The notes: a model not told the origin generated them from the sequence alone. A stretch of 61,615 nucleotides of DNA, filler included, from Jimgerdemannia flammicorona (GCA_003990765.1; 3 parts of 3 records of this genome joined end to end with filler, not necessarily neighbours in it); one strand, 5' to 3'. Numbered from the whole stretch's first letter, positions 1 to 61,615 are shown. Program-made: numbers and translations.

Positions 1-390
1 CCTACGCTCACACCCCCAGCCTGGGGACCTCCCCCCCTCCCAAGGCTCGCCTTGCCCTTCCCCACAGCAGCACCAGCCCTGTCTCCAGCAGGCAATCCAC
101 TCCCCTTCACCTTGTCAGCAAAGCTCGAGGGACCAGCCTTTCCGCCACCACCACCTGTTGCCAGTCCTCCACGAGAGCCCTCACCACCGTTCGACCCTCC
201 AAAGGCCCCCATCCCCAGGCCATAACCCCTCCCCACTTGCTGCCAGCCGAAAGCCCCAGCTCCCCCCGACCCAGTATGCCCGTCGGAACTCTTGCTCGAA
301 GACATGTTGATAGTACCTTTTCTCCTAGTAGTGTTGAAAACTGTTGCTTGAAGTCTTGTGTAACGCGAATTGTACTAGAGAAAGGTGCAT
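1..390 (-). mobile_element. 5' end of L1/Tx1-type LINE (5'UTR and ORF1 N-terminus, ATG at 305, runs off window)
   Basis: Minus strand from 305 reads MSSSKSSDGHTGSGGAGAFGWQQVGRGYGLGMG...SSFADKVKG, homologous to the ORF1 start of the LINE at 48200-48620 (FGWQ*VGRRRDGLGM...STFADKVR). CpGs are largely retained. Confidence 0.8.
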
Positions 391-399
391 AGTGCTGTA

Positions 400-733
400 A
401 CCTATAGAAGGTACGCAGACAGCGAATCCAGTCTCCAAACAGACATACATCAGAAACACTACAGGACTATCAAGGAGAGATGTTACTACTGCAGATAGAC
501 TTTACACCCTTTATAAATGAAACCCTGCAGCCCTGATACAAGCACAATTCTCCTGGTATGATATATGAGGAATGAATCTAGCCACCTACCTGAGCATCAT
601 CAATGCTGTCAAAATTCTATTTCCAGAAGAAGAAGAAGAACTCTTGGAATTGAGCAACCAGGGTACAGATGATAAAGATGATGGAACAGGTATTGATGCA
701 GAATATGCTTATCCACACTGGAATGATGACTAA
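400..733 (+). pseudogene. Degenerate ORF directly upstream of the PPT of a gypsy-type element, unknown product
   Basis: Frame reads ...DVTTADRLYTLINETLQPLIQAQFSWYDI*GMNLATYLSIINAVKILFPEEEEELLELSNQGTDDKDDGTGIDAEYAYPHWNDD* with one internal TGA at 566. The second copy (41020-41048, minus) ends AYAYWDDD*. Confidence 0.5.
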
Positions 734-773
734 AGAATAGTCTGAGAACAGACCATCCTTTAGTAGAGACTGA

Positions 774-2136
774 TATAATACACCAAAAACATACTACCTA
801 AATTATATCTTAGCCAGATAATGTAAAAAATTAGTAACTTAGTCAGATGATGTAAATATATAGCATAGTAACCAGATACAGCAACCATTGCTGTAAAAAA
901 GTGTATAAATAGCCAGACTACTAGACAATGTATATCTGTGCAGGACCTGTACACCTGTGCTGGACATGTACACTTGTGTTGGACCTGCACAACTTCCCAT
1001 AAGTAGCAAATCTATAGTTAGCCACATAGCAATCAGATAGTAACCATAATGTATAAAATATCCCAGAGACAAGAGTGAATAAACCTCAGTCCAAATTGAA
1101 GTACAAATCAAAGAAGCCTCTAAAGATTGAGCATTTGTCTCCTTATTCTCACTTCAGTCTACTTTCTGATACAAAGCTGATTTTGCTGCTAATTTTGAGT
1201 GAAAAACTTTGCCACCTTTGGAATTATTGGTATACTTGCCAGACTAAACCTGAAGAATCTGAGTTTGCTACCCAAGTTTAAGGAAGAAATTTGCTACTAT
1301 TTCTAAGTTATCTGCATTTCCAGAAAGCCTAAGAGAAAGCTGCCTTGCTTAAGCCAGTTTCTGATGCAACTTCACAGTGAATCCATTTATACAAATGAAG
1401 CCAGTCTTTGATATAACTTTGCCAAGAGACTCTTTTCCAAAAGCTACCTGTTATATTTTCCAGTTGAAGCTGCCATTTTCAAGAAGTCTGCCAATTCAGG
1501 AGAATCTGTATTATCTGCCATTTTTGAGTTATCTGTATTCCCAGAGAACTCATACCACCTAAGTATTATTCCCAGAAAGTCTGCCAGTTCAGAAAGAATC
1601 CATGACATCCTAGTTACCCAAGTTATTTGAATTATCTATGCCATCTGAGTTATTTGTTTGTTCCAAGTGACCCAAATCAAGTTATCTTTCAGAAATCACA
1701 TACTTTTGGAAATTACTACTACCTAAGAAGGAAACCATTAAATTGACAGATTACCATATATAAGGAACCCACCATGCTACATCAGATTGTCATATAGAAA
1801 TCATATAAGGAGAACTGCTAAATTGCCAGACTGTCATATATAAGGAGATTGTCATGCTATATAGAAATCACCCACTGCTTAAGAAGAAAACTACTCATAT
1901 TACATATGAAATTCTGCCAATTCCTAGTTGATCTAAGAAGGAATGATATATAAATCACTGCTATACTCAGAGAACTATCCCAATAAGAAAATTGCTCACA
2001 GATATCCAGCTTTGACTATTATACCACTAAACACCAAGAACATTTTATTACTTTTAACAAAGTAACTGGGGGCTCAAGCCAAACTACATCAACTCCCAAC
2101 CTTATAATTTACCTCCATTGAGCCAAGTATATTACA
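774..2136 (+). mobile_element. 3' LTR of Ty3/gypsy-type element, heavily mutated copy
   Basis: Reverse-complement homolog of 39782-40982. Starts TATAATA (TGTGACA in the other copy) after PPT-like TAGTAGAGACTGA and ends ATTACA. Confidence 0.8.
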
Positions 2137-2504
2137 ATATATATAATAATTAAAATATTAATTTTAATATTTTATTAATTATAATAATAAGAACTCATTA
2201 TAACTATATATAGATAGAACTAAAGCAAAAAATTCCCAAAGCTTTAGCATCTATTAACCTTCTTGCTATCTAAAAATATATATATTATTGTCAAAGATAT
2301 ATAATTGCCTATCAGCAGAGACTTACTTTAGCTGCTACAGAATATGTAGTAAAAAAAAACATTTATATTGATATATTTCTCAAAGTATGGTTCAATCTAT
2401 TGATGTTTAGTTATAGAATAATTGTATTTTATATTATTATTTTCATATTATATATATATATTAGTTAGATAAATATATTTTATTATATATATATATAATA
2501 TTAA

Positions 2505-3780
2505 TGATTCTCTATCTGTCTTTATTGAGAGTTCTCTATCAGTAAGCCTCTATTCATAGTTCTCTGCTATTGAGCCTTTATCAATAAAAATTCAGTAGTA
2601 ATAATAGTTCTTTGCTATTAAGTCTCTATCAACTGTTCTTTGCCATTAAGCCTCCATTGATAATTCTGTATCATTGAGTCTCCATCAATGAGAATTCAGT
2701 AGTAATAATAGTTCTTTACCATGTCTCTATTGATCATTCTCTGCTATTGAGCCTCTATTAATAAGAATTTAGTAGTAATGATAGTTCTCTGCCACCAAGC
2801 CGCTATCAATAGTAATTCAGTAGTAATAATAGTTCTTTGCTACATATCAAGCCTTTATTGATCATTCTCTACCATTGAGTCTCCATTAACTATTCTTTAT
2901 TATTGAGCCTCTATCAACTATTCTCTGCCATTGAGTCTCTATCAATGAGAATTCAGCAGCAATAATAGTTCTCTATCAATGAGTCTCTATTAAAATAGAA
3001 TTTAGTAGTAATGATAGTTCTCTGCTATTGAGCCTCTATCAACCATTATCTACCATCAAGTCTTTATTAATGAGAATTCAGCAGTAATGAGTCTTTATTA
3101 ACTACTCTCTATCATTGAGCCTCTATTGACTATTCTCTACTATTGAGTCTCTATTAATGAGAATTCAGCAGTAATGACAGTTCTCTATCACTGAGCCTCT
3201 ATTAATGAGAATTTAGCAGTAATGATAGTTCTCTTTTATTGAGTCTCTATCAATAAGAATTTAGCAGTAAAGACAGTTCTCTATCATTAAGCCTTTATCA
3301 ATTATTCTCTATTATTGATCTTCTATTAACTATTCTCTACTATCAAGTCTCTATTAATGAGAATTTAGTAGTAACAAGTCTCTATTAATTATTCTCTACT
3401 ATTGAGCCTCTATCAATGAGAATTTAGCAGTAATGAGCCTCTATCAATCATTCTCTACCATTGAGTCTCTATTAATAAGAATTTAGTAGCAATAATAGTT
3501 CTGTGCCATCAAGCCTCTATTAAAGAGAATTCAGCAGTAATAACTGTTTTTTATCATCAAGCCTCTATTAATAATTCTCTACTATTGAGCCTCTATTAAC
3601 TATTCTCTGCCATCAAGCTTTTATTAATAAGAATTCAGTAGCAATGATGATTCTCTGTCATCAAGTCTTCATTGATCTTTCTCTATCATCAAGCCTATCA
3701 ATGGTTCTTTGCCAGTGAGCCTCTATTAATGAGAATTTAATAGCAATAATAAGCTTTTATTAATAAGAATTTAGATATAT
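2505..3780. repeat. Complex tandem array of about 28-, 31- and 48-bp modules
   Basis: Recurrent TGAGCCTCTATCAACTATTCTCTGCCAT and TGAGTCTCTATTAATGAGAATTCAGCAGTAATGATAGTTCTC units. Variants differ mostly by C/T and G/A, and there is almost no CpG. Confidence 0.9.
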
Positions 3781-4455
3781 CAATAGATAATTTTTTTCAA
3801 AAAAACTCTTTATAGAATTAAAGTTAGAAATAATTTAGATTATTTTATATTTTTTTAAAAAAAAATTATAATATCATTAGCAAGAAATAGAAGTCAAAAA
3901 AATAGTTAAAAAAAACATATATATATTTCAAATAATTATTACTTATTATAAATATAATAAAATTAAAAAAACAACTCTTTATAAAGTTATAGCCAGAATA
4001 TTACTCTTTTGATATATATTAATGAAAAATATATATTGTGCCATTATTATAAAGAAATAAGATCTAAAAAAAAGTGTTAAAATAGTTGAGTATAGGCGTG
4101 GAAATTGAGTTAAAATTGGAATAAACATAGTCATGTGATTAATTTTTCAGTGAATTTGATAAAAAAAATTAATTATTATATATAAATATAAGAGAGAATA
4201 ATAATAAAAACTCCCTATAGAAGTAAATTCAAGAGTGTTTTTTATTAGATTATGTTTTTTATTATTATTATATTAATTGTCTAGAAATAGAGTTTTTTTA
4301 AAAAAAAAAATGACTATAGACGTGGTGCACTATACACGACCCAACATCGCAGAGATATGTACGTCATCGCTGTCAAGTGTCTGCCTCTGACGTCATTGCA
4401 ATACGGCCAATATTTATTTTCCGACCATTCGAGCGATCTTAGATCGCATTAAACT

Positions 4456-6303
4456 ATGGCTAAGCCCATTTTTCAGGTTTTGCTAGTGATTCTCGTCTTC
4501 GAATCCCATCGGGCAACAACCTTCATTCCTATAGGTCAGTGGGCCCAGACCGCCATCCTCATCAATAGCACTGTCTATGTCTACGGTGGAGCACGCGACC
4601 TCTCCGAAATAGGTAGCAGGAGTATGTACACCCTTGATGTCTCCGTGCCCTGGACGAACAAAGACCCCGTCTGGATGGATCATTCAAGCGACAGTGGCAT
4701 TTCCTTTGCACCTCTGACTTCATACCACAACATGTGGCCATCTAACGACAGAAAATCTTTCTACGTCTGGGGTGGCGGAAGCACGATCGCAATGAATCTG
4801 AAGGAAAGCGGATTTGCCCAATACGACCTTTCCAGGAAGGCCTGGTCAATTCCGTCCGGGACCGCAGCCGTCGATGTGCCACAGCCAAGGAGGGAGACGG
4901 CCGCAGTGTTGACTTCGTTCGGGGTCGCCTACATCTGGGGTGGGGTTGGCGATTCCCTTAATGGTGAGTATAGTGGATGGAGGTCATTAAATTGAGCCAG
5001 AATTTATTAATAGACCTTTGATTCCAATTTTAGGATACACTGTCGACGACACCTTTGGGAAAACGATCTACAACGAAATGATTTCTTTTGATACCACCAA
5101 ACTTCTCTGGAGCGTTCTCAACGTCTCCGGACAAGTGCCCCTACCGAGGATTTTGCACACGACCACGATGCTCCTGTACGGCTCGATTATATATACTCAT
5201 CGTTGTTTTAACCGCCATCAGTGCACATTTATTCACATCCCATCTCTTTTCCCAGTAATAATCAAATTGTCATGATCGGCGGTCTGAACGGCACACAAAT
5301 TAATACCTCCTTTATATTACTCCAATATTCTTCCATGACTGAAATTCCTGTTTTTGAGTAGTTATATGGTTTTTCTTTCTTCTCTTTGGAAGATGGCATA
5401 TTCCCTCGTATCTGACCAATTGCCTTCTGAATTTTTGTCTTTAGTACAAATGCTGGGACATGGATTTCTAATAACGCAATGGGCGAAATACCTCGCGCGC
5501 GTCGCATGCACACCGCGGTTTTGGGTAAGAAATTTCGAAATCACAAACATATTTCACCCCTCCCCCTGTGTTGCGCTTAACGACTTGTCGTATTGCCCTC
5601 ACGCAGCTTCAGACGGCTTTTCCATTATAATCTGCTGCGGTGGAACGCAATTGGCGTCGGTCAATCTTAACGACGTTGCGGTGCTCGACACACGTACTTG
5701 GCAGTGGATGCAGCCGGTCACCAACGGAAATGCACCTGAAGGAAGGTTAGGGTTATCGTCGGTAATGATCAATGGCCAGATGCTCATCTTTTTTGGTACG
5801 CGTCACAATCACGTTCTATTTCGTTTTTCTCCTTTCCTTTTGGACCATATACGAAATTACATTTTCATTTTTTGTGCACATTGTCTGTAACAGGCAGCAA
5901 TGGTTCGTGTTTGAATGACGTTGCCATCTTGGACACAAGGACAACACCCTACCAATGGGCGAGCAGCTTCTCTCCGAACTCCAACACACCCAGCCCCACC
6001 TACAATACATCCTATCCTGCCTCAAATACACCCGGTCCGCCTTCATACAGCATCGATAGCCTCGGCGGCATCGGCGGCATCGTTGGTATTTCCATTGGGG
6101 TGATCCTCTTCTCCATCCTCATTTTTCTTCTCATCCGCAAACAATGGCAGCGACGCAGTCATCGGGAACTTCCGCAAGAACAAGATGTTCCATTCCGCGG
6201 ATCTCCGATGACGGAGCCGCAGCTAAATCAGAAACCCGACCAGAACAATCGGAAGCCTGACCAGTATAATCAGAAACCTATGTCAATAGAGATTGAAATA
6301 TAA
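4456..6303 (+). CDS. Kelch-repeat (galactose-oxidase-like beta-propeller) single-pass membrane protein, about 476 aa, 6 exons
   Basis: Exons 4456-4963, 5034-5175, 5256-5357, 5445-5524, 5607-5795 and 5894-6303 splice in frame with GT-AG (1431 nt). Signal peptide, repeated kelch blades (VYVYGG, FYVWGG, AYIWGG, IVMIGG, IICCGG, LIFFG; DT..W), S/P/T stalk, TM GGIVGISIGVILFSILIFLLI, short tail with QKPDQ repeats. Confidence 0.9.
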
Positions 6304-7162
6304 AAATTATAAATTATAATAACTTTATTACAATTTTTAAAAATCACTTTTCCATTAACATTGAATGATTTTCTCCTTTTGTTTTTGGAAGATATTAAAA
6401 AAAAAATATTAATTTTGAATTTTTTTACCAACTTTTATGACTTATATATTTATTTATTACAGTGAAATTTGAATATATATTAAATATAAAAAAAAAAAAA
6501 AACAAGATTAATTTTAGTAGTTGAAATAAATTTTTGATTTTATTTTTTTTTAATATTATTTAATAATTGAAATATAAGTTTAATTATAAATATATATATA
6601 TCTTGAATGTGATTAAGTTAGACTATGAGAGATCATGCACCGAGTTCGAATGCGAGCAGCTACGCGATTTCCTAAGCTGGATTCTCGGTTGCTGTTCCTC
6701 GACGCCTGCGCCGCGGCGGCGGGCCAGCGGTTTTGCTCACGGGTACCTCCTCGAATCGGGACACATGGGCCCTGGGCAGGAAGGCCGGCGTCACGGAGTT
6801 GCTGGAACGCGAATGGTACAGGACACGATTGGTTATGATGGCGATTTTGATTTAGAAAAGACCTGGAAAGTGTACAGACTGTACATGAAGAGGGTCCTGG
6901 TTCGAGAAGGAAGTGCAGATTGAGTTATGAAGGGGTGGTTTCGATAAAGGCGGGCGAGGCTGGTTGGAGTGGGACATTCATTTTTGTGAAGGCTGCTCTT
7001 GGTTAGGAACATTAAAATATACCTCAATTGCTTTTTATTTCACAGGATTCGTTTTTCAGGGGTGACCGTAAAATGGATTTCGTGCACTCAACATCGGATG
7101 ACCTCATTGTTAATGCAAAGTTGCGAAATCTCCGTCGATTACAATATATGATTTCAGTGACC

Positions 7163-7193
<31 letters not shown>

Positions 7194-8099
7194 CGATTCA
7201 GGATGTCATGCCATATATAGCGGCAAATCCGTACGCCAGCGTCGTTTGATTCGCCGTGATTGAGTAGCAAGTCGGTGGTGTCCTTGAATTCTTCAGCGTG
7301 GTGTCTGCATCGCGAAGCAGATTGGTAATAAGGACGCCAGCCACACAGACCGTTCATCTCGCAATAGCGCGGGCTCCGTCCTCTCGTTGTATCGTCCAAG
7401 AACGAAAAACTTTTACACAGTACGTTGTCAAGAAACGCTACATCGTCCCAATACCTCACCAAGTTACATAAACACCTCCAGTGATTCCTCGCCTGACAGG
7501 CTGACAGGTATGTAGTGTCTTTCTTCACGGGAAAAGGTCCCATACAATATTTCTTATTTTATTTTATTTTTATTCCGACACTTCAATTTGGACCGCAATT
7601 TACGATATCTTTCCTTGCCGCCAGGAGGTATAATACCAGTACGTGTGTTAAGATAATTTCTTTGTTGCCATACTGGCCTATAGCAATGGTAATGTCCGGT
7701 AAAATCGCGTTCAGTTATACGCAAAATTATTCAAGCTAAATATCGATCCTGCTTCTCCGCCTGTGGAAAAGCTTCCAGACCAACAAAGCAGTTACAGCTC
7801 CATCAGGTGAGCCCACCAAGTATGCCAAATGAGTTCCAGATAAGCCAGGCGTGCTTTTATTGGGAAGGGGGACTAGGCCGTGGCATTGATGAGAATCGAC
7901 GGTTTAATTGGCTTGGACATTGACGGTAGTGAGTTGCTCATTCAAAATCCTGACGCTAAAGTCTAGCAGAGGATGGATAGTGAGACCAAAACAGACGAGA
8001 CAATTACCGCGCACTTGCTGCAAGACCTACTTGCTTGCGTAGCAACACTCTAACAAACCAGGACATGGTGCCAAACGTAATTCTCCAAAGGTTTATTGA

Positions 8100-8990
8100 T
8101 GACATAAAATAAGGTATTGCCTCCATATTAATTAAAAAGAGAGAGAGAGAGAGAGAGAACCTTTTCAATCTACATAGTCCTCTCGCCCTAGCAGCATCAA
8201 CCATCTTAATAAAATGGCAACGGTGACATAACTTTTCCGTTCCATCCCGCTCCACTTCATCCGCCTCTTGTTCGTAAAAACGGCCCTGTGCTTGAGGAGT
8301 CGGTCATGGTCATCTTTGCGACTGTGATGGGTTTCCTCTCGTGATGTTGAGTTTATCCACTAGACTCGGTGCCGCCCAACAAACTCCGCACACGGCTGCA
8401 GACATACGCCCTGCTTCGTCACTTCACCCGTGTGCGTCGAGCCAACAGTGTGATAATTTCCCCAACAGACAACGGCAGCATATGCCATTTTTACTGGACA
8501 AGACGTGCTTGTCGGTGATACCGGCCAATCTGGGTATTGTACCGGTCGTGGTTCGAGTAGACGGCTGTGTATTCGAGATGGCGCCAATAAGCCTTTTCGA
8601 AGGTCAACTGTTCTGTGGAGTTGTGAGGAATGGCCGAATTTAGCGAGGTGTGCTCAATCTCTAATATCATATTGTCGACAACATCCCTCTTCATAAAAGG
8701 CTCCAATCCACTTCTCCCACTCTTTATAATTTTTCTTTCTTTGTCACTCACACGCTCCCCCAAATACCTACCGTTAGTGACCGTAACAATGTTATCTTGC
8801 TTGACCATCTTTAAAAGCCGTCGCTCGTCGTCTGCAAGTACAAAGTTGAGTGGAAATCTGCCAGGGTATTCAGAAATTTTGAGTCCTAAGCGACGCGCAC
8901 TTCACTCATTTCGAGCTCCCATACCTTTGCAGCTCCGCTCTTCCGGGTCGAGTCAAGGCTAGGGTGAGTCGAACAAATTGGAACGTGAAC
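8100..8990 (-). pseudogene. Frameshifted, stop-interrupted gene remnant of unknown family
   Basis: CpG-normal island with protein-like segments in changing frames (ORF 8491-8808; DRLLKHRAVFYEQEADEVERDGTEKLCHRCHFIKMVDAARARGLC). No recognisable domain. Confidence 0.35.
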
Positions 8991-9269
8991 GTAGTGCCAG
9001 GTAGACCAGTTGCATTGTGAGGTTGGCCAAAGAAGTTGGCCAAAGAGGTTCGGCATCTATGTCACGAACAAGCCAACGTGTTCTGTTTTTAGTTTTCTAG
9101 CGCATATGTGTGTAAGAAATACATGTATGAGCATTTCGTACGGTTGGAATGAGTTGTGGCGTTTTCGAACTTCTCCTCTACCTTTGTATAATATACATAT
9201 ATTCAATTCAAGCTCCCAGATACTTATGATGCTACAATAAAGTACTTTTCAACCCGGAAATGATTCAAA

Positions 9270-11330
9270 TAGAAGCATTCACGTCCTGTGAATGCCTACC
9301 TGATCTCCCCTTCCTATTATATTACTGTGAGTAATGAACAACTCTAACAACAACAACAACAGGATGCCCTGGCTGAGTGTGCTGAGTTCCTTTGACAGGT
9401 CACCAAGGCTGTCATGGTCAGCCTCTATCCTCCTCTACTAGATCCAGAGGTCACAAACCAGCAGGACCAATAATGTCTAATTGATATCCTTTTCCTTCAG
9501 TATTCCAGATATTCCAACCCTGCAGTCCTTAGACTCAAAGGAAATCCTGATGGTATAGACCTCCACAATGATGCTGACAGCAGTGGGGATGAAATCCTCA
9601 TAGTAACCAAGTCTTGAACTATTGGGAGATATTATGTATCTCTTATATTCACTGATATCATTCTACTAAAATTTATTAAGGCATACCTCATCTCTACTAG
9701 TTTCAAGAAACTCCTCTATTGAAACTCTGAATCCAAACAGGGTGTTCTCTGCACCCTCTCTATTAATGAAGTCTTCACTGATAATTTCAGCAAATCTATC
9801 AAAGAAGCAGATAAAGTTCTTGCTGATATCTAATGAGTAATCTACAATACTCTCTAATCCCTCACCATTATTCTCTAGGCCCTCAAACCTCACATCAATA
9901 GTGCTACTCTCCACTACTACAAATTGGTCTATGATACTATCATTCTGTTCTTGGTGAAAAAATTACAAAACTATCTCCAGATCAGACTTTATAAAGCAAA
10001 ATATATACAGATTTACTGCTATATCAAACTAACCAAATCTACTAAATAGTTACTAATTCTCATCTCTATCTACTATATGGTGGTCTCTGGTTCTAAGTAT
10101 GATGGAGATCTGTTTGGTACTAAATTTATCTATTGTTTTTATAATGATACCAAATATCACAAGCTTCTCCTCATAGTTAAGAAAATCTCCAAACTGTCAG
10201 ATAACATACCTCCATCCTGTAGCTCTAGTGGTCATAGCTGGGAAAATAGGTTCTGGGGTAGTCACTGCTCTAACAACTATAATTTATAATAACAGAGCTT
10301 CTAGAACTATGTATACTCTAAGTACAAATAGCTGATATAGTTCTCAATACTGAGCTCTGAATTTAGATAATAGTATGTTAACACCTGCTGCTCACTCTTG
10401 AAGAATCAATTGATCTATAATACTATTATTCTCAAGATCTCAAATATTATCTCTAAGATAGGAGCTTAGTTAGTTTAGATCTCTGAGATTATTTGAATAA
10501 CTCTGAGTATTAACTGTTGAATCATCAATATGGTCTATAGAAAGAACTATATTGAATAATTATAAATCTCAACCCTTTTCTAAATAGAACTCAGATTCTT
10601 TTATGAGAGAAGTATATCAGTAATAGAGAAGGTTCTAATAGATACTACCATTGTTGAGTTTTAGTATAAGAAGACCATATACTCATATAGAACAGAGATC
10701 AGCACTTATTTTTCAATATCTTTGCAATTCTTCAGATTGATAAGAATCAAATCTATCTTAATATATATCTATTTACTGAATGAGTTTGTAAGGTAATTAT
10801 ACTTCAAGATAGAAGATATTCAGATTTAATACTATATATTCTAGTCTAACAACTATCTCATTAAGATCAATATAAAGAATATCTATTTTTATATTTTCTT
10901 ATACTTAGATGATTAATAATTTCTTATCTTTCAATAATAGAAAATTAATTACAAATTCTATAATATGCTTTTTGACCTATCATCTGCTCTACATATTTAG
11001 ATAAAGATATTAATAGTAGTTCTGAAGTCTTTTTAAGTAAAGAGTATCTAGCTCACCTATTAAATTAATGATATATATCTCTCAGTCTCTATGAGAGATA
11101 ATATGCTCTAATATAGAGGGATTGTTTGCAACTATCTAAAGATATTAGGTTTTCTTCTACATATTATATCTACTTAATAAAGAAAGTATGTCTCTTTGCT
11201 GAATATACATATCTCTAAAATAGAAATATACATGCTAATTTTCTAAGCTATATCTATACTAGTCCAGATAAGTGATAACTCAACCCAATACTATTCTGAT
11301 ATTTTCTCTATTAGGGCTCTATATATATAT
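9270..11330. mobile_element. Highly mutated TE remnant, class uncertain
   Basis: Abrupt loss of CpG from about 9290, TpA-rich, stop-riddled, adjoining other TEs. No diagnostic motif confidently read. Confidence 0.45.
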
Positions 11331-11924
11331 TATAATATAGCAGATATATAACTAGAGAAATGTAGCAAATTTCTATAACTCTTCTTGACTTCTCAGAGTT
11401 ATAAGTAGTATCTGTCTGATCTCATTATCAGACTACTAGAGTGAGGCTCAAACTCTTTTGATCTGAGGTTTATTCACTCTAGATATTAGAGATATTTATA
11501 CAAGCTTATTAGCTATAAGGTGGCTCAGTTATAACTATATTTCCTATAGATTATTCTTTACAAGTATTAATTCTTAACATCCATTAAATCTTTAACATCT
11601 GTAAATACTTTAATATCTGTTTAAGTTTCTGTATTTGTGAAATATGACTGCTATTTATAAGGCTATACTATAGTAAATCAGGAAATCAGATTTATGTACT
11701 ATGATTAAATGTCTATTTTCTGTTTTGATTCCATACTATATATCATATCTTTCTCCTGAATAGGTTATTTTTTATGTAAAAATACCTATTCAAATTTCTA
11801 CATCTCAATGTTTATATATTTATTTCCTCTATATAGACATATTTATGATATATCCAAGCAATTGTCAGAATATTTTTCAAGGTTCCAAAAAAGTCTTCAA
11901 ATAATTAATTTGAGTAGTAGTATA

Positions 11925-12170
11925 CATATTATCAAAAGTCAGATGATAGTATCTTCAAAAATCAATAATATTCTTCAAATAATTAACTCAAGCATAGTTT
12001 ATATATTATATATCAAAAGTTAGATAATGATAGTTTATATCTTCAAAAGTCAGATGGTGGCAAATTATATATCATAGAATAGCTTTCAGACTCATCAAGT
12101 ACAGTAACAGTTCATATATTATCAAAAGTCAGATGACAATAGTTTGTATATCATTAAAAGTTAAATAATG
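11925..12170. repeat. Degenerate tandem repeats ATCAAAAGTCAGATGATAGT inside the TRIM-like element
   Basis: The motif recurs about five times. Confidence 0.65.
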
Positions 12171-12174
12171 ATAG

Positions 12175-15100
12175 CAAAGTGTCCTTTTGTATAATTGACC
12201 AACAAATGTAAACTGTAAATAAATATATGTAAAATGCAGACATAGACTATAAAATTGGAAGTAATTATATACTGTAAACTAAAATAATTATATGCTGTAA
12301 AATGAAGTAATTGTATGTAAAATGTAATTATAACTGAAGTTGATGAGTTTGGCTTATATGGAAGCATATACTTCCCCAAGGCCCACCATTTACATTAAAG
12401 TGAAAGAAGCTATTTTATTGAATGTAACCATAAGAGATGAGTGGGAGGTATGCACAAATTGAACTGTGAGATTACTAATGATTACTGGCATAGTATATAC
12501 TTAGTTGCTAAAAGTAGTGAGAGCTGAGATACAACAAATACTCAGTTACTGCATAAAAGAACTATATGGTGTCTATCTGAAATTAGTACTAACTAAGTTG
12601 TTTTTAGTATAGAGAAACCAATTGAAACTGGTACAGGGGAATGCATAAATGCATAATTGTTCTGCATAATTATTTTAGTAGCTATTCTACATAAATACAT
12701 ATGAATATTGAGTAGCTATTCTATATGAATATTGAGCAGCTATTCTGTATAAATATTGAGCAGCTCTGGCCACTTTGCTGAAGTTTGAACTATATTCATA
12801 ACTATATCAAAGTGTCCTTTTGTGTAATTGACTAACAAATGTGAACCATAAATAAATATATGTAAAATGCAGATATAGACTATAAAATTGGGAGTAATTT
12901 TATACTGTAAACTGAAATAATTATATGCTGTAAAATGAAGTAATTATATATAAAATATAATTATAACTGAAGTTGATAAGTTTGGCTTATATAGAAGCAT
13001 ATACTTCCCCAAGGCCTGCTATTTATATTAAAGTGAAAGGAGTCAATACTGCAGGCCTGAGAAGTAAGTTAGACTTCTAAGGGTACTGCAACTCACTTTG
13101 TGGGCAATGTTTGACCACTACTAGCCAAACTTATTAATTAGGCAGAGAAAGTCCAGCCAATGTTGTAGCAGTTGGAGGTAAAAGATGATTGAGTTGTTGA
13201 ATATAATGAAGAAAAGCAGTCAATTTCCAGTAGCCAGCTAGTTGAATAATATGGTTGAGATAGCCTACTATCATCAATAGAATAGTACTGCTAATTCAAA
13301 AGAAATGACTATGAATACCAATAGTCAACAAAGAATCAGCCAACAGAGACTGAATTTCTCTGATGAATGTAGATTAAAGAAGTGGCTGAACAGGACTCAG
13401 ACAAAAGGCAGGGTCTTGTAATTATATAGGAAAGATACATATCATATTATCAATCATAGTGTATGGACAATCAAAGGTACTGGAGAAGCTAAGAAAAATA
13501 TTACCAGCTATCTCCATTTTTGTATGAGATAAATGCAAGGACCAAAAGAGATGAGAGAGAGTAGAATCCTACTGTTGTTGAAAGTGTTGATGCATGCTTG
13601 CCAGGAGGGTTGAAAAGAAAAGCCATCCCAAGTAGTTAGTTTACCCACATACATAAGACCATAGAATACAGTACATGCTATAGTCTATATCATAGTACCA
13701 AAGGAGTTATTAATGCAGAGAGAGAGATGGATTAACTATAGATGTTAGTGAGTAATCAGGCAGCAGTTGAGTGAACCTAATTGTGACAGAGGGTAGGTCT
13801 GGATAGACTTGAGGATAGTATTGAATAGAGGTAAGGATGTATACTATAGAGAGGTATTATACTAATGAGTCACTTGGTAGGTGACAAGGTCATAAAAATA
13901 GTTCTTGATGGTAGAATAGGGTTTTTATTTACTGGCAAGCCATAGTGCTCAATAACTCAGAAGGTTATCTTGAAGAGAGAAAGCAGCAGCTTCTATAATA
14001 TTATAGGAGCTGAGGAAGTAAAGGAGAGAATTGGTACCAGTTTAGAGATTCCCAGTCTGGATATATATATACTGATAGAGACAGGTGTTGAATCGATGGC
14101 GAAGTCAAAGAGAGATATAACCAATATAGATAGAGGATTCTGGAGATGGGGTGAGAGGATGAGACAAGATAATGGATCAGTAGGGTTAGATGCAGAAGGG
14201 ATGTATTGAGCCTGAATATCCAAACCCAGGTCAAGATATAAGAGAATAATCTGATGAAGGAGATCATTAATAAGAGGATGATGATGAGCCTGACTACTGG
14301 CCAAAAAATTAATACAGGGTTGGCTATCACACTAGAGATGATATGATATAAATGAAATGAAGAGCTCCAAAGTACCAAAAAGACCCAAATGGCAAATATT
14401 TCCTTTCAGAATATATCATAACCACTCTTAGCTATGAAGGAGGGAGCCCAATGAATACTCTACCAGTAATGTCCCAACAGGCTGCCAGTACCAAGAGTAT
14501 CTGAGGCATCCATGAATAGACTGCAATCAAGTCAGTCAGAATGGAAAAGTAGGTGATGACCTGTCTATGAGTGTAAAATATCTTACTACTACTATAAATT
14601 ACTGGCAAGTTAAGGAGATAGAAAATGCTATCCCATATAGGGTAGTTTACAAGAAACAGCAAAGCAAATGATATAGTTACAGAATACTTTCCCATTAGAG
14701 AGAACTTGGACAATATGCATGAAATGGCCTAAGAGAGATTGGGTATCATAATGGGAATGAGGGCATAGATGATGAGGTCTGAAGAGTAAGATCCACTCAG
14801 TCAGTAATGTCAGTATACAGTGTGCTTTTCTACAGAGAGACTAATTGTCATCCTAAGAGCATCAAGAAGAAAACCCACATATTTGATGGTGGAAGTGGGT
14901 GAAATATCTTTGGAAGATTAGAGTGGAATACTAAATTAAGACATGATAGTGTGAAACTGAGTATATGAAGAATATACACTGGATGGCAATACCATATAGA
15001 TGAAATCATTGATGAAATGTCTCAAATTAGGAAGGTGATACAACTGAATGCAGATCTATATAAAGAGATCCATGAAGATGAAGGGGGCTGAGCAGAGGCC

Positions 15101-17362
15101 AAATGGAAGGAATATGTTGAGAAAGAAAAGACTGAGCCAACAGATGTCATGCATAACTCAATCAGAATGATAGATAGAGATAGTGTGGAATGCCTTGGCA
15201 ATATTGGCTTTCCAGAAAAGTACAGAGGGATCTAAGGAAATTAGCAGAAAGATAATAGCTTGAATCAACTAATACTGAATTGAGAACTCATCAGCATTGA
15301 TCTCATCATTGATGAATATACTATTAGAAAAGAAGAGATACTGTATTGTCCAAAATTTGGTGGAATGTTTCTTGGGAATAGTACCTAAGAATGTATTGCA
15401 GAAGGGGCAAAATTTGAGAGATAGTGAGGAAAATAGGCCAAGATAGTGGCCAGTCATCAATTCAGTGTGAATATTTATAGAGAGGATATCTTGGTGTTGA
15501 TAGGCTAATATGAGGTTATCAGATATCAAATCAATATAAAGTTTAGGATACGAATGATTGCTATAAATATAGCTATAATAGAGACCAGTTAAGTGATATT
15601 GAATGAGCAATTGGTTGGGATGTGAGTGAAGGGCCCATTTCTACTCTATGAGCTGGTATAGAATAATAGAGTGGCTAGATATTGGAGAGATTGTCAGATT
15701 AGCTACAGTGAGCAGAGCATACTGAGGTGGCATGAGGTCTATAGTAGAAAAGGCAAACATATGCTCAACCACAATTGCTGGAGCAACCAGAGGCACTGTT
15801 GAATTGATGACAGACTGAACTAGTAGTACCATCAGAATAAAGAGAGTTGTCAGATTTTTGGATAAATGTGGGTCATGGGAGTAGAGTTTGGATATAAGAG
15901 CTAGTGCTATGTCCTTGTACACTATATCAAAAGTATAGAAAATTGTAAGCAGAGGATGGTTTTGAACTTTCCATAAATAAGAGACTAATGAGCCTCTAAT
16001 GGCATGAGATGTTGACAAACCACCAGTGAGCAGAGAAGTTGTGTGCTGGAGAGAGACATGCTAAGCAGGTTGATAAGCTAACAGTACTGATAATGGTTGA
16101 CCAATGACCATCTCAAATGTGTGCTAAACTGCATCTGGGTTACCAATGTTGAGCTCTGAAAATACTACTTTTAATATATGAACTTGACAGTCAAAGCACT
16201 GAAGAGCAGTCTACTCATAATGATCATTAATGACTTTGATAATGAAGATGGCATAGGTGAGGAGTTAAGATATATATGATATATGAGCTGCTGATTGAGT
16301 GGTGCCTAGTACTAACAAGGCTCCATAAATATTAAAAATGGCTTCAAGCCAGAGTGAGAGGTCAAGGCCACAGTCAGGAGAATGGGATTCTTTTTTTCTA
16401 CTTGAGTGCAAAATAAGAGAATTGTCAGTCTACTTGACTAGGATTTGATAGTTGCCTGTTTCAAGCAATGCTAGCAAATTGAAGGGGACCCAGCTGCATC
16501 TCAGCATAGTGTTAGAAACAAAGGAAGAGGATGACTCACCAATTGACAAAGTGTGTGGCAGTAGTGTTATTGATCCTATCAGAAAGGATGGCACCAATAG
16601 GTGAGGAGGAACTATTGCTGAAAGAGAGACCACTTATAGAAGACCCATCAGCAATACTGGTAACAGTGGTGAAAAGACCAGTTCAGAACCTATCAAGGTC
16701 AGTGCTGGAGAAGAAAGATGACCAGTAAGATAGATGATGAGGGCTAACAATAGATGTTGAATGAGGACATCTTCAGTATAAATGTCAGGCTCTGATAAAA
16801 GTTCAGATTCTAGTAGAGGATGGTTCACATCTAATCATACAATCAGTATGGCTTTTTGACCATCAACCAATAAGTTATAGTCTTGACAGAGTGTGACTAA
16901 GTACTCTTTACATAAGGCATATAGACCAGTAAGAGTAGGAATAAGGGGATGAATAGGAGTGGGAACTGGTTGAGATAATAACCCTTGAGACCAGATGCAA
17001 ATGAGGTACATTGTGTTTGGAAGAATGTACAAATTGAACTGTTAATGATTACTGGCATAGTATATGCTTAGTTGCTAAAATTAGTGAGAGCTGAGATATG
17101 ACAAATACTCAGTTACTATATAAAAGAACTATATGGCATCTATCTGAAATTGGCACTAAATAAGTTATTTTTGGCATAAGGGAACTAATTGAAACTAGTG
17201 CAGGGGAATGCATAAATGTATAATTATTCTGCATAATTGTTTTAGCAGCTATTCTGCATGAATATTAAGTGGCTATTCTACATGAATGTTGAGTAGCTAT
17301 TCCATATGAATGTTGAGTAGCTCCAGTCACTTTGCTGAAATTTGAACTATGTTCATAACTAT
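12175..17362 (-). mobile_element. Ngaro-type tyrosine-recombinase retrotransposon (DIRS order), full length but mutated
   Basis: Split direct repeats A1(17027-17362)-ORFs-B1(12808-13042)-A2(12451-12806)-B2(12175-12409). Minus-strand RT remnants TIPKKHSTKF, INDEINADEFSIQY, WKANIAKAFH, LPFGLCSAPFIF, RHFINDF, IKYVGFLLD; RNase H DASDTLG. Gag-like 5' and recombinase-position 3' regions are degenerate. Confidence 0.85.
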
Positions 17363-17959
17363 ATTTTATATTGATTGTTCATTATTCAGCTTGAAAATGA
17401 GAGATTTATCTTGACTTGAATTACCAGCCAATGGGAACTAAGTTGTAATATATTGAGTATATAACTAGGGAAATGTAGTAGATTTCCATAACTCTTCTTG
17501 ACTACTCAGAGTCACAAGTGGTATCTGTCTGATCTCATTATCAGACTACTAGAGTGAGGCTCAAACTATTTTGATCTGAGGTTTATTCACTCTAGATACT
17601 GGAGATATTTATATAAGCTTGCTAGTTATAAGGTAGCTAAGTTATAACTATGTTGCCTGTGAGTCATTCTTCACAAGTATTAATACTTATTAATATCTAT
17701 TAAATCTTTAATATCTGCAAATACTTTAACATCTGTGAATACTTTAACATCTGTGAATACTTTAACATTTATGAATACTTGAACATCTGTGAATACTTTA
17801 ACATCTATAAATACTTTAACATCTGTTTAAGTTTCTACATTTGTAAAATATAACTGCTATTTGTAAGACTATATTATAATAAATCAGAAAATCAGATTTA
17901 TGTACTATAATCAAATATCTATTTCTTATTTCAAATTCAAACTATATGTCACAATATCT

Positions 17960-19800
17960 AGATCTCTTTATATTATAATAATGATCCGGACCTCTCTCTT
18001 TTGTAGACTCTAATGCTCTGAATACTGATACTTTTTAATATTAATAGTTGATATCTAGTATATATAAATCTACTATAGATCCTCCTCAAAGGAATATGGA
18101 AAATAAGAATAAATAATAGTTTGAAAGGGAGAAAGTGAAATACAAAGATCTAAGAAGGGAATATTAGTTGATCCAAGTACCCAAATAATAGAATCATGAG
18201 AAGAATAGATACTATAAAACATGTAGGGAATATTAAGATCAGAAATAGCAAAAATAATAAAGTTATCAATATAATAGTAAAAGAAGATATTATTTATCCA
18301 GAAAGTAATAATAATCAGTAAAGTTTGTGAACTAAGCCAATAATTGGTAAGAGTGGGGGCATAATTTATTCCTATAGTAATATCAGAAATCTGAAAATAA
18401 TAACCAAGAGCCAACTTAAAAAAGTTGGTATAGTAGGTGAGAAGTGTGAGCTCTATAATTAATACCAGAGAAACTGAGAAATCTAAAGAATAAATAATAG
18501 AACTAAGAAAGAGTAGATAATTATTAATCTCATCAAAATAAATAGTAGTATAGAAGAAAGAAAAATTACCAAAAAAAAAAAAAAATAAGAAAAAGATACA
18601 AAAGTAGATTATAAAAGAGCAAGCTCCCGGATATTATAAAGAATAGTGTCTTTAGGCCCAAGACAGTGTTGGAGAAGTACTATCTAAAAGAGGAAGAAAT
18701 GAGATAACTATTTTGAAAACTCAGTAATAGGTGAGCAAAATGCATCCATAATATGATGCTAAGTCAAAAAAGGCTTATAAACTTTAGGAAGAGTATTAAA
18801 AACTGGAGATAAATATATGGTGAGAATAAGGAGTCTGAGAAGAAAGTAAAAATGAGAGGTACAAAAGGAAAATCTGAGAGCAAGACTATGTGAGCTAGTT
18901 CAACCTGAAGAAGAAAGAGAATCTAATCCAATCCAAGAGTACATAGCTCATAAGCTGGAATATATAGGAGGGCAGAAAGGCCATTAAGATAGAGTGGTTA
19001 AGAAATAAGAGCAAAATCTTAATTCTTATCAGTGATTGTGAGTAAGTGTAAAGATGGTTGCTTAATCAATTTAAGTATGATATATATAATATACATAGTC
19101 TAAAACTGAGCATAAGTGAGTGTATTTGGGAATAGACCATAAGTAAGCTATGTCAAAGAATATGCAGTTTGAAGAGACATTAATAAGGAGGGCTCAATTA
19201 CTAGAAACAAAATAGTAAGAAAATATCTCAGTATGATTTTCAAAGAAGTTAACAAGATTAAGAGTATGATAAAAATACTGGAGATAAGCTAGATTGACAA
19301 AGAAAAATTGAAAGCAAGTTGTCAGAAAGATAAAACAAGAGTCCAAAGAAATTGCAAAAACTTGAAGGGGAAAAAGAGAGCAGTCAGTCCAAGAAAAAGA
19401 AGAGGACAAAAGAAGAATAAATCTGAAAATTTGAGACAAGCAACTGGAAAAGATGAAGAAGAAACAATATGAGTAACTACTCAGAGCATACCAGAAGTAA
19501 TAGTGAGATCCAAAAAGAGATAGGAATATTGAGGGAGAACTAAGCCAGGGGGAAGTTTAAGAGCAGGAGGTCTTTCTCTTCTCTTGAACTTTTTTTTAAT
19601 AGAGGTAATATAGATGAGTGAGAGCATATGCTATCAGAATACCAGACCTTCAGGCAACAGATGTTGGTAGGTCTTATACTCAGAGATATGAGTGGAGGAG
19701 GAGCAAGATCCAGAGTAGATAGACAATATTATAGAGGAGAAATAAGAGTATGCTAAGATCTTAGAGAAGAAGAAGGGAGTAGTATAATAAGAAGACCACT
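17960..19800. mobile_element. Mutated TE-derived sequence, unclassified
   Basis: CpG almost absent, purine-rich plus strand, no intact ORF. Confidence 0.4.
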
Positions 19801-19809
19801 ATGCCGATA

Positions 19810-20476
19810 CCTCTTTTCTCCAGTTCAATTTATATTATACAAATATTTTTCAATACTTTTTATATAGTTTTTAGAGCAAAAGTACTAATAACATATCAAT
19901 ATATAAGAGTTCTGACAGATATACTGAATCAGATAGATCTGGGGTATTTAGCTGATAATTGTTAAGAAGGGCTACAGTATGGGGATGGGGTTTTTCCAAG
20001 ATGCAAGTAGACAGGGAGGTTCTGATAGAAGTTGGCTCTCTAGCTTAAGTGGTGGAGAACAGGGACTGCTGAGCTTTACTGATAAGATAAAAGCAGGTAG
20101 TTGGCCTTAGAGTGCTTAAGACAGTATATCTTGAGAGAAAAAAAAGTTGAGTGCTGAGAGGACTAGAGGGTTAATGTCTGGTACAGTAGGCATAGAGGCT
20201 GGAAGAACTGTTGTAGGAGGCTGGAGTGTGACTGTTGATAGCAGAGTTAGGGTAGATCTGAAAAAAAATCCAGATATAACTGTTGATAGTAAGACTGAGC
20301 AGGTAGGGTATACAGAAAGAAGAACCTAGTAGATGGTTTGATGAGAATAGTAGTGGTATTATTACTTAAGAAGTTGATTTTAGAATTTACCATTACTTTG
20401 TACTTCTGAGGACTAGTGGTAATAGCTAAGATAGTTCTGGATCTAATTGTAAACTAAGTGGTAAGAGCAGTCTCTT
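19810..20476 (+). mobile_element. 5' end of the same LINE family, heavily mutated, truncated at the gap
   Basis: Reads SSDRYTESDRSGVFS**LLRRGYSMGMG...SFTDKIK...KKNPDITVD, matching the ORF1 N-terminus of the other copies. The 5'UTR matches 345-390. Confidence 0.75.
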
Positions 20477-20576
20477 NNNNNNNNNNNNNNNNNNNNNNNN
20501 NNNNNNNNNNNNNNNNNNNNTTAATTAATTAANNNNNNNNNNNNNNNNNNNNNNNNNNNNNNNNNNNNNNNNNNNN
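20477..20576. other. Assembly spacer (N44-TTAATTAATTAA-N44)
   Basis: 100-bp N block with a central six-frame stop linker. Confidence 0.95.
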
Positions 20577-20599
20577 CCCCCCCAAGCCAAAGTAAAAAC

Positions 20600-21410
20600 T
20601 ATTCCGCATCCCTCTTCTTCGCCAGCGCTCTCCTGGCGGCGACGGCTAGTTTGGCCCTTATAGTTGCGAGTAATCGCGCAAAGGCGGATCGAGCGCGTTA
20701 ATGAACCGCGGTTTCATCACCTTATTGCGACAGGGTAACCGAAATGAGGTCGTTCCCGTCATGGTAGATTGCGATGCTGGGGCTCTGCCGTTGTTGATGC
20801 TGTTGACGAGGGCGCTCGCGGTGGTGGCGGCCTGCGTCGTCGAAGTCAGAGTCGGAGTAGGAGTCGCTACGTTCGCACTTGAGGGGCACGCTCAAGATTT
20901 CCATAATGTTGGTGAGGGCCTTCTTGGTATTGATAGTCAGTGAGAAACGAAGGTGAAGAATTCTGCGAAGGCGATGGAAGGTATGTGTCAAATTTCATCG
21001 ATCTCATCCTGCATCCCTACAACACCACATCCAACAAATTCCCGATTCCCATATTATGACATAATCCTCCCCCCCCCTCCTTAGCCCTAATCTCCTCAAA
21101 AACGAACTCTTCCCCATTTATATAGCCAAGTGAAAGATGGACCGCTAGCCTTTTCTGATGAGCAGCAGGGTCTTGGTACGCGAAGACGGCAAACTGGCTG
21201 TACCGTGGACGAGTCGATGGCATGGGCAGAGTCTGTATCAGTGTCAAGGTTCTTGAGCGGATTTTTCTTGAGTGAATTCATCCTAAGCAGCTCTGTTTCA
21301 CTCGACTTGGCGGCGTCGCAGAGCACCAGGCCTGCCCAGCCGGCTGAGATGAGGAGCGGTCGAGAGAAGCGGCGGATGGATCGGACTGAATTGGTCGAGT
21401 ATATGAACAA
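20600..21410 (-). pseudogene. BUB1: BUB1/Mad3-family spindle-checkpoint gene fragment (ABBA-like, GLEBS and CD1 motifs), disrupted
   Basis: KRLAVHLSLGYINGEEFVFEEIRAK (21080-21154) resembles the Bub3-binding GLEBS motif. SLTINTKKALTNIMEILSVPL (20881-20945) resembles Bub1 CD1 (SPT.hTK.Al..Im.mf..P). FAVFAYQD and IAIYHD are ABBA-like. Order is correct but frames shift and stops flank the motifs; no TPR or kinase domain seen. Confidence 0.7.
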
Positions 21411-21469
21411 TTAAAAGACATTTGAACAGATTACACGCTCACGCGAAATTACATCACTCTATTAATCTA

Positions 21470-22410
21470 GAAAACCTACCTGCTCGATTCTCTCACCGCT
21501 ACCAGGTCCTTCTGCGACAACATTTGTCCCATCCATGCAGTCTCGTTCTCCTTTTTCCGATATCTCCGTCCCCACGGCGCCTCGCCACTTTCTGTCTGCC
21601 TCCTCTACCCATCAGGAGCTACGATGCTGTTGTTTGAACTCTGAGTCTCCATCGGTTCAGCGATGACACCAGGATTCCGCGCCACGAATTTGTTCATGGG
21701 TATCGACCACAGAGGATTTGTAGCAGTGCGTGGAGTCGCCAGATTCGAGCGGATGGGTCGGGTCAACAATGGGGCCCGCGCCAGCCGTGGTTCTTGTGGG
21801 GTGAGAAATAATTGCATCGTTGCAGAGCATGCTGAATAGTATGGGTATTGAACTACTATTGTTGCGTTTGAGGCACTCGAGGGGGGACGGCGGAACGCGC
21901 GACATGATACACAGTGCACGGGTTAGGAGATATGGGACTGTCATCAAATAAACACGTGTCTTTTGTGGCGCAGAGTCCTTGGAGCTCAAAGCCTCCGCTG
22001 TTACTAAGTCACGAGAATGATTTGTATCATGCTCCACCTCACCTCGACTGCCTGCCGACACATATCTCCTATCTCCTATCCCCCTCCTACCCAGGTCCAT
22101 GAGCACTGGCTCTTCACTAGCATGGTCGTTGCCTGGAAGTCTCAACCTCGTCAACGTCTTGGTGTGCTCCCTGTTTTGGGCAAATTTTTATCGAGATGCT
22201 CATTTCCTAACCAATTCCGCCCGTGCCATTCGTCATCCTCTACCCTGTCGGCACTGGCAGCGAGGCTGGCCTCATCCGCCAGTCGCTACCATACTCCAAG
22301 GAGAAGAGCACCCCTATTACTACCTTTTCATTGCCATAATTGCCATCTAGTCGTGGTAGCTTGTGGATTTTGGCGTGTGCTGTCGGACGGCTTGGTTCTA
22401 ACTTGACTTT
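21470..22410 (-). pseudogene. Stop-interrupted exon-like sequence upstream of the BUB1 fragment, origin unknown
   Basis: CpG-rich, ORF 21657-22154 (165 aa) with neighbouring broken frames and splice-like borders. Confidence 0.35.
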
Positions 22411-23510
22411 ATTTTCTGCTCTTTTTTCTTTCCCCGTTGCCGTGTTACTTACTCCCACATGATCGGCCATCGTAAGAGGTACCTCGGTGCAGCAAGCAAG
22501 GGAAAGGCGGTCGAGGTGGAGTAAAGGATGGGTGGTGCGTAGTGCGTGGCGGATATACCCGCAGATTGGATCTTTTGGTTGTTGGAAACGATGATACCAG
22601 AGAGGTGGGGCGATAGGCGTTCGGATTGTTATTCTTCGAATGCATAATAAACGTCTCATTAAAAGACATGGGGATATATTTATAGACATGCAGATACTGT
22701 TATTGCATTTTATCCGAAGATACACCCGAAAAAAAAAAAAAAAAAAAACTGAATAACTACCGCTTCGGGGGGATTGTATGTACATTATAATAAAAGAAAT
22801 ATTGGTACCAATTTTTAATATTGCTGCATTTCCCCAAAGATACTCAAATAAAAAAAAAATAAAAAAAAGAATAACCTATCGATGTAACATGCAATATGTT
22901 CTGAATCCACTACACAATGATAAAAAGGCAATGATGAGAGCTCGCCAGTGAATGAAGGCAAGGAATAAACAGGCACAAATGACGGTACCGCGAGTAAAAT
23001 TACAAGTTGCGATTGACGGCATGAAACAAAACCTCGCGGGAATGATTGCGTGAACCGATACCACAACTGAATGAGGGGGATAAAGAGTGCAAATAACGGC
23101 AAAAGCCGACGCTTCAAGAATGAAATATCAAGTTAGGAATGGCGGCATGAAATGTCACCGCGAGAAGGAAATAAAATAATAAGTTGCAAATGACGCATGA
23201 AACGCCACATGCACGTAAATACCGACATGAACCGCCACCACGACATAACGAATGTTCTGAGTACGAAATACAGCGATCGCACGAAAAACCCTCACGCTAA
23301 TGGCGCATGTTGGCAAAGGCCAATAATGCGCGTGATAATGATTGGGATATAAAAAAAAAAAAAAATTCGAATGACACCACGAACAACACCGCGCGCAAAC
23401 CGACTAACGCCGCAATGAATGAAGATAAAGAGAGATGAAGATGAATGAGAGTTAAAATTCGAACCTTAACCGACATGATCAAAGCAAGAATTCTTTCCGC
23501 GACAAATCGA

Positions 23511-24263
23511 TCATTTAAGCGGGTAAATGCATGGCATTGTCAAGCAATCATAGGCCATATCGGAAATTCCTTTATATGGCCAGCACACCCCGACAATCTC
23601 TCTACCCCAGGAGGTAGGAGCCGATAACGACGGCAGAAAGAGCAGAGAGGTGAGAGGCGCCAACGACGGCGGAAGGAGCAGAGAGGTGGGAGCCGCTGAT
23701 GATGACGACGGAGGAGGAAGAGCGGTGGTAGGCACCGATAACCACGACTGAAGGGCCAGATAGGTGAGAGACACCGACGACAGAGGAAGGAGCAGAAAGG
23801 TGGGAGCCGCTGATGATGATGACGGAAGAGGCAGAGTGGTGATAGGCAACCACGATGGAAGGGCTAGAGAGGTGGGAGGCGCCGACGACGACGGAAGGAG
23901 CAGAGGTGAAGGAGCTGCCGATGACATCGAAAAATGAGGTAGATCGGAGGAATGCACTGATAACCACGACGGAAGGGCCAGAGAGATGGAAGGCACCGAC
24001 GACGACGGAAGATGTACAGTGCTGGGAGGCGGCGATGATGACGGAAGAGGTACAGTGGTGAAAGGTGCCAACAACTGAAGCAGAACAACGGTGGGATGCG
24101 CCAATGACAATGACGGAATTGACGGTTCAGTGGGATGCGCTGACGACGACGGAAGGCCCGGAAGGACAAATATCCTACGTATTGCCCCTCTGATGTCGTC
24201 CAGCAACACTGCCGCTCGCTGCCCTATTTCTTCTAAAATCCTTGATTATATTCTGTCATTCAT
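23511..24263 (-). pseudogene. Pro/Ser-rich repeat ORF (PSSSAAPTSLLLPS-type units), with an in-frame TAA just upstream
   Basis: 232-aa ORF built from about 30-36-bp GC-rich tandem units (23620-24155). The upstream frame reads MNDRI*SRILEEIGQRAAVLLDD. Confidence 0.45.
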
Positions 24264-24569
24264 CTGTAATGTTAAAATGATTATGTTGTTTTGAAAGAGA
24301 AGGCAAAACTTAGAATACGAAAAGAACGTGAAGGGAACACGAAAATATCGCGAAAGGAAAGCGAAAGGAATGCATTGCGTTGTTTTGGAAGAAGAGGCTT
24401 ACCATTAGAAAAAACGGCAGAGCGGGTGGAAGGGGAAGGCAGAGCGCAGAAAGAAGGGCAGAGCAGGTGGAAAGGAAAGGAAGAGCGTAGGTTACCGGTC
24501 CGTTTCTTGAATCACATAAATCGCATGCGGACTCTGCAGCTTCCGTTTGCAAATTGATCCCATGTCTAC

Positions 24570-24786
24570 TCGCGTGACGTTCACATCATTACACATCACT
24601 ACGCCGTGGCAAAGAAAATGTCTATGCACATGAAGTTTGTCCGTTCGCATGACCTTCACATCACCACATTACTACATCATGGCAAGGAAAACGCCTACGC
24701 ACACGTACAGCTATGGCTATCATGTACAGACGGACATTCGTGAGAGCTGCTCTGGACCCCAACGGTCCCCTTTCCCTGTTTCCTAG
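24570..24786 (+). mobile_element. Candidate Helitron 3' terminus
   Basis: Hairpin GGACC-CCAAC-GGTCC (24754-24768), then 14 nt, then CTAG (24783-24786) followed by T. Preceded by an imperfect direct repeat (about 24575-24710). Confidence 0.45.
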
Positions 24787-24927
24787 TGCAATATATAGAT
24801 TAAGGGGCTTAACTCAAATATCCATTCATGCAATCCATGCATGCATGTAGGTCGCTGCCAAGGTGACTCGTTTGGGTGATTTTTATTTATGATTGCAGGG
24901 TTTTAATGCAAAAAGTTTTCATTTTCT

Positions 24928-24967
<40 letters not shown>

Positions 24968-25737
24968 GCTTGGCGACAATTGCTGACACCAATTTTAATA
25001 AAGGAGCAAAGATTCGAAATGGTTGGTTACATAGAAATTGGTAAAAGGGGGTGAATGATGACTTACGACTCCGCCACGGGATGATCTCTTCTCCGATGGA
25101 CTTATTTGTGGAGCCAACCCAATGTAGTAATAATGGGGAACATAGTATATTCTCCCTGATGGGATAAAAATGGGTGCGGTGCTTGAGAATGCTGGAAGAC
25201 ATGCCACATGATACCGAAACAGACAAAAGAGAAATATTGTCTACATTTCCCACACCAGCCACATAATGGATTGATGGAAAACCATGGTGATGCAATTAAT
25301 GAGTGAGCCCTGAGAGTGCTAAGAGCATAAGCAAGCTAGAAGATGGTGCTGAGAGCCATGGTGATGCAATTAATGAGCTAGCCCTGAGAGCTTCAAATAT
25401 AGCAGTATGTGTATTAGAATTTATATTCAAATATTATAATATATGGATATATTTATTTAGTATTTCAAGATTAAATTATATTTCAAGATATTTTAACTAT
25501 ATTTCAAGATTTTGAGATTGGCCAGCTTATTGCTATACCTTTAAATATATATATTCACCAATTTTTTCAGGGTCTAAAGTTACCTTTTTTAGGTTCCACA
25601 AGATCTTTATCTCTTGAAAAAACTCTCTCTATGAGTGTACTTGTTGCTGGGATAGCTAAATAGTCATATGCCATTTTTGCTAAATTTGGGTAATCTCTGT
25701 TATGGTCCTAATATTCACAATGAATTAAATCAAATTA

Positions 25738-25820
25738 ATAATATTTCAAATTAGACCTATAATATTTCAAATTAGACCTATAATATTTCAAATTAGACCT
25801 ATAATATTTCAAATTAGATC
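25738..25820. repeat. 21-bp tandem repeat x4 in a hAT intron
   Basis: TATAATATTTCAAATTAGACC units. Confidence 0.85.
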
Positions 25821-27089
25821 AACTCACTTGCCACCAAGATAATGTATCAACTCCCAGTTGAAATTTAACAGTTTCACTTTCCAAATAATTACATATCTAA
25901 CTCCTTCTCAGGATTTGTCATCAGTTCTTATCTTTTATTATTGAATATATGTTCAGATAGCTTAGCAACTCATTGATATTGACATTGATATTATCTTCTA
26001 TTTCAGAATAATCTTCAGAACTTATGTAATAAACTGATAGAGAGGCATAGTTTTCATTATAGACTATATGAACAGTAGTTTCAGCTACTTCAATCTAAAT
26101 GGTTTCTCAATTATAGTTTGAATAATATTATAGTTTAAGCCTGAGATCAAGAACTAGTTTTTATTTAAAAAATAAAATAAATTTCAAAATGGATTCATAG
26201 TTCAAAATTTCAAAATAGTCTTCAGCAATAAGTAAAATTCAAAATATTTACTTATCAATATCAATATAATAAATCTGATGATCTATCATTGAATAGTATT
26301 TCTTCAACTTATCAATAGCTACTGTTAATACCTATTGAATGAGAGTATTCTGCTCTTTATTTTCTTTTGACTCTGTTGTATGATTTTAAAATACTTCAAC
26401 ATATCCAGTAGAAAGTTGTAAATTAGAATAGCAGAATAAATTGTTGGATATTTTAGCTGAGTTGTAAGATCTATTATATATTGAAAATTCTTTAACATAA
26501 AAATAATATCTTTTAGCAACTACCAAGTACAATCTTTAATAGCATATGCTCAAAAATCATTATCAACTATAACTGTTAAATTTAAGGGCTTTTAATAAAA
26601 ATTAATTTATTAAATTAGACTCAGATATAAATATAGACCTATATCACACATGTGCTTAACCAACAAATTAAATATAATTAAATATAATTATCTCTAATAA
26701 TTCAATGGCCTGTTCAATCATTGAATATGTTAAGTTCCACCAAGTCTTAATGTCCAAAATAAGTTCCTTTAGATTGTTGATTCCATAGACTTTACCTTAT
26801 ATAGTAAATCTCTTGTAATGCTATAGTGATAACCAGATCTTAATAATACTCATTCAGAGACTTGAAATCATTTCTCTATTATTATCAGTCTTCAGATAGA
26901 TTAAAAAGGCTTAAACAGCCAGATGAATAATATGAGCTATATAGTGTACATATTGTATTAGTTAATAGTTGAGACTATGATCAAACTTTATTCTAATTAT
27001 TTAAAAAAATATATTATTGTTAGATATATTATCTGTTATTATAACTAACATCTAGAGTGAAAAATCAATAATTCAAAATATAAGATAAC

Positions 27090-27355
27090 TGTTTTTTGAA
27101 AACCTGACCTTTATCAAAAACCCAATCTTTTTTTGAAAATTTGACCTTTTCAAAAACCCAACCTTTTTCAAAAATCTGAACCTTTTTCAAAAACCCAACT
27201 TTTTCAAAAAAAACCCAACCTTTTTCAAAAAAAATCTTAATCTTTTTTGAAAACCCAACCTTTTGATCTTTTTTTAAAACCTGACCTTTTTGAAAACCCA
27301 ACTTTTTTTAAAAATCCAACTTTTTTGAAAACTTGACCTTTTCAAAACCTCTTTT
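27090..27355. repeat. About 18-bp minisatellite within the hAT
   Basis: TTTTTCAAAAACCCAACC-like units, more than 12 copies. Confidence 0.85.
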
Positions 27356-28661
27356 AAAAGGCTCACTCACTCTTTATATACATATCATTACCTATATATC
27401 AAAATCTCAAACACAGCTCTTAAAGGCATCAGTAACATTTTTACCAGAATGAGATCCTGATAGCTTAATAAAATCAATTAATATAAGTTGAGTTGCCAAT
27501 TTTGAAAATCCAATATGCATTAATTCTAAGAAATACATACATATTCAGTAATATTCATATATCAATAGTGAAGAATATTTAATCTGATATATTCTATTTT
27601 AAAATAAATTAAATCAAAATAAAATTAATTTGAAATATTAGAATTAGTATTTAAAGTTAAATATTAGATCTTATCTGTAGTGTAATTTTGATAGTATTAT
27701 AATTTCTTTGAAAGACCAGTTTAATTTTACTTTATATAATTTTAGTAGAAGAAATAGTATATTTAGTTTCAGAAGATAAAAAAGATCTCTTAGCTCTAAA
27801 TTCTCAAAAACTATAAAAGACCAACTGTTATGAATAATTCAGTGAACAAGTATATCTTGAAATAATTTCATAGAAAATCTTAGCTATTTAATATATCAAA
27901 TAGCAATAAATTAATAAAAAAAAACAAAAAACAAAAAACAAAAGAAGTAAGCAAATAATATAAAAATCATACTTTTGAGAAAAATAATTCTATTACTCCT
28001 ACTTGATGACTTTTGTGAAATTTGTCAAAATGTATCTATAGATTTATTGTAAAGTTACTATTAATCTTATATGTTATTTTACAGTAATTACATTTTACTC
28101 TTCTGATGTCTCTATTCTCTATATACTCTTTTGTAAACTCTTTCCAAATACTAGAGCATTCTTTTGCTTTTTCTTTTCCTTTCTTGGACTATTATATTGA
28201 GACTACACTTGTCATAGCTATGCTTGTTGAAGCTGTATTTGACACTGAAGCTATTGTTATAGTATCCACTATAAGTAGTATTGTAGAAGATATATCTGAC
28301 ATATTTGATTGTGACATACTTAATGGTATATATATATTATTTTTGTAAGTTATATCATATATGAGTTTTGAATTACTATATTTAGGTTTGAATTCAATTT
28401 GAATTGTAACTTGATTTCATTTGATTCAATTCATAGTCAAGGACTTGACAAGACAAATCTAGTACAACAAAGATTATTAAATTTGGCTGTTTTTTTTTAA
28501 GTTATTGAATTTTAAAAATTTAAATTCAAATTGAAATTTGAATTGAATTGGACCTTGATTTGAATGATTCAAATTGAATTGGGTCTCAATTCAATTCAAC
28601 ATTTTTGAATCAAATTAAATTTATGTCCAATTTTATTCAATTCAATTCATTAAGAGTACTA

Positions 28662-30840
28662 TCATCAGGGAGTCTTGGTCCTCTGGGATTTTACTGGTTC
28701 CTTTGGTCATTTCTTTGGTCATTCCTTCTGTGGGGATTTCTTCTATCTTGGTTATCCTTCTTATGTTCTGAATTTCATAGGGCCTATATAGCAAGGATTT
28801 TATAGGCTCTTCTTTATACCTAGGGAAAGCACCATGAGTAGTGGATACATCCTTAGTAGAGGCCTTGTTCCTTAATCTTTTGAGTGAGCCAATCTAGTAC
28901 AGCTGTAAAGAGATGGTTGGCCCTAGTACTATTGATGGCCAAATCGTTTTTCTAATAAGTAAGTCCCATGATTTTGAGGTTGGTATCCATCCTAGTAATA
29001 AAGATTTCTAGGTCCTTCTTACCATTCTTATGAAACTTCATCTGGGCTGATTTGTTTTAAGTTTCTTATATATAAGCTATATTTCAGAATTTGATCAGTA
29101 GTAGGGTCTTGAGTCCTGGGCCTGTAACATAGTTATCTCAACCTGATCTGGTATAGCCAAGTATCTATCCAACTTGAGAGTGATCTTCTCAAGTTACTGG
29201 ATATTCTTCTAGGGTATGCCAGAACTTGCCTATTGTTCCAGTGAAGAATGTTGCTATTGTTTTCACTTGTACTGCTGATGTAGCAAATGACTGTTAAAGT
29301 GTATTGTCTTGGTTATTGGTGAGCATCTCTGTAGAGACTTGGTTATTAGTTCATTTATTTGCTTCATATCTAATATCTTCTATATTGATGAAGATTTCAA
29401 TATTACTACTTCTTCTACTGAAAGTAGAGATTCTCAAGATCTTGGTTGGTTTGTTCTGTTCAGCAAATTGTCCTACTATCTCTGCTAGTGTAGCTAACTG
29501 AGTAGTCAGGACTATAATATTTTTATCTACTATTGTATTGGCTATTAGTAGTGAGTCTATAGAGGTAGATTCTCCTGAAAATTGTTCTGTCTGATATGGT
29601 GGTAGTACTGTATGACTTGGGATAGCTTGATTCTAAAGATCAGATCAAAAATTTCTATAAGGATAAGTAAATCAAATCTCTATATAGGTGCCTGGATTGG
29701 TTCTGGGATCTGATCTTCTTGATCTATAGGTCTTTGGTAAATTTCTAGACCTACTGTACCTTTTGGCTATCATTAGATAGATATCTTGCAGAGTCTTCTT
29801 CTGACTCTCTTATCTGATGAGATAGTACATCCTCATATTGACTAGGTCCTTCAAAGAGAATATCAGTTTCTGGCTAGATAGATGGGTCTGCTTCTTGATC
29901 AGCAGTTGGGGGTGAATGGCCTATCTGTTCAGTCTTATATCTTAATATAGTAGTAGTGTAGTATATAACAAGGCTTTAGTAGAGGGATGTTTAGATAGGA
30001 GTATATTGGTATCTGTCAGATGCTATCTACTCAGCAGCTGCTACTCTTACTGCAGAGAGAGAGATATAGTCTAAAATTTTCTAGATAGTCACAGTAGTAG
30101 ATTCTTGAGTCCTAGTGGTCCCAAGGTATAGAGAAGTATATAGAACCTACAACAGCTGACTGTATTCCTAAGACCTGGGTGGTAGTTTCTAAAAATCTTA
30201 TATAGGTCTCTATATACTTGGTCAATTACTAGCTGATGAGTTTTTGAGTCTGGAGTTTTCTGATAATATCTGGTTCTAATGACAATTGCTTGTTTGGCTC
30301 TAATTTAGAGGTTTATTCCTAGAGAATCTACAGTTGGTTCTGAGGTTACTCCCATCCAAGGTTGGTCTTATTCCAACTTCTCAGAAGTGTGCTCTTGATG
30401 TCTTCTTGGCTTGGTAATTCTACTACTACCAAGTTGTAATAATTCTTATTTCTACCCCTCTCTTATTCTTTGGATAATTAGAGAAACAAGGTATTACTTA
30501 GAGACTTAGTATACAAGTGTACCAAGAAGCCTTTAGTGTGAAGAAGCACTCACTTGAAAGTAGTTATAGCAACAGTGTCCTTCTTATTAACTATAGTTAT
30601 AAGAAACTTGCTCTTTGCTGTATATAGACTGAATTCATCTTGGAATTCAGGTTCAATAAGGTGTTTAATTATATCTTTTGGATTTATATACTAGTCTTAG
30701 TTCTGGCAGAAGTTAGCTAGTCTTCTGGAGTTTAGTTAGAAATCCTAAAGTTACTTAGATGTTATTACTAAGACTCAGAAGAATATGTGTATTAAGGAGA
30801 GACTTAATTTTTGTATCAGGAACTGAACTAATACTGTCTT
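28662..30840 (-). mobile_element. Ty3/gypsy-type element: part of 5' LTR (30435-30840), PBS and degenerate gag-like region
   Basis: On the minus strand the LTR end ATTACA is followed by ACTTGGTAG (PBS position), then stop-riddled coding-like sequence. Bounded by the hAT end and the LINE poly-A. Confidence 0.6.
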
Positions 30841-33800
30841 TTTTTTATTTTTTTATTTTTTATAGTTACTTAGACTCCTTCCTTTATTAATACACTATCT
30901 ATTCTTTATATAATACACTGTATCCACCCCTACCTGATCCTCTTAGGCCCCCACCCCTTCTTGATAAAAGACCACTTTGTCATTTACCATTGCCACCTGC
31001 CTGCCACTCTGTTCACAGATCCCTTCCACCAAATGGTGATATTGCCTACCCTGGGGACCCCAACCAACCCACCACTCAGTCAGCAAATCTCCCATCAACC
31101 CCTCCCATCTTAACAACTTCTCTTGTGTGTCTGTCTGCTGTCTCTCCTCAAAGACAAAGAGCCAATGTCTAGCCAGCCCTACCTATACAGCTAGAACCCA
31201 CCCAACAGTAAGCTATCTATTGCCCACACTATCCACTAACCAGGATTTCAAACCCTCCCAACGACCTCTCTCTCTATCCAGCCTTCTCTCCACACCCATC
31301 AGGTCCCCTACCACTATCCAAAAGTTCCCCAGAACCTCACACTCTCCCAGCCAATGTTCTGGCATCTGCACAAATCCCCCAACTTATCCTACATTATATC
31401 ACTCCTCACAATCTAATCATCCACCATCCACCTATGGAAATTCAACATGACATTCCTCCACAGCATCCACCACTATACTACCCAGAACTTTGGAGAAAGC
31501 CACCTCCACACCTTAGCACTCTATGACCAGATTCCTACTCAGTCCCACTCTTCACCAATCCTCACTGCCTACTAACTACTTGGCCAAATATCCTGACCAA
31601 GTCCCCACTGATACTCCACTCCTTCACCAATATCAAATTCAGCAAGCAGAACTCCCCCCAGGAGTAGTCTGCCCCATTGCCACATAGCTGGACCCCACAG
31701 CATCTCCCTCTCATTACTTCACCAGCATAGGTCAATTCAGTATACTCTATCTACCACCCCCCACCAGAAGCTCTTATACTATAGCCACCAGCTTTCATTC
31801 AGACCCACCAGAGATAGCAAATCTCCCAATGATTCTTGTGGGGAGAATCTCATCTCTTACACCTTCTGCATCAGCAGTACTCAACCCCCACCCTATAGTT
31901 CAACAGTCCTTTTCAACCACCAAGCTTGCAGGCAGTACAGCCTCTTAGGAAAATCCACTAGGCCTAGCCCTCCCCTAACCACCAGCATTACAAGAGTGTC
32001 CCAACTGATCTGGGACTACCTCTTTGCCCAAATCCAAACCCTAGCCAGTTTCATCAGTCTCTTTACCACCCAAGCTGGAAAGTCTAAGTAATAAGCAACA
32101 TACCATAGCATGGGAAATCAGTAGACATTCAGAATTGATACCCAGCTCACTAGAGAGATGTGGTGACCTCCCCAACCTCTAAGAGCCTCCCCCCAGATTT
32201 CCACCCTCCTCTGCCACTATACCTGTAGCAAGATAGATCCATATATAGAAAGGAAGATGATCAGATACTACACCACTTCTTCTGTAAGGACATTTGTTCC
32301 AATGACATCCCCTCCCACTAGCCCATTCTCCAGCACTATTGTCTCACACTTATGCCAGTTGAGCTTTACCCCAGAATACACCTTATACCATTCCACAGTC
32401 TCCTTAAGTACCTCAACATCCACCACTGAGCCAAGTCCAACTACCATATCATCTGCAAAGGCCCCCACCTTCTATACCACACCATACACAGAGAGCCCTG
32501 CCACCTTTTGCCATATCCTATCCATCAAAGGTTCTAACAAAAGGGTGTAGAGGATAGGAGACAATGGATCTCCCTGAGGAACTCCTCTCCCCAAGGAGAA
32601 TGCTAGACTCTGGTAACTATTACACATCAGAGCTGCCCTACTTCCCTCTAACAGATTCAATATAGAAGCTTGAAATCATGGGGGAACACCAATTCTATCC
32701 AGCACCTTGGCCAGCCACACCTGCCAAATGTGGTCATAGGTCTTCTCCTGGTCCAAAAAGACCAGTCTTCCATCTAATCCACAAGGCTGTACTCCTTCAA
32801 TAATGCCATGAACTCAGGCAGTCACATCCCTGATAAGTCTGCCTTCAACAAAGACCTGCTGCTCCTCATCCAGCACCTGTTGGGCAACCCTCTATAGCCT
32901 TGTAACAATCACTTTGGTCACTATCTTTCTGTCTATATCCAGAAGCATGATTGGTCTCCAGTTCTTCCAGTCCTCTCTCCTCTCATTGTCTTTGTATAAC
33001 AAGGCTACCAACCCCAAGTCCTGCTCACCAACTCACTTGCCATTCAGAAGAACATAGTCACAGAGAGCTGCTATCTCTCCTATCACTCCAGGTATCTTCA
33101 CCATCTTCTTCCAAAAGTCCCAAGATAACCCATCCTCTCCTAGTACCATCCCAAGCTTAGTTGTGGCAAGGACATTCTGGATCTCCTTCTCTTGAACTGA
33201 TAGGACCAAGGTACCAAGGCCCTCAACTTGTGGCAGATCTCAATCCTCTAGTATATTGCCAATTGCCTCCTTATTCCCACCCCCTTTCTTCTCACTCCAC
33301 AGACCCCTCCACCTCTCCTTCAGTACCCCCAAGATCTGTTGTGTGCTATGCACTATTTCCCCCTCTGCATCAAGGACTCCATCCCATCAATGCCACACCC
33401 TCCTGGCCTGGAGGAGTCTTGACAAGTACCTAGTAGGCTTCTCCCCCTCCTCAAGTCCCTGCCACCTCAGCCTGGCTGCCATTTCTCTCATATGCATCTC
33501 CTTCTCCTCTCACAACACCTGTTGTAGCTCCATAACCGCCAATTTAGCACATGTCAACCTCCAATTATCAACCTCACCAGAATTCAACAAATCTGCCCAT
33601 TCTATCTACAATCTAACCAACCAACTGGAAGCACACCTCACCCTTTTCCTTCTCTGCTTCCCTGCCTCTCTACCAGCTTCTCCCTAGTAAGCCTGTGCAG
33701 CCTCTTTTAAATTTATCCAATAGACACCAACTGGTAAATCCTTGCATACCAATCTGGTAATCTTCAATTGGATGTCCTTCATCCATGGGTCCTGCAAAAC

Positions 33801-36692
33801 CTTCTCAGCCAGAGAGGAGTTAAGGTGCTAATGTTCAGATCCATCTCCACTTTCCCAAAACTGCCTCCACCCCAAGAGACCCCAATGATCAGACCATGGA
33901 CACCACTCTACCTCCAGAGTCTTTCAAACATCAATTCCCCAGCACTCAGCTATCAGGATCCAGTCAATCTTTGTACCCAGTTCATTCACCCAGTGTATAT
34001 AAATCCTCCTGTCTCTCTACCCTATCCTATCCATACATATCCCCCAGAGAGCTAAGGTTCTCCACCTCCTCCCACTTGTCCAGGCCACCACTCCTACCAC
34101 CAGCACTCTTCCCTCCATCAGTCCTATCCAACTAAATATCATGCACCATATTAAAGTCTCCTCCCAGAATATCAACTCCCTCCTCCATAAGAGAGCCCTC
34201 TTTCAAAAGACTGTTAATCCATGCAATCCTCTTACCCCTAACTGCTGGGCAGTAGCAAGACCCAACCTTCACTGGCACCCACCCAGATCTATGCTATTTC
34301 CCCCACACCAAATGGTCTCCCCAGCTTCTTATTCCACCCAGGTCCTCTTTACCACTCTATGTCAAAATTGCCACTCTGCGAATCCAAGCTGCAGTTTCTC
34401 CCCATTCTCTAGTCCATGCTGCCTGATCCTCATCCTCCTTATATCGAACATCCTGCAGCAGAAAAATATCAGCCTCCAAACCCTTAAGCCAATTAAAAAT
34501 ATTCCTATATCACCCAGATCCCCATAGTCTATTCATATTTAGAGAGAAAATGTTTATTGTACTGTTTATATGAAATAATGTTTTTTAGAAGAAATATTAT
34601 ATCTATCCTCTACAAATCCATATGCCTCTTCTCTCATGTCAAGTCCAAGTTATATTCAGCAGCCAAAGCCTCCTCTTCAACCTTCTTTGCCTTCAATTCC
34701 ACTAGAAGTTCAGCTATCTCCCCATCCTCCTTTTTCTTGAAGTCCTTGTAGTACTCTAGGCAGGCCTCTTATCAGAGCCTCAGTCCATGCTGCTCTGCTT
34801 AACAGAAGGCAGCCTGCTTACTCGCAACCACTGCCAGCTCTGTCTCCCTCTCCTTATCAACCTCATACCCTTCTTTCTCCAGCAGAATCACAAGCATCTC
34901 TACCTTCAGTGCCTCTACAACCCCATTACCCTGTAAGATCTATGCCCAATGCTCCTCACTCATCACTTGTAGGTCCACTTCTCCCAACTCTTCAGCTGTA
35001 AAGTTATTCATCATCTGGTATAGCCACAGTAGGTTCCCCACCTCCTTCTCCTCTGGAGTCACAGGCCTTCCAGTATCTAGCATTGTGGTATCAGCTCCTA
35101 CACTTACAGTTTCATCTCACTCCTTCTCTGTCACATCTGCTAGCTCATTCTCACCAACTGCCACCACCTGTCCTCCTTTTGCCAGATCTGGAACTCCAGA
35201 ATGCACCCACTGGGCTCTGTGCATCAGTACATCCTCTGCCACCTGGATCCTCACAGCAGAGCTATGCCTGACAATAGGGGGGTGTAATTGAGGTCCTGTT
35301 CCCAGACTTTGAATATACCATCCACATAAGAGTCACTGTGCAGTGGCTTCCCTATCCCATTCTGACCCTCCTTAACCTCCCCACCCCCCTCACTGGTTCA
35401 GACACTTACCTCAGTGCCCTCTGACTTCTCAATACCTTCTGTATTCTTCTTCCCTCATTCTTCTATGCTTGCTAACAACTTTCTCTGCCCTGAGTCCTCT
35501 CTCACTGCCTCTTGTCTGTGCAGATACATTTCTCATCCACAATCTCCAAATGTATCAAGTCTACATATATCTGCTAGACCTTAGCTCTCCTCTCAACTGC
35601 TCCACTCTTTTCTTCCAGAGCCTCCAACAGATCCTCCTCCTCTTCTTTACTCTCCTTCACCCTCAATATCTTACAGATGAAAGCCTCATATAGCATGACT
35701 AAAGGCCAGTCACTTGCCTTCCCAGTGGTCTCTTTCTCAGCCAGCTGAATCTGGATATCCACATCTCTAGTCCTGAAATTGGTTCCCTCCCACATCTGAA
35801 ATCCAATATTCACCATATTACCATACTCTACCATCACCTCCTCAACCCTCCTCCTGGTCTCCACAGTCAGCACCCCCTTCACCAGCAGCTGAACCACTCT
35901 GGAGTCCCACCTCAAGCACTACACCATAGGTACCACCACCTCTCCTACAGCCACTCCAGTCTTCAGTACCTCCTCCAGTGGTCCTGCTTTCTCAAAACCC
36001 ACCTCCACTCCCTCTAATCCCTTCAGGAACTTCATGGAGGCAGCACTCACCACCTGCTTCAAAGGATCATCCTCACCATCACTGCCAGGCCCTGGAAGCA
36101 CAAGGTTGCCACAAACTCTGAAATTGACTTCTTGAGTAATAGTACCACCACCAGCCCCATCACACTATCTGTCAGATCCCCCTTCCTCTTTGGGCCCATC
36201 TGTCCAGCCTCTCCATCAGCTATCATATCTGGATTTTTGCCAGATCCCTAGTTACACCACCATCAGCAGTCTCCCCCTTACTCTCAGCTACTATACCACT
36301 AGCCCTTCCCCCTACCAGCTGAGGTCCAGCACCTCTCACTCCTCCTTCTTCTGCTTTTCCTTCCCCTCCATCTGTCTGCTACAAGAACCAACAGGCCATC
36401 CACTATTCCTCAATATATCTGCAAAGCTCTTTTCCTGCTGCCCTCCTACTCCTCCTCCAGTACTGCTACCACTGCCTGAACTGTCTTACCCACCTAGACC
36501 ACTGAAAGACCCCATCTCCAATCTATGTTCACATCTAACATATTGTCAGTCAAAGGCTCCAGATCCACCCAACCTAGTACATATGTCAGCTTGCTTGTTT
36601 TTTGCCATTGTCTTAGTACCTTTCTCCAATAAATACTTGAAAGTGAGTTGTGAAAGTATGTGTAATATGAGTGATAATTGGGAAAGGTGATG
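30841..36692 (-). mobile_element. Full-length L1/Tx1-clade LINE (about 5.85 kb), inactivated
   Basis: Poly-A tail at 30841-30860. TSD GAACTAATACT(GT/AC)CTT at 30825-30840 and 36693-36708. ORF2 APE motifs (GGDFN, IFLLQD) and RT motifs (GVPQGDPLSPILY, AFADD); ORF1 upstream; many stops. Confidence 0.92.
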
Positions 36693-37046
36693 GAACTAAT
36701 ACTACCTTTATTTCAAATGAAAACCTAGGGGGTATTTATATAGGTTGGTTCATGATTTTTGACTAAGTATGAGTGACTAATTTGATAACTATAGATGAGG
36801 TTTATGATTGTAATCTTTGTGATCAGGTGGTTTGTGATCAGGAATATCTTTGTGATTAAGACCTTTATTGTTGGGCAATAATCAGTTACAGTAGTATTTG
36901 CTGTGATACTAATTGCTAGAGATAAGCTAGACATCATTTATTGTATTATTTACATCATTTGTATCTTATTCATTACATTTATTATATTCATTGTATATTA
37001 TATTCAATGGTGACATCATCAATAGGTCATGTGATCATTCATTACA
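36693..37046 (-). mobile_element. Remainder of the LTR split by the LINE
   Basis: Continues from the TSD. Minus-strand TATA box TATATAAATACCCC at about 36727-36741; candidate TGTAAT start at 37046. Confidence 0.5.
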
Positions 37047-37219
37047 TCTTGTCTATTTATTCTTTTATAGGTATTCTGATAAGATATATAGACTCTGGGA
37101 TCTATGCAAGTAGCATATAGTTATTTTGCATGATATATAATTTAGAGAAAAAAGAAGTCAAGAATTTCATGTGATTATACTAGTTAATATCTCTATATCT
37201 ATATTTTAGTCAGTATAAA

Positions 37220-37778
37220 TAGTGCTCCGAATGAGTCAATCCAGATCAACTCAGATGGGATTCGAATCCCATCGAGATGGATTGAATCAACCATTGTTTT
37301 GATTTCCAAATTAGACAATTAAATGTTTATATCAATAACTCAATGAATAATCATCAAAATTTGATGATCGTGGTGTCATTTGAAAGCCCTTAATAAGGCC
37401 TTTCTAATGAGACCAAGAACATTAAAATCAGATTACGCATTACCAAGATATTAAGGAAAACTTTCTATTTGACAAAATTTCCAAAATTGGCAAATCAAAG
37501 AATTTCCAAAATCGGCAATTCAGATGGCTTCCTTCATAACTCAGCAACACATGATCTGATTTCAATGTTCTTGATATCATTAGATAGGCCTTATTAAGGG
37601 CTTTTAAATGACACTAAGATTATCAAATCTGGATGATTATTCATTGAGTTAATGATGTAAACATTTAATTGTCTAATTTGGAAATCAAAACAATGGTTGA
37701 TTCAAATCCATCCAGATGGGATTCAATCCGAATCAATCTGAATCCAATCCAGATTAAATTGACTTGTTAGGAGCACTA
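37220..37778. mobile_element. Foldback MITE of the hAT superfamily (559 bp)
   Basis: Termini TAGTGCTCC...GGAGCACTA, perfect 8-bp TSD AGTATAAA (37212-37219, 37779-37786), inverted arms of about 220 bp. Confidence 0.92.
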
Positions 37779-37789
37779 AGTATAAATAT

Positions 37790-39720
37790 AGCAACCAAAG
37801 TAACTGTCTCCAATCTCTCCAGCAGTTTATCAAAATTATTTTCAACCACTATATATATCTGAGCCAGAGTTATCTAAGCTAAGAATAATGGAGATCAAAG
37901 ATATAAACAAACTCTCCAATGATGAGAGATCCTCTATAAAGAATAAGTAAAAATATTCCAACATTCACTAAGAAACTTATTCTGATTTAGAAAGTTATTA
38001 AGATATACTAGCAAGTCCTAGATAGTAATGACAGAACTATGTGAGCTATACTGAAGTATATAAATATATAAATATTATAATATCTAATGAGCCAAACATA
38101 TATAATGAAGTCATGTAATCTCTAGATAGCAAAAAATGGAAATATAATAAATGAGAAATATGATTTACTTATTGAGACTAATATATGAGATCTTGTACTC
38201 TTTCTGCCAAATTGCTAAATAATTGGATTAAAGTGAGTCTATAGAATCAAGCATAATGCTGACAGAAGTATAGAGTAATATATATAAAGCTTATTTTGTT
38301 GCTAAGGAAAATTACAGAATTATAGTATAGATTACAATGAGATATTTTCACCAGTATTCAAGCTTACTTTGCTTAGAATACTCCTTACAATTAGTGCACT
38401 ATATAATCTGGTAATCTATCAAATAAATATCAAGACAGCATTTCTGAATAGTGATATAGATACTAAACTATATACAAAGATATAAACTCTATAATGATGA
38501 TAAGAACAAGCTCATATATACACTATATAAGAGATTATATAGTATCAAACAAGCAGTATGATTATGAAATAAAAGGATTGATAAACATCTTCTTAATAAT
38601 GAATTCATATGTTGCAAAGCAGATAATTACATATATATTCAAAACTATATCAATAGTGTAGTATTCATCAGTATTTGGGTTGATAATATAATTATTATTA
38701 CTAGTAAGAACAGATATAACAGAGTTAAAGAAGCCCTATACTAATAAATCAAGATGTCAGATATAGGTAATATATTCTTTCTTTTGGGGATATCTATTAT
38801 ATATAACAGAAATACATGTGCCATATATCTCTTATAAGTAATATATACTTAAATAATCCTCAAATATTTCAATATGAATAAATATAAACTCATTGGCACT
38901 CCTATGGATATTTCTATAAAGTTAAGAAAGCCAGATACTACTTCTGAGGATGATAATGATATGCTAACCAAGAATAGTCCCAAAGATATATCTTATTGGT
39001 AAGTGATCTGTTCTCTTATATATCTTATATTAGGAATAAGACCCAACATATCATATACTCTAAATAAAGTAATATAATATTTCTTCTGCTATAATAATTC
39101 ACATTAGAACACTATCAAGAGAATATTCAGATAACTTAAGGATATAGCATACTATATACTCATATTGAGTGATAATATCAGATTAAGTAGGAGCAATGAT
39201 AAGAGAAATAATATCTGACTATCTAGTATATATAACACTGATTAGGTAGATAATCTTGACAATAGCTGATCTATAACTAGATATCTATTCCACATTGGTA
39301 AAAGGTCTGTCATCTTGTAGCAGATGTTCAAGCAGAGTTTCATGATAACACTATTAATATAAGTAGAGTACTAGATATTATCAATGACAATAAAAGAAAT
39401 CATATAGCTCTATAAACTATTAAAAGATCTCAGCTTCACTCAAAAGAACCCTATCTGATCAAGCAAGATAATCAATTGATACATAATAGCATTTGTCAAG
39501 AACTCAGTACATTATAGTAGAATAAAACATATTGATATATAATATTATTTAATATAGAAATATATAGAAAATAGTACTATATACTTAGAATATATTTCTA
39601 TAAAGTACATAATTACCAATTTACTTACAAAAGAACTTCTAAGACCAAAGTTTAAGCTATATATAAAAGAAATTGGTCTTACAAGTAATATGCCAGTATT
39701 CAGATAATTTGGAGATACTA
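37790..39720 (+). mobile_element. Ty1/copia pol remnant (RT and RNase H), extremely mutated
   Basis: IGLK*VYRIKHNAD, YKAYFVAK, IDYNEIFSPV, QINIKTAFLNSD, WVDN, KHIDI motifs in order. Confidence 0.85.
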
Positions 39721-39781
39721 TTAGAGATATTTTTTCAGACTACAAAAAGCTTCTCTTACTATATTACATTTGCATATATAT

Positions 39782-41048
39782 TGTAATGTGCTGGCTCAAT
39801 GGAGGCAAATTACAAGGTTGGGGGTTGATGTAGTTTGGCTTGAGCCCCCAGTTACTTTGTTAAAAGCAACAAAATGTTCTTGGTATTTAGCGGTATAATA
39901 GTCAAGATTTGGATACTGTGCGAGTGGTTTCCTTTTTGGGACAGGTTCTTGGGTGTAGCGGCGATTTGTGTGTGAATGGACTTCCTTCTTAGGTCAACTG
40001 GGAATGGCAGAATTTGTGTAGCGCGATGATCTCCAAAAGTATGCGATTTCTGGGTGTGACGGTCTGGCAATTTAGCGGTTCTCCTTCTTGGGTGACGATC
40101 TCTGATTTCTGCATGACGATCTTGTATAGCGCAATGATCTCCGTGTAGCGCAGCAGGTTCCTTATGCGGATGTTCTGATAATTTGGTGGATAACTCGATT
40201 TGGCTTACTGGGAATCATATGGTATGGATTCTTCTATAGCAGGCTCACTGGGAACAATGGATAACTCGGATGGTGTGGATTCTTCCTGAATCGGCTTCAA
40301 CTGGGAATACTATTCAGATGACGAAGATTCTTCCTGAATCGGCGGGCTTCTAACTGGGAAACGGCGGTGAAGTTCTTTCTTGAACTTGGGCGGCAAACTT
40401 CAGGCTTATCTGGCAAGCAAACCAATAGTTCCAAAGGCGACAAAGTTCTTCCTCAAACTTGGCGGCAAATCTTCAAGCTTTGTATCAGAAAGTGGACCGG
40501 AGTGGAAGAGAAGAGAACCAAGCTCACAACTTCTTGGCAGTGGCTCGTTGGCAGACATATCTCCTAAGTGTTGCAATCCTTCCTGGATCAAGTGGCTTTT
40601 GGCAGGCGTTTCTCCTAAGTGTACCAGACAATTGACTTTTGCTTTGGTTTGTATTCAACTTTCGGACTGAGGTTTTTATTCACTCTCGCCTCTGGGGTAA
40701 TTTATACAAGTTGGTTGCTATCTGGTTACTATCTGGCTAACTATAGATCTGCTACTTATGGCAGGTGTACAGAGTCTGTATGGTGTACAGGACCTGTACA
40801 GTGTACAGAGTCTGTATGGTGTACAGAGTCTGTATAGGTAAACAGACCCTTTCTGGTATGTCTGGCTATTTATACAGTTTTACACAGCAAGAGTTGCTGG
40901 TTACTAAGCTGAGTGTTCACGTCATCTTGTTCGCATCATCTGGTTAAGATATGATTCGGGTGGTATGTCTTGGCTTGTCACATCAGCCCCCACTGAAGAG
41001 TAGTCTGTCTCAGACTATTCTTCAGTCATCATCCCAATAAGCATAGGC
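39782..41048 (-). mobile_element. 3' LTR (39782-40982), PPT and last internal bases of a Ty3/gypsy-type element, lightly mutated copy
   Basis: Minus strand GTGGGGGCTGA then TGTGACA...ATTACA. Homolog of 700-2136 with many CpGs retained. Confidence 0.85.
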
Positions 41049-41148
41049 NNNNNNNNNNNNNNNNNNNNNNNNNNNNNNNNNNNNNNNNNNNNTTAATTAA
41101 TTAANNNNNNNNNNNNNNNNNNNNNNNNNNNNNNNNNNNNNNNNNNNN
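41049..41148. other. Assembly spacer (N44-TTAATTAATTAA-N44)
   Basis: Same linker as the first gap. Confidence 0.95.
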
Positions 41149-41159
41149 AAAAAAAAAAA

Positions 41160-41505
41160 ATGGTGCTTTTACATTACAATAAATAGCTGATGCATTTTCA
41201 GTTATATTCTTTATTTGTCTCTCTTATATATATCTTTTTATATGTCTTCTATCTACTTTAACTCTAACTCTGGATTCACTCCCATAGCTCCTATTGAGTC
41301 TTCATCCTTCTCAGCTCAAAGAGTATTCTCTCATATCTTATTTTCACTCTATATACTATTAATCAAATATACTAGGGCCACTCTGCCCAGCATACTCCTC
41401 AGAACTCCAAATCAATAATATTTTTTAAGACTTTTCTTTAAAAAACTATACAAAATATATTGAATAGTATTTATATAATATAAACTATACTGAAAAAGGT
41501 TAAAA
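41160..41505 (-). mobile_element. 5' end of a further LINE copy, very mutated
   Basis: SSEEYAGQSGPSIFD** parallels SSDGHTGSGGAGAFGWQQ. UTR TTATATAATATAAACTATACTGAAAAAGG parallels TTGTGTAACGCGAATTGTACTAGAGAAAGG. Confidence 0.55.
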
Positions 41506-42930
41506 GAGTCTTACTCTCATCATTATATCAGTATAAGCTAATATAATAAGTACTCTTCACCACTCTCTACCAGAATCTCAGTTCTGTAAATACATATCTA
41601 TCTACTATTCTCCAATTCAACCATAGATAGCAGATCACCAGAAGAATCTCTAGAGAAGAACCTCCTCTCAGACCCTCTACATTAATAGCACCTATTTACC
41701 ACTCTACAACTCAATAGCCCTCTTCAATAATCAGACTTTAAGACTGTATAACCTCTTCAGAAAGTCTACTAGACTAATTTCTCCTCTGCTCACTAGAGTT
41801 GCCAAGATCTCTCAACTTATCTGACTTCTTCTTCTAACTCAAATCCAATCCTTTACTATCTTCAATAACCTCTTCACTACTCATACAGAGAAATCCAGAT
41901 AGTATGTCAGATACCAGAGCTTAGGCAGTATTATACTAATATAGACTAATATAATAAGTATCATTTATCACTCTCTACTAATAGCAGTTATTGATATACT
42001 TTATATATATAGTAAATTTGATTCTTATAAGGATAGATTTCTTAAGAGATATATTTATTAATAATCTTTTTATATTAGTCTTCTTTACTAATTTTCTTCT
42101 TTTTTTAAGTAATTACTATATAGATTTCTTTTTATTTACTAACTTCTTTCTCTATCTCAAAAAGTATTCTTTTGTCAATATTGATTAAAATTTATATCTT
42201 CTAGATATTTATATCAATTATTATACTAATCTTATAAAGTCATTAATTGCTAATAAGAATGTTATAGTTAATTATATTGGTTATAATTATATTTACTGGG
42301 ATTGTTATTCTTTCAAACTTGATAAAAATATTTCAGATTTTTTCTAAAAATATAGTTCTTATATTATCAATTATAATAAATATTAGCTTTATAGCTTTTT
42401 TAATTTTTTAATCTAGGTGGTCTACTGTTTTCTTACTAAAAAGATATCTTTTAACTCTTATATCAATAATAGCTTTAAAGATCTGATCTTTAATTTAGTA
42501 AATATATAATATAGATAGAGAACTTATAATTATCTTTACTCTTTTTATTAGAGTTTTTTTAAATATTATTAGCTTTTACTATCTTTTAGTCTTAATTCTT
42601 AACTATTTTAGATAGTTTATATCTTATTTATTATCTATTATTTAAAAGTTATATTGACTTTTTATTAATTAAAAATTTTAAAGATATTATACTTAAAGGT
42701 CTTACTCTTATATAACTTTTTTTTTTTTTTTTTTACTTTTTTACTAATAGAAGTAGTATTTTGAATAATATTTTTAACTTCTTATTTAAGTTTTAATTTT
42801 CTTAGATCTATTTTTGTTTTTTATAGATAATTAATCTGAAAAATATAGTAAATTTCTTTATCTTGTCTTTTTAGTCTTTTTGACTCCTCAGAGTTCTTAG
42901 TAAAGTATAGAAATAAGTTCAAAGATATAT

Positions 42931-45900
42931 TTATTTTTATTTTTATTTTTTTTTTTTTTATAGTCCCTTGGACTGTCCTTTATTACTGCCATCTATAATT
43001 CTAATAATACAATGTCAACCCAAACTCTCAACTAATGCCCCATGGACCCAACCCTCCCCCCTCGACCTCCTCCTGCCCAAGTACAACCTAACCACCCACT
43101 ATCTGAATCCTCCCACCACTCTTCTGGAAGATACATTGTACCAAACTCCTGTGATTCTCCCCACCCGGCCCCCACCCTTGCCACCAGCTATTCAAAATGT
43201 CCAATAATAACCATTCCCAACATGCCACCTTGTCCCCAACCCCAACCCACTGTCCCTTCTCAAATACATGAACCCAATGCCCAGTCAACCCAACCTATAT
43301 GGCCAGAGCCCAACCAAGGGTCAGCCATTTGTCCCCAACCCCACCCACCAGTCTCTGGTGGAGCTCTCCCCATCTCCCCCCTTCCCCTCTCTCCAAGGCA
43401 TACAACTCTAACCAGTCCATGATATATGTATCTCCAAAACTCCTCCAAAACCTCGCACTTGCCAAGCCAATATTCAGGTGTTTGTACCACTTCTCCCTTC
43501 TGACCAATGTTGAAACATTCCTCACACTTGAATACTCCACCATCTACCAAGTATCCAGACTGATAGTTCAATATCATATTCCACCATAGAACTCACCACT
43601 ACACCACCCAGAACTTGAGGGATAGCCACTGCCTCACCCATTTGCTCCAAAGCTAGAGTCTATTCCAATCCCACTCCTCACCAATTCCAACCCTCTGCCA
43701 GACTTTGGGCCACAGGTCTCCACCCAAGCCCTGCAGATACTCTATATCCTCGCTAAGCTAAAAATCCTCCACTGGAACACTACTCAGTAGAAGCCTGTCC
43801 CACCACCACATCTGTAGTCCCCAATCCTCCTTAGCTTCATCACCTCGCTACTGAAGTCTAATCTTCTTAGTGCCATCTATCACTCTCTACCAAAAGCCTG
43901 TAAACTGCATCCTCCTGCTCCCATCCATGTTCACCATCGCAAGCAGGTCACCAGAGTCACCACAAGGGGAATACCAAACCTCCCACACCCTTTATATAAG
44001 TGGTACCCACTCCTGGCCCCTTAGCTCACTCGCCCTCCTCAACCACCAAGCTCTCAAGCAGTGAAGCCACTTAGTAAAGTCAACTAAACCCAGCCCACCT
44101 CTTTCCATGGACAGTGTGAGCACCTTCCAACCCACCTGGCTTCGCCACCCTCTCCAGATCCATGACCTTGCCATCTTCAACAGCCCCCTGACCACCCAAG
44201 TTAGGAAATCCAAATAATACCCTATATACCATAGCTTTGGTATCCAATATACATTCAGCACCATCACCCTTCTGGCTAGAGATATATACTGACCTCTCCA
44301 TCACAGCAGAACATTTCCCCACTCCAGAAGTTGTTGGTTCCACCATATACAGAGAAGAAGAGATCTGAATACTGAGAAGTAGATTCCCAAATACCACACT
44401 GGTTCACCAGCCAGTACCACTGTCCCAATTACATTGCCTCCAACAATTCCAGCACCCAGCACCAGAGTCTCACATTTGTGCCAGTTTAGTTTAGCACCAG
44501 AACCCCTCTCATACCATTCTACAGACCTCTGTAACTCTCTCATATCTATCAAGAAGTCCAGCCCAATCACCATATCATCAGCAAAGGCCCCCACCTTCCA
44601 ATTAATTCCTAAAATATCCAAACTCCCAATCTGATGCTGAATCCTATCCAGTAGGGGCTCCAAGGAGAGGGCATATAATATGGGTGATAAGGGGTCCTCT
44701 TGTGGCACCCCACACCCCAGGGGAAAGATCACCCCCCTGTGGCCATTGATGATCAACACTGCCTGACTGTCCTCCAAGAGGCCAATCAATGATCCTTGAA
44801 ACTCTGGGGGGATCCCAATCCATTTCAGCACTCCCTCTAGGCAGATCCTCCACACTCTATCATAAGCCTTCTCTTAATCCAGAAATACCAACTAGCCATC
44901 TACCCCTGTAGCCTGGGCACTTTCAATCACTCCATGTACCCAAGCTGTCCAATCACAAATCAACTGGCCACCAACAAACCCACACTGCTTTACATCAAGC
45001 ACCTGCTGAGCAATTTCTTGCAGCCTCATCACCAAGATCTTTGTCACCAGTTTGCAGTCCATGTTGAGTAGCATGATTGGCCGCCAGTTCTTCCAATCTT
45101 CCCACCTCCCCTTATTCTTGTAGAGCAAGGAGACTAGCCCTAGGTGCTGGCCCCCAATGACTGAAGAACCTCATCACACATAGTGGTCATTTCCTTTAGC
45201 ACCTTGCCCACCCCAGCCATCTTCTTTCAAAAATCCCAGGGAAGGCCATCCTCCTCTAGAGCCATCCCCTTACTCATCGAGGCCACAACCTTGCAAATTT
45301 CCTCTCCACTCACTGGGTCCCCCAAAGCCCCTAGGCCCATTGCAGGGTTCGGGTGCCAATCCCCCAGCTGTCTTTCAATGTCCAAAGCATCCACTCCTCC
45401 TTCCTCCTCACTCTATAGATTCTCTCAACAGGTTCTCAGTATACCCAGAATCACTGGAGTCCCTACCACTAGCTTATCATTCATATCCAGAACTCTCTCC
45501 CACTGCTGCTTCATTCATCATGCTTGTAACAACTGCATCAAAAACTTAGTAGACCTCTCCCCCTCCTCAAGCTCCTGCCACTACAGTCAGGCTACTATCC
45601 CCTGCAGCCTCACCTCCTCCTCTCTTTGTAAAACTCCTTTAAGCTCCTTCACCTCCTTTCGGATTCTCACAATATGCCAATCAGTCACCTCCCCATCTTC
45701 TAGCACACCTGCCCATCTCCCCATGAGTGCTGCCAGATGCCACAAGGCCCACATCACCCACTGCTATTGCTGGGCACACCTCTCTTTCCCTGCTTCCCTC
45801 CAATACCCCTGAGCATTCGCCTTCAGTCTCCTCTAGTGGTCCCCAATCCCCAGGCCCCATTCCCACTACCTTCTGATATTCCTGACAACCTCTGTTTCCT

Positions 45901-48684
45901 AACTCTCTCATAAAGCCCTATCCTCTAATAAGGAAGAATTTAGCTGCCAATGTCCAGGTCTATCCTCACTTCCCCCAAACCTCCCCCCTCCAAGCAGCCC
46001 CCAGTGATCAGACTACAGACACCAAACTACCTCCAGCACCATCCAGACATCTGCTCCCCAACACTCTGCTGTCAAAACCCAGTCAATTCTGGAGCCCAGC
46101 CCTGCTGTCCAGTGGGTGTACACCCACCAATTGTCCCAAAACTGTCTTCCTGAGTCCACTAAAGAACTCAACCTCTCTATCTTCAACCAGTCACCCAACC
46201 CACCACTCTCACTCCACATGCCTCTCCCTCTATCTGTTCTATCCATCTCCTTATCCCATACTATGTTGAAATCACCCCCCATGCAGTCCAACCCAGTCTC
46301 TCCCAAGACACTGGCCTCTTTCAACCTGTGAATCCAATCCACCCTCTCCCCTCTCTCAGCTGAGCAGTAACAAGACCCAACTGTCAATAAGTCCCATCCA
46401 GGCCTCTTCCATACTCCCCACACCACCCAAGACCCCCAATGTCCAATGTCCCCAATGTCCCCCATCTCTTTTCGAATGAGAATACCCACTTTCCCCCTCC
46501 ATATCACTGCCCCCCCCCCTATTCCTTAGTCCAATCCTGTAAATCTACATCTGCCTCATAACAAATATCCTGTAACAAGAAGAGGTCTGCATCCAGTCTC
46601 TTAAGCCATCCAAATATATACTTTCTCCTAGCTGCCCCCCATAACTCATTTACATTCAAAGAGAATATCTTAGTTGTACTGTTTATATTGAAAGAATGTT
46701 GCAATAGAGACCCCAGCCTAGTATTCCATATTCATCTCATCCCCAGCCAGATCCAAGTGCCATTTAGCTTCCAAGTCACTCTCTGCATTAGTCTGAGCAT
46801 CCAGTGCCTCCAAGATTTCCTGATATTCCACCCCATCCACTACCTCTATCTCCGACCAGTAGTCCATACAGACTGCATATCACTTTTCCAGTCCCTTCCT
46901 TGAGTTCCACAAGTATAATGTCCTATTACTTGCAATCCTCCTAAGTTCCTCTTCTCTCTGATCATTGACTTGATATTCAACTGACTCCAGGAGAACAGCC
47001 AGGATCTCATTCCTCATCTTCCTCAGCACCTCCTCCCCCTATAGGATTTCCTCCCAATACCTCTCTTCTATAACCCTGAAATCCTCTCCCCCCAGCTCTT
47101 CTGCCACTACCCCTTCCAGGGTCTTCCACATCTACTTCTCCTTATTCACTGCCTCCACCACACTCTACATGATTTGCCCCCCATCTATCTTAGGGTCCAC
47201 CAGTGTACTTCTCCTCACTGACTCATCCCACTCCTTATCTGGCACATCCAGCAGCTCCTCCTCCCCCTCAGCTCTACCTGGGACACTATACTGAGGGTGT
47301 ACACCTTTGCTCATTTCCACATCTGCCTCCATATTGCCTTCTCTCTCCTCCTCCACTCTAATCTGAGCCCCATCCCAGGCCCTTTTGCCCCCCTCAGCCC
47401 AGGTACTCTCCTGCAATCCCACAACCCCCCTCTTCTGAGCTTCCACTAGCTCTACTCCCATCCAACTTCACCAGCAGCTTCTTCTGGATTTTCCTCTCCT
47501 GCATCTTCTCCCAGGCCCCCCTCTCCATCTGGACCCACTACCATCCTGGTCTCAAACTCCTTCCAGGCCAATTTCCTCCTCGCAACTGCCCCTTTCAGAT
47601 CCTCCAGAGCCTCCAATAGGTCTTTCTCCTCCTCCTGGGTCCCCTTCACCCTCGTGGCCTTGCACTCTACTGGTCCCCACCTCAGCATCACTGGTCAGTT
47701 CCTTGACTTCTCTATATTCTCCTTTCCAGCCAGCCTCATCCTGACATTGACATCACCAGTCCGAAGCTCTGTACCCTCCCAGACCTTAAACCCAACATCC
47801 ACAATCTCTCCATACTCCTTGATCGTCTCTACAACCAACTCTCTGGTCCTCTTTTTTGACACCATAGGGAGATCCAATACCATCAACTGTACCACTCAGG
47901 GGTCCCAGCACATATATCTGGCCATAGGGACTACAACTCCACTAACTGTCACCCCCTTCTTCAAGGCTGCCAGCAAGGTATCTTCCTCCTCAAACTCCAC
48001 CTTGACCCCTTCCTTCCCCTTCAAAAACTTCACCAATGCTGCTCCCTTTGCCTTCTGTACCACCAGCCTCAAAATCATCCTTGCCATCACTGCCAAGCCC
48101 TGGAAACACATTGTGACTATGAATTCTGACCTCAACTTCTTGAGTAATGGGGCCAATACTATATCCATCACTCTATCTGTCAGGTCCCTGGGCCTCATGC
48201 CCACTCTTTATCCCAAATCGTCAATTACCATCATATCTGGATTTTTTGCCAGATCCCCAGTCACAGCCCCATCAACAGTCATATCTCCAGCCCCTACTCC
48301 TGCTCCTCCCCTACTATTTGAAACTCCCCTGGACACACCTCCCTGTCCCCCAGCAGCAGCTGTTGACGCCTTCCCTAGGCCCAGCCAACTATCTAGACCA
48401 GAGGCCATCTTCTCCATTCTGACCTTGTCAGCAAAGGTTGACCTCTCCCCTTCTCTCCGCCTCAGACCACCCCTCTCTCCACCACTAGGGCCTTGGCTAG
48501 CCATCGAGGCCCCTGGCATCCCCAAACCATCTCTCCTTCTCCCCACCTACTGCCAGCCAAAGGTACTGCCACCCCCCTGGCCAGTATACTCACTAGTTCA
48601 ATTGTTGCCATCTATGTCAATAGTCATCAGACACCAAAAACATAGTAAAAAGTGTTGTCTGAGTCTTGTATCACCTGAATGATA
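42931..48684 (-). mobile_element. Full-length L1/Tx1-clade LINE (about 5.75 kb), inactivated
   Basis: Poly-A tail 42931-42959. TSD core AAAGATATAT at 42921 and 48687. APE (KIFSLNVN, LFLLQD, GGDFN, SRIDW), RT (NWRPIMLLN, FLD*EKAYD, GVPQEDPLSP, AFADD) and Gly-rich ORF1. Confidence 0.92.
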
Positions 48685-51199
48685 TTAAAGATATATCTAT
48701 CTGTTAGCTTACTAGTTCTTTACTTTTAAACTATTTTAATTTGAGATTTATTTACTTTAAATATTGAGTTATTTATATAAATTTACTATTTATATAGTAA
48801 CTAAGTTATAACTTCTTTTTTTATAGTAAGTTATTTTATAATATATATATATATATATTTATAATTTTTAGTTTTTTATATAAGTACAAAATTTCTTTAT
48901 ATTATATAAATTAAGTACTAATTATATATATATACTACATATATACTATATTTGAAATTAGATTTAAATATTGTGATCAAATGTCTATCTCTTAATTCTT
49001 ATTTCTAATTCAGATTATATATATGTTATAATATATATTAAGATATTTATATAAACTTCAATTTTATTTTTATTTTTATTTTATTTTATAGCTAAATTAA
49101 TATCTCAGTTATAAGAATTATATAGAAATATGAAAAATAAAATAAAATAAAATAAAAATTAAAATTCTAACTTTATAAAATTATACTAAGTAAATTGTTC
49201 TATAGAGCTTATTTATTTATTTATTTTTTATATCTTTAAAGTTTATTAAAATTTATTAAGATTCATAGACTTACCATTTTATGACAAGCTGTAGATATTG
49301 TAAAGTTACTTGATAATAATAATAATATTTGCAAATTTCAAGTATCAGATTTTTAATATCACCCATATATTTAAACTGGAAGTATTTTCTGATTTTCATG
49401 TTCCTAAACTATTTTGAACTAGAACCACGTTAAACATTCAGATATGCATCAAATAAATGTTATTTATTTATTATTTATTATCTTCCTGATTACGACTGCA
49501 TTTGAGTCAGTCTTTCTTCGATAATGTGATCTGAGCCTGCAGACCATAAAGTAACATAATTGTGCATAAGATCGGAAACTTGAAATTGCGCAGTGAACCG
49601 CATGTTTCTGTATCCTCCAATCATCTTGCTTCCGCGGCGAATCTGTCAACCAAGGGGGGGACACGCGAACAATATTATTTGGGGAAAAAGATTACCCGTC
49701 ATATAACTGGGTATCACGCTGTTCGTTATCAACTTCCTTGTTAGAGAGAGATATTCGGATGTTCGTTCTAAGGATACTGGGACCCTTGAATGGTAAAGAT
49801 ATTCCTCTGAAACGGGAAAGTGTAACAAATAATTTGTTTCTTCTGAATTGCACAAGCATTTGTAGGAAAATGTCTTTCATAATTGGAAAACGAGATTGCA
49901 AACTTTACTATCGCGAGGTATACAGAAACGAGCAATTTTAGCGATGTTTGTGTAACACTGGAACGGCTTATCGCTGGCATCTTCCACGCCACGCCACCGT
50001 TATCGATGGGAATAACTGCGGAATGAATCCAGCAGGGGATTGGGAATAGTGATTTTATTGTCAGAAACGAGTGCTTTTGAGAATGTCTTGGCAGGCATTC
50101 ATTCTTCGTTAAGATAAGAACGTGGGAGGGGGAGAAAGGTTCTTGCTAGAACAAAGTAAATGGGAATCCTCATTCTGTCAATTAATATCGATGTTCTATA
50201 GATGAGATATCTAGTCACTGACGTTTCGGATGCCATTTGAACATGTATATTTTTCAAGCTTCGTTGCTTGTCCATGAGACCAATACTGCTAGAATCCACC
50301 ATGTTTATTTAGTACCCGGGTGCCCTGTCTTGTGTTTTCTAATCGTTGCCGTCCATGAAACCAATGCTGCTGGTACGCACCATTGAAGCTCAACCGCACC
50401 ATTATTGGAGATGGCGCAGCAATTAATGCGCCGCTGACTTAGGGCTGTTCTCATCGGGATGGTCTCGTGTTCGCCGCGTGTCTGAGGTAATTCAAAATAT
50501 TCGCTCTTAATATGGTCAAATAATCACATGCATTTACCACATGCCCAACTCTTTTTTGACATTCTAATTATGATCATCATATAGATAAGATGGATCCTAA
50601 TGGAATGTCAATCTCCGGGGTGAGCAGGGGTAGGTACAAACAAATTCGGCTGACCTATATTAAAAAATATAACACGTTGCAGTTGACGCCATAAAACATG
50701 TCCTAAAACCGCGTCATTTTTCGTAATATAGTATCTTCCAACACAACACAACCAATGCCGCGAGCAATGTGTGTATAGAATTTCAATTGATTTTATATCC
50801 CCTACGAAGCGGTGGGTGGACAGTACCCTCAATCATTTCGCATGGCACATGGCCAACATCTGAACATCTGACCACTTGCAGTTCTGTTGAGGCAATCGGG
50901 TGGCGGCGGTAACCGCAATCGGGTGGCAGCGGTAACCGTTCCCGCGAGTTCTGTTGAGGCAATCAGTAATCGTTCCCGCTCCTATCTGCGGTCCCCGACC
51001 CGACACTAATGTGTCGGCCTCTACCGAATTCGAATATTCGAATTGGATAAAAAGGGAGCAGATAGAACGAATGCCGGTGGGTCACCCATCTTCCTTTTAT
51101 TCACCGACTGCCTTCGATCCACCATAGCGCCTTATCCCTACTATTGAATAACCCTCCCATACCTTCCACCCACCCATTTCTTATATATATATATATATA

Positions 51200-51300
51200 T
51201 ATTTTTTTATCCCTATCACTATTTTTTTTATCCCCTATCACTATTTTTTTTTATCCCCTATCACCATTTTTTTTATCCCCTATCACTATTTTCTTACCCT
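51200..51300. repeat. Short tandem repeat TTTTTTATCCCCTATCACTA x4
   Basis: Directly visible. Confidence 0.8.
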
Positions 51301-51410
51301 ATCGCCCGCGACAATTATCAGCCTCTAAAGATCCCTTAAAAGTAGGCAGACCACGCGTATCAAGTATCAATATTCCCAAACTTCCTTTGCTCTCCCTCGT
51401 ACAAGGATTC

Positions 51411-52292
51411 ATGGTACCAATGCGTCAAAGAGACTTGAGCAATGATGAATGGGAAAATCTTATAAACTTTTCCTCGCCCCCAGCCCCGCCAGTCTACCAA
51501 CCTACCTCGCCTCAAGATGATCCGTCGGATGACAGAGAATCGTACATGGCGATCGTTGACAACGTCATCATTAACCTATTTCCAGAGGTCTTCGTCGGGA
51601 ATCAATACACCGCTCCGCTTTACGGAGATCCATCCCACCATGCGATTGTACGTCTGTTGCACAACTCCGTCATCGTCATCGTTATGTGTAGTGAAGAGAA
51701 CGACCCTCCTCCGTACAGTTTGTCACCGGACTTGCTCCCCGACCCCGACGATCCGCCCCCTTCCTACTCGGTGACCGACCCGCTGGATACCTACAATCCA
51801 GAAAATGTCGAGAGTTTTTTGGCGTGGTTGACGTATGAGTTCCCGATCGACGGCAGAGAGCCCATCATCAGCGCCATCACCGACCAAGACGAGCTCCAAG
51901 AGAATTGGGACACAGGGTCCGAAGACGAGAACACCACCGACCTCCAGCTGTTTGGCTCTGGGTTCTTCGTCATGGAACAAGGCGACCTCCCAAGCTTCAC
52001 AGAAACCGATCGCTTGCACGACCTTCAGGTGCCGAACGGATGCCCTGTCCTCGCTGCGGCATACAAATATAATATTGGAACACCCTTCTTGGCGCTCGTT
52101 TTGATCCTCCTCGTCATCTCCGTGACATATCTCTGCGCGGTCGCCATGGTTAGAACACACTCTCTGCTTTCACATTTTCCCATTTGCCTTTTCTCTGTGT
52201 TTCGTTTACCTTGGGTTTTCGTTCGTTGTGCTCTCTCTTCCCTTCTCATCTTCGGGGCTTTGCTTTCTTTCTGCTCTACTATGTTTGAATAA
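51411..52292 (+). CDS. Hypothetical acidic Pro-rich membrane protein with PPxY motifs
   Basis: Long open frame with coding-like codon use from ATG 51411. PPVY, PPPY and PPSY motifs, hydrophobic helix FLALVLILLVISVTYLCAVAM. The 3' end may be spliced. Confidence 0.6.
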   Translation: MVPMRQRDLSNDEWENLINFSSPPAPPVYQPTSPQDDPSDDRESYMAIVDNVIINLFPEVFVGNQYTAPLYGDPSHHAIVRLLHNSVIVIVMCSEENDPPPYSLSPDLLPDPDDPPPSYSVTDPLDTYNPENVESFLAWLTYEFPIDGREPIISAITDQDELQENWDTGSEDENTTDLQLFGSGFFVMEQGDLPSFTETDRLHDLQVPNGCPVLAAAYKYNIGTPFLALVLILLVISVTYLCAVAMVRTHSLLSHFPICLFSVFRLPWVFVRCALSSLLIFGALLSFCSTMFE

Positions 52293-54943
52293 TGGGGTGG
52301 ACAGTGCATTATACATATATTTCGTTCCAATCGCATTATATATAGCCTTTCTCTTGTACATACCTTTTCCGTAGTCTCTTTGTACATACATTTTTCGAAG
52401 GTGACGTGGCGGCCGGGATGAAGCCGGTGAGGTACTGTGGACGGAGCGGCGGCCTTCTTTGCCGTCGTTCGTGCACATCCCGCCTTCCCACATTCATCAT
52501 CGATCCCATCGACGCCTCGAAAACATTTGTTAGTACCGTACCATGTATAGACCCGACCGCCGCTTTTGTCCAACGTCTTTTACGGACTCAGTGCATCGGC
52601 TGGCAATCCTCCGACAGTAACATTGCGTCTTTGTGATTTACGGCTAATGCGAACGCCCACCTCGACGTCATTCATGCCCATGTACAGTTGTAATTTAGAC
52701 ATATCGTGGTCTTCTGAGTTCTCTCCCCATCTTCGCCGTTACGCCCCATTGTGACCCCTTGTTAATAGTATTGTATCGAAGTTCGTATTAGATTTGTTTT
52801 GTTTGATGTATCACGGAGGCTATCGCTATAGCTTTTTAGATAGATCACATCTTACAACGAACTTCTGATCCATAGATTCGCTCCAATTTCCCCATTCTCC
52901 CTATCGCTCCCCTCTGTAAATAGAACCATACCATCTCTCTTCTCGCCTTCCTCCGTGCCGCAATACCCGTATCACTTGTTTACGTACCATGTCTTCGAAA
53001 TTGTATGTACCCCGGCCGCTTAATACGCCTGAACATGACCATGGCCCTCTGGCGAATTTCGCGCAGCAAAAGTGCAATTTTGGAATTGGGTCACGCTCGC
53101 TTGTTGAGTAATGGAGGGTCTGTCACACGGCCGACGGGCATACATACATGGTTTCGGATGTTCCCACAACATAACGGGTACCACGGAGCACTATCCTCTG
53201 AGTATGATAGGCGGCAAGAAGATGGTTAAGAAACGGCGAAAGGGTCACTCTCAATACATTGTTGGAAATATAGGGAAAAAGTAGAGGAAAAAAAAAAAAA
53301 AAAAAAAAAGGAACACCCCTGTCCGGGATTATCCAATGGGAAGTTGTTGTTGTCACGCGGTGGGTGGTCCTTTGTCTGAATTAAGGTCGATAGTGGTTTG
53401 GGCTATTAACATTGGACGATAAGACGGTTGAGCGGGGATCATCTGCAAATGTGGTAAGGGTGGTGTCAAATGGCATCAGATGGCATCATTTTTTATTTAT
53501 TTTTTATTTTTTATTTTTTTTCAAGCCTAGATCGACTGGAGTACACCTAGACCATAACTGTGCACAAACGTATACGTAGAAAACCATCTCGTATATCCTT
53601 ACCGTGCTGGGCACCGATAGATATTCAACAGGGTTGAAACCACCATCGCGCAGCGCCATTTTTTTTTACAACGTCGACGAGGAACGGCAACCTGGAACTA
53701 GGAGGCATGAAGCAATGGGGGAAGGAAGGTACCCAGAAGAGCACATCGGAAAAGTGGGCGAGGCTAGAAATGCTGTAGAAACTCGACAAACAAATAGAGG
53801 CGATTAATCTCGTCATGACATGTAATGCTCGCCATTTGATCTCCCACCTACCCTTTTAACAACGGGTTCCTGGATGCGCGATCAGTGAGGCACCAGCAGA
53901 AATGAAATGCAAGAAGAAAGTGAGATCGAGCGATTTGACCAGAAGATGAATTATTATCAACTTTCGATTTCATCAACGAGATGCGATTGTTCTGATCATC
54001 GCTGTTGTGTCGCCTATACAGTATCCATTTGGATACGAAAATGTGATTAAAAATTACTCACAAGTCAAACTGATACTGTTGAACAATGCAACCTCCCGAA
54101 ACCTAGCAAACTTCTCACTATTACTCCAGGAGTCACGCGCAGTGATGGGACGGCAGAGGCAGAGGAGAGCGGATTGGACTCGTCTTCTACGTGGAGGGAG
54201 TCGGCGATCGTGGAGTAAAAGGAGAGCATTCATGCGTTGTCTTGGTTGCAGGGCCAGTCTTCGCTTGCGTTTTCGGTTTTAACATGTGTGGTTTGGTTAG
54301 AGCTTGTCGGAGCACAGATGGAAAACACTCTCCACCCAACAACCTTTGAAATTTTACGGTGGCATAAAATTCCAATTAGTAGATGTAATATTTTGATTAC
54401 AGTTCGGATTCTAGAACTCCCCCCCCCCAAAAAAAAAGGTCACGTGAGATACGAGGGACGCGTTTCGGGGTTGTCGACAAGCCACGCAACGACAGACAGT
54501 CAATCAATTCAATCAATGACCTTTGTTCGCGTCGAATGACATCATGGTCCTGCATTAGCAAAGTTTGATCCATCATTTTGCCTTGTGAGAAATCAACAAA
54601 GCGTGAAAGGGCGTGGCATCGGAAGCCATTCAGGGATAAAAACCGAGGGGTAAGGGCAAAAAGAAATGTACGGTGGTGCTTTGACCAAGTTGAATAGGCC
54701 GATTGCATTTCTCTATTTTGATCAATCGCATGTTTATTCACAAAAATGGCAAAAGGGGCTGAAGCAGATTGCTAAATGAAGTACACGTGGCGAAGACCTT
54801 ATGCCCGTTTCCTGTTTAGTCACGCAAGGCCTACACCATAACCTCACCGGATTACTATATATCACTCGAGTCATCCGCGACAGACGTGAATAAAACCAGC
54901 AGCCCCCGCCACACCACAATCCCCCCCACCCTTCATACCCATC

Positions 54944-55423
54944 ATGACCGAGTGGCAGACGGTGTCCCAGCGCCGCCCTACCCCGCAGCCCGACCTGGCC
55001 GTGGCTGCACCCACCCCAGCATCCCCCACCCCGTCAACCAAGAAGAAAAAGCAGAAGAAAAAGGCCCAGGAGGAACCCTCTCAGTCGCAGCTTGTGGCTG
55101 ACACCCCCGTCTCCACTGCCTCGCCGTCAGCCAAGAAGCAAAAGGGCGCCAAGGATAACGTCAGCTCGCGACCCCAGCCCCCCATGCAGCCCGAAATCCA
55201 GCAACCTACCCCCCCCTTAAAGTACCTACCGATGCAACTGCCGCCACGTGGGAAGGAGAACACCGCTCCGCCCAGCGACCAGGTACAAAAGTACGGGAAG
55301 AAACCTGGTGAGTCTACGCTATTTTTTTATTCGCCCCGTGCGGCCGTGGACGAGCTTCGACTTGCGCAAGATACGACAGGCCTTTTATGCACCTTGCCAA
55401 TGACCCCACCGACAACACTTTAA
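54944..55423 (+). CDS. Low-complexity Pro/Lys-rich ORF, probably a first exon (GTGAGT donor at about 55308)
   Basis: MTEWQTVSQRR...KKKKQKKK with coding-like composition. Confidence 0.5.
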   Translation: MTEWQTVSQRRPTPQPDLAVAAPTPASPTPSTKKKKQKKKAQEEPSQSQLVADTPVSTASPSAKKQKGAKDNVSSRPQPPMQPEIQQPTPPLKYLPMQLPPRGKENTAPPSDQVQKYGKKPGESTLFFYSPRAAVDELRLAQDTTGLLCTLPMTPPTTL

Positions 55424-55786
55424 ATATGCCTCGAGCGGGTCTTCCCCCTCAGAGGGATTGCAAGCGTGGAATCAAACAAAATGACGCTGTCAAAAAAATT
55501 TCCCGGCCGCCCGCTCTCGCTGTCCACCCGCCCCGGGTTACTTCCAAATCGCGCCCAAAAACAGACGCTAAGGCGTTAAGGGCGTGGGGACGGACGCGTC
55601 AATCCGCCCTGTCATTGCCCCATTGGCCAGAATCCGAACACCGTCGTTTCTCACATGCGCCATTGACTCATTTGATTGTCACCGTCTTTTTTTTCTAAAA
55701 CCTTGCGCCCGCTTATAAACCCTCCCATCACTCTGTCCTCCCTCAAACCGCGTCACGAAACACGTCCGTCTTGCCTATCTACGATC

Positions 55787-57983
55787 ATGATGGGGAAAAA
55801 AAAAGCAAATCAAAAGCAACAGCTACCGACACCGGGAGCGGCTACCAACGAGCAGAAAAATAACCCCGTGTTCGCTCAGCCCACGAACGGTGCGGAGACG
55901 AAGAAGCTGAAGGTGAGCGAATAGTTGGATGTTGTTTTCTCGATGATTTGCGCTCTTTGGGAGCTGTTCGGCACGTGTTTGGGCTATCGAAAATTTGCTA
56001 GTCGCTGACCGTTTTTAAATCCGTGTTGTAGTCAAAGCCAAAGAATAACAAGAGTACGAAGATTAATTATAAGGTGAGCTGAATGGCTGTACGCTTCACC
56101 GTCGAGTCTTTGTACGTCGTGGTTGTGTATTTCCAGAAATTCTCACAACAATCGTTCACACTTGATCCTCGCTCGCTCGCGCAACCCAAAAGGCGAAGAA
56201 ATCGGGCTTCTTCCCGCTCCGTTCCCTTCTCTGGTACGGCTTGATTATCTACCTCATCTACGCGACCTTCTGGCGCTGCCCGACCTTCACCACGCCAATT
56301 CTCTCTCCCGACGCCCCCACGGACTGCAAGGCTCTCTACCGCGTGACGCACGACGTCCTGGCGCCCGTTTTCCTTCCGCTCTACAAGCAATACCTCGAGC
56401 CCTACGTGGGCGACCATGTCGATGCAATCCGCTACCACTATACCATTTATGGCCACCCGGTACTCATGACCGCTGCTAAGTACGCCGAGGTTTACGGCAA
56501 GCCCGCCTTCCAGCAGGGCCAGGTCTATCTGCAGCAGGGTCAAGAAGTCTACTTCCAGCACGCCCACCCCATCATCGTCGAGCTACACGGCCGCGTTAAG
56601 GAGCAGTACGACGTCCTCGCCAAGGAGCGCGTTGATCGCGTCGTCGACCATGTCTCGGAGCACTACGAAGCCTATATTGGTGAATACGTCGATAAGACAC
56701 AGGAAGTCGCCGCCAAGGCATACGCCACCGCACAAGAGGTTCACGTCCGCCACGTTCAGCCCGCCATCAAGAAGTACGGACCCGTCATACAGGAGAAGAT
56801 CGAGCTCGCAAAGCCTGTCGTTAAGCAGGGCGTTGACACTGCAACCGTATACTACAAGGAGTATGTCGACCCCACCGCAAGGAAGACCGCCGTCGTCGTT
56901 AAGGACGTATGGGATAACCAAGTCGTCCCCACCTGGAACGACAAGGTCCTTCCAGAGGTCAAGCGCATCCACCGCGATCACGTCGGACCAAAGGCTCGCG
57001 AGATCTATGGTCGAGTCTTCTCTTTCGTGACTGGAAACCCATTCAACGAGACGGAGATACGCATCCAATCCGCTCGCCGTGAAATCGAGAACATCGTGGG
57101 CCGCGAAATAGACGCCATCATCGAAGTCGGCCGTCGCGAGCGGGCAAAACTCGATGTCGCCATCGAAGGCGTCCACAATTCAGTTATCGCCGATATTAAA
57201 GATAAGGTGGAGCCCGAGGGTCGTCAGGTCCAGGAGCGCGCTACCGAGCAGATCAAGGCGATCACAGAGTACGTCCAACGTGTCCTCGACGACGCTAAGA
57301 AGAAGCCCCACGCCCGTATCGTTGACATCTCAAAACACGCCAATGCCGCTATCAAAAAGGTCGAGAAGCAGACAGCCGAGGCTCAGACTGTGCTGCGCGG
57401 GGTCGTGGAGCGCGCGAGGGACGAGATCGAGCGCGTAGAGAAGGAGGCTCAGAGTACCGTTAGGGAGAGGGGGCTTGAAGCGATTCGTGCTCTTAGACTA
57501 GCGAAGCCTGATATCGGGGAGGACTTGCAGCCGCTATATGATGAAGCCAAGGCGATGCTTGATAAGGTGACCACTGAGACAAGACAGGCTGTTGCGGCCG
57601 CAAAAGAGAGGGCTGATGAGGTCAGGATTGCTGTGACGAGTAGGATTGAGGAGCTTGTGACGGGGTTGGACACGTGGCTCTCGGATGCGTCGAAGGAGGT
57701 GCATGTGATAGTTGAGGGGGCTAAGGCGAAGTTGGAGGAGGAGGGGGAGAGGATTAAGTTGGAGGAGGAGAGGATCGCGAGGGAGAAGGAGGAAAAGATC
57801 GCGAGAGAGAGGGCGGCGAAAGAGAAGAGGGAGAGGGAGGCCAAGGAACTTGCGGAGAAGGAGGCAAAAGAGAAGGCTGCGAGGGAAGCCAAGATTAAGG
57901 CGGAGAAGGAAGCTCGTGAGACGGCGGAGAAGGAAGCCCGCGAGAAGGCTGAGCAGGAGGCTACGGTTAAGGAGGAGCTGTAG
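55787..57983 (+). CDS. N-terminally membrane-anchored long helical/coiled-coil protein (about 652 aa, 3 exons), possibly She10-like
   Basis: Exons 55787-55912, 56032-56073 and 56193-57983 join in frame. TM LLWYGLIIYLIYATFW, Cys pair, amphipathic P-x-x-x-Y repeats, EK/AR-rich C-terminal coiled coil. Confidence 0.85.
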
Positions 57984-58472
57984 GAATGTCGAGATGGCTG
58001 GCGATAAATATAGTTTGTTTTGTTTTTACCTGTTGTATCCTCTTTTCCACTACTCGATAAATAAATGGGTTTCTGTTTGTACTTTGGACTCAAGTTAGGT
58101 CTGAATCGGGAAATAGTCTGCGATTATATTTCTCATTATTGTTGTTATTTACCTCCTACTCGTCGAAGCATTAGCCCACAGATAAAGAATTCGTAGATCT
58201 GTCGCCACGCCATTCTGTCTGGGGGGAAGTCGACGAGGGACAAAACATTCCCCTCGTCAAAACAAGGAAGAATACGATGCGGCCAATCGTCGGACGAAAA
58301 ACGAGCCTGCCCCTGCCGCCATGTCGCATCTCGGGATACATTGCCACCACACACGCTCGATTCCTCCCTCCAACCGGGCTTTGTTCCCTCTGTCTAATGC
58401 AGAGCGATGGGAACGGTTTTTCGTGCTCGGTGTGGTTCGGGGCGCGGGGGGGGGTTTCTTTTTTCGTACTGG

Positions 58473-58913
58473 TTATACGCTGGTGGAGTGATTTGGTAAA
58501 ATGAAATCGGGATAATGGTAAAATGCCACCTCGCTACAAGGTTTGTCGATGAATTTCCTTTTGTTTGGCAGAGGAACCTTCGTCTCCAGCTGTTCAGAGT
58601 TGGAGCGATAGTAATTACGCGCAACGCAACCCCATAGTAGCCCAGAGATGTTTGTTTTAAAGGGAGTGATATCATTACATATATGAGGAAGCATGTCGTA
58701 GACGAGGGAGTTCTGACCGCCGTCCGGGTTGCAGCTCCGGTCCTTCTAGTTGCAGCACCATTTGGAGCCCGGGCGGATCCCTGAGTGGCCGTCGTGGATC
58801 GAGACGCCGAACTGCACGTCGGCCTTGTTGTACACGTAGAAGGCGGAGGTGGACGACGCCAGCCCGAGGGTTAAGGCGAGCGCGACGAGGAAGACGGTGG
58901 GATCGAAGAGCAT
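58473..58913 (-). pseudogene. Small secreted cysteine-containing protein with an in-frame TAG
   Basis: MLFDPTVFLVALALTLGLASSTSA-FYVYNKADVQFGVSIHDGHSGIRPGSKWCCN*KDRSCNPDGGQNSLVYD: signal peptide, stop at 58746-58748 where TGG is expected. 3' end uncertain. Confidence 0.65.
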
Positions 58914-60792
58914 TGGTAGGGGTTGGTTTGGGTTGGGTGTAGCGGTGGCGGTGGCGGTGAAGGTGGTTGATGCAATTGCTGTGTATCAGAAACATGTCGC
59001 GGCTCGCCGCATCGCGCGGGCTTGCCGAGTCGACCTAGCATGTAACTAGTCTTGTCGATATCGAGCATTCCAGAGCAAATCCTTCATGCGTCCTGAGTCA
59101 TATTGGAGGGGGAAGGGGCTAATCACCCCATTGTCGCCAAAAAAAGCATGAGTATGTAGAAAACTCCACCAACCAATGGGCTCGGCAGAAAGGCAGGAAG
59201 GACAATCGAAACCATGTTACATGCTTTTGTTCCTTCCCCCACAGCCTCTTTTTTTCCCGTGAAATATATACAAGATTGCAAGCGATGGAAGTTGGATCTG
59301 TCGCAAAGCTGACGATCCATGATCATGTTTATGGATGGAAAGGAAGGATGTCCAACCTGTCGCATGAGACGATGTTGACTTGGCAACGGTAGGCGTTCGG
59401 CGCGTTATACCTAGTGCCCCCTCATAAAAATGGCCTGTATCCGATCAAAAATCGCCACCACCCCACGTTTTTTTTATACTTTATAAATTACAAAGCAAGC
59501 CACGTACTCCGTGACCGCGTCTCGATCACCACACACCGGTGACATCAGTGCGAGCTGAATAATCGGCCGGCAGACGCAGCAATGGTGGGAGTAGAGAGGG
59601 ATCGTCGGCGGGAGAGAGGAAACGTTGTGTCGGAAAATGGTTTATGCGCTCAGTATGTAAATGTAGACAAAAAACGTATATATTCACCTATATCAATGGT
59701 GCAGGACGTGCGGATGGGGCCGTCCATGTACATTTAGTTCATTGTATATACCTTAGTTTGTGCACTGTACCTTTAGTTCGTGCATTGTACCCAATCGGAC
59801 GAACGGAAATAATCGGATCAAAACCAAAAAATAAAGCCGTAAACCAACGTCGCTTGAAGAATGTATACGCGTCTGGCGCTTGTGGTGTTGTTTCGCAAAA
59901 AACAGAGAGGGGAGTGCATGCTGAGCGTGATTATTTCATTTCGTTAGACGAGAACACGTGCCTCGATTCAAAAGTTTGAACCTGAAATGAGCTCGCTCGC
60001 GCAATGCTCCTTTTGTTTGTTTGCCATCGCGTAATCTTCCCCTTTGTCTTGGGCATAAATACTCTGGGAAGTGTTCGTCCTCAATATCCACCTCTACCTC
60101 GGCTGGCGAGCGAGCGACGGTTGAAGCCGATTTACATAATAAAAAACACTATGTTTGGAGGATCTTCTTGGCTTTGCTAGATAGAGCTGTCCTTAGGACC
60201 TTGAGGTCTTGGAAGAACCAGTTGGACAATGATGATCTAAGGCAGTGGTGTCTATCCGAGTCCGACTCAAGCCATTCGTATCTCGAGGGTATGGGCCGAC
60301 AGCATGCCTGGGTGCTTGCATATATATATACATGACTTCTTTCCGCTGGCCTTTCGACATCCTTATGTCGTAGAACGCGCTCCTATCTCATGTCTCTGTT
60401 CGGCCTTTGTTTCTTGCTCGGCCTTAGGTATTTGTCGCATTCAACACCCCCCCCCCAATTTTTTCCCTCATTTGCGTTTATATTAGCTTCGAATATGTAG
60501 CGCGACGTCTCCGTTATACACCATTTTCCCACCGCGCACGCCGTGCTATCGCGTCTCGATATATCTATGCTTCGTAGAGCATCACGCAAATAACCAAACA
60601 AACGAACAAACAAAAAAAAGTATATGCGCATGCCGCCCCATCTCCCAATTGTTTGATATCAAAAAAAAGGCAGTCCCTGAGCCTGCTCTCCCTCAAAAAA
60701 GAAAAAGAAAAAAAAGGTACGAGCATGAGAGTCCCATAAACCTTCCGTCTCCATCCCTCGTCGTCCAAAGACGCGCACGAGCTCATCACCGA

Positions 60793-61615
60793 TTACCTCC
60801 TCCAATTACCTCCCCCGATCTCCCCTTCCTCTTCTTGGTCTTGAGGTCCTCGAGCAACGCGTCGAACGTTGCGTGTGTAGAGGTTGTGGAGGCTGAGGCC
60901 GCGGAGTTGGGGGTGGCTGTGGCTGCGCTAGGGGTGATTAGGGGAAGTGGAGAGGAGGAAAAAGGTTATGAATGTTGAGTGCGAAAGAGTAAGACACTTC
61001 CCATATCCAGAAAATGAAACCAGTAAGGCGATCAGGGGCTAAAACTAAAACGTGTAACACAAACAAAAAATAACCGACCATCATCCCAGCCCGCACCCGA
61101 GGTCTCCCCCTCGTTCCACCCGCCCGCAACGGCGACTTCGTTACCCCACCCGCCCGCAGTGGTGCCTTCACTACCCCACCCGCCCCCAGCGTCTTCGCTA
61201 CCCCACTCGCCCCCGGGATTGTCCATCAGGCCGGCCACGTCCCATTCGCCGAGCTGGTCCTGGGACTGGAGGGCCAGCTTCGACCGGGGTGCTGTGCCGT
61301 CAGGGTCGGAGTACTCAATACTCGTGGACTTGCCGCTAGATTTTCGCCATTCTTCCTGGGTCTTCCAGGGCGGACTGCCCGGATGTTTGGGTGGGGGCTT
61401 AGACTCGAGCGCCACATTTAAGAGGGCATGCGTGAGGCCGGCGGCCGCGGTGGGGGTGGGGGGGTCGGGGGGATTCTGAGAATGGCGAATGGCCAGGAAT
61501 GTGGTGGATTCGGTGCGTAAGACTGTTTCCATGGTCTGCTCTCATGATTGCAGAAATGTTTTACCTGGGCAGACATGTACTTGATGGGTCGCGAAGAAAG
61601 AGGAGAGGCTGTCTT
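60793..61615 (-). CDS. 3' part of a spliced gene encoding a disordered GW/WG-repeat protein
   Basis: ORF 61032-61532 with GEWD, GGEWGSE, GGGWGSE, AGGWGNE, AGGWNEG, GAGWDDG. Probable intron about 60928-61079; gene likely starts beyond the window. Confidence 0.6.

Follow-up and report, generated by a model that had tools for sequence, protein, structure and literature searches.

Cytosine decay in repeats of Jimgerdemannia flammicorona appears to resemble DNA-methylation-driven decay more than classical RIP

Organization of the Analyzed DNA

The window, meaning the whole stretch of DNA that was analyzed (61,615 nucleotides), consists of three joined contigs, and these 61 kb are the basis of all of the results described here. 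An N/TTAATTAATTAA spacer at 20477–20576 falls inside the span 700–41048, to which the first-pass annotation had assigned RIP-like, repeat-targeted C>T hypermutation. Since the window is made of joined contigs, the two LTR copies (A and B) belong to separate contigs and do not bound a single element. The features are as follows.

424–4096, unstranded: CpG-less domain 1; a single CpG, at 2801
600–773, plus strand: ORF end (stop 731–733) and purine-rich tract immediately upstream of LTR copy A; common to the contig-2 copy, with the alignment beginning at 704 opposite 41045
774–2136, plus strand: LTR copy A, decayed; 35% GC, no CpG
2532–3732, plus strand: tandem array, 28-nt unit, 28 units scored; C/T polymorphism at CpA and CpC columns, CpT columns nearly fixed
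4100–9280, unstranded: gene block with a Kelch-repeat gene, spared; CpG observed/expected 0.97–1.24
9283–20476, unstranded: CpG-less domain 2; 5 CpG per 11.2 kb
11345–11745, plus strand: duplicate X, partner 17458–17951; 398 columns, 41 transitions, 7 transversions
12165–12409, plus strand: duplicate D5, partner 12798–13042; 245 columns, 19 transitions, 3 transversions
12444–12807, plus strand: duplicate Y, partner 17019–17364; 346 columns, 40 transitions, 3 transversions
17019–17951, plus strand: second copies of Y (17019–17364) and X (17458–17951), from pairwise alignment
20577–25215, unstranded: gene block, spared; CpG observed/expected 0.90–1.22
25216–39890, unstranded: CpG-less domain 3; few CpG, mostly grouped at 37227–37730
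30950–36700, minus strand: LINE1, degraded; 47.5% GC, 5 CpG, numerous in-frame stops
39782–40982, minus strand: LTR copy B, younger, reaching the end of contig 2; 44.6% GC, 34 CpG kept
41149–49427, unstranded: CpG-less domain 4 (contig 3), from CpG positions and observed/expected
43000–48650, minus strand: LINE2 with endonuclease and reverse-transcriptase domains (Pfam PF03372, PF00078); 50% GC, 23 CpG
49428–61615, unstranded: gene block containing the ORF 56166–57983; CpG observed/expected 0.8–1.27

The ORF at 56166–57983 on contig 3 encodes a product with 99% identity to an NCBI-named protein of Jimgerdemannia flammicorona (Endogonales, Mucoromycota) and 47% identity to a protein of Endogone sp. 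The host is thus a member of Mucoromycota, as had been supposed, and not a Pezizomycotina ascomycete. Exon-based searches with contigs 1 and 2 gave no match, and the taxon is confirmed for contig 3 only. The earlier statement that transposable elements of every class are affected goes further than the elements identified in the window, which are two LINEs, the LTR pair, unclassified duplicates, and a tandem array, with no DNA transposon among them.

Loss of CpG in the Repeats

The loss of CpG clearly outweighs every other signal. The window contains 1432 CpG, with almost none within 424–4096, 9283–20476, 25216–39890, and 40958–49427. The observed/expected ratio was 0.00–0.14 in 1-kb windows wholly within repeat blocks versus 0.9–1.27 in the gene blocks (0.8–1.27 in the block at 49428–61615), so the genes near the repeats are indeed spared. 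Such a bimodal ratio is expected of 5mC-driven transposon decay, as is the replacement of CpG by TpG or CpA. The replacement was found in the LTR pair and in the LINEs, where the 93 CpG of the metagenomic relative L001 mostly appear as TG or CA in LINE1 and LINE2.

Decay of Cytosine beyond CpG

Three duplicate pairs from one AT-rich block provide 989 aligned columns with 100 transitions and 13 transversions. Just 7 TG/CA doubles imply an ancestral CpG, and the remaining 86 transitions are distributed among CpA (65), CpT (13), and CpC (8). Among the C-bearing sites, 65/137 differed at CpA (47%; 65 differing vs 72 conserved), 8/26 at CpC (31%; 8 vs 18), and 10/121 at CpT (8%; 10 vs 111), with a Fisher p of 1e-12 for CpA against CpT. 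The estimated loss per copy was 0.31, 0.18, and 0.043 for CpA, CpC, and CpT, respectively; transversions amounted to 0.0066 per site, and the non-CpG transition/transversion ratio was 5–11. The next base also matters, as differing and conserved sites numbered 26/21 for CAT, 10/6 for CAC, 14/22 for CAA, 8/20 for CAG, and 0/21 for CTG. In the tandem array, the CpA columns were mixed (16C/12T and 11C/17T), and the CpT columns were close to uniform (25/2, 26/2, and 24/4). The non-CpG decay in the repeats is real, which upholds the claim of C>T change beyond CpG. Passive deamination of methylated CpG alone does not account for the data, as the first-pass annotation held.

The composition of the AT-rich blocks points in the same direction. 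CpA/CpT was 0.38–0.92 in 7/7 AT-rich blocks and 1.12–1.26 in gene blocks; in 26 low-GC windows within the gene blocks, it was 1.30 (p = 4e-11 against the AT-rich blocks). When repeat blocks (27.6% GC) were compared with these low-GC windows (30.7% GC), CpA/CpT was 0.69 vs 1.30 and TpA/TpT was 1.16 vs 0.60, with the proxy for unique DNA being 2.6 kb of low-GC windows that are possibly under constraint. Within the limits of this proxy, the non-CpG pattern of the repeats is not that of unique DNA, in line with the first-pass annotation. Over 19.7 kb of AT-rich blocks, the observed/expected ratio was 0.71 for CAC, 0.72 for CAT, 1.66 for CAG/CTG, and 2.05 for CTC. Taken by 3′ neighbor, decay is shown to follow the order CpG >> CpA >= CpC >> CpT, with CHG spared.

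The LTR copies were compared by the global alignment of 700–2170 (plus strand) with the reverse complement of 39750–41048, which gave 1100 aligned columns with 67 transversions. From B to A, 99 transitions were GC>AT (55 C>T and 44 G>A), and 30 were in the reverse direction (13 T>C and 17 A>G; binomial p = 8e-10). All of the example strings quoted earlier were found in this alignment, and the transitions are mostly one-directional, as claimed. With B as the source, changes affected 23/41 CpG, 42/134 CpA, 20/99 CpC, and 11/120 CpT; differing and conserved C numbered 51 vs 89 at CpA, 23 vs 56 at CpC, and 13 vs 103 at CpT, the same order as in the duplicates and the tandem array. In 846 well-aligned columns, 21/21 CpG of B were altered in A (to CA in 10 cases, TG in 7, TA in 3, and CT in 1). 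Although the directional transitions are confirmed, the pair is weak evidence when taken alone. The transition/transversion ratio in well-aligned columns is only 2.6 (110:42), there are many large indels, and the bias toward GC>AT does not differ between transitions (86:24) and transversions (14:4; Fisher p = 1.0). Of the TpA sites in B, 12/56 read CpA/TpG in A, which is nearly the per-site frequency of the forward class (35/123).

Both LINEs have retained CpA, with 47–50% GC and CpA/CpT of 0.89–0.96. In a three-way LINE comparison, blurred by coding selection and by parsimony at ~33% divergence, the C>T rate showed no preference for CpA: changes numbered 39/220 at CpA, 58/292 at CpC, and 33/180 at CpT in LINE1, and 37/229, 43/259, and 56/216, respectively, in LINE2. 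This observation runs against a reading of methylation-driven decay. The in-frame stops of the LINEs derive from Trp TGG in 29/67 cases, from Gln codons in 11/67, and from CGA in only 3.

Proposed Methylation-Driven Decay of the Repeats

The pattern appears to resemble DNA-methylation-driven decay more than classical RIP. There is about an even chance that cytosines of the repeats in CG and CAH contexts are methylated in the manner of heterochromatin and then deaminated. The repeat-rich parts would be, or would for a long time have been, cytosine-methylated heterochromatin, with methylation at CpG, at a lower level at CAH (CHH-type) and to some extent at CpC, and hardly at CpT or CHG. Methylcytosine would be deaminated to thymine, and the unmethylated genes would stay intact. 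Because of this deamination, the repeats would lose all of their CpG to TpG/CpA first and then, slowly, CpA to TpA, so that their GC content would drift from ~45–50% to 14–31%. CpG is lost before CpA; LTR B keeps 34 CpG, and only ~9% of its CpA appear to be gone. Methylation is inferred to be the cause, with a DIM-2-like enzyme as the writer, and the decay would be slow, cumulative, and not triggered by homology.

The methylation would probably be written by the DIM-2-like methyltransferase that has been reported in J. flammicorona, with a DNMT1 as a possible partner. Protein 471264 of strain AD002 (1187 aa, with BAH and C5-methyltransferase domains) is listed under DIM2; under DNMT1, parts 229–231 of the same dataset, which cover that list after its start, contain no J. 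flammicorona entry, and this counts against the proposal (PMC9963178 Dataset S1). Related work describes 5mC in CG and CHH, not CHG, in the transposons of Phycomyces blakesleeanus, whose genome encodes DIM2 and DNMT1 (PMC11258239), and bimodal CG methylation in the transposons of Rhizophagus irregularis (PMC8647823). Methylation in CG and CHH together with a DIM-2-like enzyme could explain the data, and the poorly described defence system proposed earlier would be needless (PMC11258239, PMC9963178). In Neurospora, DIM-2 is described as methylating all dinucleotide contexts, and DIM-2-mediated mutation as strongly preferring CpA (bioRxiv 10.1101/115501). Since that mutation is CpA-biased, active mutation would account for the 7-fold CpA/CpT bias found here no less well than passive decay does, which counts against the methylation reading.

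RIP and Other Explanations

In general, RIP is recognized in repeats by a high TpA/ApT, a (CpA+TpG)/(ApC+GpT) below ~1, and a composite index above 0. Strand-coordinated mutation tracts are a further feature. In the window, the composite index was above 0 in only 5/62 one-kb windows, and (CpA+TpG)/(ApC+GpT), the substrate index, showed no depletion across the repeat blocks (1.1–2.0). The two kinds of change, C>T and G>A, were randomly interleaved, and runs tests on 8 series revealed no strand-polarized runs (all P > 0.26), although repeated mutation over many rounds would obscure tracts of this kind. Other signs of canonical RIP are present. Transitions dominate the differences between repeat copies (100 vs 13), less so in the LTR pair (110 vs 42), and CpA>TpA is preferred in the alignments. 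The very strong CpA preference in the duplicates, the tandem array, and the trinucleotide contexts is of the kind expected of DIM-2-type mutation. Overall, the label of RIP-like hypermutation is not borne out, given the composite index, the GC content of the LINEs, the absence of strand tracts in these tests, and LTR transversions that are as asymmetric as the transitions.

A true RIP-like process is nevertheless the strongest rival, although it is rather unlikely. Homology-recognized repeats would be mutated, probably premeiotically in the zygospore, from C to T by a DIM-2-like enzyme acting via the heterochromatin pathway, as in the RID-independent RIP branch of Neurospora, with the ordinary loss of methylated CpG superimposed. 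The excess of CpA over CpT is as in DIM-2-mediated RIP (10.1101/115501), and J. flammicorona has an entry for a DIM-2-like gene (PMC9963178 Dataset S1). The linked duplicates, 5–6 kb apart, are almost purely transitional, and their copies are equally hit (21/19, 21/20, and 8/11). The LINE stops are mostly of the classic RIP type, TGG and Gln rather than CGA, and a RIP-index signal has been suggested for the non-Dikarya fungus Zoophthora radicans (PMC10515909). Against this process stand the indices and runs tests, the loss of CpG ahead of CpA in the younger LTR B, and long LINEs that keep their GC and CpA, with LINEs making up 62 Mb of the 231-Mb genome according to a published table.

A 2025 kingdom-wide k-mer screen also bears on this; it contains an entry, Lepmacul, which we take to be Leptosphaeria maculans, a known RIP genome. 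According to this screen, RIP-like signatures are restricted to Ascomycota (PMC12543289), and J. flammicorona is labeled no_rip (n_noncoding 23, n_repeat 0, n_both 0; Table S14). Lepmacul (45/0/0) bears the same label (PMC12543289 Table S14), so the screen may lack power in repeat-dominated genomes. Its repeat-identity table, as the columns appear to read, lists very many repeats that are 95–100% identical in J. flammicorona, which also speaks against a RIP-like process (PMC12543289). Other papers state that RID-1 is confined to Pezizomycotina (PMC9963178), that RID was lost in the Mucoromycota sister clades of arbuscular mycorrhizal fungi (PMC8298701), and that RIP signatures were undetected in Mucoromycotina (PMC8647823, citing Venice et al. 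2020).

An improbable explanation is that non-CpG sites are not targeted at all and that CpG methylation is combined with ordinary AT-biased neutral mutation, acting for longer in older copies, with LTR A being simply older. It would suit the LTR pair, with its low transition/transversion ratio, large indels, equal asymmetries, and frequent reverse class, as well as the LINE lineages without CpA preference. AT-rich k-mers are also enriched throughout the non-coding DNA of J. flammicorona, e.g., TATA 4.0-fold (PMC12543289 supplement). However, a context-blind process could not produce a 5- to 10-fold excess of CpA over CpT in three independent repeat families (p = 1e-12, 3e-6), and it leaves unexplained why CAY is depleted and CAG/CTG and CTH are kept across the AT-rich blocks. 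The low-GC windows within gene blocks do not share this composition, and transversions are too few in the duplicate pairs. The editing of retroelement cDNA or RNA by an AID/APOBEC-type deaminase, as the skew of the LINE sense strands (G ~34%, C ~13%) might suggest, is barely credible, since such enzymes read the 5′ neighbor but the preference here is set by the 3′ neighbor (TCA and TCT sites go opposite ways), the LTRs show similar numbers of C>T and G>A changes (55 vs 44), the same pattern occurs in the non-retrotransposing tandem array, and the G-rich skew, common to the metagenomic relatives L001–L004 and L006, is a family trait of the LINEs.

Comparison with Known Systems

Methylation-driven decay is thus the preferred reading. 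If it is only passive, an ordinary process would be at work in a lineage where it was previously undescribed; the literature search found no paper describing such repeat decay in Endogonales. The repeats carry a clear mutational signature set by the 3′ neighbor, which composition indices miss. If this signature is genome-wide, it would link an early-diverging DIM-2-like methyltransferase to the permanent mutational inactivation of transposons, and the origin of RIP would become testable. A bolder and doubtful proposal is that the heterochromatin-linked, DIM-2-type branch of RIP predates Dikarya, with a RID-less fungus of Endogonales mutating its repeats from C to T with a CpA (CAY) bias atop the loss of methylated CpG. 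If so, the RID-dependent RIP of ascomycetes would be a later specialization of an ancestral methylation-and-mutation defence.

RID-dependent RIP of Pezizomycotina shares with the window the transition-only decay of duplicates, the TGG and CAG/CAA nonsense codons, and the alternation of AT-rich blocks with gene blocks of balanced GC. It differs in that RID is reported as Pezizomycotina-only (PMC9963178), whereas here the substrate index is undepleted, CpG is lost faster than CpA, and strand tracts are absent. The heterochromatin-related DIM-2 branch of RIP in Neurospora crassa has in common with the window C>T change in repeats, a strong CpA preference, a DNMT1-like DIM-2, as listed for J. flammicorona, and no need for RID (10.1101/115501; PMC9963178). 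Here, in contrast, CpG is the most depleted, CpC is hit, the RIP indices are negative, and the high-copy LINEs are not AT-rich. For Zoophthora radicans (Entomophthorales), a RIP-like composition has likewise been suggested outside Dikarya, but that signal is the composite index alone (PMC10515909). Here that index is negative, and the signal can be seen only by alignment or by composition taken relative to CpT.

The methylation-associated CpG hypermutability of transposons in Basidiomycota (PMC3318451, PMC4352252) and bimodal mCG on transposons of Rhizophagus irregularis (PMC8647823) resemble the window in the transposon-restricted depletion of CpG beside genes with normal CpG. As far as the excerpts go, those patterns are centered on CpG (or TCG), and here there is an extra CpA/CpC component. 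Phycomyces blakesleeanus belongs to the same subphylum, and its 5mC likewise targets repeats and spares genes (PMC11258239). That work, in its excerpted part, concerns measured methylation, not mutation, describes no mutational decay, and gives no CHH sub-context; the contexts methylated there correspond to those mutated in the window, namely CG, and CAH in preference to CAG, with CTG left intact (PMC11258239).

Cytosine Decay Beyond CpG

The decay pattern is real and reaches beyond CpG. It is read most directly from repeats on contig 1: three duplicate pairs lying in one AT-rich block, with 83–91% identity between copies, and a tandem array.

Repeated sequences used for the context counts
12444-12807/17019-17364: duplicate pair
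11345-11745/17458-17951: duplicate pair (X)
12165-12409/12798-13042: duplicate pair
2532-3732: 28-unit tandem array; CpA columns 16C/12T and 11C/17T, CpC column 18/10

Across the 989 columns of the duplicate pairs, 100 differences are transitions and 13 are transversions. Ancestral CpG is marked by just 7 TG/CA doubles, and the other 86 transitions are distributed over CpA (65), CpT (13), and CpC (8). Per available sites, differing versus conserved cytosines number 65 vs 72 (CpA), 8 vs 18 (CpC), and 10 vs 111 (CpT), the contrast of CpA with CpT having p = 1e-12, which upholds the claim of the first-pass annotation that C>T change extends past CpG. When every change is assumed to be C>T, the per-copy cytosine loss is 31% at CpA, 18% at CpC, and 4.3% at CpT; transversions amount to 0.66% per site. 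The context ranking is the same in the duplicate pairs, the tandem array, and a pair of LTR copies. In the array, the four CpT columns read 25/2, 20/5, 26/2, and 24/4.

The 3' neighbour is decisive, as T-C-A is variable and T-C-T is fixed. Differing/conserved counts are 26/21 for CAT, 10/6 for CAC, 14/22 for CAA, and 8/20 for CAG, against 0/21 for CTG, 5/31 for CTA, 1/17 for CTC, and 1/25 for CTT. The CAG and CTG counts indicate that CHG sites are spared. With the 3' neighbour deciding, the specificity indicated is that of a methyltransferase or of RIP.

Polarising the X duplicates by a third copy (48708-48835) failed, as this copy is the most decayed (13% GC). In the decayed X copy inside the 48700-49400 tract (48728-48813), 11/11 transitions run from C/G to T/A. 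The 4-kb stretch between the duplicated flanks (12801-17302) is 38% GC and nearly devoid of CpG, and its plus strand is rich in purines. Read through stops on the plus strand, it matched 0 Pfam families; the stretch could be a very old or a non-autonomous element.

The LTR Pair

The two copies lie on different contigs and do not represent opposite ends of a single element.

LTR copies
774-2136, plus strand, contig 1: LTR A, decayed copy
39782-40982, minus strand, contig 2: LTR B, younger copy

Each is preceded by an ORF end and a purine-rich tract, starts with TG, and ends with CA, and on these features the label "LTR" is plausible. A search of metagenome contigs for the exact 38-nt LTR motif gave 0 matches. 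The global alignment contains all of the example strings cited in the first-pass annotation. GC>AT transitions from B to A number 99 vs 30 in reverse (p = 8e-10), and the changes by context are 23/41 at CpG, 42/134 at CpA, 20/99 at CpC, and 11/120 at CpT. Normalised differing versus conserved cytosines are 51 vs 89 (CpA), 23 vs 56 (CpC), and 13 vs 103 (CpT).

By itself, the LTR pair is no demonstration of hypermutation; drift towards low GC in a copy of greater age would look the same. This follows from four properties. In 846 well-aligned columns, Ts/Tv is 110:42, the GC>AT asymmetry is alike in transversions (14:4) and transitions (86:24), and TpA in B stands opposite CpA/TpG in A at 12/56 sites, a per-site frequency nearly equal to that of the forward class (35/123). 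Large indels are also abundant in the alignment. LTR B has kept many CpG, though ~9% of its CpA appear lost, and from this comparison of survival and loss, CpG decays several-fold faster than CpA.

Composition of Repeats and Genes

Low-GC blocks (14–31% GC) and transposon blocks (38–50% GC) alternate with gene blocks of 44–56% GC. With CpT/ApG as the internal reference, CpA/CpT is 0.38–0.92 in 7/7 AT-rich blocks (pooled 0.69), 0.89–0.96 in the LINEs, 0.96 in LTR A, 1.08 in LTR B, and 1.12–1.26 in gene blocks. The 26 low-GC windows inside gene blocks (30.7% GC, normal CpG), taken as the proxy for unique, non-coding sequence, give 1.30. The first-pass annotation would be refuted if non-CpG C>T rates in repeats equalled those in unique intergenic DNA; the difference between AT-rich blocks and proxy (0.69 vs 1.30, p = 4e-11) instead favours its claim, against a small control. 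TpA/TpT differs likewise, with 1.16 in AT-rich blocks vs 0.60 in the proxy (p = 2e-27). Across 19.7 kb of AT-rich blocks, observed/expected values are 0.01–0.09 for CGN, 0.71 for CAC, 0.72 for CAT, 1.06 for CAA, 1.66 for CAG/CTG, and 2.05 for CTC.

CpG-less domains, delimited by CpG positions
424-4096
9283-20476
25216-39890
40958-49427

CpG observed/expected is 0.00–0.14 in repeat-block windows and 0.9–1.27 in gene blocks, so nearby genes are indeed spared. The further statement that transposable elements of every class are affected was not borne out, as no DNA transposon was identified in the window. The interval 49001-50000 was considered as AT-rich unique DNA with normal CpG and rejected, since finer windows resolve it into a CpG-less tract mixed with a gene edge.

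Several local features were also observed. A GC-rich repeat at 23611-24065 (period 114 nt, up to 222 nt), within minus-strand ORFs of a gene block, retains all its CpG; repetitiveness alone is therefore insufficient for decay within a gene block. Two tracts of 9–14% GC are without CpG, one at a gene-block edge (48700-49400) and one inside a gene block (6401-6600). An inverted repeat (37282-37458/37529-37705; arms of 177 nt, 88% complementary, 70 nt apart) has a tRNA-T-arm-like motif at its outer ends and carries most of the few CpG in an otherwise CpG-less domain. Because of this retained CpG, the feature could be a foldback or MITE/SINE-like insertion of younger age. One AT-rich, CpG-less block contains a perfect tandem repeat of 21 nt (25738-25818; 3.9 copies, 100% match), which looks like a recent duplication that is still mutation-free.

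LINEs and Their Relatives

LINE copies
about 43000-48650, minus strand: LINE2, with endonuclease and reverse-transcriptase domains
about 30950-36700, minus strand: LINE1, protein 45–50% identical to LINE2

Both copies have lost CpG, and their GC is still 47–50%. An environmental contig (L001, 1-4471) encodes a LINE protein 67% identical to LINE2, with 54% GC and CpG observed/expected of 0.5; judged by its sequence, it is a less decayed relative, usable as an outgroup. In three-way parsimony, the C>T/G>A rate is 18–25% in LINE1 and LINE2 vs 11% in L001, about twice as high. Where L001 has its 93 CpG, LINE1 and LINE2 mostly read TG or CA.

The sense strands of LINE1 and LINE2 contain about 34% G and 13% C (GC skew 0.4–0.5). 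The skew also occurs in the metagenomic relatives L001-L004 and L006 (0.34–0.46) and for this reason looks like a trait of the LINE clade, not local damage. Short LINE-like protein matches to LINE2 at 41665-41928 and 45-386, minus strand (45% and 34% identity), stand outside both main copies.

Host and Layout

The 61,615 bases comprise contigs at 1-20476, 20577-41048, and 41149-61615. The joints (20477-20576 and 41049-41148) are N runs flanking TTAATTAATTAA, with stops in all frames. Because contigs were joined, distances and "inverted repeats" across spacers (e.g., I2, I3) are physically meaningless. Repeat families are common to all three contigs.

For the ORF at 56166-57983 (contig 3), NCBI has a protein under the name Jimgerdemannia flammicorona at 99% identity, and an Endogone sp. 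protein matches it at 47%. On these matches, which come from contig 3 only, the host is an Endogonales fungus (Mucoromycota), as had been guessed, and a Pezizomycotina ascomycete is ruled out. Exon-sized ORF queries from contigs 1 and 2 gave no protein match in a search limited to proteins of similar length. Against the protein atlas, ORF 56166-57983 found weak fungal clusters only (≤0.87). Pfam on 114 stop-to-stop ORFs returned only Kelch, reverse-transcriptase, and endonuclease domains, plus two apolipoprotein-like hits far under the cut-offs. Two sequencing runs contain 0.45 and 0.31 of the words sampled from 51000-58000.

Possible Mechanisms

All mechanism readings are based on 61 kb. The most economical one, to which we give about an even chance, is transposon-directed methylation followed by deamination: methylation would target transposons at CG and CAH contexts, and the methylated cytosines would then deaminate.

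A DIM-2-type, homology-triggered RIP-like process is possible, if rather doubtful. It is favoured by the in-frame stops of the LINEs, as of 67 stops, 29 stand opposite Trp TGG, 11 opposite Gln, and only 3 opposite CGA. However, only 5/62 windows have a composite RIP index above zero, and the substrate index is 1.1–2.0 in repeats. The LINEs have lost CpG yet keep 47–50% GC, and three-way parsimony with L001 gives them no CpA preference, though coding selection and saturation confound that test. In 8 runs tests (all P > 0.26), C>T changes are mixed at random with G>A changes, and the faster decay of CpG judged from LTR B also speaks against such a process.

Pure neutral drift combined with loss at methylated CpG is unlikely; drift of an older copy would match the LTR pair, and the comparison of AT-rich blocks with the proxy for unique DNA favours repeat-targeted change. 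APOBEC-type enzymes recognise the 5' neighbour, and such a process is rejected, as the 3' neighbour decides here.

Comparison with Known Systems

We take the genome entry Lepmacul to be Leptosphaeria maculans, a known RIP genome. In PMC12543289, RIP-like signatures are described as restricted to Ascomycota, and its Table S14 lists both J. flammicorona (23/0/0; assembly GCA_003990765.1 in Table S1) and Lepmacul (45/0/0) as no_rip. Since Lepmacul receives this score, the screen may be weak where non-coding DNA is repeat-dominated. PMC8647823 likewise states that no signatures of RIP have been detected in Mucoromycotina; it also describes bimodal mCG in Rhizophagus transposons. A RIP-index signal has been suggested for Zoophthora in PMC10515909.

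Regarding the enzymes, PMC9963178 treats RID-1 as exclusive to Pezizomycotina and reports DIM-2-like homologues in Endogonales. Its Dataset S1 has J. flammicorona AD002 protein 471264 (JGI) among the DIM2 entries, and a DNMT1 entry there is an Endogone protein. According to a preprint (bioRxiv 10.1101/115501), Neurospora DIM-2 methylates in all contexts, and the RIP that it can mediate prefers CpA very strongly. In Phycomyces, transposons carry 5mC at CG and CHH, not CHG, and DIM2 and DNMT1 genes are present, as stated in PMC11258239.
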